Source: Octopus vulgaris (taxonomy: Eukaryota). Taken from it: a stretch of DNA of 64,000 bases. The position numbers and the translations under genes are program-made. How positions within the stretch are numbered: the stretch's first letter is position 1; each line of letters begins with the position of its first letter. Positions 1 through 64,000 of this stretch are shown here, in pieces. The notes below the pieces were generated by a model. That model made no database searches. It was not told the DNA's origin and saw nothing but the letters and a program-made list of their open reading frames with translations. The DNA is taken from NCBI GenBank assembly GCA_951406725.2, contig OX597814.1:159030001-159094000 (forward strand). The letters are read 5' to 3'.

Positions 1-249
1 ACATGATAAATTTACACAATATACTTGAGATGTAGGAACAGACACAGTTTACAAGGTATTATACTGGAATGCGATACAGTAAAACAGCATCTCAATCTTT
101 TACATGCTATCGTTTGTATATTACTTATTATCTTATTTCTTAATGAATCATTATTCCAATTTCAACAAGACTTTGGAAAACCTCTCCAATTCCAAGTTAA
201 CTCAGCGACAAGCATAAGCAGGAAATCACGAAACTAATCTCTCACTCAC

Positions 250-279
250 CAACTGTAGACTCCACTTGAGAACGAGTTT
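250..279 (-). CDS. microexon [10 protein letters not shown] (A type)
   Basis: ctctag acceptor, 30 nt, GTGAGT donor. Confidence 0.85.
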
Positions 280-3200
280 CTAGAGAAAGGCAAACGTAAA
301 TATATTCCCTCAACACTTATGTCACACAATTTATTAAGACAGGAAAAAGGATTACATATATTCAACTCGTATAGAATGAGTGCTTTTCAAATGATAAATT
401 TAAGAAACTACTTCAATTACGCTACTACAAGAAACCACTTTGCAAACCTATCGTCATACTTTAACAGAATGGAAAATGCTTACATGAAGTAAATATTGAT
501 TGATTAGTCATAAGGATTTTACTTTCGTTTTGCTAAAGAATTAACGCAGAAATATATGTTACATATCTAGCTTATTGGTACACATCACGAGGAAAGATTG
601 TTCAGCAGCTTCCCTGTGCGTGTTACTTTTTCCGTTACAACTTCTGTGAAATTAATGAAATATGTAATTAAATATTTGGAAAGATAATTTAAAGCAGAAT
701 GCATAGCTATGTGGCGTTTACATAGGGAATTATATTAGCTAACTACGTCTTCTAGATCTCAGAATTTATCAAACGCAATCATATTCTCAGAGATATATAA
801 ATGTATGAATGTTCATATATATATATATACGTACCTATATACACACGTATCCATATACAAAAAGACACACACAAACATATATATATATGCCGATCTCTGA
901 CTTATGTGTGCATACTTCCTTAGATCTTTACATTTCGATAATATATACATCTCAGCAAAATATACAAATAGAATGTAAAGCTGAAACACTTTTTTATTTC
1001 CTTTTGCAGTGTATTTTTACTTTCTTGCTATTTTCTGTCTTTACACATCTTTCTCCTCATCACATGCTTTGACCATATGAAATTGCGATTTCATACATAC
1101 CAAAGAACATTTCAGCTATATATAAACGCTATCTCCTCGGACATTTCTGCATGGAATCTATATTTCAAATTATGTTTATTTACGTAACAAATTCGACAAA
1201 TGCGTAATTTTAAGTAACTATGTAATTACAAAAATATATATAATTCTGTGTATAAATCAGGATATGAAATAGAAAATTCTCATTTATTTCGAGTTAGAAA
1301 TTGCCGCTTGTCAAATACTTAGTATATAGGCAAGCATGTATTTGTGTCTGTTTGTGTGTTTAATGTCGTACATATTAGTTACTTTTTTCTTTTGCATCTA
1401 CTAATGTGTGTAACTAGCACTTTGCTATACATCCTGAAAAGAACACATGTGTTGAACGGAAGCAATATGTCACACTTTCAATTCTAAAAGAATACCTTTT
1501 CCTTACATTAAAATCAAATTGATTCTTCACATACTTTACAGGTGTCTAATCTATTCTCGAAAATTTGTTGCATTTCCATTCGCTCACTGTTCTCAAATAC
1601 ATTCGGCGATTTTGAAATTCAAACGTTTCAACGACAATGAAGGAAAAGTATAACCTCGACTGTTACAATGAAGCAAGGAAACATTTGACACCAACAACTG
1701 CTAAGTAGCATGTTTGAAATTCACAAAGCAAACACAAGTGTGGAGAAAGCGCAATACAATGTGGAAAAAACGCGGTTATATTTCTGAGTGTTCTGCATTT
1801 TCAGGAATCATACAGCATTATCGTCCGTGGTCTTTTTTTTTAGGACCAGAATGATGATCCATCATCTTTCTGCAAAACCTGTATTTTTCTTAGATATCTT
1901 TGGTTCTACACAGGAGTGTCATTCAAATATTAAAATAAAGATATACTTTATATGTTTAGAATAAGATAAAGTCGTATAACTAAAGATTGTTAGTAATAAA
2001 TTAAATAAAAGAAATTGGGCTGAAATGGTTTAATATATAAGCCACATTCAAGATCATATGTTGAGACGTGAAAAGAATTTGAACTGGGGCTGCGTATTAT
2101 ATTGTGCCTCTTCTAAATATAGGGTATTTAACTCGATTGTTCGTCACTTCTGCAGCGTAGCATATGGAGATTATTCATGTAAATGCGGACCAGGACTCGA
2201 TGCCGGTATTTTATTGTCTTTGTAATTGCATGCACTGTGCTCATATCAATGTATGTGTGTATGTAGGCTGTGTTAGGTGTAATGAAATATATTTTTGCGT
2301 GACTTTGTTTAGCTAGCAATATCTGATATACCTGACAATAGACAGTAAGCCTAAACGTTGAAAGCGAATGAAATTATTGCATGTAAGACTCACCAACAGT
2401 AGATTCAACTTCAGATGGTTTTTCTGAACGAAATCAAAATAAACTACAATAAGCATGTTGCTAAATTATTCGACGGGAAATGATATAATCCGTAAATGTT
2501 TGTTCAAATTTCTTCTTAAGTAATAGACCAACTATGACCTCTGCAAAATGCATTTCTTACAATTATACGCTAATAAGTTAACATCATATATTCGATCTGT
2601 AGTTCAATGAAGCATGTTTATGTCTTCAATATAGATTTATAATTATTTCATAAAACTCCGACTTTCATTAAACAAATGCAGAATTAAGTCGCGAATTTAC
2701 GAGAAAACATTCTTACAGGAAAATATGCGGTCAGAATACATTGGATTTTAAGTAACGCTATGCTTTAATATCAAATGCTCTTACCTATGCGAGTTTCGGT
2801 TTCTCTGATAATTTCTGTGAAATTCAAAACGTAAATCGTTAACTATGTCGTCGGCTATTTCATAATAGTCACGATTTTTAATAACGTTTCATACAATTAA
2901 GTATTACCAAGGAGGTGACGCACGAAAACACGTAGGTAAATATTTCTATCAATTTTGTTTATATAATTTAACATGAAAATGTTATGTAGGAATTTGGTAA
3001 TTTCGATATAAAAGAAAACCACAACAATCAGTTATTAACCGAGACATTATTTTTCGAGTACATCTCCCACTATATATATAGTAATTTCAAAGTTAATAAT
3101 GATGTACTATAACTAGTAATCATAAGAGTTTTGTTAAATTAAAACTGTACCAAATTAGGAGACACTTACCAACTGTGGCTTCGGCCTCAGATGGTTGTTC

Positions 3201-4735
3201 TGAATATGGAATGAAAGACATTATCATCAGCTTTTGCATCACATACAGATATAATATACGTAGACAGATAACCAAACATTCATTCACAACAATACACCTA
3301 CCTATTTTAAAGATATATTTCATAAAGCTATGCAAAATAATGCGGGACAATATATTATCTTGATTTGAAAGTGTTTTCAGTGTGACAATATATGTTCATT
3401 CCATCATTTGCAAAGGAGTCAACAAACAGTAACTTTTGTAAAAGCGACGTCGCCTTTGACATATTGCAAGCATATATCAACTTTACTACATTCATTTCGA
3501 TTAATATGTTACGCTTTCCAAACAAATTATAGCTAGCTAGTTAAACAGAAACCTAGTTCTATCGAGATAAGTTCGTAAACTGAAGATCTCTCACCTTTAG
3601 GACGCTCGTCCTGTTGCACAACATCTGTGAAATAATTAAATGATATATCAATTTCATGCTGATCAACACATGACTAATCTCTACAAATATATCAATCTAC
3701 TTTTGCAATTGCAAAGCTTTTCAAAAACCGAATGCCCTTTGCATGATTCGCTTTATTGTTTCTCTACGATTTCATTTTACACATTTAAAGCGCAGATAAA
3801 ATATATCAAACTATTTATTGCAATTACTATTTTACACGGTAGTGCGATGTGAATATATTTTGAGACGTGTTACTTTCTTTCAAATAAAGTTTCTCTCCAA
3901 TTAATCATACGCACTTCAATTATAACATGATAAATTTACACAATATACTTGAGATGTAGGAACAGACACAGTTTACAAGGTATTATACTGGAATGCGATA
4001 CAGTAAAACAGCATCTCAATCTTTTACATGCTATCGTTTGTATATTACTTATTATCTTATTTCTTAATGAATCATTATTCCAATTTCAACAAGACTTTGG
4101 AAAACCTCTCCAATTCCAAGTTAACTCAGCGACAAGCATAAGCAGGAAATCACGAAACTAATCTCTCACTCACCAACTGTAGACTCCACTTGAGAACGAG
4201 TTTCTAGAGAAAGGCAAACGTAAATATATTCCCTCAACACTTATGTCACACAATTTATTAAGACAGGAAAAAGGATTACATATATTCAACTCGTATAGAA
4301 TGAGTGCTTTTCAAATGATAAATTTAAGAAACTACTTCAATTACGCCACTACAAGAAACCACTTTGCAAACCTATCGTCATACTTTAACAGAATGGAAAA
4401 TGCTTACATGAAGTAAATATTGATTGATTAGTCATAAGGATTTTACTTTCGTTTTGCTAAAGAATTAACGCAGAAATATATGTTACATATCTAGCTTATT
4501 GGTACACATCACGAGGAAAGATTGTTCAGCAGCTTCCCTGTGCGTGTTACTTTTTCCGTTACAACTTCTGTGAAATTAATGAAATATGTAATTAAATATT
4601 TGGAAAGATAATTTAAAGCAGAATGCATAGCTATGTGGCGTTTACATAGGGAATTATATTAGCTAACTACGTCTTCTAGATCTCAGAATGTGTCAAATGC
4701 AATCATGTTCTCAGAGATATATAAATGTATGAATG

Positions 4736-4774
<39 letters not shown>

Positions 4775-4818
4775 GTACCTATATACACGCGTATCCATAT
4801 ACACAAAGACACACACAA

Positions 4819-4852
<34 letters not shown>

Positions 4853-7800
4853 CGATCTCTCACTTATGTATGCATACTTCCTTAGATCTATACATTTCGA
4901 TAATATATACATCTCAGCAAAATATACAAATAGAATGTAAAGCTGAAACACTTTTTTATTTCCTTTTGCAGTGTATTTTTATTTATTGCTATTTTCTGTC
5001 TTTACACCTCTTTCTTCTCATCACATGCTTTGACCATATGAATTTGCGGCTTCATACATACCAAAAAACATTTCAGCTATATATAAATGCTATCTCGTCG
5101 GACTTTTCTGCATGGAATCTATATTTCAAATAATGTTAATTTACGTAAAAAATTCGGCAAATGCGTAATTTTAAGTAACTATGTAATTACAAAAATATAT
5201 ATGATTCTGTGTATAAATCAGGTTATGAAATAGAAAATTCTCATATATTACGAATTAGAAACTGCTGCTTGTCAAATACTTAGTATATAGGCAAGCATGT
5301 ATTTGTGTCTGCTTGTGTGTTTAATGTCGTACATATTAGTTACTTTTTTCTTTTGCCTCTACTAATGTGTGTAACTAGCACTTTGCTATACATCCTGAAA
5401 AGAACACATGTGTTGAACGGAAGTAATATGTCACAGTTTCAATTCTAAAAAAATACCTTTTCCTTAAATTAAAATGAAATTGATTCCTCACATACTTTAC
5501 AGTTGTTTAATCTATTCTCGAAAATTTCTTGCATTTCCATTCGCTCAGTGTTCTCAAATACCTTCGGCTATTTTGAAATTCAAACGTTTCAACGACAAAG
5601 AAGGAAAAGTAAAACCTCGACTGTTACAATGAAGCAAGGAAACATTTGACACCAACAACTGCTAAGTAGCATGTTTGAAATTCGCAAAGCAAACACAAGT
5701 GTGGAGAAAGCGCAATGCAATGTGGAAAAAAACGCGATTATATTTCTGAGTATTCTGCATTTTCAGGAATCTTAAAGCATTACCGTCCATGGTCTTTTTT
5801 TTTAGGACCAGAATGATGATCCATCATCTTCTGCAAAACCTGTATTTTTCTTAGATTTCTTTAGTTCTACACAGGAGTGTCATTCAAATATTAAAATAAA
5901 TATATTCTTTATATACTTAGAATGCGATAAGGTCGTATAAATAAAGATTGTTAGCAATAAATTGAATAAAAGAATTTGGGCTGAAATGGTTTAATATACA
6001 AGCCACATTCAAGAGGATATGTTGCGACATGAAAAGAATTTGAACTGGGGCTGCGTATTATATTGTGCCCCTTCTCAATATAGGATATTTGACTCGATTG
6101 TTCGTCACTTCTGCAGCGTAACATATGGAGATTATTCATGTAAATGCGGACCAGGAATCGGTGCCGTTATTTGATTGTCTTTGTAATTGCATGCACAGTA
6201 CTCATATCAATGTATGTGTGTATGTAGGCTGTGTTAGGTGTAATGAAATATATTTTTGCGTGACTTTTTTTAGCTAGCAATATCTGATATACCTGACAAT
6301 AGACAGTAAGCCTAAACGTTGAAAGCGAATGAAATTATTGCATATGAGACTCACCAACAGTAGATTCAACTTCAGATGGTTTTTCTGAACGAAATCAAAG
6401 TAAACTACGATAAGCATGTTGCTAAATTATTCGACGGGAAATGATATAATCTGTAAATGTTTGTTCATATTTCTTCTTAAGTAATAGACCGCCAATGACC
6501 TTTGCAAAATGCATTTCTTACAATTATACGCTAATAAGTTAACATTATTTATATTCGATCTGTATTTCAATGCCTTCAATATAGATTTAGAATTATTTGA
6601 TAAAGCAACGCGTTCACTAATTAAATGCAGAATTCGCGGATTTACGAGAAAACATTCTTACAGGAATGTATGCGGTCAGTATATATTAATTTTAAGTAAC
6701 GCTATGCTATAATATCAAATCTTCTTACCTATGCGAGTTTCGGTTTCTCTGATAATTTCTGTGAAATTCAAAACGTAAATCGTTAACTATGTCGTCGATC
6801 ATTTCATAAAAGTCACGATTTTTAATGACGTTTCATACAATTAAGTATTACCAAGGAGGTGACGCACGAAAACACGTAGGTAAATATTTCTATCAATTTT
6901 GTTTATATAATTTAACATGAAAATGTTATGTAGGAATTTGGTAATTTCGATATAAAAGAAAACCACAACAACAAGTTATTAACCGAGACATTATTTTTCG
7001 AGTACATCTCCCACTATAAATATATAGTAATTTCAAAATTAATAATGATGTACTATAACTAGTAATCATAAGAGATTTGTTAAATTAGAACGGTACCAAA
7101 TTAGGAGACACTTACCAACTGTGGCCTCGGCCTCAGATGGTTGTTCTGAATATGGAATGAAATACACTATCATCAGCTTTTGCATCACATACAGATATAA
7201 TATACGTAGACAGATAACCAAACATTCATTCACAACAATACACCTACCTATTTTAAAGATATATTTCATAAAGCTATGCAAAATAATGCGGGACAATATA
7301 TTATCTTGATTTGAAAGTGTTTTCAGTGTGACAATAAATGTTCATTCCATCATTTGCAAAGGAGTCAACAAACAGTAACTTTTGTAAAAGCGACGTCGCC
7401 TTTGATATATTACAAGCATATATCAACTTTACTTCATTCATTTCGATTAATATGTTACGCTTTCCAAACAAATTATAGTTAGCTAGTTAAACAGAAACCT
7501 AGGTCTATCGAGATAAGATCGTAAACTGAAGCTCTCTCACCTTTAGGACGCTCGTCCTGTTGCACAACATCTGTGAAATAATTAAATGATATATCAATTT
7601 CATGCTGATCAACACATGACTAATCTCTACAAATATATCAATCTACTTTTGCAATTGCAAAGCTTTTCAAAAACCGAATGCCCTTTGCGTGATTCGCTTT
7701 ATTCTTTCTATACGATTTCATTTTACACATTTAAAGCGCACATAAAATATATCGAAATATTTATTGCAATTACTATTTTACACGGTAGTGCGATGTGAAT

Positions 7801-8677
7801 ATATTTTGAGACGTTTTATATTCTTTCAAATAAAGTTTCTCTGCAATTAATCATACGCACTTCAATTTTAACATGATAAATTTACACAATATATTTGAGA
7901 TGTAGGAACAGACACAGTTTACAAGGTCTTATACTGGAATGCGATACGGTAACACAGAATCGCAATCTTTTACATGCTATCGTTTGTATATTACTTATTA
8001 TCTTATTTCTTAATGAATCATTATTCCAATTTCAACAAGACTTTGGAAAACCTCTCCAATTCCAAGTTAACTCAGCGACAAGCATAAGCAGGAAATCACG
8101 AAACTAATCTCTCACTCACCAACTGTAGACTCCACTTGAGAACGAGTTTCTAGAGAAAGGCAAACGTAAATATATTCCCTCAATTTATTAAGACAATTTA
8201 TTAAGACAGGAAATTATATTAAATATATTCAACTCGTATAGAATGAGTGCTTTTCAAATGATAAATTTACGAAACTACTTCAATTACGCCACTACAAGAA
8301 ACCACTTTGCAAACCTATCGTCATACTTTAACAGAATGGAAAATGCTTACATGAAGTAAATATTGATTGATTAGTCATAAGAATTTTACTTTCGTTTTAC
8401 TAAAGGATTAACGCTGAAATATATGTTACATATCTAGCTTATTGGTACACATCACGAGGAAAGATTCTTCAGCAGCTTACCTGTGCGTGTTACTTTTTCC
8501 GTTACAACTTCTGTGAAATTAATGAAAAATGTATTAAATATTTGGAAAGATAATTTAAAGCAGAATGCATAGCTATGTGGCGTTTACATAGGGAATTATA
8601 TTAGCTAACTACGTCTTCTAGGTCTCAGAATTTGTCAAACGCAATCATATTCTCACAGATATATAAATGTATGAATG

Positions 8678-8740
<63 letters not shown>

Positions 8741-11700
8741 CCATTCGCTCACTGTTCTCAAATACCTTTCGGCGATTCTGAAATTCAAACGATTCAACGA
8801 CAATGGAGGAAAAGTAAAACCTCGACAATTAAGCAAGGAAACATTTGACACCAACAACTGCTAAGTAGCATGTTTGAAATTCGCAAATCAAACACAAGTG
8901 TGGAGAAAGCGCAATGCAATGTGGAAAAAAACGCGATTATATTTCTGAATATTCTGATTTTCAGGAATCTTAAAGCATTACCGTCCGTGGTCTTTTTTTT
9001 TAGGACCAGAATGATGATCCATCATCTTTCTGCAAAACCTGTATTTTTCTTAGATTTCTTTAGTTCTACACAGGAGTGTCATTCAAATATTAAAATAAAT
9101 ATATTCTTTATATATTTAGAATGCGATAAGGTCGTATAAATAAAGATTGTTAGTAATAAATTAAATAAAAGAAATTGGACTGAAATGGTTTAATATACAA
9201 GCCACATTCAAGAGGATATGTTGCGACATGAAAAGAATTTGAACTGGGGCTGCGTATTATATTGTGCCCCTTCTCAATATAGGATATTTGACTCGATTGT
9301 TCGTCACTTCTGCAGCGTAACATATGGAGATTATTCATGTAAATGCGGACCAGGAATCGGTGCCGTTATTTGATTGTCTTTGTAATTGCATGCACAGTAC
9401 TCATATCAATGTATGTGTGTATGTAGGCTGTGTTAGGTGTAATGAAATATATTTTTGCGTGACTTTGTTTAGCTAGCAATATCTGATACACCTGACAATA
9501 GACAGTAAGCCTAATCGTTGAAAGCGAATGAAATTATTGCATATGAGACTCACCAACAGTAGATTCAACTTCAGATGGTTTTTCTGAACGAAATCAAAAT
9601 AAACTACGATAAGCATGTTGCTAAATTATTCGACGGGAAATGATGTAATCTGTAAATGTTTGTTCATATTTCTTCTTAAGTAATAGACCGCCAATGACCT
9701 TTGCAAAATGCATTTCTTACAATTATACGCTAATAAGTTAACATTATTTATATTCGATCTGTATTTGAATGCCTTCAATATAGATTTATAATTATTTGAT
9801 AAAACAACGCGTTCACTAAACAAATGCAGAATTCGCGAATTTACGAGAAAACATTCTTACAGGAATGTATGCGGTCAGTATATATTGAATTTTAAGTTAC
9901 GCTATGCTATAATATCAAATCTTCTTACCTATGCGAGTTTCGGTTTCTCTGATAATTTCTGTGAAATTCAAAACGTAAATCGTTAACTATGTCGTCGATC
10001 ATTTCATAAAAGTCACGATTTTTAATGACGTTTCATACAATTAAGTATTACCAAGGAGGTGACGCACGAAAACACGTAGGTAAATATTTCTATCAATTTT
10101 GTTTATATAATTTAACATGAAAATGTTATGTAGGAATTTGGTAATTTCGATATAAAAGAAAACCACAACAATAAGTTATTAACCGAGACATTAGTTTTCG
10201 AGTACATCTCCCACTATAAATATATAGTAATTTCAAAATTAATAATGATGTACTATAACTAGTAATCATAAGAGATTTGTTAAATTAAAACGGTACCAAA
10301 TTAGGAGACACTTACCAACTGTGGCCTCGGCCTCAGATGGTTGTTCTGAATATGGAATGAAAGACATTATCATCAGCTTTTGCATCACATACAGATATAA
10401 TATACGTAGACAGATAACCAAACATTCATTTCACAACAATACACCTACCTATTTTAAAGATATATTTCATAAAGCTATGCAAAATAATGCGGGACAATAT
10501 ATTATCTTGATTTGAAAGTGTTTTCAGTGTGACAATAAATGTTCATTCCATCATTTGCAAAGGAGTCAACAAACAGTAACTTTTGTAAAAGCGACGTCGC
10601 CTTTGATATATTACAAGCATATATCAACTTTACTACATTCATTTCGATTAATATGTTACGCTTTCCAAACAAATTATAGTTAGCTAGTTAAACAGAAACC
10701 TAGGTCTATCGAGATAAGTTCGTAAACTGAAGATCTCTCACCTTTAGGACGCTCGTCCTGTTGCACAACATCTGTGAAATAATTAAATGATATATCAATT
10801 TTATGCTGATCAACACATGACTAATCTCTACAAATATACCAATCTACTTTTGCAATTGCAAAGCTTTTCAAAAACCGAATGCCCTTTGCGTGATTCGCTT
10901 TATTCTTTCTGTACGATTTCATTTTACACATTTAAAGCGCACATAAAATATATCGAAATATTTATTGCAATTACTATTTTACACGGTAGTGCGATGTGAA
11001 TATATTTTGAGACGTTTTATATTCTTTCAAATAAAGTTTCTCTCCAATTAATCATCCGCACTTCAATTTTAACATGATAAATTTACACAATATATTTGAG
11101 ATGTAGGAACAGACACAGTTTACAAGGTATTATACTGGAATGCGATACGGTAACACAGCATCTCAATCTTTTACATGCTATCGTTTGTATATTACTTATT
11201 ATCTTATTTCTTAATGAATCATTATTCCAATTTCAACAAGACTTTGGAAAACCTCTCCAATTCCAAGTTAACTCAGCGACAAGCATAAGCAGGAAATCAC
11301 GAAACTAATCTCTCACTCACCAACTGTAGACTCCACTTCAGAACGAGTTTCTAGAGAAAGGCAAACGTAAATATATTCCCTCAATTTATTTAGACAATTT
11401 ATTAAGACAGGAAAATATATTAAATATATTCAACTCGTATAGAATGAGTGCTTTTCAAATGATAAATTTACGAAACTACTTCAATTACGCCACTACAAGA
11501 AACCACTTTGAAAACCTATCGTCATACTTTAACAGAATGGAAAATGCTTACATGAAGTAAATATTGATTGATTAGTCATAAGAATTTTACTTTCGTTTTA
11601 CTAAAGGATTACCGCTGAAATATATGTTACATATCTAGCTTATTGGTACACATCACGAGGAAAGATTGTTCAGCAGCTTACCTGTGCGTGTTACTTTTTC

Positions 11701-14700
11701 CGTTACAACTTCTGTGAAATTAATGAAATATGTAATTAAATATTTGGAAAGATAATTTAAAGCAGAATGCATAGTTATGTGGCGTTTACATAGGGAATTA
11801 TATTAGCTAACTACGTCTTCTAGGTCTCAGAATTTGTCAAACGCAATCATATTCTCAGAGATATATAAATGTATGAATGCTCATATATATATATATATAG
11901 TTTCATTCGCTCACTGTTCTCAAATACCTTCGGCGATTTTGAAATTCAAACGTTTCAACGACAATGAAGGAAAATTAAAACCTCGACTGTTACAATGAAG
12001 CAAGGAAACATTTGAAACCAACAACTGCTAAGTAGCATGTTTGAAATTCGCAAAGCAAACACAAGTGTGGAGAAAGCGCAATACAATGTGGAAAAAACGC
12101 GGTTATATTTCTGAGTGTTCTGCATTTTCAGGAATCTTAAAGCATTACCGTCCGTGGTCTTTTTTTTTTAGGACCAGAATGATGATCCACCATCTTTCTG
12201 CAAAACCTGTTTTTTTCTTAGATTTCTTTAGTTCTACACAGGAGTGTCATTCAAATATTAAAATAAATGTATTCTTTATATATTTAGAATGAAATAAGGT
12301 CGTATAAATAAAGAATGTTAGTAATAAATTAACTAAAATAAATTGGCCTGAAATAGTTTAATAAACAGGCCACATTCAAGATAATATAGTGCAACATGTA
12401 AAGAATTTGACCTGGGGTTCCGCATTATGTTTATGCCTCTTCTTACCATAGGATATATGTCTCGATAGCTCGGTTCTTCTGCAGCGTAGTATATGGAAAT
12501 TTTTCATGTAAATGCGGACCAGGATTCGGTGCCGGTATTTGATTGTCTTTGTAATTGCATGCACTGTGCTCATATCAATGTATGGGTGTATGTAAGCTGT
12601 GTTAGGTGTAATGAAATATATTTTTGCGTGACTTTGTTTAGCTAGCAATATCTGATATACCTGACAATTGACGGTATGCTTAAACGTTGAAAGCGAATGA
12701 AATTATTGCATATGAGACTCACCAACAGTAGATTCAACTTCAGATGGATTTTCTGAACGAAATCAAAATAAACTACAATAAGCATGTTGCTAAATTATTC
12801 AACGGGAAATGATATAATCTGTAAATGTTTGTTCAATTTTGTTCTTAAATAATAGACCGCCTATGACCTTTGCGTAATGTATTTCTTACAATGATACGCT
12901 AATAAGTTAACATTATATATATTCGATCTGTAGTTCAATGGAGCATGTTTATGCCTTCAATATAGATTTATAATTATTTCATAAATCTCCGACGTTCACT
13001 AAACAAATGCAGAATTAATTCGCGAATTTACGAGAAAACTTTCTTACAGGAAAATATGCGGTCACTATATATTGAATTTTAAGTTACGCTATGCTATATC
13101 AAATCTTCTTACCTATGCGAGTTTCGGTTTCTCTGATAATTTCTGTGAAATTCAAAACGTAAATCGTTAACTATGTCGACGGCCATTTCGTAAAAGTCAC
13201 GATTTTTAATGACGTTTCATACAATTAAGTATTACCAAGGAGGTGACGCACGAAAACACGTAGGTAAATATTTCTATCAATTTTGTTAATATAATTTAAC
13301 ATGAAAATGTTATGTAGGACTTTGGTGATTTCGATATAAAAGTAAACCACAACAATAAGTTATTAACCGAGACATTATTTTTCGAGTACATCTCGAACTA
13401 TATATATAGTAATTTCAAAATTAATAATGATGTACTATAACTAGTAATCATAAGAGATTTGTTAAATTAGAACGGTACCAAATTAGGAGACACTTACCAA
13501 CTGTGGCTTCGGCCTCAGATGGTTGTTCTGAATATGGAATGAAAGACAATATCATCGGCTTTTGCACCACATACAGATATAATATACGTAGACAGATAAC
13601 CAAACATTCACTCACAATAATACACCTTACGATTTTAAAGATTTATTTCATAAAAGTATGCAATAAAATGCAGAAAATATATTGTCTTGAATTGAAAGTG
13701 TTTTCAATGTGACAATATATGTTCACTGCCATCATTTACAAGGGAGGAAACAAACAGTAACTTTTGGTAAAAGCGACGTCGAATTTGATATATTGCAAGC
13801 ATATATCAATTTTACTACATTCATTTCGATTAATATGTTTCGCTTTTCCATACATATAATTGTTAGGTAGGTAAACAAAAACGTAGGTCTATCGAGATAA
13901 GTTCGTAAACTGAAGCTCTCTCACCTTTAGGACGCTCGTCCTGTTGCACAACATCTGTGAAATAATTAAATGATATATCAATTTCTTGCTGAGAACTGAT
14001 GAACACATCACTAGTCTCTACAAATATATCAATCAACTTTTGCAATTGCAAAGCTTTTCAAATACCGATTGCCCCTGCATGTTTCGCCTTATCATTTCTG
14101 TACGATTTCGTTTTATACATTTGAAGCGCAAATAGAATATATCGAAATATTTATTGCGACTATTATTTTACATGGTAGTGCGATATGAATATATTCTGCG
14201 ATGAGTTACTTTCTCTCCAATTAATCATAGGCACTACAATTTTAACATGATAAATTTACACAATATATTTGAGATGCGGTAAAGTAACCGAGAATTCATT
14301 AATATATAAGTAACATTTTATCTCTAGTAATATATCCATGTAATTTTGCAATCTTAATATTGTTTACTTGCTGCATTGTCCTTATTCTTTCAGTTCGATT
14401 TCAGTTTTTATATTTTAAGCCCTGAGAAATTATATCGAAATATTTTTTGCAATTGTTATTTCCACGGTAATACTCTGTGAATATATTTAGAAACGATTTC
14501 GTTTTTTACCACTAATACTTTTCTCTAATTAACCATACGTACTTCTGTTTTAATATGATAAATTTAATGATTTTACTTTAGATTCAGGAGCCGTCAAAAT
14601 TTACAGCGTATATTTCTAATAATGGCTAAAGCAATACAGCATCTCAATCTTTTACATACTATCTTTCCTATAGTCCTCATTATCTTACTTCGTAACGCAT

Positions 14701-15300
14701 TATTATTCTCTTTCTACAAGTACATTTGAAGACTTCTCGAAGGAAACTCAGCGATAAGCAGAAGCAACAAATCACGAAAATTATCTCTCACTCACCAACT
14801 GTAGATTCCACTTCAGTACGTGTTTCTAGAGAAAGGCAAACGTAAATATATTCCCTCAACAGACGGTGGACATCACACAGAATATATGAGTGACAGGCAT
14901 TAAATTTATTCAACTCGTGTAGAATATTTCAAATGATAAATTTACGAAAACCTCTTGTCACAGTTTACTAAAATGTTAAATGTTTACATGTATAAGATAT
15001 TAGCTGCGTAATCGAAAAAAATTCGCTTTCATTTTACTAAACAATTATCGCAGAAATATTTGTTACATCTAGTTTGTTGATACACATCGCGAGATAAAAT
15101 CCTTCAATAGCTTACCTGTACGAGTTACTTTTTCCGTTACGACTTCTGTGAAATTAACGAAATAGGAAGTTAAATATTTCGAATGATTCTTTACAACAAA
15201 ATGCATAGTTATTTGGTGGTTATATTACCTAAGTACGGCTTTTATATATTTAGGATACAATATGTTAGTTTGCTTTCTTTCATGGGAGCTAATATATTTC

Positions 15301-15346
<46 letters not shown>

Positions 15347-15348
15347 AT

Positions 15349-15419
<71 letters not shown>

Positions 15420-18055
15420 GATCTCCACCGTGTGTATGTATACACAAAACTATCTACACATTTTTTTATTATATAAATGTGGGTTAATTCTTTTATGAAT
15501 CTTAAATTACAATTTTCATTGTAAATCAGGTCACCGTCATTGCATCAATTATCATATGACAATGGACGTGATGGAAAAATTTCTAGAAATTCATAATCAC
15601 CGACGTTATTAATTGACGTTTTATACTGTGGTCAAAATGAGAAACATGTGAGCAATTACAAGACAACTCCTCAAATGTTTACATCACATGCTTCTGCTGC
15701 AGCATATATGCTAAGAAATATTTCAGCTATCTTTAATCGTAATCTCCCTGGACTTTTCCCTATGATTTTTACATTTCAAATAATTTTTACTAACATAACA
15801 AATGCGACGAAATCATAAATTTATAAATATATCAAATTCGGCATGTAAATTAGTATATTAAACGAACACTTTGCATTTATTTGGAGTATAAATAGCCTCA
15901 TGTCTATTATTAGTATTTAAGCAAGTGTGCATTTTTATCTGTTTGTGTTTTTGTATGTTGTGTGTTTTAATATTTCCTTTTTAGCTTTACTTATGTGTAA
16001 CAATCATTTTGCAAAACATCACGCAAAGAATACATGTGTTGAACGGAAACGATATATTACAGGTGAAATTTATATAAATGCAAATCTTTCTCACATTACA
16101 AACAAATTAATTCCTCAAATACTTTACACGTGCATTGTTTTCATATTTCCATTGACGCTCTGACTCCTAATGTTACAGGATTTTTTTTTATTCAGACTGA
16201 GATGACGATAAGCAGAAAGGAAAAAAATACCCGTCACACCGAAGCAAAAAAACATTTGACATCAACAACCGCTAATTAGCAAACTTAATATTTGTCAGAC
16301 ATGCGGCTTTTAAGAGATTGTGACTTGACACATGAAAATAGCACAAAATATTCGTACAAATTCTGCATTATCAAGCGTCTTATTATGCATATCATTCTAT
16401 CGTTGGTATATTTTGGAAATGCCTATAATTCAGGACATTGTTAAGTCTTCTCCCTCCACTCCCTATATATATATATAAGTATATAAGGAGACGTGTATGA
16501 ACTGTCCTCTCTGTTTGCGCAGTCTTCATTATTGCTATATTATCGTAACATATTATTCTGTACAGTGTAACAATATCTATAATTTCAATGATACTACAAA
16601 TCAATGATGATCAATCATGAATGTATATCTAAAAATATATTTCAGCTAATACATCAATATTAATTTTACAGTGTCTTATCGTATCTTTCGTGCACCTTAA
16701 AATTCGAATTCGTGCAATTCTTTCAACATAAATTTTTCCTATCCCAGAGAAAATACACAAATTCTTATTCCCAGTGTTATTAAATCATGCCGTGCAATGT
16801 TCATATATTTTGAAAAGGGCTAACTATATTTCAGTTAACAGCTAATCAACCATTAATGACCTAATGACAGTTTAAACTCTATAAATTTTAGATGTATTTT
16901 CTAGCAAAACCATCGACAAATATCATTGTAGTGCAATAAGGTAAATATCATTAAAATAAATCTATTAGTCACTTTTATTATTATATCATTCAATATATGT
17001 TGTACCCAGTCACTAATTTAAAATGCTAAATTTGTATAGGACAAGCTTCCTTACATCATCAATAACGTAAAATGTCCATATTAAATTTAAACTTTTAACT
17101 AGATCCAGCAGTAGCAAGAAATCGTGAAATACTCTCTCACTCACTAAGCTTAGATTCCACTTCAGAACGTGTTTCTAGTGAAATTCAAGCGTAAATATAT
17201 ATCATCACTTACATCATACAGAACAGAGTGACAAACGGATTATATTTACATAGATGAGATTATTTGAGTGTGATTTTTTTCAATGTATTTAATTTCGAAA
17301 AATATTATCTGTAACACCAGCAGAATACAAGTTGAAAAATTATAGTTTTTAGAATTGAAAATGTTTCAAAAGAAAATGTAAAACGAGGAGATTTAAAAAT
17401 TTGGGATACATTTGCACTAAAGAAATATCGGGAAAAAGACAACTGATATACTTTTAGTCTTACTGAATGCACAGAAGAATTCATCTGTAGCTTATTTGTA
17501 CGAGCTGCACTGACCATAGAAGAGGGCTTCTAGGTAAGTTAATGTTTTTCATGCGTACCACATGGCCAACCCACCTCAGTTGCACTTTGATAAATAAACT
17601 ATGCCTGCATAATCACATCTTGCAAAAATCATCTGTTGAGAACTCGTCCTGTCATTTGGTGTTACACTTTATGTTTCTTATATTACAGTCACGGCAGGAA
17701 TTCAATGTCAGCCCTTCGCCTTCTGCAACATTTCAGCAGTTCATTTACCCGTTGCTCTCTCCCATTGCAGCTCATTTCCGGAATATACCCATTTACGTAC
17801 AATATCTCATTTACACTTCAGTTCATTTGACTGTCAACTATACGATTGGTCGTGTTAGACGCAGCGCTGTTCGCCTCAAAGGTGGCTTCAAAAATTACAT
17901 ATCCCCAGTCCCAATTTCCATGATACGTTAGGGACTAGAATCCGCCAAACAGACGGATTACATGCCGCTTAGTCGAATTAGACCATCATTTACTCCACAA
18001 ATGTTTTGTCATCAATGCTGCATTTTCCAGTATCACTTGTTTCAACATAGCTGTA

Positions 18056-18131
<76 letters not shown>

Positions 18132-21100
18132 GTATAAACTATAGCATTTTAATCCTGAGTAAAGCCTGGTATCTCTGCTAGTCATTAGTAATCTTATATA
18201 ACTGATGTTGCAAAGCTGCAAATGCAATAAAACTATTATTTTCTATAACAAACGAACGATAATACTTCTGATACTAACAACCGCTTATTAACAGATTAAG
18301 AATTCGTCAAAGATACTACGAGTGAATTGAAAGTGTAATACCCTGTGATAATAAGGCGGAAGTAAGTCAAAAGTTAGTATTGTCATTTTCTTCGAAACTA
18401 ACTTTCGTTAAAGTCGATGCTGTTTTAAATGTGTATGTTTGAAACTTGTAATGCATATTGCATTGGAACAATTTATCAGCGTGCACTTTATGACCTGATA
18501 GCTCATCACTTCTAGTCTGTGTAGTGTGCATCCATTTTATGTAAATCAGAATTTTATATCAGTCTTGTTGAACGCTTTTGTGGCTGTGTGTGTATGATTA
18601 TATGCAGTATTGTGTGCATGGAAGCATGTGGAAATATAATGGATGTAGGTTTTATGCATAAGCATTTTTGCATGACTTGGCATAGCTTGCTATACCCGAT
18701 AACTGACAATGAAGCCAAACATCGAAGCGAGTAGAAATTATTGCAAATTAAACTCACCCACGGTAGATTCAACTTCAGACGGTTTTTCTGAACAAATGTT
18801 AAAATATATTAGCTATAAGCAAGTTGTTCAACTATTCATGAATACACGTGATTCTATTCGATATATTTACATAAAAATATACAGTTTTATGTATTTAAAT
18901 TGTAATATTACCCAAGTAGAATGTTAAATGATCAAACTGACATTAACATATTAACAATACATCTTCTTAGAAATATTAAATGGAGCGTTTCAGATGTTAA
19001 AAACGATTACGTTTAATCAGAAAATTTTCGGAGTAATTCAGAAATATTTCCTAATTATATTTTCACATGAAAACCTTCGATATAATAAATATTGTAGAAT
19101 ATCTAGCGTTAAAATTAGTGGAGATTATATTGATATAGCAAATGCGCTTACCTATGCGAGATTCGGTTTCTTGAATAATTTCTGTGAAATTAACAAAGGA
19201 ATCAATTAACTATTGTTTTCATTATTTCGAGAAAAACCCCCAGCGAATCTTAAACTGTGTTGTACCAGATAATTTATGAATGAATCTACACGGAAATATA
19301 CATCAATATGTACGTTCACATGAATTTCTTAACACGGTTTTTATTATGGCAAGCATGTTGTAATATTTTATATTACATATTAGTTCATATTAAGGCAAAC
19401 TAACATTTTACTAATCATCCCAATATAAACAACAATTACTAAAATAAAAAGTAATTTTATTAGAATAATAATAATAATAATAACAGTTGCTCTATTTTAA
19501 GGAGTCGGTTTAGGAGACACTTACCAACTGTGGCTTCAACTTCAGAAGGTTCTTCTGAATGTGAATAAATAAAAATTATGCTATTAGATTTTTACACCTC
19601 ATAGAAATGAAAACAAAAATAAAAATATAGGAAGAGCACACTTCCAATATTTGCCTAAACTTCCATAGTTTTCGGGATATTATAGGATACAATGATCTGT
19701 CCTTATGCATTGTTATATTCACTGTTTTCAACTAAGTATGGAACATTAAGTATATATTCCAGTAACGTGTTTATGTATCCTATTCCAGGAATAGCAACAA
19801 ATTGATATAAATTGATTTTATGCTAGAAACAATTTTGAATTATTATTTATATTTTGAAATAATAGTTGTGCATTCACATTTTATAAAATTCATATGAATG
19901 AAAATTAAAAGAGTAATTTGGAAACAATTACAGAAACAGTTTCTAATAAAAGTTCATATTTATTCTAGTATTATCGAAAATATAACCTTGCTCACCTTTG
20001 GGACGCTCTTCCTGTGTTACAATATCTGTGAAATTTAATAAAGTGAAATTGCGATTTATAAATACAATTGCAATTGTACATCTATAAATTTGACTGCTAA
20101 AATCGCTATTCCTGCTAGTATTTGAATATAAATTTATAATATATTACTGTTTATAACTGTACGTATTGCTTTTGTAAGCAAGAATATTTCAAGCAACTTG
20201 ATTCAATATTATGTATGTTTTAAACATAGGCACATTGTATTTATATATAAAAAAAACATTGATATCTAATTAAATTGCATTGTGGTAAGTACTTTTATAG
20301 TTAAACGATCGACACATTTTAGTATATGTTCTTGCTAATTCAAAATACAAATGTTGTAAAGTACTAAAAAAAACAAATACACAATATACGAATTACGTGA
20401 CTAGAACCACCCTAATATAACACACAAAAACGACTAACGCTGTACGACATCCACAGCAACTTTTTCAGAATATTCGCGTTATATGATATTAGTCCAAAAT
20501 ATACGGTATCTGACAAAAGGTAATATATATTGTAAATTGTCTACGAAATAGTTCACTAGAAATGCTTATACGTGTTTTTATTCATAAGTTATCGCCTAAA
20601 CTTTACAAGATACTGTAAAACATCATTCACCAATCAAAGATTATATAAAATTCTTTGGAAAAGTATCCACACGAATGTTCAATACATTTATTCTCTCTCA
20701 ACAACGTAAGAACGACACAAAACTATACGCAGACAAGCAGAAACAAAGAATTATTGCAACAATCTCTCACTCACCAACTGTAGATTCCACTTCAGAACGT
20801 GTTTCTATAAAAAGGTGAACGTAAAAATATAAACCCATCAGTTTCATCATACAAACATTAAATATATAGTGGATCGAATAGTAATTTTAGTTTACTCTTA
20901 GAAATCATTTATTTCCGAAATACAATATTTTAAACTAGATGATTAAAGTATTATAAAAATGAAAGTAAAATTGAAAATACTTTCATAATGGGTGTACAAA
21001 TTTAGATGTATGAAATTTAGTATATTTCAAAACGAATATCGCAGAATTTTCTATTTATAGTCATGTTGATACATTCGCTATGAAACAATTCTGTAGTAAC

Positions 21101-21223
21101 TTACCTGTACGGGTTACTTTTTCTGTTACGACTTCTGTAGAATTAATGAAATAAATAAATGACTCAAGAGAAACGTATACGAATCTATAATTACGTAGTT
21201 TCTATTATATACATATATTTGTG

Positions 21224-21280
<57 letters not shown>

Positions 21281-24200
21281 GTGTGTGTGTATAGATATGT
21301 ATGTATATTTATGTGCATGTATATACATGTATAAATATATATACTCACCCAACAATATATATATGTATGTATGTATAGATACACATATATATACTTATAC
21401 GTATTATATATGTGAATTTATGTCTGTGTGTATGCATGTATGTATTTCTGTATGTATATGTGTATTTACGTTTGTATGTATGTGCGATTATAATTCACGT
21501 AAGTGCTCTTTATAAAGAAACGTTGACAAATATGCTTTAATGAACTAAAAAATGCTAATTAGATAGAGAAGCAAAACTAAGTCAGCAGCGTAATTTTCAG
21601 CGACACTCCAAATAACCGGGAAATATTTACAGGAATTAACCGCTGGTTTCTATTAAGATTGTATTTTCATGCTCAGAGAAAATTTGATCTCTTTCAGTAA
21701 GTGGTATGCACAGCTATGTTTCAGTATTTTTAGGACATTTAAGTTAGAATGACCAATTCACATCTTTGGTTACTTGACAAATGTTCTTCCATGTAGAAAT
21801 ATGTTACGAAAATGTTTATCCCTTATAATTTGCATAATCATAAAACGAGAGTAAAAACTTCTAACTCAACTGTACCAGGACAATATATTTAGAAATTTGC
21901 TAGCTATTGAATGACACATGCAAAACTTTTTATATTAAATTTTTTTTAATTGAAAAGGGAAAGCAAAAACTGAACGGTAATGTTTAGAGACTGAAAGTGG
22001 GTTTCTGCATTTATGATTGCATGAAATTTTAGTGTGTTTAATTCTGTTTGTGAGTGTGTCTTAGTGATTGTTGACAATTCTAAAGCAAATCGTGATTGGT
22101 GTCCCCTGTTCAATGAAAGGATTGAATCCTAATATTTAAATCGAAGTATATATTCATTCATTGCACTACAAATAATATCTTTCCTATCATTGATTAAAGA
22201 ATATTGATTTTACTTCATAATTCAGGAGAAAGCCTCTGCTCTATAATTTTGAACATACTTCAAAAATACACAGAAAATGAAATGAGGCAATAATAAGCTG
22301 TAGCAAACAAACAGACACCAACAAACAAAAGATATAAAATGGCAGGAGCAAAAGTGAGTGCAAAACGAACTGAAAAACAATGTAAACACATCTTTGAGAA
22401 AGACGTTGTTTGTAGGTGTTTTACTGCTTAATTCACATTGACTTTTTTCTATAAATAGCACATCTATTAAATGGCACATGCCTCTCTACTTTGAATGAAT
22501 ATTTGTCGCTACTGTGCGTGTATGTTAGTATTTCTGAGAATTTCATGTTTCAGATTTTGTGCTTAATCGCATGTGAGAAAGACGCTTGTATATGTACATA
22601 TATTTGTATGTGTTATGCGTTAGCTTTCAAGCCTATTATGTATTTGTGTACTACAAATATCTCACTATTTATTTGCTGTATCCCTCATATTGTCTGCAAA
22701 GCAAAGCACAGAAAGCCACTGGATTTATTGCAAATTAGACTCACCAACTGTAGATTCGACTTCAGAGGGTTTTTCTGATGAAAATTAAAATCAATTATTA
22801 ATTACCAGATTTTTCGATAATTTACTTGTTCATATTTAAGAAAATGATTACGTTTATATCATGAGCTTATGTATTTGTACTTTAACACATTCGTTAGATT
22901 GATATTTTCACTTTACATCTTCTTACTGAATTTAAGTGAAACATTTTGCTTCTGGTATTTACTCTTTTTAAAAATATTACTAATTAGATAGCCATTAAAA
23001 TAATTCAGAAACGGACAAAGTCAACATCCATTCACAAGGTTGCAAAAGCAACGAAACTTTTGGAAGAAAAAAATACAAATAACTCAGAAATATTTCATAA
23101 ATATATTTTCATAAATTTGCCAAACTCTATATTATTGATTAGAATATATGGACAGTAAAATATATACTCGAGAAGACTTAATATTCGTGGCCACTATGTT
23201 GTTAAAAATATATTTAGTGTTTCTTACTCTTATTTTTTGTATGATGTAATTGGTGAGGGTATATATTTACATTTGCCTTTCACTGGAAACAGCATCCGTA
23301 CACTTTTTCAAAATCATATGTTTACAAAGCAAATTTTCGGTTAAAGCAAAAGATGTTTTAAAAAGTGTAGATGGAATGGAAATTATTGTTTTATGAAAGA
23401 TATTCTAAGTAGGAAATATTACATTTGGCAAATGAATATTGCTAAAGAATTAAGGATTTGACTTCATTTTAATGTGTAGTGTGAGGAATAATTCTATACT
23501 AGCTTACCTGTATGAGTCACTTGCTCCGTTACGACCTCTGTGAAATTAATGAAACATATTTGTAAATATTTGAAAAGATACTTTGCATAACTACGTAGCG
23601 TTTATTAAAAAATATTTGTACATATAGTATTTTACATTATCATTTTCCAGGCATAATATATATAAATATATATATATATATATATCCATAAATATATAAA
23701 TACAAATCTGTAGCAGAGTCTATAATTGTGTTTGTACTCGTCTTTGATCCCATGCATGTATATATGCTTGGATGCTTCATTATAATTCACTCAGTGAGAA
23801 TATTTACGTATGTAAATATTGTGAGATGCCAATTGGTAACGCAGAACTGGCTCGTTTCAGCAGTTTTTAGCTAAACTCAACGGAAGTAGGAAATAATTTC
23901 AAGAAAAGAAGTTTCTCACAAAAGCTAAACGATAACTGCGCTCATCTTTCTGTCTTATTACACGCAGCAACTTGCGTGCTCCATCGTAACTGCCTCGCTG
24001 GTTATAGGTGAGACGACAAAAAATTCCACTGGTTGGTTCAATTGTCTGTGTTCCAACAGGATGGTAAAGATATTTTTGAACTGGTCATTCAGAACCTCAC
24101 TGATTATCCGCTATCTGTGAGTGAACCATCCTTCTGGAAGAAGGATCCTATTTTGCAGCGTACTGAGGCTGTTTCTTTGACATAATGAAAGAAAGCCTTT

Positions 24201-25647
24201 GGGTTTGATTTGATGTATTTTATAACCCATGATTCATTGTCTGCTTTCTCCTTCATATCGGATTATTACTCCATCAGTGTTGTCCTTAGGCGAAACCTTT
24301 CACTACTTTTGAGAGGTAGGTTGATGCAATTTGCAACCTTCGTCCATCTCATAACAGTCTTCCTCTCCCTTTGATTCTTGCTCCTTTTTTGTGTTGGCCT
24401 TGTGCTCTAGGACATATTTCTGGCATATGGTTTGCATAATAGACATAAAATATTCTAGTTTCATGCCAATGTCTGGTGTGGAGAAACACTTTGGCCAGTC
24501 CTGTCTGAGGATCTCCTTTTGGATCGATTTCCAGTCTTTTATGTGGAAGTTCAGGTTGGACAGATTTTGGGTGCTTCCTTTAGGCTGTATGTCTTTGGCT
24601 ACTTTTGGTCAATACACAGACAACTCTATTATGTTGGGATCCGAAACGAATGTCCGCGTCACTTTCACAGTATGAACAATGTCTATATATATAACAACAA
24701 CAACAACAACAACAACAATAATAATAATAATAATAATAATAATGATAATATATGTATATATGGGTACGGGACGTCACCAACTGTGTAAACAAGATGAAAT
24801 ACGAAGACAAACGTGTTAAGTACGTAAACAATGAGAGAAAATGGAAAACATGACAAGTAAACACAGAGAAACGACCCTTCGTCAGTTGTCGGCTGTCTAT
24901 CTACTCCTTATTTCGAGCATTCAGCGACAATATGAGTCTTCAAAGACATTTGCTCCCATAAATTCTAAAATAAAATTCAGGATTTATGGCGGGACAAAGT
25001 TGGGAACAAAAACAGGACAGTGGAGACATGAGGAAACCGAACGAAAACAATAATGGAAGATCGTTAGACCAAAATGAGAGGAAAATAGTAAACGTTGGGA
25101 GAAATAATTTCTTTTGAAAGAGAAAAGATAGAAGAGGTACTGAAAGTTAAGAAAATACAAATTCTCCAATCAGAGTATAATACATGAACAGAAAGCGCAA
25201 TGCCAAGTGAAAAACAATACCAACATATTTTCGCGACAGTCAGCATTATATAATGAAATCTGGTTTAATATGTTTCGTAAAATTCAGACAATCGTTATGA
25301 AGGATTAATGCATTTTCCTGTAGAACAAGGCTTGTTTCTCTGTAGAACATTGTTTGTTGTTATTGTGTGTGAATGCTTTCGTGTCCGGAATTTCGCATTT
25401 TGAATATGTCTGTGACTTTGTTCAGCTATGAAATACATTAATTATTTGCGTCATTGTACATCTCTTCCTGTATATCTGCTATAACCCACAGTTGACGGTG
25501 AAGCCAAACATTAAAAGCAACAGAAATTATTGCAAATAAAACTCACCAACAGCAGATTCAACTTCAGATGGTGTTTCTGAACAAAAATTGAAATAAACTG
25601 CGATAAGCATGTTACTTCACAAAAGCCTCATAAATTTATCTGTATAC

Positions 25648-25683
<36 letters not shown>

Positions 25684-28600
25684 TTATGAGTATTATAATA
25701 CATATTGCATTTGATATATAGAGTAAATGGAGCTATCTAAAATATGGTTTATATATAAGCACACCAAAGAAGGTTACAATCGACGTTTTTCTTCAGATAA
25801 TACGCAAAATATAAATTTTCGAGAAAATGATTGTAAATTCTGAACGGATCTATGTCATTATTTGACGTTGCTTAAGTATCAAAGATTTGATTTTGGTAGT
25901 GATTGCTATGAAATTTACGACGTAATCAATACCATATTGTTTACTGCAATGCATAAGCAGTATGATTATACAGTATGATCCAGATGGTCCTTTAGTATTT
26001 AAATACTATATAAAATTATGTTTAATTATGTTATGTTGTTATACATTTTTAATACTGCTTTTGTGTCTGAGTGTAACATTAGTCTAGTGCAATAATTATT
26101 GGTTCCCATGTGAAGGAGTTCTGAGCTGTTGTTTAATATGAGTATTTGTTGTTATTTCATTTACCAAGTCTAAATCTATATAACGAAGATTCTTAAGGAA
26201 GAGAACGTGTATGTCTAAGAAAAAAACCGCAATTATTAGTATCTTATGGATAGATACTCGTCAAAATTTTTCATTCTTAACTGCAACATTGTCAAACACA
26301 TTAACAGTTCTATTATTAACCCTGTACTGTATTCTTTGAATTGGGGATTGATCCCACCAAACGAGAGCTTGGACACGAGTAAGTTTACATAATTTCAGGC
26401 TGATCAAAAACTTTTCGAATTTAGTAATCGGAAACTGTGAAATATGTCGCAATGTTCATTCTTGCTCTTGGGTGCTAGATTTAATCTGCCAACCGCTTTA
26501 ACAACACAAACAATTGCTTACAACAGATTTAAATCACAACACAGTCGAATCCGTTGCAAAGATTTGGACCTAGTTTCAGATAACTTCCTATTTTCATCCC
26601 TAGTTCCCTAGTTCCGTAAAAAAGGGGAAAATAATAGGCACTTCTCGTTCATCCTTCAGTAAATTAGAAATATATATGTACATGAATGGACGTATGAATG
26701 TACATGTGTGTGTGTGTGTGTGTGTGGTAAACACTTTTCTTATATTCCCTCCTATTTAAATAATAGGATTTTTATTACTAGCACTACATTAAAAGAGGAA
26801 AGGGTGATCATTTCAAATTACACATTAAATGAGGACTTTTTCATTACAATTAAGAGGATAACAATAACCTTAGTAGAAACACAAAATTTGTCAAATATAA
26901 ATCAATATAGCAACAACGGAAGCAAGAAACAAGAGAACAATGTCGACAACAGTTCTTCAGAATAAGTATTACATACAAATAATATGATATAGCTATATAT
27001 ATGTAGAAACTTGTTGATCTTATATAGAATCTAATTTTTTATATGCACTGTTCATAAAGCTAATATACATTAGCTGTTGACAGTATAGTTAGTGCAATAG
27101 CTATGTAACATATCTGGCTTGTTTTAAAATTATATGAAGGGTATGCTACAAATGTTTAGAGGATATGGAGTAATGGCAACGTTAATCCTGTAACTTCCGT
27201 GTTCAAAAAAGTTTTAAAACTTTACAAATAATACGGAGCATTGCAGTAACAAATATATTAAGCTGACAAACGAAGAGACGTTATACATTGGCCATAATTA
27301 CATCGAGGAAGAAGAATAAAACAAAAGGATGTAATCATGTTCGTAAATAAGCATAATAATTATAAAACCATGTTGATTAATACACAGGAAGCGAAAATGT
27401 TGCCTACAAACCAGACCACTGGAATTAAGCGCACTAGAAGAGTAGAATTATCTCGCATTTGTAATTTGCAATGCATTGCATCATATTTATTAAGGATTAT
27501 GCACATTGATGAGCGTTTATGCGTGCATATTATAACAGGCAGATCTATATAATATAAATGCCTGAAATCATAAGTAATCCGCGTATTTAAATGCCTAAAT
27601 TTTACATATAGGATAGTGAAGTCAAACATAGAAAGCAACTGAGATTATTTCATATGCCACTCACCAAATGTGGATTCAACTTCAGATGGTTTTTCTGTGC
27701 GAAATTAAAATAATATTCATTAACTGTTATTGAAATATCATATAGGCACACGCACATACACGTTCACGCGCTCACATTTACACGCGTCGAAGACACACAT
27801 TCAATCTTTCTGAAATGCTATCTATATGAACATATGTAAATGCACATATATGTTGGTATATATGTATACCTATAAATACATGTTAAAGAAATCAAATTAA
27901 TGCAGCTGTGACAAAATTACAGATTTAATGCGAACAATGCATTATTTATACCATTATGTTAGAAAATGAGATACACACGAGCAAAAGAAAATTTTTGCCG
28001 CTGAAGTTGACGTGACTGTGAAAAGTATAGATGCATATAGCGCACTTTTTATGGAAGATTTGAATGATATTTCGAGAAAGTTGAGCAACCACATAGTGAA
28101 TAGCGCATTACTTAACGTTCGCGCGCTTGTGTGTGTGTGTGTCTGTGTCTGTGTCTGTCTGTCTGTGTTTTTGTGTGCGCGCGCTTGTATGCTTTGCTCA
28201 ATTAGGCGTATGGTTAGAGTTACTGGGCTAGGAGCAAGCATTATGTAACCCTAAATCCTAGTCGTATATAAATTTAAAACCGTATTCTCGTAATTAGAAA
28301 GTCAAATCTTCAAGCTTCAGTGAATAGGTCTTATTCTGTACAGCTTAAACAAATTACACACTCTGTCAACAATGAAAATATATCGAACCCACTTTATTAA
28401 TCGCAATATTTCCTACACTTATGACTACTTGTACATCATTGAATTATGAACAGTATATCTTGTAATTGATATTATAGAATATGCTCGAAATTTAAGTTCA
28501 CAATTTGTAATTACTACAATATATAATCAAGTAAAAATTAAATAGAAGTTATTTAAGAAATCCTGTCAGAATTTGGAGTATCTAGTGAAAATATTGCTTA

Positions 28601-31600
28601 CCTCCACGAATAATGGTTTCCTTTATAATTTCTGTGAATTCAACCAAATTCATAATTAGCGTGTTAATTAACATATTCTAATAATTAGTCAAATATATAC
28701 ACTATATTTACTTTACTAGCACAGTTATTTTTCTGGGAGAATTAAACCTAATTTTCAGTTAGAAATAAAGATCAAATAATATATTTAATCAAAAGTTTAA
28801 TCCAAAATGAATTTTTCATAATAAGCGTTCTTTTTTCAAGTGTATTTTGTAGCAGATGTAAGGAAAAATATTAGCCGAAAAATCAAATATTAATCGTTCG
28901 CATCAATCAGTTTATAAGCAAACTCACCAATCGTTTCAGCATACGGTCGATCTAGATGGAAATAAAAAACCGTTATATATTTTTTTTAAATCTCTCAGCT
29001 GAATGCACAAGTTTCAACATTTAATATTTCAGTTAAATATGATATTCTATGGAACTTTGATTTCTTAAGATTTCGCAAGACAAATATAAAGAACTGACAT
29101 TATGGTAAGTGAAAAGTAAGTCTATTATGCATATTTCGTAGAACAGTATGAAGGATTGAAACTGTGTATGAATGTTGTGATACTAGTAATCAAAATACTA
29201 AGACTTATAAAATGCTTACTTTACTATCTAACGCAACAGTAAAATTCTGTACTTTACGTTTCAGAATATTCCAAAAATACGAATATAAACAGAATAAAAC
29301 AATAATTATATAATCTCTCAGACAAACGAAGACATGTTATACACCAGTACCCACAAGTTAGAAAAATACGAATTCTCCAAGCGGAATAAAATATGTTAAG
29401 GCAAGGTTTGATGTAAATAATTTTCAAAGCATTGGTCAATGCATATTAGACTTGATATACATATATAAAGCATAAAATGTTAAAACATTTCACTTAAATA
29501 GGATATTCTAGGAGACTTTGATTTCTCAAGATTATTGCAAGACAAATACATGGAACTGACGTAACATAACGGAAAGGGAAAAGCTAAGTTCATAACGCAA
29601 ATTTCGCAGGAATATAAAGGAAAGAAACATTGAATAGATGTAAATATTATTATTCAAAATATTTATGATTTAGAAAGCTTCTTATAAAGAAAAACACGCT
29701 TGATATGCATTCAAAGTTTCAATGATTTTAGCGGGTGCTTACCTATCCAATATTCTGGTTCTGTTAGAGGTTCTGTTAAATTAACCAAATATTCGATTAA
29801 ACGATTTGAAAAATGGACCTTTAGTTATTATAGTACTAAATTTCATGACAGTTACGGTTTGTAAATTTGAGATACGTGATATTTGAAGCTTTGTCTAGTA
29901 CAATACAGATTAATATCAAATCAAATGAGTAAAGCCTACTTCTCTGCTTGTAAAAAGTATTGGCGTAAATATATTATTTTGTAATGGAAATTTTCTTTTT
30001 CATATTAGAATTGTATAGGAATATGGAAAATATTTTTCTAAACTTATATTTTCACTTCTCACCGCAAGATGCCTGTCTATAGAGTGCATTACTTCAGTTC
30101 CCTCACTTTAGGTTCAATTTTTTCATCAACATTGTATTTAAAAATTCACAGTTTTGTTTTGACCACATATTTATAAACGAAAAGCTAATACCAATACAGT
30201 GGGTACAGTATATAGTTATTGGGCATCAGTTGATGATTGAGTCCATTGTTATTCTGACAAAATTGCTCTCGATTATAGGTCAGGGTTAATTGGTTTCCCT
30301 TGTACCCTTGTAACCAGCCTGTAACACTTGTCTCTCCTTGACGAGTGAAAATCCACTTAGATGGTGTTTCGGACACATATTCAAACATTCCACAAATATT
30401 TCCTAAATGAGTAAAACACTGAGTAGCAAATAAGTAATCATCAATTGAGTCCCAATTTATGTATATGTGAGTGAATGTATGTTTGTATCTGTGCATGTAT
30501 ATAGAAAGACACAGACAGACCCTTCTTTATAGAAAGGTACATAACGTACACTCAATACTTGAAGACGCGTCGATGGAATTAACAACACTAGGAAAATTTT
30601 GTTAGCGCAAACTATTTACTTCTAGTCATCCACTGCCACTCTATGAAACAGTATCATACTTCCGAAAGTGAAATATGAAGTAATCATTTGGTGAAACCCA
30701 GTTCCATTACTGTTATTACATATATATGTGTGTATCTGTGTGCATGTGTGTGTGTGTTTATGTGTGTGCGCGCGTGTGTTTGAGTGAATGTGTATGTGCG
30801 TTAAAAAGTTTTAAGTTCAACAACGGCAAGATGGCGCAGAAGCAAACGCGATGCAGAAATTTAACGCGTCCACTAAGGGGGGTAGAAGAAGAAGAAGAAG
30901 AAAAAGAAGAAAAAGAAGAGGAGGAGGAGGAGGGGAAGAGGAGGAGGGGAGGAGGAAGTGGAAGGTAGTAGGAGGATGAGGAGGTGGAGGCGGAGGAGGG
31001 GTGGAAGCGGAGGAGGAGAGAAGACGATGAAGAAGAGAGGGAACGTTAATATATATAACAGTTACGGGAAAAATATCCTCACCAATATAACATGCAGTTC
31101 CTCTCGCGCTCATGAAAATTAAAGAAATGTTAATATACTGCTTGAAAAAATCACATCTTGAACATTATTCTGTTCTGGAAATACATATTTTGTGATAAAA
31201 GCAACGTTTATTTCCAGTACAATGAATACAATGAACAAAACGAATATTCAAGATATAGTTAAAAGTAAAGATTATATCCCTAGACCAATAAGGGTCTAAT
31301 ACAAAAAAAGCGAAGAAATGACAAAAATACGCAATAAACAGCTACAGATAAGCGTCAGTATATTATTGATCATATCATAAAATACTGAGCCTCACTGCAT
31401 ATTCATTATATTACAAAAACGCATATATATCCTATATTCTCAACGATATAGTTAAGTAAAAATAAAGCATGTATAAGAGTTTTTATTAACAAGTTCCGAG
31501 GTGAACATTGGTATTTACTGTAACACACATTTCATGAAGCGAACATATCTTTCAAACCATTTTGCTGCACATTTATTCTTTTCTAACAAGGTACTAGAAA

Positions 31601-32335
31601 CTACACGAGAAAATAACGAGACATCTGAACGAAACCCAGCGACAAGCGGAAGCAAGACATCACTTGAGAATAATTTATGACTCACCAACTGAAGTTTCAA
31701 CCTCAGGACGTGTTTCTAGTGAAAGATAAATATACAAACCAGTTATTTAAAGAATCCAGATGGTAAGACTCACAAACATTGAATACACTGAGATAGAACA
31801 GATTATTTATGTACCTTTTTGAAATATAATTTCGACCACCCGAAACGAGGAATATATTATTACAAATTAATTGAAATTTACTCGAAATGTGTTTTCATAA
31901 AGGATATGTAAATGCAATAAGTGTTTAGATTTTATTTGTAATTTAGCAAATAAACACGTTTAAATAAATCTTTATTGAGTACATACTGCAAGTATCAATT
32001 GTACAATATCTTACCTGTGCGAGTTACTTTCTCCGTTACAACTTCTGTGGAATTAACAAAGTATATAGTTAAATGTCTCAAAAGAAAATTTCTAGCAAAG
32101 TGCACAATTAACTGACGTTTATATTATTCATATTGATTTGTATACTTCTAGTACAACGACGCAAATTATTAAAATGATAATGAATATTAAAAGATATGTA
32201 TGCGTTTGTGTCTGTATGAAGTACTTTAAAAGTATACAATTCTGGAATTCTCGGCCAATTCACGCGTTAGTTCCATAAGTAGGAGTTATACGAAGATGTA
32301 GATGCCCAAATACATATATATTCGTACACGCACAC

Positions 32336-32404
<69 letters not shown>

Positions 32405-32516
32405 AAGACAGATAGACAAACAGACATAAATATTTTGTATGCTAATCAAAATATTTGAAAAATGCAGTTAATGGATCTTGCCAAGTCAGTTGAATAAATT
32501 CAGAAGTAATCAACAA

Positions 32517-32572
<56 letters not shown>

Positions 32573-32623
32573 ATGTATGTATGTGTGTATGTATGTATGC
32601 ACTCACATATATACATATGTTCG

Positions 32624-32655
<32 letters not shown>

Positions 32656-34312
32656 CATACATACATATATGTATGCATATGTGTGTGTATGTGAGTGAAG
32701 AAACGATAAAAGAGCACTCAACAAATTTATTGGGAGTTACAGGTATGGATCAAAACAGTTTGATTCAAATTTGCTAGTACTCTTGAGTTTCAGGCGTGAT
32801 GCTAGTCGTCAGCCATTTTGAATTTGATTGACAAACTGATCGTTATTAACGTAAGGTGGGCTGCCATTTGTGGAGGAAGGTCACGCTGTGCCGTGGTTCG
32901 AGGTTGGTATATAGGTAACTGTTAGTTGGAAAATACCGCATGGTGAACAGGAAATTGGCCGCATAGAGGACAAGAAATAGACCACGTGGCTGTTAGGAAA
33001 TCGATCATGTTGTTGGAGGGGAAGTAGGAAGGGCGGTATGTGCAAGTATATAGTTGTAGATGTGGATGCGTAGACGCGCTCATATGGTTTTGAATGGATG
33101 TGTGTATTGATGCGGCCGTGCGCATCTGTACATTGGCGGGCACGCGCACATCCACACACATACTATATATATATACATACATTCATATCCATATAAATAT
33201 ATGCATATACATATAGGCATAAATTGTTACTGTTTTGTATGACGGACAATGAAGGAAAAAATAATCTGAGCATTCTTTAGAAGCACCAATGTTATTCGGC
33301 CTCAGTGATGGGACACAGAAGGAAAGTGACAATATCGCTATGACCGCTAGCTGATAACCAATGAAGGGTATGTTCTAGAGTCAAGTTATGTATAGAATAA
33401 TGAGTTTGGGTGCGCGTATGCACAGTAGTGTTTGTTTTTACGTAACTTTATAGATATATAAACGGTTGATCATTAAATTTAAGGATCACTCAAGGCATTT
33501 CAGTAGAGCACAATAATTTGATACCTGGAGTAACCTGCTGGTAGTAGACTGATCACAGTAAGTGACCTGAAACTTCGAAATCACAACAAACATTTTCTTC
33601 GTACACACACACACACATATTTTTATCTAAAAGCAAAAAGTATAGTCATCTCTTGTTCCATTTCGGTTGTAAATTGTGAATAGCCACCTTAATTTTATAT
33701 ATATATATATATTGAAGTGTATGTGGAAATGCAGATATGTATGTGTGTTCGTTGAAAGGGTTGTAAATCTGACACTTAACAGGCATTTCAAGACTGTGGG
33801 ATTGACACGAATAGCATTTCCTTTGAAATGTTACAAGTCAGAAACTGAAGGTCAAAAATATAGAATCAGCAAATTCCAGAATGCTGTGGACGAAGAAATG
33901 TATAAAGTAGTCTACGAAAGGTCTGTGTAGTGGAAAAGTATACGTGCAAAGAGGAGAAATAATGAATGAATCGATATTGTCTCTATATGTGATATATTAG
34001 CCATATACGAGAAGCATTGAGTCCTGAAGTTGCAATGGATTAGTTAAAGAAAGAATATAGCGCATGTATGAAGTTGGATTGTATCCGTTAGCAGTCTAAG
34101 TTGTTTGCCTGCATCGCAGAAGCACCCTTCCAAATATGGGAGCTTACTATTTTTTGAGGTATAGTTATCTAAAGTTGGTTGGTTGGTTGGTTGGTTGGTT
34201 GGTTGGTATTCGAGAATGAACTATTTTCTCGATAAGAATATTAAAACCCGTCATTGTGAGTCAGCCTTTGTTACATGTGTGTATATATGAATACACACGT
34301 AAGTACACATAC

Positions 34313-34383
<71 letters not shown>

Positions 34384-37316
34384 TATCATAAGAAGCATTC
34401 ATTGCACTACGAACAATGTACTGCCCAAGGCATATTCAAGAAACACAAATATAAACAGAATAAAACAAACGGAATAAAACAAACGGAAACACGTTATACA
34501 CCAGTAACCGCAAGTTAGAAAGGAACAGCTTCTCTAAGCGGAATAAACTGCGTTAAGACAAGGCTTCAAATAAATAATTTTGAAAGCATTAATCGAAATA
34601 TATTAATCTTGGTATACATATATAAAGCACAAATTCTTAAAATATTTTAATTCATCGCTGGGTATTATACTGGAGCTATTGTCGCTTTACGCATTTTCTT
34701 TCTATATGACATAATTAATGTGAAGTATGTGTCCTTATTTTCTGAACATATTCTTTTTAGTGTATATGCTTATGTGAGAATCTGCTTGAGTATGTATAGG
34801 CGCATGTGGATTTGCAGTATGTGACCTCACGGGAGAAAGAGGAAAGAGTACACATGTCAATGCGTTTCTATGTATTTTGTGTTACACACCAAATATAAGA
34901 GACATTCGCGTAGTTAGAGAGCCCTTCGTATTTTATTTGCTATATTCGAAACACTTACTATGAAGCCAAACACTGAAAGCGAGCAATTTTTTACAAACTA
35001 GACTCACCAACTGTAGTTTCAACTTCCGACGGTTTTTCTGAACGAAAGTTAAAATAAAGTGAATTAATTACATAGCGCAATTATTTCACAAACAAATATA
35101 AATTGGTGTTTATGTAAACATATTTTAGGTATCTGTAGTAAAATACATTTATCACACAAATAATTTCCTTTCTTTAATATTCGAGCCTCATTTAATTGAT
35201 ACATGTTTACGTATGTCATTCACACTTTTGTAAATATTGTTAATATATTAGAATTAGAAATATTTCCTTCTAAGTTTTTATGAATACAAAGATATCAATT
35301 TTAATGTTTATAATATAAAGTATTGTATATTATTCTAAAAACAAAAAAAAATATGAATTTTGATGAACATATGAATTTATTTTTAGAGTGCTTACCTATG
35401 CGAGATTCGGTTTCTGTAACAATCTCTGTGAAATTAACAATATAAAATTACCTGATGCCTTGATCATCTCTTAAAATATACAAATCTTAAATAGTCTAGA
35501 TGCAATAAAATGTATCAATAAATCTACACGTAAATATTTATGGATACTCTTAGGATATTTAGGTTAATATTTTAAAGTGTAACTCACTATTATTTTGATT
35601 TAATTATTTAATGAGATTAATGTTTATCATGTAACACACTTGTGAACACATTCCGCACAGCGGCTTGTGTCTTCGATGAACTTCATTTGACGTTGTTTTG
35701 GCTAGCTATGAACTAGTACTAATGAGAGCTAGAGACTTAACTCTGCGATAACGTGGCCTCCTAATCAGGGAAAAGTATTTTCAGTCACTCACGAGGGGTG
35801 TATGAAAGGTTTTGAGCCTTGAAGTCCTGTACTTTCATCAGGTCTTGTATCATATTTTTTTTCTTTTGAGGCTCAAGACTTTTCATACATCCTTCGTAGA
35901 TGCTGAAGTAAGTTCCAAATTAATGGGAATATAAAGTTTCGAAATACTATAGATTTATTATATATATATATATCTTAAATTTAACATCATGAATATGCGT
36001 TACATATTTATTCGAATTAAGGCAAATTATACTGCTAACATGTATACTAGTAAAAATTATTATGAAAGCATAACCTAGTAGGAAATTAATAGTAACAAAA
36101 ATATTCATATGTCTGCTTTATGTTAAGGATAACTGATGAGAAAACACACACCGACTGTGGTTTCGGCCTCAGAAGGTTGTTCTAAGATTTATATAAAAGC
36201 AGAAAAAAAAACAAATATGTAAAAAAAAGGACTATCTTCTACACACATTATCATACATTTCGCGTTATTTTTCGCTTCTATACAATGCTCTTACGTAATC
36301 TATATATTTGCACAATCTCCTATTTGTAGGGAAGGTAAAAAATAAATTACAGTGAGTTACTAAATGTCGGCCAGTAACTGTAATAAACTGACAAAAGATT
36401 CTTTTAATCTACGATTTAAAATTTTATGATATTATGCACCAACAATTGTACGACAATATTTGGACGAGATTAATGTGAAGGTATTTTGAATATTTTCAAA
36501 TATATATAGACGATTCTGGAAAGAATTACAAACACAGTATGTAACACGGAAATTCAGTATATTTGGTAATCTTTAAAGTAGAAGATTGCTCACCTATCGG
36601 ACGTTCGTCCTGTGTCACAATATCTGCGAAATTAATGAAATAATAGTGTAATTGTATCTGGCATTTGGGAAAATAAATCTACAAACAACATTAGAGCTAA
36701 TATCTAAATGAGAACTCCGAAAATTATAGCGATTTTAACTTTATGTACATTGCGCGCAAATATAATCGATATATAACACAGGTTCATGATAAAAGCTATA
36801 TGACATTCCAAAATAATCATTACACACGATACTAATTATATAATCAATTATATAATTGCGGTAAAGCCATATATGCTGTTTCCGTTGCATATATGCAGTA
36901 TTATAATAGCATTTAGGGTTATATATCTCTACAAAATCCTTATATGGATAAAATGACAAACGTGCTTTTTCGACTAATTTATCATATGAACTTTAAAAAT
37001 ATCATCGGACTTATCGCATAGCCGTTGGATCCACTTCTAAACAAATTTGCAGCATATTTCTTCTTATTTACAAAAAAGCAAAAACTAAGAAGAAATTACA
37101 GAACATGAAAGCATCAAAATGAATCTCAGCAATAAACAGGAGCGATAAATTATCTCTCACTCACCAACACTAGATTCCACTTCCGACCGTGTTTCTAGAG
37201 AAAGATAAAGGTAAATATATACCTCAATCAGTTACCAAAAAAGATATTATCGCTGTCAAATACACTAATTAGTTTTATAAAGAAGATTATATTTATGTGC
37301 TGTCCTATTCATAAAT

Positions 37317-37384
<68 letters not shown>

Positions 37385-37850
37385 ATATATATATACACAT
37401 ATACATACATGTATACATGCATATGAACATACATATACACATATATACATATATATACATGTATTTGATATACATACATATATGTATGTAAGACTGGACG
37501 TCTTCCATTCTGATTAAACTTTAGCGGACTAAGTTCATCTACCATGGTACTAGAGCTTTAATGATATGGAAAATTAGTACATAACCCATGTGCAGATGGA
37601 GTAAAATTAAACTATTTAATTATATATATATAACAATTACAATTTTAGAAAATTAGTTGTCGCAGAAAAGTTTCAGATTTTAATACATCGTGTTACTTTT
37701 TCTGTTACAATTTCTGTGGAATTAACAAAATATGTAGTTAAATATTTGAAAATTACTATTATAATTACTTGTTTATACGTTTCTCTAATTAGTTGGTGCA
37801 TTGATTCTCGATTCGATATGTAGAATACGTAAATGCATATAAATAGGATA

Positions 37851-37906
<56 letters not shown>

Positions 37907-40763
37907 AATATACCTATATCTAATGCGCATATCAGAAAAGCAAAACAGTTCTAGCTGAGATTTCGTGTAAATCTCTTTAAACTGTTGACTGATGGTGACA
38001 TATTTAAGAGTAGACATCTGTTCTACTGCATTACGAAGAGATGTACTATTATGAAATAGCAGCATGCAACGAATGCCATATCTCAAAGAAAATATCGCAA
38101 AACAACACCTGAATTTGTTTTTAGGTGAGAACTGAAATTACTGGTTCTATAAAATATTTCACAAGGTAAAATTCCCTGGAAATAGTTATTATCCTAAGAT
38201 CTTTCTCTGCTTTCTCTCGATTGCTAAACTACAAGTGATCTATGAAATAAATAAAATAACAAAACCCATGTATTTTGTCCTGGCTGTAATTATTTCCATA
38301 TGAACTGAAATACCTTACTTCAAAAATGCGTAATTAATAATTCATGTTATATCAAGTTGACGATTTTTAAAAAGAATGAAGTAGTGCTAAACATAATTAC
38401 TACCGACTAGATATTTTAGGAACTTCGTAATAACTAAGAAAAAGAAGTAACGAAATTGTAAGAATTTTGTGCATTTTTTCTAATTTTTGTTATTATAATT
38501 CATTGAATTTAAATTTCTAATCCCGTAAATTATTATCAAAAAGTTATCTCACTTGAGAAACCTGCGACCACAGAAGGAACCACATGAGTAAGAAGAGCAT
38601 AAATTTTAGAGATTTACCAAGTTTGTGCATTGCGAAGATTGATGATGATACTGTAGAGATTCCGCATTAATACTACTAAAAGAACCATAATGGTTGAGAC
38701 GTGGATGAAAAGATGATTCAGTTAAGTTTGTCATGCTCATTTCTCCATGAGCTCAGAAAGAGATTTAGTGTTGTGCAGTACATGGAGTCACTTTCATGAT
38801 TCAGATCGTGAGGCCTAGTATTTGGAGCAACTTCGAGGGTTCTAGTTACGTTCTTTTTTAAGAGATGGATGTTTTCTTGATAGGTGTAGTGTTTTACAGT
38901 GATAGGTATAGCGGTACTTTTGTGATGCTAAGCGAGAAGAGATTTGCATACTACTATTAGAGGATGTTTTTGAAGTATGGAATCAGCACGTTTCACGTGA
39001 TTTGTCTCGGTTTTATGTGGATGAAGGCTGATGCAGAAGTTTAGGAAATAATGAAGTATGGCATTATACAGATAAGAGAGGTTGCTGCTGGAGTAAAAAA
39101 GTACATTTTGGGGATGTAAAAAGAGTAATATAAGAGCAAATTCCTAGCGCACCATTTAATATGAATCAGAGATAATTGTATAAGTATATACCGCGATATT
39201 TCGATCTAACCGAGGAGCCGCCTATTCAAAACACGACAAACTAATGCGCCTCGTATACAGTGCTTTAGACAACAGAATCGCGAATCAAACGCAGTTGAAT
39301 GTATGGAGGTGCTTGTTTCTGTATGTGTATAAGTGTAAGTGTGGGTTAAGTTTCTGCCGATGGATGTGTGTGCTTTGTTACTACAAGAAATTGATACTGA
39401 CATAATAATTCATGATTAAAGTGAGACTACATACAACTCACGATAACTTATTTGCTACGTATAAAATCGAGCAAAATATTCATTAGAATTTAGACAACAT
39501 CTTGCACCATTCATTTTAAAGATGCTATTTTACGACCTAATTCAGAGGTTATCTTCGGTTATTTCAAAAATGTAAATGAAAGGGATATAAAGCAAAAATG
39601 TAATTATGAAAAGCAGACAAACGAAGTAATTGACACCAGATATAAGTTAAAAATGTACGAATTTTTCAAGGAAAATAAATTTCATGAAGAAAGAGCGCAA
39701 AGCAAATTAAAAATTATGCATAAATAGCTATTTTGGAAGTCAGAATTACTAAACGTCATGTTGTCAATATAAATTTGACTTAATATACAGACATGTTCTA
39801 AACGTTAGTAATATTCAGTTCATCATTGCTTAGCACAATCGGGCCGTTGTAACTTCATAGATTATATTTCTAATATTTGCCTATATTAATTCCATTTACG
39901 AACAGTGAAGTCAAATACTGAAAGCGTGCAAAATTATTCCTAATTAGACTCACCAACTGTAGATTCAATTTCAGATGGTTTTTCTGAATGAAACATAAAA
40001 TACAGTACAATGAGAAAGTTGCTGAAATAGTTCAAACATAAACACAGACTTGTGTCTAAAATTGTTGAAAAGGTTATGTGTTTAAATATAGTATGGTTAT
40101 GTACATAAATATTGCATGTGTATCATATAGCATTTGTATTATGATACTGATAATAGCATTTGTTACCTTTACATCTAATATCATGTATTATTTGCAACAG
40201 TTAATACTTCCTAGGTATATTTTCATAAATGCAAAAGGTAACTATATGCTTACCTATTCGAGATTCCGTTTCTTTAATACTTTCTGTGGAATTAACAACA
40301 GGATCAGTTAACTGTTGTCTTTATCAATTCGTAAACTAAATAAAACCTCCAATATTTATCACAGAATCTACACGGAAATATACGTCAGTAAACTTTCAAG
40401 TTAATTACTATACTCTTACATACCATGGAGAACATGATTTAATATTAAATATGTAATATGTATTCACATAAGATATAGCTCACACATTAGTTCATAACTA
40501 GATAAATTGTGCCATTAATGTTTATCCTAATAAAAGTAATAACAATAATTATATTGACACACTAATATATTTTATAGAACCTATTTAGGAAACACTTACC
40601 AACTGTGGTTTCGACCTCAGAAGGTTGTTCTGAATATGGAATAAAAGATTATGATAATAGAGAAGTTACGTCAAATAGAAACAGATGAAAAATATATATC
40701 TAAAAATATTTTATGTCATTGCTTGCCTACATTTCGAATTTTTACATACATACCTACATACAT

Positions 40764-40854
<91 letters not shown>

Positions 40855-43800
40855 TTCAAATTATTACTTAAGATTTATAGATGATTTTGAAAAAATTACA
40901 TATCCAAATTATATTAACTTTCAGGCCTATTGCTATAATATCGCAACATCTGAAAAATTAATAAGATGTATTGCAAATGATTCTCACGAACTTATGCATA
41001 TTTAATTATCAATGATATTGAAATGATACATGATAGAAGTTAATTTTAAAATTTATTTCAGTTTACACGGTACACGACAAATTTGTGTGAATCACTTTTC
41101 TTTCAGATGCATTGTTGAACAGACATACGAGCAAATACGCGTTGAAAACATTTAAAACATTCATTTTAAATACTGTTATTTGGTAACTCATATTATGAAA
41201 TCAGCAATGTTAATTTTGATTCTTGGCAACATTAAATCCAATATGCATTTATAAAATGAATGAAAAATCATCCAATATATTTGGGAATATATTGGTTGAC
41301 TCAATCATTCGGTAAATCGCAACAAAAGCTACACGGCATTCACGTTTCCATACGAACATATTTATCAACGGTAACACTATTTATTACATGGTCAGTATGA
41401 TATGAAGCTGTATTGTATTAAAATGGCGTATATGTTTCTGATTTCTCAACAAAATTCTTATGTGGAAAAATAACATATGTGATTATTTTACTAATAATAT
41501 ACTAAACGAAAATTAATTTTTTCTGTAACACATAATCGACTAATCGAATAGAGCGCATTCTATCCTTCTCATATGTAACGAAGCAAATTTTCCAACAACT
41601 ATAATTAACAAGAAACGATAAAATGACATACGAAGACATCAAAGTGACACTGAGCAACAAGCACAAGCAAGTAAGTCATTTAAGAATAATCTCTCACTCA
41701 CCAACTGTAGATTCCACCTCAGAAAGTTTTGCTAATCAAAGAATAAAGGCAAATATATTTCCATCAGATTAATCGCATAGAGAAAATAAGATCGACGAAC
41801 GCTAAATATACGAAGGTAGGCTGAAAAGTTCATAGGCTGTCAATGAAGGAGTGACATCTTGCATACATTAATTTCAATACTCCTTAATACTGCATGTGGA
41901 GGCGCAATGGCCCAGTGGTTAGGGCAGCGGACTCGCGGTCATAGGATCACGGTTTCGATTCCCAGACCGGGCGTTGTGAGTGTTTATTGAGCGAAAACAC
42001 CTAAAGCTCCACGAGGCTCCGGCAGGGGATGGTGGTGATCCCTGCTGTACTCTTTCACCACAACTTTCTCTCACTCTTACTTCCTGTTTCTGTTGTACCT
42101 GTATTTCAAAGGGCCGGCCTTGTCACTCTCTGTGTCACGCTGAATATCTCCGAGAACTACTTTAAGGGTACACGTGTCTGTGGAGTGCTCAGCCACTTAC
42201 ACGTTAATTTCACGAGTAGGCTGTTCCGTTGATTCGGATCAACCGGAACCCTCGTCGTCGTAATCGACGCACTGCTTCCATCATCAATAATAACTTCATT
42301 GATTTTATCCGGGTAAACTGACACCTGACTGTTCAAATTAACTAGCAGCGACTTCTCTTGAAAATGGGCAAAATTTCGCTCTGTGGTGTTATGAAGTACG
42401 TGCAGAAAAGGGTCTGGTCCCCAAGGAAATTCATGCCAACGTGGTTGCTACTGCTGCATTAGAGAATCAGCTCCAGCTTCAACAGTGCTATAGTAGGCAA
42501 CTGAATTTATGAGGGGTAAAAGAGAGTCTTGAAAATGGCCCAATGTCTAGATGTCCTGCAACTGCCACCACCGAAGACAACATTGATCATGTTCACCACA
42601 TGTTGACGGATAACAGACGATTGGCGATAAATCAAGCAATCAATACTATTAGCATATCCCGTGAGAGAGTTGAGAATATTCTGCACAATGAACTTGGTAT
42701 GACGAAGGTTTCAGCTCGATGAATGCACATCAGGCCGATCACATCACGGAAAAACCTGACATTTGCTTGAGGCAGATCCAGCTGGCTTCTTCGAACGTTT
42801 CATAACCCAGAATATGTTGGCTTCATCATATTAAGCCAGAAACAAAGAGAGAATCTATGCAGTGGAAACACCCCTTATCATCTACTTCAAAAAGGTCAAG
42901 GTCGTTTCATCTGCAGGGAAGGTGATGGTCTGGGGGTGCAAAAGATATTGCTTATTGACTACCCTCGAAAGGGCCACGCAATCAATGGGTAGTACTATAC
43001 CAGCTTGTTGGGGCGGTTACAAAAATCTATCAAGATCAAACACCCGGGAAAACTGACAAAAGGGGTCTTGATTCAGCGGGACAATGCTCTAGCACACAAG
43101 TCCTTTGTCTCAATGATTGCTGTGTATGACTGTGGCTTCGAACTGATTGATCACCCTCCCTATTCTCCTGATTTGTCCCCATCTGACAATCATCTGTTAC
43201 TCAACATGAAAAAATCACTTAGCTGGGAAGCAGTATCGCAGTGATGAAAGAAGTGGGTGAACCGCAAGGGAGGCTATGTTGAAAAATAAACTTCATTTGG
43301 TAACATTCTATCAGAGTATGTTTGTCAGCCTATGAACAATTCAGCTGACCCTCGTACTGAAGAAATACATGTGTGTCTTGTAAGCGTTTTGAAATTTGTT
43401 ATACTCCAAATAAATTTCGGTTATACCCAAAATATAAAAGTTTTATAAAGATGAGTTTCTACGAGAATTACAATTCATTATATAGTAAGAGTAGATGGAA
43501 ATTTTAGTATGTAAATATTGTGAAAAACTTAGAGATTTTATATCTATATTGTAAAGAACAATACTGAGCTGAATTATTTTTTAGTTAAAACGTTTCTGGA
43601 ATTAATAAACTCGTAGTTCAACAGCTACTTTATAAATGAATACACAATAATGTGGCGATTATCTGAAGAGATATGTGAGCAAGTAGTTGATACAAAGTTA
43701 CAAAATCTCGAATCAATACTTCGTTAAACATCTCGAAACAGAAAAGTTTTTAGCTTTAAATTTCTTTAAATCGAAAAGCCGGTGTAGTTAACATTGACAT

Positions 43801-44257
43801 TAGTGTTTTGTGCTTTCGTTTGCACTATTAAAGTCGGAATTGCAATCTCCTTTAACCCACTTTCTATAATTCGGTTGTTTGCTTTAAATTAATTAATTGC
43901 AGATTCTATACTTTATTACTTTAATGAAATATCTATGTATTCATGCATGTATGTATGTAACTATTGGGACCACCTCAAAGCCATATGCTGTGCCATATGC
44001 ACCTTACAGAAACTAAAATCCCAATATATAAATACTTCATGATACATCTTGTTTGCCCCACCGGTCAACTTTATCTAACATTATCCCGAAACCAGCTAAA
44101 AAGGGAACACAGTAAATAGTATTTAAACGATACCTGGACAATTCTCTCCGATGAATACCAGAAAATATATTTGTTCGTGTTTATGTATATTTCTTTATAT
44201 ATGTATAAACGCATTATTATTAGAATCCTTGTAACACTGATAAGTTTTTTATGTGAG

Positions 44258-44290
<33 letters not shown>

Positions 44291-45417
44291 CCTCAAACAG
44301 TATTTAAGTAAGCTATATTCATAACCGACTGAGTATTATTGAATATTTTAAACATACTTCTAGATAATTTAAGTAATTAGAAAGTGTTCCTTATATGCAT
44401 CCTAAAATACGTGCACAAATCTATAATCATTATGTGGAAAGTAAAAAATATACATCTTAAGAAATTTATAGGAAATATTTTCCATAAATTTCACAACAGA
44501 GTAATTGGAGTAAACAGATACACAAGCGGGTGCTACATATAGTGTAATGAAAGAATTCATTTTATACTGAATTTTTTTTCTTTTCAGAGTTGTTCAATAC
44601 TTCTTGATCATTGTTTCCATAGATTTAGCTATTGTCTAATTCAAAGTATTCAATATTTTATTTCTACCATACTGTGGATTTAAATCTACATTGCAGCACT
44701 TTGTCTTCTGGAATAGCGCCATCTACTAAGGTATAACGGCGTGGGATCCGCCCTGATCTACTTGTTTGTGAAATTCTTAACTACAAACCTTTACATTACA
44801 GAATACATTCCTTTCTTACTCCTAGCAATTTCAGAGACTCTGAAACGATCATGGGCGAGGCCCTTTTTCGACTTAGTTGTAAAAATAAAACATATACATG
44901 TGGTAAGAAATTTTACTAAGAGCATAAATATACATGTATTATTAGGTTCTTTCCTTTTTGAGTAGTATGATCTAAATGTAGACACTAAACACCAAAAGAT
45001 AAAGACGTGACCTATTTCAAATTAAAAAGTGAATTCAAGTCAATATTTCTGCATGAGAGAAACATATTAATAAAAGGGTAAAATTAAGTCACGATTTATC
45101 TGTTTATTTGTAAGATGGAGTATAAATAGTATTGTAGCTAGCAATGACACAAGCAATGACACAAATATACACGTCACATAGAAAGTATTGCTAGGTGTTT
45201 ACTCAATACTCGTTATAACTGAAACTGCAGAAAAAGACTATTCAGAAATACGGGAATCGAATAGAGCTAATACACTGACAATGAAAGCAAAAGCAAGACA
45301 TTTATAGATAATAATGTCTCACTCACCTACTGTGGATTTCACCGCGAAAAGTTTTTCTGATGAATGGCAGAAATGAAACAATCACATTAGATACTTTAGA
45401 AGATATGTGAGTGGTAA

Positions 45418-45473
<56 letters not shown>

Positions 45474-45474
45474 G

Positions 45475-45508
<34 letters not shown>

Positions 45509-45621
45509 TATACACATATATATACATATATATATATACATATATATACATATATATATATACTTATATATATATACATATATACATATATATATATATA
45601 CATATACATATATACATATAC

Positions 45622-45666
<45 letters not shown>

Positions 45667-48600
45667 AAATAGTTCCTATCATAGAAAAACAACGCGCTAA
45701 AACAATTTATTTTGTCGCGTGAAATACGCATTACAAAAACAATTGAGAATTATTGCCAAAATAGAGAAGAGGAAAGGAATTAGGAAGTAATTTTTATCTG
45801 GAAACAAATCATAAAACTGTTAGAATATCATCATAACAAAAGTATATAATTATGTTAATAGAAGTTTAGAGAAAGAAATCTCAAGCCGTTTTACATATGC
45901 GAGTTATATATTTCTAAACAATTTCTACAGAATAACTGGATATTTTTTACAATTTGTCAGCTCGGTTATATTAGCACATGCGTACATATAAAAGCGAAAA
46001 ACCTTGATAATCACTCATACGCACAAATATAATTGTTTATTGGTGTGTGTTTTATATCTAAATCTGTGTAGAATATGTAAATTTGTGTAGAATTTGAAAT
46101 TTTTGCATGGACTGTTAATAAAAATCGATGTGAATTAGTTGTTGATAATATGGTTCATTAATATAATAATGTGATCGCATATATTATATATTTACTTATT
46201 CTATAATATATCTCAGATTTTACAATATTAGCGACTTGTTAGGAATGTTTAAATTGTATGGAGTAAATATCAACGTAAATAGCAACATCCGTCCTCTAAT
46301 ATTAGTACATAATTTAAAAAAACAGAATATCACGAACGTAATAATACATGTATTACACTTCTGAACGAGAACATTATACATCAGTCATATTTGCTATGAC
46401 GGAGAAGCAAAAAGCAAGCAACACGTTAACATGTTCTGCTTGTTTCAATGTTACAAATTACCTAATATTAAGTTGATTGCTATATAAAATGAGCTCTACA
46501 TTTTCATATATTAACCAACGGAGTTAAGCGCACATCAACTGAATAAATTAGCCGGCAGTATATATTTAGAATGTTCGGTATTATATTTTTACAGGATTAA
46601 ACGCTTGTGCATGCATAGCGTAAGCGTCAAGTCCTCATGATCTAGATGCAAGCAACTTCGGATTTCTTCTGTTTAAGAACATCAATTTACACATAGACAG
46701 TAAAGCGAAATATAAAAGCACGGGTGGGGATGTCTTGTATATCACTCACCATATGTGGATTCAACATCTGATAGTTTTTCTGGGGGAAATATAAAATAAG
46801 ATCCAATAATTGTCTAACTGGAATATATATATCTAAGCATACGATGAACACACACACCCTCATTTCAACCAACATTTACATATAAATAATTTGCATGTTG
46901 GTGTCTATGTTTTCTTATTAATATATTTTAAGGAAATAAAAGTGTGCCAGTTATTGAATGGTAGCGATTCAATCACAACAATGATGTGTATGGAATATTA
47001 AAAGAGGAGACTTTCATATTGAACAATGGAAATTCTTTGAATGAAAATCGAAATTCGTTTCAAGAATAGTCACAGAATGGGCCCTAGATAAGTAACTTGC
47101 TTTTGGGGAATACTTGATTTAATGAGAGTGCACTGATATAGTTGTTAGCACAAGTGGGCTCTGATCGAGCGGATCTATAACCAGGCACGTTCAAGTCATG
47201 GCTATCCCTCTGAGTGTGTGTATGTGGTGAGGGGTGGTCATGCATCCCAAACTACATTCTCCAATTTGTTTCATATTAGGGATAAATGTAGATTAGGGAA
47301 AATTTAAATGTTATTTCAAGGAAGTTCTGCAAGCATGAGTGGCGTATGTGTGTGAGAGAGAGAGAGGGTTTGTGTGTGTATGTAACGTTCGATTAGTTGC
47401 AAGTTTGGTGTAACTGTTCTAGGAATAAGTATTACATATCCATAATCCAAGTCATGTATCTTTCTAAAACCATCCGTGGAATGAATAAAGGTCAGCAGAT
47501 CATTTATTTCGATTGTAAGTTTCTTGTTACGTGATACTGAAACATTATTTTCCATATAAATAAAATTCAATATATATATGCAAATAGTTTATTAAATGCA
47601 GCATTTTATAGATTATTGCTTGTAAATAATATGGAGCTGTACATCAGAAAATATATCCCAAAGGAAGATTTACATTTCGTAATTACTACGAATAAAAGTT
47701 AAATAGAAGATATAGCGACAAATCTAAAACAATCTTTCAGGCTTCTGAAGTAAATCTATTGAAAATATTGCTTACCTCCACGTACTATTGTTTCCGAAAT
47801 GGTTTCTGTGAATTTAACCAAATTTATGATTAGCTCTTTATATAACATATCTTAATTCATTACATAACCAAATATTTACATTATGTTGTCAATATGTATG
47901 TATACTAAACAAATATTACTTCTGGAAGAATTAAACCAAATTTGAAATTACAGGTACAAACCGGAAATATAATTGTCTAAAATTTAATCTGAAACGGAAA
48001 TGTTATGTTTTGTGGTTGTTTTTCCTTTTAATCTCAAGCTAATACGTTAGGGACACAATAAATTTGTATTTGTAAAAATACTATCCAAATAATCAAATAT
48101 AATCGAAAGATTGCAGTTTATAAGTAAACTCACCGATCGTTTCAGCATGCGGCCGATCTAGATGGAAATTAAAAACCGTTTTATATATTTTTAAAAAAAT
48201 CTCTTTGCCACAAGCTTCAACACTTAGTATTATAATGAGATAGGATATTCTACGTAATTTTGCCTTCTTTAAGATATTTCAAGTCAAATATATGTAACTG
48301 ACATACAAGAAAGTTAAAAATACAGTTCATTACGCAAATTGCATAGAACAGAATGAAGGAATGAAAACTTGATTTCAGTTACTGTAATAGTATTAATGAA
48401 TATATTTAAGATGTAGGAAGCTTCATATAAGCAAAAAACGCTTGATATACATTCGAAGTTTCAATAATTTTAACGAATGCTTACCTATCCAATATTCTGG
48501 TTCTGTTAGATGTTCTGTTAAATTAACCGAATATTCAATTAAACAATTTAAAAATGAATCTTAAGTTAATACGGTACTGAATTTCACAACAGATTACGGT

Positions 48601-50105
48601 TTGTGAATTTGAAATACGTGATATTTGATGTTTTGTCTAGTACAATACAGATTAGTATCAACTCAAATAAATAAATGTCTATTTCCGTCAAAATACTGAC
48701 ATCTTTACTACATATCTTTTTACAAAAAAAAACTATGTGAAATAAAGACCTAAATATTTTGTCATAGACATTTTTCTTTTCAAATTAAAATTATATGAGA
48801 ATACGTAATATATAAAGGGTAAAGATCCATTCTGTCATGAATGATCATGGGATTACCCCTAGAAAGTTACCCTCTGAAGCACAAGTCTGGGCAAGGTTGT
48901 TTAAGGAAGACCAACGGTCGCTCATGCATTTCAGCCTCGCCTCTACATACCACCGATGTTATCCAAGGGAAAGAGAAATGCTGATACAGCGTGGCACCAG
49001 TTTCGTAGCAACTCATTTCTATAGCTGAGTAATCTGGAGCAACGTGAAATAAAGTGTATTATCATCCAAGATACACTGTCTATAGAATGCGTTTGTCAAT
49101 ACTTCTACTTTGGGTTCAAACGTTTTCATTAACGTTCTTTTATAACTGCAATTTACTTTTGATCGTATATATTTTCAAACGAACTAAAAAATATATCTGT
49201 AGATGCTGTAGAGCTCCTTATTGATTATTGGTCTTCAGTTGAGGATTCAGTCCATTGCTATTCTAAGAAAAATCTTCTCTGAAAACATTTACACGGCTGC
49301 AAATCAAAAACGTATCGATTTAAATTCACAACCATTAGATATAAAACGCAGAGTATTTAGTCCTTTATTATAGATGGGGATTAGTTGGTCTCCCTTACAC
49401 CATAGCAACCAGACTGGCAATATTTCTGACCTAGTATATATTAGACCATGTGACACGCTCTAACTAGTGAAAAATCCGCTTAGATTCTGTCTTTTGGATA
49501 CATTTACAAACTAATATTCAGCAAATATTTTCTGAGTGAGCGAAATCATATTTCATGCGCATGATTTTTGCAGAACATAATGAATCAGCTGATTCCTAAC
49601 TTATGTGTATGTGTGTGAATGTGAATATGTGAAGGAGGGAGAGAGAGAGAAAGTGAGAGAGAGAGAGAAAGTGAGAGAGAGAGAAAGAGTGAGACATAGA
49701 CAGACAGTCAGACAGACAGAGAAACAGACTGACAGTGAATGGAAGAATTGAAGAAAGACGTTACTCAATACAGTGCATAAACTAACGTTAAACATATAAG
49801 TAACACAATTGTAAAATTCGGAATAAATAACTACGAAGAATCCAGTTCTACTGAGAAAATACGGAGAAAATCTTCAGAAAAAGGGTAATTTATGAAAGAA
49901 GTTCTATTTTGAGAATTAAATATCACAGCTATTTCTTTCACGTTTCTGATTCTCTCTAGAAAAATGTTTTGTCCAGAGAAGGAATAATGTGCACGCACTG
50001 GTTAATTGATTATTGATTGATTGACAGACAGACAAACAGATAGATAGGTGGATGGATTGATGGATGTACAGACAGATAAATATAATCATACACACATGCA
50101 CACAC

Positions 50106-50175
<70 letters not shown>

Positions 50176-50287
50176 ACATGTGTGTATGTATATATATATA
50201 TATACGTATATATTTAAATATACATATACAAATATACAAACATATATATATATACAAATATATATCTATACAAATATATAAATATAT

Positions 50288-50337
<50 letters not shown>

Positions 50338-50558
50338 CAGAACATTTATAAATAGATGGTCTTACAGCTGTTTCCGGGATATTTTTTATATCCCTTCATC
50401 GGAGACGGTGTGATAAAATGGTTATGTAGAATAGTTATTCTACATAAGATATGAAATAGAGAGTGAAATGGAGGAATGAAAATAGACGTGAGATATGCAG
50501 GGATATTGTATCTTCAGTTCCATTGTTTAGGCAGAATAGTATAAATATATATATATAT

Positions 50559-50624
<66 letters not shown>

Positions 50625-50919
50625 AAAATATATATACATATATGTAAATATATATATTTTATATTGTCAACAAAGTAGTTAAGTACAAAAAAATTTATAC
50701 AGGTTTTTATTAGAAAGCAATGATGCAGATATTAGTAATTATTTTAAAGCGTATTCCCCAATCTGAATACCTATCCAAACCATTTTGCCGCACATTCATC
50801 ATTTTCCAACAACTACACAGGAAAATAAGGAGACAACTGATTGAAATCCAGCAACACGCAGTAGCAAGAAATCATTTGAGAATAATATATGATTCAGCAA
50901 CTGAAGTTTCTAGTCGAAG

Positions 50920-50988
<69 letters not shown>

Positions 50989-53312
50989 TACATATATATA
51001 GGTAATGAAAAATTAAAGTGGTGAACTCTTTTCAAGAAACAGCAGCGTAGGGCGCAATTTATCGAGCGATTAGAATAAAATACTATAGTTTTGAGTCTTA
51101 TCTGAGCTTGCTACAGCGTTAGTATTTCTTCGGGAATGAACTATTCTCGAAAAGTCTTTGTTAGTTTAACATCTGCGTTCCTCAGAGATAGTAAAACGTA
51201 TTAGCCGTAGCAAACTAGAGGCGCCTAGTTATGACTTATAAATTTTGGGGTGAAAGAGGAATAGTGTTTTCATGATCTGTCATGATAGTGCCTTTGCACA
51301 AAGGAACAAGCTTGTTATAACATGGGGTGGGGGAGTATTCAAAGTCTACGTTAATGAACACTGAAGTTTGGGCGTGAAGTGTCAACATTTTATATACGTG
51401 GTGCTTGGTGTAGGATGTTGGGGAGGAATGAAGGATCGCATATCCCAAGTAAAAATAGTCGCTGGAGTAGAGCAAGTATGTCATTGACGTGTGGAAAGAA
51501 GAATATAGAAAATAAAGTCACAATTTGGAGAACAAAACAGTTAAAAGATTGCGGGTAGGTAAGAACTTCCTCAGTCTACGTTGTTATGTTTCGATGTGAA
51601 AAGGAACTATTTATTCAAGTTGACACAACCACACAGAGCGTCAGTTCCCCCAAGCGATTTGTGTGTCATTTATAGTGGAAGGTCTGAGCGGGTGTGTCTT
51701 TCTGAGTAAGTGACATTATACCTATGAGCGCATGCCATTGCTACAATAAATCGCGATCAATATAACAATTCAATGACCGATACAATAATTGACTCGGTAC
51801 ATAGCGTGTGTGTGTGTGTGCAATGTAATTGCTGCCATTATGCCTATCTAATGATTGCTGTACTTTTTTATACTCTCATTCAACCGTAATATTCTGTCCC
51901 ATGATGTTTAGTATGTTTCAAACTCACGAATGAAAACAGAATATAGCAATAATAAAGAGGTATTATACACCAACAACTGCAAGTTAGAAAAGTACAAATA
52001 CTCCTAGCGGAATAAACTGCATTAAGACAAAGCTTGACGCGAATTAGAAATACTTTTAAAAGCATTACTACATGTCTTGTTAATCAATACATATTAGGTC
52101 TGATATACGTATATAAAGCATAAAATGTTAAACTATATTTAGTTCATCGCTGCATATTACTGTGGAAGTATTGTAATTTTATGTATTTTGTTTCTAAATG
52201 ACATAAATAATGTAAATAATTGATCTTTCATTATGTGAATGATACTTTGTTATTAGTGCGTTTGGATATGTGAGAATATGCTTGAGTACCTATGAGTGCA
52301 TGTGGAATTGCCGCATGTGACCTCCCGTGACAAAGTCGGAGGTGTATACTAGTCGATATATTTCTCTGTTTTAAATATTAAATATATTAAATATTTGCGT
52401 AGTTATTAAGTCCTCCCTATTTAATCTTCTTTATTCCAGACAGTCTATGAAGCCAACTATTGAAAGCTAGTGCAACTATTGCAAATTTAACTCACCAACT
52501 GTAGATTCAACTTCTGATGGTTTTTCTGAACGAAAGTTAAAATAAAATAAAATATTTACGTTGCTTAATTCGTTCGCATACAAATAAACTTTGAGTTTAC
52601 GTAAATAACTTTAGGTATTTTTATTATGATGAATGTATTAAATATAACTTTTCGAGCTTCATTTAACTGATACATGTTTACGTATGTCGTTCACATCTTT
52701 TGTAAGTATTACAATTTATTAAAAGTAGAAACATATTTTCTCATGAATGCACAAGGTCATTTTAAATTTATATTTTATATTATGCAGAAAGTATAGTATA
52801 TTATTCTAGAAAAACCTATTATTAATTTTGATGAACCATATAAAGTTACTTTAAAGTGCTTACCTATGCGAGATTCGGTCTCTGTAATAATTTCTGTGAA
52901 ATTAACAACGTGATCAATTAACTGTTGCTTTTGTCAATTAATAAAATATTAAATAGTCTAGGCGCAATAAAATTCATCAATAAATTTGCACGGGAATATT
53001 GATCGGGGTACCTTTTTTGAGTATAACTCACACTGAATATAATGATTTAAACTTAATGCAATTTACGTTCAGTATTTATTACATTTTTGAGAGCGCCTGG
53101 CATAATGGCTTGTGTGTTCTCTTAAGATCAACTCATTCTCAGTCGCTTAAATGCTGAGCTATGTTCAAAATGTATTGAAGTGTAGGCTCTCGAGATACTA
53201 TAGATTTCTATTATATATATAGTTTAATACAATTAATTTACGTTACATATTAATTCATATTAAGAGAAATTATACTACTGGTAACTATAATGAAAATTTA
53301 ATTTAGGGGGAA

Positions 53313-53376
<64 letters not shown>

Positions 53377-54712
53377 GTAATAATAAAGCTCTATTTTATG
53401 AAAACTAATTAGGAAACACTTACCAACTGTAGCTTCAACCCCAGAAGGTTGTTCTGAATACGAATTATATACAAATAGAAAAAAGAAACAAATTAAGACC
53501 TACTCGTCTACATGCACTTTCACACTTTACGAAATATTTTTCATTTGCTCAATCTCATATTGGTAAAGAAGTTAAGAAACAGGTTGCAATGAATTACTTA
53601 TTGAAAATTGGTCAGTAGTTGTAAGTAACTGATAAAAATTTGTTTTAAACTGGATACACTTTATGGTATTCTACATTATTCAATAAGTGTACATCAATAA
53701 TCCGAAGGCATTTATGATAAGGTATTTCGAATATTTTCAAATGTATGTAAATGATTTTCAAGACATTTACACGGTATATAGCATAGAATTTCTGATCTAT
53801 TGTGGTAATTTCTAAAGTGGAAAATTGCTCACCTCTGGGACGCTCTTCCTGCGTCACAATATCTGTGAAATTAATGAAACATTATTGCAATTTCGTATCA
53901 AGCATTTGCTAATATAAAGCTAGCAAGAATATTAGAACTAATGGATGCCTTGGAACGATAGAAAGCATTGCCAATTAACAATAAGCATATGTTTAGAAAG
54001 AAGTGATTTTTCCTTTCAATTCCTGTAAAAATATTCTAATATTTCAAATACACACATGCTTTATAATTATATAAAAGCATTCATCACAAACATTGTACTT
54101 TCGTAAGAGCTTATATTATGAAAACAGAAACTTCAGTTTCAAATCCTAACGTAACTGAATTACAGACATTATTCTGGGCATATTGCACGATAGAATATGT
54201 AATGTATAACACAGAAATGCCATAATAACTAACACATTCCAACATAGACTTTAACCATTACAGTATTTATCATAACATTATATAATATTCCACTACACTT
54301 ATTCCCTAGAATATATGCGATATTACAATTCCATCTACATTTTCTATATTATCTACAAAATACTTATATAGCGAAAAGAATGACAAACGTGGTTTTAACA
54401 ACGTTTTAAAGGCAATATTAAAAGTAACATCCTACATATCAAATAGAAAACACAGCCCTTAAATGGGACAAGTTCAAAATATTTATCGTTTATTAGCAAC
54501 ATAGAATATAACAAAACTCTACACAAGAACATATGAAGATATCAAAACGTAATCACGTGAGAATAAATTATCTCACTCACCAACTGTAGATTCCACCTCC
54601 GAACGTGTTTCTAGTGAAAGAAATGTAAAATACGTCCGTCAATTGACTATACAGACATTGACACAGACATATATACTAAACATTTTGAGACGTGCACTTT
54701 TTAGGTGAATAC

Positions 54713-54782
<70 letters not shown>

Positions 54783-55765
54783 GCATACATACATACATAT
54801 ATACATACATATATATATATACATACATATATATATATACATACATATATATATATACATACATATATATATATACATACATATATATATATACATACAT
54901 ATATATATACATACATATATATATATATATATACATATATATTTATACATATATATATATATATATATATATAGAAGGAAAAAATCTGAAAATATAGGAG
55001 TCTTTTAAAAGTATTTATTAACTAAACCGGTGTCACTTATTTAAAAAGATTTTCAAAAGTAAAGTATGAGACTTTGTGTACCCTTTGTGATGGCAAAAAT
55101 TACTTTACATACATATATTCAAATCAAGTGATATAGTCATTGACAATGATAAGAAAAAGTTTGAGGCTTTGTGTATCCAGAGTGATGAGTCAAAAAATAG
55201 TTTACATAAAAACTGATTGACAAACAAGACACGCTTTATCTTCTTGTCAAAGATTCTATCACTTGATCTGGATATATTTATATAAAATATTTCATCTTAT
55301 TGTAATATATTTTATCACCCGATCTGTATGATTTTATGAAAACAATTCTTTGACTCATCACAGAAGATACACATGACAAACCAGACACGTCTGATCTTCT
55401 TATGAAAGACTCTATTTCTTGATCGGGATACATTCATGTAAACTAATTTTCATGTTATCATTGTAAAAAAAAATATTATCTGATCTAAATGTTATGTAAA
55501 CTAATTTTTGACTCGTCACTGAGGATGCACAAAGCCTCAAACTTTTTCTTACCATTGTCAAAGACACTATCACTTCATTTGAATACATTCATCTAAATTA
55601 ATTTTCGACTCAACAGAGGATACGCATGGCCTGATACTTTACTTTTGAAAATCTTTTGAAATAAGTGAAACCGGTTAAGTTTTTAAATACTTTTAAAAGA
55701 CTCCTGCATTTTAAAATTATTTTCCTTATATTTTACTCGTGCATTAACCCCCCAATCTTACTTTG

Positions 55766-55835
<70 letters not shown>

Positions 55836-55917
55836 TATATATATTTTATTTTTATGTTTTGGTTTATGTTTTTCACTGTTTGATTTGCCTAATAGTGGTT
55901 TTATCTCTAATTTAATT

Positions 55918-55953
<36 letters not shown>

Positions 55954-57041
55954 CACATTATATATGTATATATACATTGTATACCTATGTATATGTATAT
56001 ATAGAGAGAGACATATTCACACACACATATTCACACACACACGCACACATATATCTATGATACTAGAGGTTTTCATTTCTGACTACTCTTTAGCGGATCA
56101 TAAACATCTCTCATGGCTGGACTTTATCTTATTTGAAAATTGATACTCACGGGATTTATAAATCAAATATACTTAAGCAATTGCAGCATCAACTACATTA
56201 ATCAAAACAATCGCAAATTAAAAAGGAATATCGCAGGAAAATGTCAGATTTTAATACATATTTTGAAAAATCTTCTGAATAGCATACCTGTACGAGTTAC
56301 TTTCTCCGTTACAATCTCTGTGGAATTAACGAAACATGTAGTTAGATATTTGAAAGAAACTTTATAAGAGTATGCAACGTTGTTTATATGCAGAATATTA
56401 TGCAAATTTTATATCTGCATACTTTTCCATTCGCACATAAGCATACACTGAAAACACCCAATGATAATAAAATCAAGCAGTTATGCTTATGCAGAGATAG
56501 ATCCAGTTTTCCATAAGATAACCAATGTATAACAAAGAATGTGATATACTAGTGCACTATAAACACTGGAGGAAGATCCTGCGTATATATCTGGGCATCG
56601 GCCGATTTTTCAAAAATTGATATTGCAACAACATCGCCAGATTTCGAAATATCCTTAAACGACATGCAACATCGCTAGCCGATTTTATCTGGTGGTTTAA
56701 GGAAGCGCAAACAAAATACGACCTTACATGGTCCATACTTAGATATGCGAGTCCCTACACTATATCCCGGAAATGCCAGATATATACCGAGGAGTCCCTC
56801 TCGATAATGTTAACAAAGGCACATTACAAATAAATTCATTGAACAATTACCCAGATTCCTACACGCAGCTAAACACAAATTCACATATTACCATACCGAC
56901 CATTCATATTTTGATGTATACATGTGGCCACAACTCTTAAAAGACCTGAACTTGAGGAATTATATTCGAATAACTTGTATTTGACATATGATCTTGCAAT
57001 CGATATCCAAATATGTATATTCATATATGTATGTATGTATT

Positions 57042-57094
<53 letters not shown>

Positions 57095-57198
57095 ATGTAT
57101 ATATATTCGTCTATACGTGTGCGTATGCGCGTGAATCTAGTTGTATGTATATACCCATATACTTGGATGTGCGTGTGTGAGCGCGTATGTATATGTGC

Positions 57199-57248
<50 letters not shown>

Positions 57249-58609
57249 TGTGTATCTATATGTATATATGCGTCTAAGCACAAACACAAAAAGATTTTCG
57301 TCTAAGTATTATCTTCCCTTCAACTTCTACTTCCTTTTCTTTCTCTTAACAGTTACAAAAGCGAAAATTGATTACGTCATTTTCTTTAAACTAGAATGTA
57401 TAATTTCCACGTTCATATTTATATTTTTTGTGTTTCAATAATTTTTGTTTGATTTTTACTCATTCTCGAATTTAATGGACACATAGCGGTACGTAAGCCG
57501 ATTCATGAAATCTGTAGTGAGACTTTTTATTGATGTATCTGAAGAGACCCAGAACGGGTCGAAACATGTGTTGTACCCAATAAAGTCAATTACACATTCC
57601 ATTTCCTATCTTTTAATACTGTAACTATATATATGTATATATATTTCGGGATAGTAATTTTTTCCCAAATAGACACACGCACTATATATTTAGTCTTTAC
57701 TTATTTATTTATGTTCTTAATTTATATTATGGCCATCCATTGTCTGGAGATCTTTCGTCACAAATTTTTGACTTCTCCAGTGACATTTTCCATCCACATA
57801 TCCTTATCTGCGCGTGCGTTTTAGTCTGTATCTGGGTGCGTGTGTGTGTGCGGACTTGCGTATCTATGCGTGCGTGTGTGTGTGTGTGTACTTGTGTGCG
57901 TGTGTTTGTATTTCGCATGCGTGCCTATGTGTGTGCATATGGACCTGCCCACGACACACTGTTTCTATCCGTGCCATGTATGTAATTGTTGTTACAGTTA
58001 TAGTCGTTGTTATTAGTGTTACTTGGTATATGGTTCGGACCCACCTACGTGTTCTCTTCTGTTGCTGCTGCTGCTCTTCTTGACACAAATTTTGATATTC
58101 TTCTTGTATCTTTCTGTGTCTTTGGGTTCGTTCATGCTGTTGTTGTTCGAGTTGTTGTGGCCGTTTGAGTATATATATATATATATATATATATATAATC
58201 ATAGATATGTATATGTATGTTATGTATGTAAATATATATGTAGTCATACATATATATGTGTGTGTGTGAGTATATATGCAATGATATACACACACACATA
58301 CGTACGTACACACATGTAATCAAACTACTTTCAAACTTCTTTCACAGCTCATCCCCTAATGCATAAAAGACGAATATAGTCTGTGTTATTTGATGTTTCC
58401 TGAATTGCCTTAGCGTCAAATATGAAGTGCGATCATCATGCACTAAAACGAAATCAACTAGTGGTATATACATAGCGACAAATTACGCATATTTATCAAC
58501 AGTTTAACAATAATTCCTTCAGAATCACTTACACAGAACATATATATGTTGGAGTGTGTGTTAGTTTATGCGTGGGTGTGTGGGTGTGTTTGTGTGAGTG
58601 TGTGTGTGT

Positions 58610-58643
<34 letters not shown>

Positions 58644-61600
58644 CTGTGTGTGCGCTTTTATGAGATTAAACCGTCGACCAGAGTGGTGCTTCAAAAGACT
58701 AAGATTTTCACTAGTAGGACTGATGTGGTTAATTTTTCTCTTAAACGGGTAAAAAAAGACAGTGTCAGATAACCTCTATGCAGTCAATTTTTTTGAAAGG
58801 TCGGCATTCAAGGATGTAGGATTCGTTGAAATGGCTTTTACTGAACCCAAGAAAATATGAGTGCTGAGAAGCATAGATGTGCAGAAATAACAATATGGAG
58901 TGCTTCGCTGCGTTTGGATAGAATATGACGAAACATAGATCGCACAAGTAACTATAAAAAATGTAATAAATCAGGACGTACGAGGTCAGAATTTGGATCT
59001 TTTCGTGCACGACTTCAAACAATTCAATAGAGTATATATTTTAGATAAACCCTTTGATATTTCTGAGTTTAAAGATAACACGCACCATGGTGCTAGAGTT
59101 GTACTGAATTATGGGACTCAGTTTTATAAAATGGTTGCTGGTGAATAAAGATGAATTGGTCTTCATCTTCTAACCTCGAAGGTCAAAAACCAATCTTTGT
59201 CATGTAGGCGTCGGTTTGTTGAGGATAGGTTTGTTTGCCAAGTAGTTGCAGTGACGGTGTGGTCTAGCATTTCTAGTAACTTTGAGAGTTCTAGTTATGT
59301 TATAGTAGGATGTGGGTATTTTCTTTAGGTAGTGTCTTTGTCATGTTGAACAAGAGGAATATAGCATGTTCTTATGGGTAGATTATATAAGTATTTGTTT
59401 TGTGGGAAGTAGAAATTTTTCAGACGAGCAGTATAGATTTCATGTAGAATGCTACGTTCAGAATGTCGGGAAATAATGAAAAGCAGTTTTATATGTATAA
59501 GAGAAGGTTTTATCGGATCAGAGATAAAGACACTTATGTCTTTATAGTATATTAAGATGAATATAAAAGCGAATTCCTGAGAGATTACCAGTTTATATTG
59601 ACTATTAGACGGAATTCTAAGACATTTCACCTACAAGATTACGGGCTAGACACAGTCGAATGAATGTGTTGGTGTGAGTGCGTATGTGTATGTATTAGCA
59701 TGGCTGCATGTGTGAGTGTGTCTGTGTGAGTGTGTCTGTGTGAGCGTGAGTGTGTGTATGTGAGTCTATGTGTATATGTGTTTGTGCCTGTATGTGGGTG
59801 TGTTTGCGTTGGTGTCTCTATGTATATAAATGTAGTGTAGATAGAGTATTCTGGTGCTAGATACGCTCATTTTGATGTTGATATAATAATTCATGATTTA
59901 AAACAATGACTTCAAAGGAAAAAAACATTCTAATTGATTCACTACACGTAATCCAACTAAATGTTCAATATACAGTAGAAAATGTCCGTGATTTATTACA
60001 GTCAAGATTTTCGTCTACTAGGTGATTCAGAAATAATCTGTTATTTCGAACATAAATATGAAAACGAAATGAAGCAATAAGATACTTATCAAAAGCAGAA
60101 AAGCGAAGGAACAGACACCAGACATGAGTTAGAAACATACGAATTATCCAAAGATTATATATTGCATCAAGAAAAAGAACAAAGCAAATTAAAGGCTATG
60201 CATACATAGTCGCTTTGGAAGTCAGAATTACTAAATGTCATGTTAACAGGAAAATAAGAGCGAATTTCTGAGATTAAAGCAGGGTTCATTGACTATGAGG
60301 TATAGAATTCTAAGATATTTCGATGCGCCAAGATACAGCTTCTATACGGTAGTTTCGCCAACAGATTTGCGAGCTAGACAGTCAAATGTATGGGTGTGTA
60401 TATGTTTTGGTGTGTGTGTGTATGTATGGGTGTGCGTGTGAGTGTGTGTGTGTGTGTGTACTCACAGTATTCTGACACTAGATGTGCGTAATTTGATGTT
60501 GATATAATAATTCATAATTTACGATGTTGACTTCAAACTGTAATACGTTGTGATTGATTCACAACACGTAATCCAACTAAATATTCAATATACTGTATAA
60601 AATGTCCTAGACCACATTACAGTCAAGATTTTCGTCTACTAGGTGATTCAGCAATAATCTCTTATTTCGAACATAAATATGAAAACGAAATGAAGCAATA
60701 AGATACTTATCAAAAGCAGACAAACGAGGGAACTGACACCAGACATGAGTTAGAAACATACGAATTATCCAAAGATTATATATTGCACCAAGAAAAAGAA
60801 CAAAGCAAATTAAAAGCTATGCATACATAGTCGCTTTGGAGGTCCGAATTACTAAATGTCATGTACGTTAAATATAAATATACAGATATGCTCTAGATGT
60901 TGCATATCATTCCCCCCATGATCATGTAGCACAGTTGGGATGCTGTAACTACATGTACTTTATTTTAAATTATATTTACATATTTCACGTGTGAACAGTG
61001 AAGCCAAACACTGAAAGCGATCAAAATCATTCTCAAATAGACTCACCAACTGTAGATTCAATTTCAGATGGTTTTTCTGAACGAAATAAAAATTATAGTA
61101 CAATAAGTACATAGGTGAAATAATTTGTACACAAACACACATTCGTGTCTAAAATTTTATAAATGCTTACGCATGTTATTGTAGGTTATTGCATCTTAAA
61201 TATGCCTTTGTTATATTGATATTTCATTTACAAACTTTACATCTCACTAAGTTTAACTGAAGCATATTTACCGGTTTTATTTACTCTTTTACAAATACTA
61301 CAAATTTATTTGAACCAGAAATATTTCCTAACAATAAATTCAAAATTGCAAAGGGAAACTTATCAGTATGTGCTTACCAATTCGGGATTCGGTTTCTTGA
61401 ATAATTTCTGTGGAATTAACAATACCAGGTTTTAGCTTTTGTCTTTATCAATTAGTAAAATGAACAAAGCTTTGCTCTCAATATATACAATTAAATCTAC
61501 ACGGAGATATTCGTCACGAAACTTCTATAGAAATTATTCTATTTTTGCATACTATGCAGAACATGATTTAATAATAAATATTTTAAAAGCAAATATGTCT

Positions 61601-63320
61601 TACATATTAGTTCATAGCTAGGCAAATTATATATTGAATCTTCATTTGAATAAATGTAGTAGCTAAATATATGACGAATGACATACTTATATATTTTCAT
61701 TAAAACTACTTAGGAAACACTTACCAACTGTGGCGTCGACCTCAGTAGGTTGTTCTGAACATAAAATAAAAAGATTGTGACAATAGAGAACTAACCTCCA
61801 ATACAATGAAAACACAAATATATGTAATAAAAATTTTTTCATGATCGTTTAACTACACTATATTTCGGGAAATAGCTCAATTATTTAACATGCTTGCATG
61901 TTATGTTTATCCATGTATCTTATACATAGATAGAGAGGGAGAGAAAGAGACAGAGAGTGATGATGATGATCATCATCATCATTATCATCCCGATGATCAT
62001 GATGATTTCCTCATCTTGTCAGATGTTAGCCCTCTCACATTCAGCTTAATTCTGCTGTTTTACTTTCATCCTTGCTTATGCACGAAGATTTCCTTACCAC
62101 ACAACTTTATAAATTACAAAACGAATCAATGAATTAAATAATAGCTAGACATCGGTACCCCACTGGATGTAAGTGACGACACCTTGAACCACACATTTCC
62201 CACTCACTCGGCCGCCATAGTAGGTTCCAGTGCTAAGCGTTGCATGATGACAAGTACTATTTCGACAGCAAGTTTTACGTCAGTTTCTTTCTCCTAGAAG
62301 AGCTGCCTTCCCCCGCAGGTTAGTCAGAAATAACAAGAGATTTCTCTACTCCACGTAAAATGTATTTAACACGCAGATGGGACGACCCTAACAGGCATTA
62401 GCGGTCCGGATAAGAACGGATGCAGTCATCGGGTGCTTTTTAAATGCAGCAACCGCGCGCGCACACACACACTCACACACAAACGCATAAACGAAAGTGT
62501 ATAACATAGAATTTCTTATCTATTGTATAAATTTCTAATGTAGAAAATTGCTCACCTCTGGGACGCTCTTCCTGCGTCACAATATCTGTGAAATTAATGA
62601 TATAATATTGCAATTTCATATCATTATTTGCGAATATAAAGTTAACAAGAATATTTAAATTAATGGATAACTGAGAATCCTTAAAATCATTACCAATTAA
62701 ATATAAACGTAAGCTTTGAAAGAAGTGACTCTTCCTTTCAATTCGAGTGAAAAAATTTAACATTTCAAATACACATACCCTTTATAATTACATAAAAGCA
62801 TTCATCTCAAACATTGTATTTTCGTAAGATCAGATATTATGAAAACAGCAACGTTAATATCAAACACTAGCGTAAATCAATTAGACATTACTCTGGGCAT
62901 ATTGCACACTATATTTGATACATAACACAGAAATGCCAAAATATCTAAAACAATTACCCATTATAATATATATTATATCCTTATGCAATAAGAGCCCTAC
63001 ACTTTTCCTTAGAATATGTACTGTTACGATAACATTTACATTGTTATATTCTCCACAAAATACTTATATGACAAAAAAAATAGGAAACTTTTTCCTTAAC
63101 TTCAATTTTGTTAAAGGAACGGTAATATATCGTCTAACCTATCATATACAAAACACAGTCCTTAAATGTATCATAGAAAGGTCCAAAATATATAATTTTC
63201 ATTAGCAACATAGAATATAACAGAAACACTACACAAGAAGATATGAAAATATATAAACGTAATCACGTGAGAATAAATTATCTCACTCACCAGCTGTAGA
63301 TTCCACCTCCGAACGTGTTT
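250..63320 (-). CDS. Internal part of a large microexon-built gene: 65 intact phase-1 exons (about 1938 nt, 646 aa) encoding acidic E/T/S/V/R 10-aa repeats; start and stop lie outside the window
   Basis: Recurrent plus-strand pattern ctcac/cttac + 30 nt + ct, i.e. minus-strand AG-[30 nt]-GT(A/G)AG. All exons read open in the same phase and show synonymous divergence while flanking introns diverge. Confidence 0.9.
614..643 (-). pseudogene. microexon [10 protein letters not shown] with donor mutated GT>GG
   Basis: gcttccctg here versus gcttacctg in the paralogs at 8481 and 11682. Confidence 0.75.
2394..2423 (-). CDS. microexon [10 protein letters not shown] (A)
   Basis: ttcag acceptor, 30 nt, GTGAGT donor. 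Confidence 0.85.
2785..2814 (-). CDS. microexon [10 protein letters not shown] (B)
   Basis: tttcacag acceptor, 30 nt, GTAAG donor. Confidence 0.85.
   Translation of the reverse strand, partial: KLSEKPKLA
3170..3199 (-). CDS. microexon [10 protein letters not shown] (A)
   Basis: ttcag acceptor, 30 nt, GTAAGT donor. Confidence 0.85.
3595..3624 (-). CDS. microexon [10 protein letters not shown] (B)
   Basis: tttcacag acceptor, 30 nt, GTGAG donor. Confidence 0.85.
4174..4203 (-). CDS. microexon [10 protein letters not shown] (A)
   Basis: AG, 30 nt, GTGAGT. Confidence 0.85.
4538..4567 (-). pseudogene. microexon [10 protein letters not shown] with donor mutated GT>GG
   Basis: Same donor substitution as at 614. 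Confidence 0.75.
6355..6384 (-). CDS. microexon [10 protein letters not shown] (A)
   Basis: AG, 30 nt, GTGAGT. Confidence 0.85.
6729..6758 (-). CDS. microexon [10 protein letters not shown] (B)
   Basis: AG, 30 nt, GTAAG. Confidence 0.85.
   Translation of the reverse strand, partial: KLSEKPKLA
7116..7145 (-). CDS. microexon [10 protein letters not shown] (A)
   Basis: AG, 30 nt, GTAAGT. Confidence 0.85.
7541..7570 (-). CDS. microexon [10 protein letters not shown] (B)
   Basis: AG, 30 nt, GTGAG. Confidence 0.85.
8120..8149 (-). CDS. microexon [10 protein letters not shown] (A)
   Basis: AG, 30 nt, GTGAGT. Confidence 0.85.
8481..8510 (-). CDS. microexon [10 protein letters not shown] (B)
   Basis: AG, 30 nt, GTAAG (donor intact). 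Confidence 0.85.
9554..9583 (-). CDS. microexon [10 protein letters not shown] (A)
   Basis: AG, 30 nt, GTGAGT. Confidence 0.85.
9929..9958 (-). CDS. microexon [10 protein letters not shown] (B)
   Basis: AG, 30 nt, GTAAG. Confidence 0.85.
   Translation of the reverse strand, partial: KLSEKPKLA
10316..10345 (-). CDS. microexon [10 protein letters not shown] (A)
   Basis: AG, 30 nt, GTAAGT. Confidence 0.85.
10742..10771 (-). CDS. microexon [10 protein letters not shown] (B)
   Basis: AG, 30 nt, GTGAG. Confidence 0.85.
11321..11350 (-). CDS. microexon [10 protein letters not shown] (A)
   Basis: AG, 30 nt, GTGAGT. Confidence 0.85.
11682..11711 (-). CDS. microexon [10 protein letters not shown] (B)
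   Basis: AG, 30 nt, GTAAG. Confidence 0.85.
12723..12752 (-). CDS. microexon [10 protein letters not shown] (A)
   Basis: AG, 30 nt, GTGAGT. Confidence 0.85.
13113..13142 (-). CDS. microexon [10 protein letters not shown] (B)
   Basis: AG, 30 nt, GTAAG. Confidence 0.85.
   Translation of the reverse strand, partial: KLSEKPKLA
13498..13527 (-). CDS. microexon [10 protein letters not shown] (A)
   Basis: AG, 30 nt, GTAAGT. Confidence 0.85.
13925..13954 (-). CDS. microexon [10 protein letters not shown] (B)
   Basis: AG, 30 nt, GTGAG. Confidence 0.85.
14796..14825 (-). CDS. microexon [10 protein letters not shown] (A)
   Basis: AG, 30 nt, GTGAGT. Confidence 0.85.
15116..15145 (-). CDS. microexon (E/K)VVTEKVTRT (B)
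   Basis: AG, 30 nt, GTAAG. Confidence 0.85.
17145..17174 (-). CDS. microexon [10 protein letters not shown] (divergent A, ends in A not G)
   Basis: actag acceptor, 30 nt, GTGAGT donor. Confidence 0.65.
17491..17506 (-). pseudogene. remnant of an [10 protein letters not shown]-type exon truncated at a LINE fragment
   Basis: cttatttgtacgagct resembles cttacctgtacgagtt at the expected spacing; donor reads AT. Confidence 0.55.
17505..17720 (-). mobile_element. decayed RTE-like non-LTR retrotransposon, 3' ORF fragment
   Basis: Minus strand encodes [20 protein letters not shown] then (frameshift) ALFYGQ, matching the LRW.GHV.RM motif C-terminal to RTE-type RT. Confidence 0.7.
18758..18787 (-). 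CDS. microexon [10 protein letters not shown] (A)
   Basis: AG, 30 nt, GTGAGT; synonymous codon variants. Confidence 0.85.
19152..19181 (-). CDS. microexon [10 protein letters not shown] (B)
   Basis: AG, 30 nt, GTAAG. Confidence 0.85.
   Translation of the reverse strand, partial: KLFKKPNLA
19525..19554 (-). CDS. microexon [10 protein letters not shown] (A)
   Basis: AG, 30 nt, GTAAGT. Confidence 0.85.
19996..20025 (-). CDS. microexon [10 protein letters not shown] (B)
   Basis: AG, 30 nt, GTGAG. Confidence 0.85.
20775..20804 (-). CDS. microexon [10 protein letters not shown] (A)
   Basis: ttatag acceptor, 30 nt, GTGAGT. Confidence 0.85.
21105..21134 (-). CDS. microexon [10 protein letters not shown] (B)
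   Basis: AG, 30 nt, GTAAGT. Confidence 0.85.
22745..22774 (-). CDS. microexon [10 protein letters not shown] (A)
   Basis: AG, 30 nt, GTGAGT. Confidence 0.85.
23508..23537 (-). CDS. microexon [10 protein letters not shown] (B)
   Basis: AG, 30 nt, GTAAG. Confidence 0.85.
24063..24580 (-). mobile_element. decayed CR1/L2-like LINE ORF2 fragment (between endonuclease and RT)
   Basis: Minus strand pieces: [48 protein letters not shown]. Confidence 0.7.
25547..25576 (-). CDS. microexon [10 protein letters not shown] (A)
   Basis: AG, 30 nt, GTGAGT. Confidence 0.8.
25876..25905 (-). pseudogene. decayed B-type microexon ([10 protein letters not shown], from EIIxETESRI), donor TT
   Basis: cttaa + 30 nt + ctatgaaatt at the expected distance from the 25547 exon. 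Confidence 0.55.
27665..27694 (-). CDS. microexon [10 protein letters not shown] (A)
   Basis: AG, 30 nt, GTGAGT. Confidence 0.85.
28602..28631 (-). CDS. microexon [10 protein letters not shown] (B variant)
   Basis: AG, 30 nt, GTAAG. Confidence 0.85.
28928..28951 (-). CDS. 24-nt microexon DRPYAETI
   Basis: catctag acceptor, 24 nt, GTGAGT; paralog at 48134. Confidence 0.8.
29743..29772 (-). CDS. microexon [10 protein letters not shown]
   Basis: ttaacag acceptor, 30 nt, GTAAG; paralog at 48485. Confidence 0.8.
30878..31042 (+). repeat. polypurine (GAA/GGA)n low-complexity tract
   Basis: Seen directly. Confidence 0.85.
31686..31715 (-). CDS. microexon [10 protein letters not shown] (A)
   Basis: AG, 30 nt, GTGAGT. 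Confidence 0.85.
32015..32044 (-). CDS. microexon [10 protein letters not shown] (B)
   Basis: AG, 30 nt, GTAAG. Confidence 0.85.
35008..35037 (-). CDS. microexon [10 protein letters not shown] (A)
   Basis: AG, 30 nt, GTGAGT. Confidence 0.85.
35396..35425 (-). CDS. microexon [10 protein letters not shown] (B)
   Basis: AG, 30 nt, GTAAG. Confidence 0.85.
   Translation of the reverse strand, partial: RLLQKPNLA
35792..35896. mobile_element. about 105-bp mariner-type MITE
   Basis: Imperfect 28-bp TIRs cgaggggtgtatgaaaggttttgagcct / aggctcaagacttttcatacatccttcg, TA on the right flank; absent from the paralogous intron near 53140. Confidence 0.7.
36152..36181 (-). CDS. microexon [10 protein letters not shown] (A), weak GTGTGT donor
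   Basis: cttag acceptor, 30 nt, GTGTGT. Confidence 0.7.
36594..36623 (-). CDS. microexon [10 protein letters not shown] (B)
   Basis: tttcgcag acceptor, 30 nt, GTGAG. Confidence 0.85.
37165..37194 (-). CDS. microexon [10 protein letters not shown] (A)
   Basis: AG, 30 nt, GTGAGT. Confidence 0.85.
37689..37713 (-). pseudogene. EIVTEKVTR exon whose donor was removed by a deletion of about 30 bp
   Basis: Comparison with the intact paralog region 56240-56317. Confidence 0.75.
38540..39260 (-). mobile_element. highly decayed retroelement fragment, similar to 58660-59640 (Penelope-like?)
   Basis: Shares words with the element in the paralogous intron; family call weak. Confidence 0.35.
39954..39983 (-). 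CDS. microexon [10 protein letters not shown] (A)
   Basis: AG, 30 nt, GTGAGT. Confidence 0.85.
40254..40283 (-). CDS. microexon [10 protein letters not shown] (B)
   Basis: AG, 30 nt, GTAAG. Confidence 0.85.
   Translation of the reverse strand, partial: KVLKKRNLE
40600..40629 (-). CDS. microexon [10 protein letters not shown] (A)
   Basis: AG, 30 nt, GTAAGT. Confidence 0.85.
40929..40965 (-). pseudogene. possible remnant of a D(I/V)VxQxERP-type exon
   Basis: ttgct...gcaacatctgaaaaattaataag resembles ttgctcac...acaacatctgtgaaattaat at the expected position. Confidence 0.4.
41702..41731 (-). CDS. microexon [10 protein letters not shown] (divergent A)
   Basis: gattag acceptor, 30 nt, GTGAGT. 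Confidence 0.7.
41896..42286 (+). mobile_element. tRNA-derived SINE nested in the mariner
   Basis: Pol III A box TGGCCCAGTGG and B box GGTTTCGATTCC, about 390 bp, simple-repeat tail. Confidence 0.8.
42364..43260 (+). pseudogene. frameshifted mariner transposase
   Basis: ORF pieces 42862-43056 (SAGKVM) and 43005-43244 (DNA..H, YSPDL.P.D). Confidence 0.85.
45327..45356 (-). CDS. microexon [10 protein letters not shown] (divergent A)
   Basis: catcag acceptor, 30 nt, GTGAGT; several non-synonymous changes. Confidence 0.6.
45895..45924 (-). pseudogene. decayed B microexon with in-frame TAG (EIV*KYITRI)
   Basis: ctgtag acceptor, 30 nt, weak T|GTAAAA donor. Confidence 0.6.
46750..46779 (-). CDS. 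microexon [10 protein letters not shown] (A)
   Basis: ttcccccag acceptor, 30 nt, GTGAGT; paralog of 27665. Confidence 0.75.
47776..47805 (-). CDS. microexon [10 protein letters not shown]
   Basis: AG, 30 nt, GTAAG; paralog of 28602. Confidence 0.8.
48134..48157 (-). CDS. 24-nt microexon DRPHAETI
   Basis: AG, 24 nt, GTGAGT. Confidence 0.8.
48485..48514 (-). CDS. microexon [10 protein letters not shown]
   Basis: AG, 30 nt, GTAAG. Confidence 0.8.
48812..49058 (-). mobile_element. 5'-truncated SINE-like insertion
   Basis: GC-richer 250-bp block absent from the paralogous intron (about 30030-30070); SINE identity inferred. Confidence 0.5.
50359..50406 (-). ncRNA. minimal type-I hammerhead ribozyme-like motif (variant core)
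   Basis: GUCU-CCGAUGA-A-GGGAUAU(AAAAA)AUAUCCC-G-GAAA-CAGCUG-UA-AGAC. Confidence 0.5.
50898..50909 (-). pseudogene. remnant of the [10 protein letters not shown] exon (18-nt deletion, donor CT)
   Basis: gattcagcaactgaagtttctagt versus gactcaccaactgaagtttcaacctcaggacgtgtttctagt at 31679. Confidence 0.75.
52496..52525 (-). CDS. microexon [10 protein letters not shown] (A)
   Basis: AG, 30 nt, GTGAGT. Confidence 0.85.
52864..52893 (-). CDS. microexon [10 protein letters not shown] (B)
   Basis: AG, 30 nt, GTAAG. Confidence 0.85.
   Translation of the reverse strand, partial: KLLQRPNLA
53424..53453 (-). CDS. microexon [10 protein letters not shown] (A)
   Basis: AG, 30 nt, GTAAGT. Confidence 0.85.
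53833..53862 (-). CDS. microexon [10 protein letters not shown] (B)
   Basis: AG, 30 nt, GTGAG. Confidence 0.85.
54581..54610 (-). CDS. microexon [10 protein letters not shown] (A)
   Basis: AG, 30 nt, GTGAGT. Confidence 0.85.
54974..55727. mobile_element. foldback/MITE-like element with imperfect inverted arms of about 240 bp and internal subrepeats
   Basis: aggagtcttttaaaagtattta...aagattttcaaaagtaaagtat mirrored by atactttacttttgaaaatctt...taaatacttttaaaagactcct; flanked by (TA)n. Confidence 0.75.
56288..56317 (-). CDS. microexon [10 protein letters not shown] (B)
   Basis: ttccacag acceptor, 30 nt, GTATG donor. Confidence 0.85.
56566..56802. mobile_element. small inverted-repeat element (MITE-like)
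   Basis: tatatatctgggcat ... atgccagatatata imperfect inverted arms. Confidence 0.4.
57533..57585 (+). ncRNA. degenerate hammerhead-like core followed by AATAAA (Penelope-type terminus?)
   Basis: CUGAAGA-GACCC(AGAAC)GGGUC-GAAA-CAUG-UG. Confidence 0.4.
58660..59640 (-). mobile_element. decayed Penelope-like (GIY-YIG) retroelement fragment
   Basis: Minus-strand remnants YPQTNRRLHD and ESYILECRP resemble GIY-YIG motifs; many stops. Confidence 0.45.
59560..60870. repeat. local tandem duplication, about 650-700 bp unit
   Basis: 59850-60245 is repeated at 60465-60865. Confidence 0.85.
61047..61076 (-). CDS. microexon [10 protein letters not shown] (A)
   Basis: AG, 30 nt, GTGAGT; identical to the 39954 exon. 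Confidence 0.85.
61378..61407 (-). CDS. microexon [10 protein letters not shown] (B)
   Basis: AG, 30 nt, GTAAG. Confidence 0.85.
61725..61754 (-). CDS. microexon [10 protein letters not shown] (A)
   Basis: AG, 30 nt, GTAAGT. Confidence 0.85.
62556..62585 (-). CDS. microexon [10 protein letters not shown] (B)
   Basis: AG, 30 nt, GTGAG. Confidence 0.85.
63291..63320 (-). CDS. microexon [10 protein letters not shown] (A)
   Basis: AG, 30 nt, GTGAGT. Confidence 0.85.
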
Positions 63321-63418
63321 CTAGTGAAAGATAAATGTAAAATGCGTCTATGTACTGACTATGCAGACATTGGTAAAGACATATATACTAAATATTTTCA
63401 GACGTACACTCTTTACAA

Positions 63419-63752
<334 letters not shown>

Positions 63753-64000
63753 TGAAAGAAACAAATTACATAGACGGTATTTATATTCTTTCAATCCATT
63801 TCAAATTGTGGAAATTCTCTACAATATACATAGATGCATTCGCATATATAAAACATAGTAAAAATTCATAAGAATTTATAAATATATAAAAATGTATACA
63901 TATATAAAAATTTATAATCATATAAAATATAAATACACGGATGTACTTGCGAGGCAGAATGTCCGTATTAGAATCAATGAGGGGGGTAGATGAGAAAGTT

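Follow-up and report, generated by a model that had tools for sequence, protein, structure and literature searches.

A run of at least 265 microexons encodes an acidic linker in a putative octopod obscurin (UNC-89 family) gene

What kind of protein is encoded by DNA in which nearly every recognizable exon is 30 nt long? This question is raised by a 64,000-nt stretch (the window) of the 2.8-Gb Octopus vulgaris genome (C1:159030001-159094000; OX597814.1), which holds 65 minus-strand exons flanked by AG/GT splice sites, all of phase 1-1, comprising 63 exons of 30 nt and two of 24 nt that run from 63291-63320 (the first) to 250-279 (the last) and sum to 1,938 nt, or 3.03% of the window. These counts, lengths, phases and ends, as well as a coding share of about 3%, reproduce exactly what had been proposed in an earlier sequence-only reading. 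Without any training, a scan for pyrimidine-rich AG[n]GT-consensus pairs returned, at n = 30, 37 matches on the minus strand versus none on the plus strand; a splice-site model trained on the scan seeds returned 59 versus 0, a ratio that is partly circular because the seeds came from the minus strand. The remaining exons were added through looser splice scoring and peptide similarity, giving the final 63 + 2. The earlier statement that the window has no larger exon agrees with inspection by eye of its 64 open reading frames of ≥90 aa, none of which resembled a coding exon. A noncoding RNA reading was dropped, as an Rfam search of the window gave 0 matches.

Examination of 740 kb of flanking DNA revealed that the window covers the middle of a longer array, in which at least 265 microexons follow one another over 233 kb from C1:159199059 down to 158965869, with 96 exons upstream and 104 downstream of the window. 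All of them have AG/GT sites and phase 1-1, with lengths of 30 nt (256 exons), 27 nt (5 exons) and 24 nt (4 exons) and a median intron of 423 nt. The joined array is 7,911 nt long and encodes 2,636 residues without a stop codon; indeed, no pairing of an exon end with an exon start within the array creates a stop, and the propositions that each exon is one module and that any subset of exons stays in frame thus hold for all 265. As a control, 423 of 706 random AG[30]GT candidates outside the array were stop-free. The encoded linker is rich in E (24%), T (16%) and V (15%), followed by S (9%), R (7%), I (6%) and P (5%; 4.9% more precisely), so that P+E+V+K make up 48%, S+T 25% and V+I+T 37%. Exon types A to F recur in order as a six-exon, 60-residue super-repeat, of which 28 complete units were found, while a less frequent block, G-h-I, includes a 24-nt exon. 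Of the 235 classed transitions, 219 alternate between two exon classes, and autocorrelation of the linker peaks at 20, 40 and 60 residues, the peptide repeat being a 20-residue exon pair nested in the 60-residue unit. Within the window, the array is arranged as follows.

63291-63320, 62556-62585, 61725-61754, 61378-61407, 61047-61076; minus strand; exons of types B, C, D, E and F
56288-56317, 54581-54610, 53833-53862, 53424-53453, 52864-52893, 52496-52525; minus strand; exons A to F
48485-48514, 48134-48157 (24 nt), 47776-47805, 46750-46779, 45327-45356; minus strand; exons G, h, I, F and J
41702-41731, 40600-40629, 40254-40283, 39954-39983; minus strand; four exons
37684-37713; minus strand; dead type A copy, acceptor kept and donor decayed, outside the 65
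37165-37194, 36594-36623, 36152-36181, 35396-35425, 35008-35037; minus strand; exons B to F
32015-32044, 31686-31715; minus strand; exons A and B, the latter present in loose ends of RNA-like contigs
29743-29772, 28928-28951 (24 nt), 28602-28631, 27665-27694, 25547-25576, 23508-23537, 22745-22774; minus strand; seven exons joined in RNA-like contigs
21105-21134, 20775-20804, 19996-20025, 19525-19554, 19152-19181, 18758-18787; minus strand; exons A to F
17145-17174; minus strand; lone predicted type B exon whose donor context is weaker, with A ahead of GT
15116-15145, 14796-14825, 13925-13954, 13498-13527, 13113-13142, 12723-12752; minus strand; exons A to F
11682-11711, 11321-11350, 10742-10771, 10316-10345, 9929-9958, 9554-9583; minus strand; exons A to F
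8481-8510, 8120-8149, 7541-7570, 7116-7145, 6729-6758, 6355-6384; minus strand; exons A to F
4538-4567; minus strand; type A copy, dead or silent, with an intact exon sequence and GG in place of the donor GT, outside the 65
4174-4203, 3595-3624, 3170-3199, 2785-2814, 2394-2423; minus strand; exons B to F
614-643; minus strand; another type A copy lacking its donor in the same way as 4538-4567, carried by unit duplication, outside the 65
250-279; minus strand; type B exon, the last of the window

To assess splicing of these exons, assembled contigs of four runs from four studies were placed on window positions 21500 to 30700; the label "RNA" for these runs is a guess, and they were taken as RNA because spliced joints with bare introns fit RNA. 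All six consecutive junctions of the seven exons in this interval were joined at the exact predicted GT-AG sites, four of the six in all four runs, and loose contig ends continued into the adjacent exons at 31715 and 21134, so the neighboring exons are spliced together as the sequence-only reading would have it. Separately, many RNA-like contigs at 90 to 95% identity with non-GT-AG joints covered the intronic interval 24025 to 25136 of the window in two runs, and this interval is probably a transcribed interspersed repeat. The exons were also more conserved than their surroundings, a point that had likewise been raised for checking: same-type exons were 84 to 88% identical, versus 60 to 68% in the aligned flanking intron. 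Codon position 2 was the most and position 3 the least conserved in all six exon types, and pN/pS was 0.29 over 138 nearest-neighbor exon pairs, with mostly silent substitutions. The array is real, expressed and under purifying selection; neither of the two outcomes that the sequence-only reading had named as refuting, a lack of spliced junctions and 30-mers conserved no better than intron, came about.

Considering the repetitive nature of the locus, an origin of the whole feature in chance splice-like motifs or assembly duplication had to be weighed. In one pair of neighboring introns identity reached 100%, and an 81-base probe had two identical copies upstream; a few copies could accordingly be assembly or allele duplicates. 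Against such an artefact stand the strand and length specificity of the scan, the spliced contigs, the 169 distinct sequences among the 265 exons, block identities that mostly lie below 99%, and the presence of the same modules in two other species; as an account of the feature as a whole this vanishingly improbable reading is refuted. Some neighboring units (L001-L002 and L040) were identical or near-identical over probes of 81 to 355 bases, so a few of them may represent very recent or allelic copies.

Blocks of 1 to 9 kb recur in the array at 75 to 98% identity. In the window, the unit 61047 to 63320 shares ∼98% identity with two copies outside the window, on its upstream side, while the unit 9554 to 11711 is a recent tandem unit with 94 to 98% identity to its neighbors. 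Four dead exon copies were found, two of which are type A exons that are intact except for loss of the donor. Linker length changes through block duplication and single-exon death, and decay of a splice site costs ten residues without a frameshift because the exons are symmetric. The very recent blocks at 94 to 98% identity and the dead copies might suggest that runaway tandem duplication produced the array as a tolerated by-product in which only frame and rough composition matter, and the copy order, which is unlike that of the O. bimaculoides and Argonauta models, would suit such a view. We regard it as very unlikely, given the pN/pS of 0.29, the codon-position pattern, the stronger conservation of exons than of introns, the retention of module sequences in Argonauta, and the ratio of 265 exons with intact sites to four dead copies.

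The identity of the gene was sought in the flanks. The sequence-only reading had described a gene region made only of microexons; the gene as a whole is not, since large domain exons, beginning with single-exon Ig domains, lie ∼6 kb beyond either end of the array, and the flank inspection for Ig, Fn3 and kinase exons that it had recommended recovered all three on the same strand. Fourteen single-exon Ig domains lie upstream and ∼21 downstream of the array; Pfam I-set was matched in the genome on both sides, along with SH3 and fn3, and all 51 Ig-like matches around the locus were on the minus strand. RhoGEF and PH domains were found in an O. bimaculoides model whose exons map collinearly to the locus at about 86 to 100%. 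On the minus strand, the downstream order is an Ig run, SH3, DH, PH, Ig, twelve and then four more Fn3, two Ig, a kinase, a linker, an Ig, an Fn3-like exon and a second kinase. No kinase motifs occurred within 300 kb downstream; the two separate Pkinase regions, with the Ig and Fn3-like exon between them, turned up further out, ∼360 to 396 kb downstream of the window start. When matches to the whole SH3-DH-PH segment were looked up, ten relatives (an annelid, a hemichordate, three echinoderms, amphioxus and four vertebrates) were obtained, five of which are named unc-89-like, obscurin-like or obscurin and five unnamed, which among the entries looked up places the signaling module with obscurins rather than with Trio/Kalirin; the RefSeq name of the O. 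bimaculoides orthologue is "obscurin, partial". Judged by this domain architecture, the window is the middle of an octopod obscurin (UNC-89 family) muscle scaffold gene. The suggestion that the microexons might code for the acidic linker in a giant protein of muscle is thereby supported, and the domains around the array place that protein in the obscurin/UNC-89 family.

Several observations concern the remainder of this gene. Ten 30-nt spacer microexons lie between Ig exons of the downstream run (C1:158930865-158955118), and a single 24-nt microexon lies between upstream Ig exons (C1:159233876). Several broken Ig exon copies occur at C1:158940700-158951000 and a 100-N gap falls inside one Ig exon of the downstream run, which makes the copy number of this run uncertain. 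After the PH domain and Ig, a P/E/V/K/A-rich 14-residue tandem repeat occupies part of one large exon (L025:5514-6575, minus strand), the opposite design to the microexon linker within the same gene. In two of the seven O. vulgaris models (P0170 and P0171), an extra 20 residues are inserted where the DH domain begins. Flanking introns (L016, L038 and others) contain, by eye, what we take to be fragments of mariner transposases and LINE reverse transcriptases.

The public octopus models stop after Fn3 12, where they have a short terminal exon (C1:158839929-158839976), while one snail model joins the Fn3 run to the first kinase. From the architecture and this snail model, we infer that the kinase end belongs to the same gene as the array. 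Fn3, Ig and two kinase regions follow the terminal exon after introns of 60 to 75 kb, suggesting that short and long C-terminal forms exist. A hand tally gave 21 upstream exons, 265 array exons, 21 intact Ig exons, 10 spacer microexons and 36 exons to the short end, or 353 in all; the kinase part in place of the short end adds 19 places (15 by tblastn and 4 by eye). Provided that the kinase end is part of the same gene, the locus would have about 370 exons, near the 363 of the human titin gene, described in the accessible text of PMC12198301 as the largest number.

Much of this protein is already in the databases. Seven O. vulgaris "titin-like" models (CAI9716209-15) are automatic entries, and in CAI9716211.1 all 166 modules match genome exons exactly, corresponding to 166 of the 265 array exons, 39 of the 65 in the window, and a linker of 1,647 of 6,586 residues; the expectation that standard annotation would probably miss the region was therefore too pessimistic. 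Modules were also found in two further automatic entries that likewise end before the kinases, the O. bimaculoides model XP_052826240.1 (92) and the Argonauta hians model GAB1597548.1 (48, joined to the downstream Ig run), the Argonauta modules matching those of O. vulgaris at a median of 8 of 9 residues. Copy order differs from that in both models, and two modules of an older O. bimaculoides model could not be matched well to this genome. Among the exons omitted from the O. vulgaris annotation, 76 of 99 have a non-unique junction, versus 24 of the 166 included, which indicates that annotation loss is mainly a mapping effect of recent near-identical copies; on the same ground, alternative splicing was rejected as the explanation of the big gaps in the public models. 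One exon of the window (40254-40283) is missing in one of the seven models.

A linker with 10/20/60-residue periodicity was absent from 24 relatives that were long or aligned over SH3-DH-PH (of 150 listed), the ten looked up by name being of annelid, hemichordate, echinoderm, amphioxus and vertebrate origin; two of the 24 carry other short-period stretches. An annelid model has Ig before SH3, plus a 560-residue E/T/S-rich stretch without a clear period. In the literature searched, which left aside most subscription journals, no publication was found that deals with the obscurin linker or a microexon array in cephalopods; the main text of a preprint that includes O. bimaculoides splicing (10.64898/2026.09.05.749416) mentions neither obscurin nor titin, and its supplements may list the exons of this array. 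Thus, the protein and much of its linker are already in databases and the extreme exon layout is apparently undescribed. The annotation can be corrected: the "titin-like" entry is an obscurin that lacks about 100 modules and ends before the kinases.

What, then, might the linker do? From its composition, one structural model and analogy, we consider it rather probable that it is a mostly disordered, acidic, extensible spacer in octopod obscurin. Such a spacer would act like the PEVK segment of titin or the interkinase spring of UNC-89 and would set the reach and compliance of the N-terminal arm of obscurin. With all modules used and fully stretched, and taking 0.36 nm per residue as an assumption, the contour would be ∼0.95 μm (∼950 nm); the full protein would have an estimated mass near 1 MDa. 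The net charge is −0.16 per residue, and the hydropathy of 0.40 falls below the charge-hydropathy boundary of 0.47, on the disordered side. A 336-residue piece from O. vulgaris was modeled by AlphaFold as coil (pLDDT 35), while an Argonauta piece gave a low-confidence strand meander with a 20-residue period; neither model is decisive, since both used a single sequence and an Ig control folded poorly. A search of the ESM Atlas with the Argonauta linker gave no usable match and was uninformative. The low proline content sets the linker apart from the cited proline-rich springs and counts against a spacer. Moreover, the hydrophobic moment was raised at strand periodicity (0.354 versus 0.265 ± 0.011 in shuffles), with 0.318 versus 0.268 at helix periodicity; this strand-period moment, the V+I+T content of 37% and the Argonauta meander suggest that the chain may not be a plain coil.

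These features lead to a different function, in which each 20-residue unit is a V/I/T-rich strand across an exon junction that folds on a periodic partner or stacks on its neighbors, the linker serving as a binding ruler. Strand-addition binding is familiar from other muscle and bacterial repeats. The partner pictured, a filament protein or tandem beta domains, would fit the alternation of exon classes and the 20/40/60-residue peaks, and the strong position-specific conservation, with a pN/pS that is tight for a featureless coil, the close match of the Argonauta modules and the meander in one model speak in the same direction. Nevertheless, each 60-residue unit carries a net charge of about −9, the O. 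vulgaris piece models as coil, units without A or C exons are tolerated, the alternation could follow from duplication of even-numbered blocks, and the partner is only hypothetical. Considering both sides, we hold this reading to be a serious one that is nonetheless unlikely.

Since any exon subset is in frame and stop-free, free muscle-type exon skipping could in principle produce a ladder of linker lengths. Three public-model junctions leave out one exon (window 40254-40283 and the exons at C1:159170946 and C1:159112154) and correspond to no pair of consecutive exons in the genome, in two of the seven O. vulgaris models the last microexon is connected to sequence beyond the entire downstream Ig run, and two O. 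bimaculoides models diverge right after the last upstream Ig. On the other hand, no skip joint was among the joints listed for the seven exons in the four RNA-like runs, in contigs that drop rare variants; the large gaps of the public models fall mostly on non-unique sequence, pointing to mapping loss; the skips in these models may be prediction errors; and six of the seven O. vulgaris models have one common linker sequence. Combinatorial splicing of this kind is thus distinctly improbable. As for the splice-tunable length proposed in the sequence-only reading, the frame symmetry on which it was built stands, while the tuning itself is hinted at only by the three model junctions.

Returning to the extensible spacer, the array grows by tandem duplication of multi-exon blocks and loses single modules on splice-site decay. 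Most exons are probably included together, and length differences would arise between species from copy number and between isoforms from occasional or block skipping rather than from free shuffling. A bolder version, which we put forward speculatively and think unlikely, is that octopod obscurin is a titin-like adjustable element that helps to define the range over which obliquely striated muscle works, with a linker of up to ∼1 μm made of two-exon, 20-residue units whose number is set by muscle-type splicing and rapid copy-number change. If true, and with the kinase end included, a gene matching or passing human titin in exon number would encode this element.

Comparison with known systems places the gene among the obscurins. 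The domain plan of obscurin/UNC-89 is described in the accessible text of PMC12812942 and 10.1101/2020.04.03.023374, and the octopus gene shares with vertebrate OBSCN, Caenorhabditis elegans unc-89 and Drosophila Unc-89 the tandem Ig domains, SH3-DH-PH, Ig plus Fn3, kinase, linker, Ig, Fn3 and kinase. It differs from these obscurins in that its Ig run is split by the 2,636-residue microexon-coded linker and in having at least 16 Fn3 domains. Short obscurin isoforms without kinases exist, and the annotated kinase-less end in octopus resembles these. Ig runs ahead of SH3-DH-PH, the order found here, correspond to the chordate type of a 2026 review, in whose accessible text molluscs are mentioned nowhere (0 occurrences; PMC12812942). 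The interkinase region of UNC-89 is treated as an entropic spring in the accessible part of 10.1101/2020.04.03.023374, and the KSP region of UNC-89 sits between Ig runs according to that of PMC2120741. The interkinase region has ∼650 residues, is proline-rich and lies between the kinases, whereas the octopus linker is four times longer, N-terminal and threonine/valine-rich, and the octopus gene has its own separate interkinase exon(s) besides.

As regards the exon layout, neural microexons of the eMIC/SRRM type are described as showing neural-specific inclusion via SRRM3/4 or Srrm234 (PMC8797185, as far as its accessible text goes). In the octopus array, the RNA-like contigs showed the exons included one after the other. 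The micro-exon genes (MEGs) of Schistosoma, with which the array had been compared at the outset, contain runs of short symmetric exons of 6 to 36 bp (PMC5825161, accessible text), and a long run of such exons (265 of 24 to 30 nt, phase 1-1) is indeed shared. Membership was rejected: microexons account for 1,647 of 6,586 residues in the public model, versus ∼80% of the coding sequence in MEGs, and the product is an Ig/Fn3/RhoGEF scaffold, whereas MEG products are secreted or membrane proteins lacking known homologues, so the octopus region is not of that kind.

The closest parallel is titin. Bilaterian titins generally have a single kinase and are not known to carry a RhoGEF module, and membership in titin was rejected on the grounds of 4.9% proline, a P+E+V+K content of 48%, and the presence of SH3-DH-PH and two kinases. 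Like the titin PEVK segment as covered in the accessible text of PMC6469411, the linker is a low-complexity acidic segment between Ig runs, encoded by many short duplicated exons whose number varies by species and which are hard to annotate. It differs in belonging to another gene family, in having at least 265 exons versus the 74 to 109 given for mammals in the same source (PMC6469411), in fixing 256 of them at 30 nt, and in its low proline. Regulated splicing is established for titin, whereas here the three model junctions hint at exon skipping. By analogy, the linker most likely works like titin PEVK, without being a titin or a MEG, and is best read as convergent with it, finer-grained and with over twice the exons. 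It would then represent a second, independent way of arriving at a titin-PEVK-like design, in another giant protein and with one 30-nt exon per ten residues, and a concrete candidate for tuning the passive mechanics of octopus muscle. The array also lends itself naturally to studying how the spliceosome copes with hundreds of microexons in succession, and how exons arise and die when frame symmetry holds.

Follow-up and report, generated by a model that had tools for sequence, protein, structure and literature searches.

The two-class alternation and 60-residue period of this octopus microexon array are, in our judgement, probably the footprint of tandem duplication, in an array that would encode a predicted disordered, acidic tether similar to a PEVK segment, with a length set by exon skipping; this combined reading is favoured with somewhat better than even confidence. 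The window analysed here is a stretch of 64,000 nucleotides from Octopus vulgaris, and the array extends beyond it on both sides. It comprises 268 exons over 233 kb, 259 of 30 nt, five of 27 nt and four of 24 nt, from -64,131 to +169,059 relative to the window, with a core from -64,131 to +146,786. As all of these lengths are combined with phase 1-1, every exon is frame-neutral. The array holds 2,667 codons, 2,637 of them in exons with intact donors, corresponding to about 2,640 amino acids. Across the 2.8-Gb genome, all 51 matches to one repeat unit lie inside about 200 kb of a single contig.

On the minus strand of the window, 68 phase-1 microexons (66 of 30 nt and two of 24 nt) form an array at 250..63320 with 37 class A exons, 31 class B exons and 676 codons. 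A six-frame search for the class A motif returned 16 matches, on the minus strand only. In this AT-rich sequence, the minus strand has 57 instances of an AG followed by 30 nt and a strong GT donor and the plus strand has none, and any spacing other than 30 in the range from 12 to 90 nt gave at most 12 matches. A weight-matrix scan recovered 66 elements of 30 nt (35 A, 31 B) from 250 to 63320, and two A-like exons of 24 nt at 48134 and 28928 fill out the window set. Exons on the plus strand were ruled out since neither the spacing search nor the weight-matrix scan yielded any. In transcript order, with low coordinates and class, the exons are 63291A, 62556B, 61725A, 61378B, 61047A, 56288B, 54581A, 53833B, 53424A, 52864B, 52496A, 48485B, 48134A (24 nt), 47776B, 46750A, 45327A, 41702A, 40600A, 40254B, 39954A, 37684B (donor lost), 37165A, 36594B, 36152A, 35396B, 35008A, 32015B, 31686A, 29743B, 28928A (24 nt), 28602B, 27665A, 25547A, 23508B, 22745A, 21105B, 20775A, 19996B, 19525A, 19152B, 18758A, 17145A, 15116B, 14796A, 13925B, 13498A, 13113B, 12723A, 11682B, 11321A, 10742B, 10316A, 9929B, 9554A, 8481B, 8120A, 7541B, 7116A, 6729B, 6355A, 4538B (donor lost), 4174A, 3595B, 3170A, 2785B, 2394A, 614B (donor lost) and 250A. 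The first residue is Glu or Asp in 98% of the distinct peptides, probably in part because its codon begins with the G that ends the preceding exon.

A preliminary description of the window had proposed that the two classes alternate almost everywhere once decayed exons are counted. The alternation itself holds, with 62 of 67 window junctions joining opposite classes, whereas 10,000 shuffles averaged 33.7 and never exceeded 51, although the shuffle test overstates the evidence because the exon copies descend from one another. When only 30-nt exons with an intact GT are counted, 52 of 62 junctions alternate. The role of decayed exons was confirmed in part. A B remnant was found in three of the five window breaks: one with an in-frame stop between two A exons (45895..45924, minus strand; score 15.9 versus a null maximum of 12.2), a weak one with a stop (43564..43593, minus strand; score 8.5, 0.017 expected by chance) and a B1 remnant that has lost its donor (25876..25905, minus strand). 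In the other two breaks, the minus-strand A-A introns at 40630..41701 (exons 41702 and 40600) and 17175..18757 (exons 18758 and 17145), neither the matrix scan nor nhmmer detected a B remnant. In the whole array, the nhmmer search for hidden B remnants was positive in two of 15 breaks, one of them shared with the matrix scan, and no A remnant was found in four short B6-B6 introns. The three window exons without a donor are all of type B2 and on the minus strand: the exon at 37684..37713 lacks a GT at +30 and has one at +27, and the exon at 4538..4567 and its tandem copy at 614..643 carry GG instead of GT.

The exon tree also agrees with two classes. With flanks included, the 66 exons fall with A and B on two sides of one branch (SH-aLRT 99), and a tree built from the flanks only retains this branch with an SH-aLRT of 87, subject to long-branch warnings and few columns. 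The further proposal that each class keeps its own splice context is correct for the B acceptors and the donors but not for the A acceptors, which are subtype-specific rather than class-specific. Across the array, the acceptor ends in CACAG in 96 of 133 B exons versus one of 135 A exons, and donor position +6 is T in 134 of 135 A exons versus three of 133 B exons. In the window, the B acceptor TTAATTTCACAG is exact in 11 of 31 B exons, and the donor GTGAGTGAG is present in 10 of 11 ETRS-type exons. The acceptor distance is 0.55-0.66 between A subtypes and 0.35-0.43 between B subtypes, and A acceptors differ about as much from subtype to subtype as from class to class.

The nested periods of 10, 20 and 60 residues were borne out. 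For the 60-residue unit, the period of six exons is real, but the 60-mer given for it is a consensus, and the nearest genomic copy (13954-11321) differs from it by one residue. This copy consists of six minus-strand exons of 10 residues each, in the cycle B3-A2-B1-A1-B2-A3. The B3 exon (13925..13954) was found by the matrix scan, and an RNA contig runs on from it into an A2 exon. The A2 exon (13498..13527, donor GTAAGT) is connected to the B1 exon (13113..13142, matrix scan) by the joint 13142/13498, which has CT..AC ends and is present in X1 and X10. The A1 exon (12723..12752) and the B2 exon (11682..11711) were found by the matrix scan, and the latter is connected to the A3 exon (11321..11350, donor GTGAGTGAG) by the joint 11350/11682 in X1. 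Six complete cycles are present in the window and 28 in the whole array. Self-BLAST shows recent tandem copies of the six-exon DNA unit at 1..14276, 3.2-3.9 kb long and 90-97% identical including introns, and the 60-residue period therefore matches a duplicated six-exon DNA unit. A rare block of B4, a 24-nt A-like exon and B5 lies on the minus strand at 47776..48514, with a second window copy at 28602..29772; it has four copies in the array and an orthologous block in an argonaut gene model.

Longer self-alignments extend this picture to the whole array. A total of 101 self-alignments of at least 1.5 kb were found, 92 in the core and nine in a 5' block (L029:2757 to L031:1643, window +146.8 to +165.6 kb). 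All 92 core alignments are offset by even exon counts, half of them A, and 88 by multiples of six, as counted by eye from pairs that are not independent. In the 5' block, the offset of all nine is a multiple of four exons, of which one in four is A, and an A-B-B-B unit including 27-nt B exons has been copied five times. Alternation is found at 235 of 245 junctions in the core versus 13 of 21 in the 5' block. A two-exon cassette would have been duplicated first and then, repeatedly, a six-exon DNA cassette, while unequal crossing-over between exons of the same class would keep the exon count even. Since the duplication of an even-numbered cassette or crossing-over between like exons would preserve parity, the alternation needs no selection, and the A/B grammar is most likely for the most part duplication history. 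Some observations count against this reading. Donor +6 and acceptor -4 still distinguish the classes across subtypes whose deeper introns have become random, and orphan A exons, taken all together, are more diverged (mean 1.67 differences versus 0.94, P=0.005). Without the eight exons of a conserved A-A block, however, the orphan mean is 1.06 (n=16) versus 1.53 in controls from older regions (n=45; one-sided P=0.90).

These results do not establish the inference that the 20-residue pair is the functional unit. Alternation can arise without selection when an even-numbered cassette is duplicated, a single B has been lost or silenced at 13 core places, orphan A exons outside the conserved block do not decay faster, and only 13 of 21 junctions alternate in the 5' block. 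Breaks of alternation are tolerated, as the A-A adjacencies and the amplified A-B-B-B unit indicate. Among live core exons, there are 13 A-A adjacencies and no B-B adjacency, and every lost or silenced core exon, at 13 places, belongs to class B. This one-sidedness counts against neutral loss, which would not predict such a bias.

The array exons are under purifying selection. The dN/dS values of six subtypes range from 0.14 to 0.48, a rough estimate due to short exons and non-independent pairs, and no stop codon is present in the 262 scored array exons. Contigs from four probable RNA runs of three studies were mapped onto window positions 2300-20100; none of the runs is recorded as RNA, but the spliced joints argue for it. 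Among the 15 joints listed of 36, 11 have GT-AG ends at exact exon boundaries and 13 connect opposite classes; the exons are thus spliced at their exact ends. Two listed joints (2423/19525 and 9585/14796) connect A to A with unknown letters between them, and these may be single skips or hide unmapped exons. Exon skipping was not observed in these short-read contigs, which are unsuited to detecting it, and this absence counts against the length-tuning part of the favoured explanation.

The joined repeat consists of 24% Glu, 16% Thr, 15% Val, 10% Ser, 4.8% Pro and 4.2% Lys, and its net charge of -0.16 and FoldIndex of -0.19 predict disorder. The array would most likely encode a long, acidic and flexible tether or spacer between two Ig runs, like the PEVK spring of titin, and exon skipping would tune its length in steps of ten residues. 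The Pro content is low for a PEVK-type spring and counts against reading the tether as a spring. A search for shorter proteins carrying the repeat found none among 7,994 candidates.

Alternatively, the 20-residue pair could be a structural unit, in which the last two to three A residues and B form a beta-strand and the Pro-containing A residues 1-7 a turn. Successive pairs would then build a beta-meander, or a chain of strands able to zip up with partner domains, and the alternation would be kept by selection. We regard this as unlikely. It agrees with the earlier suggestion of a beta-prone stretch across the A-to-B junction: in an AlphaFold model of 359 argonaut residues, strands of 13-15 residues recur about every 20 residues, begin in the last A residues and extend over B (strand fraction 0.80 for B and 0.31 for A). 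At most positions, 10 of the 12 B segments lie in a strand, compared to one or two of the 15 A segments at positions 3-7. These strands count against a disordered tether, and the best part of the repeat reaches a pLDDT of 50-59, above the Ig domain of the same model. The beta propensity points the same way, being low in A residues 1-7 (0.78) versus 0.94-1.07 in the junction plus B, as do the lack of B-B adjacencies in the core and the argonaut model, which alternates at 39 of 47 junctions. However, the model was computed from a single sequence with a mean pLDDT of 43.6 and no residue above 70, and spurious beta folds are a known product of AlphaFold 2 when it is given repeats, according to the available part of PMC11795689. 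Charged and uncharged residues show no significant alternation in the strand (P=0.11, 0.27 and 1.0), the acidic net charge speaks against the pair as well, and the 5' block contains amplified B-B-B runs. In Foldseek, the 50 best matches listed are all Ig-type chains, aligned over about 70-85 columns, and none covers the repeat; an ESM Atlas search gave no usable match.

A bolder variant would make the gene a cephalopod obscurin with a beta-forming spring of 2,600 residues, in which B exons provide strands and A exons turns, and class-specific splice sites add or drop strand-turn pairs in muscle, thereby tuning length and unfolding force. We consider it improbable.

Another explanation is a splice-site code that enforces pairing, such that A donors (GTRAGT) suit B acceptors (TAAT...CACAG), B donors (GTRAGC/A) suit A acceptors, and skipping removes whole pairs. 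The nearly perfect separation of the classes by donor +6 and acceptor -4, the similarity of B acceptors across subtypes whose exons differ by 36-51%, and the 13 of 15 listed RNA joints between opposite classes would fit such a code. Yet shared ancestry together with ordinary splice-site constraint yields the same pattern, opposite-class joints are expected from genomic order alone, and two of the listed joints run from A to A with unknown letters between them. Moreover, A-A and B-B introns exist in the genome, and all sites are standard GT-AG; we know of no mechanism that makes such sites mutually incompatible. A code of this kind is therefore very improbable. The idea that the array reflects neutral expansion of a repeat, or an artefact of the assembly, and has no protein role under selection, to which copies that are 94-98% identical and several decayed exons might point, is largely refuted and scarcely credible in view of the dN/dS values well below 1, the stop-free exons, the spliced contigs in four probable RNA runs of three studies, and the orthologous subtypes in argonaut and related 10-mers in cuttlefish.

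The array sits between tandem Ig exons on the minus strand. The predicted gene order is an Ig run, the array, a second Ig run with nine 10-residue linker exons, two SH3-like exons, RhoGEF, PH, Ig, a 9-residue repeat in one exon, Ig, about 16 Fn3 exons (L002 to L004), Ig-Ig, kinase, Ig-Fn3 and kinase. Profile searches in 864 kb of flanks matched 53 Ig and 18 Fn3 domains, a count that includes fragments; every match is on the minus strand, with one Ig per 267-nt exon. Pfam profiles matched SH3_2 (L008:78-404, 1.9e-7), RhoGEF (L007:2216-2410, 1.1e-10) and PH (two matches, 1.7e-9 and 4.9e-8), and a second SH3-like exon lies at L008:2955-3119. The first kinase (Pkinase) is encoded by exons in L044, one of which is nearest to MLCK, DAPK and obscurin kinases, and the second lies at L042:2123-2617 (Pkinase, 1.7e-23), with an Ig (L043:3389-3700) and an Fn3 domain (L043:1026-1175) between the two. 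A 44-nt exon (L008:3636-3679, phase 1-to-0) bridges the last Ig and the first SH3 exon, leaving a predicted splice path open between the array and the SH3-RhoGEF module. Judged by this domain order, the host gene is most probably an obscurin/UNC-89 gene. Obscurin is an M-line scaffold, and we know of no titin-like PEVK region in its N-terminal Ig run. The about 16 Fn3 exons and the second SH3-like exon are more than obscurins usually have.

Two sequence features near the domain exons deserve mention. From L011 to L013 (window -74.9 to -99.2 kb), nine Pro-containing linker exons of 30 nt precede near-identical Ig exons, and the array may have originated from linkers of this type. In the same region, several Ig exons are broken, and there are 100 N near -83.1 kb. 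After the PH domain, a single large exon (L005:5514-6575) carries a 9-residue tandem repeat of Pro, Glu, Val, Ala and Lys, which is a second PEVK-like segment of the opposite gene design, with one exon.

The octopus gene shares with obscurin/UNC-89 the SH3-RhoGEF-PH module followed by Ig and Fn3 domains, the encoding of one Ig per 267-nt exon, and the pair of C-terminal kinases that Ig and Fn3 domains separate. It differs in the 268-microexon repeat within the N-terminal Ig run, the two SH3-like exons and the tandem Fn3 exons. Ig domains before RhoGEF are the chordate layout according to PMC12812942, whereas RhoGEF is N-terminal in ecdysozoan obscurins; molluscs go unmentioned in the available part of this review, which also describes the interkinase region of UNC-89 as a measured entropic spring. 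By a hand tally, which is not a curated model, the octopus gene has roughly 370 exons, on par with the 363 given as the largest number in the accessible part of PMC12198301, where Octopus sinensis sequences appear in trees. No paper on this array was found in the literature searched, whose coverage excludes subscription journals; the supplements of PMC12198301 may show the octopus domain layout.

The nearest proteins in the Ig domains are from argonaut (79%) and cuttlefish (63%), both unnamed partial gene predictions. The Argonauta hians model Ahia01_000031300 (P0013), which may miss exons, contains 48 repeat units that belong to the same classes and subtypes, an 8-residue unit among them, and that adjoin the same Ig run directly; it also keeps the A-A pair after the rare block. 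The cuttlefish model (P0001) ends, after homologous Ig domains, in five related 10-mers, which are diverged and without clear alternation.

The array resembles human titin PEVK in its many short frame-preserving exons, its tandem duplication and its low-complexity Glu/Val-rich segment between Ig runs. According to the available part of PMC6469411, titin PEVK has 113 short Pro/Lys-rich exons averaging 76-93 nt, which expand by duplication and tune stiffness via splicing. By contrast, the exons of the octopus repeat are more than twice as numerous, measure 24-30 nt, are rich in Glu, Thr, Val and Ser, form two alternating clades and lie in obscurin, and its combined share of Pro, Glu, Val and Lys is 48% versus an average of 0.79-0.84 per titin exon in that source. 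Schistosome MEGs likewise have runs of symmetric exons of at most 36 nt that can be dropped without a frameshift, but their products carry signal peptides, are secreted or exposed at the surface and show raised dN/dS, as far as PMC8293314 is accessible. The octopus array, with ten-residue paralogous repeats under purifying selection, lies within a giant intracellular protein with Ig, RhoGEF and kinase domains, and MEG membership was therefore rejected. A neural-type microexon programme was also dropped, as few exons have a UGC motif upstream (22 of 135 A and eight of 133 B exons).

At 0.37 nm per residue, the repeat would reach close to 1 micrometre when fully extended. Regulated skipping, if it occurs, would provide octopus muscle with a finely graded tether, which would be relevant to the mechanics of arm and mantle. 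Without pairwise skipping or a beta fold, the A/B grammar is of lesser importance.

Several minor observations concern the introns and splice sites. The introns in L021-L080 and L001-L013 contain many transposon-like remnants, which we take to resemble Tc1/mariner transposases and LINE reverse transcriptases. An imperfect intronic inverted repeat of about 500 nt (77%), mostly AT microsatellite, lies at window 54709-55998. The A3-type donor GTGAGTGAG (e.g. window 11312-11320 and 241-249) contains a second GT four bases on, and 12 candidates with an AG, 34 nt and a GT were found; if used, this second GT would cause a frameshift, with truncation of the protein or transcript decay as possible consequences.
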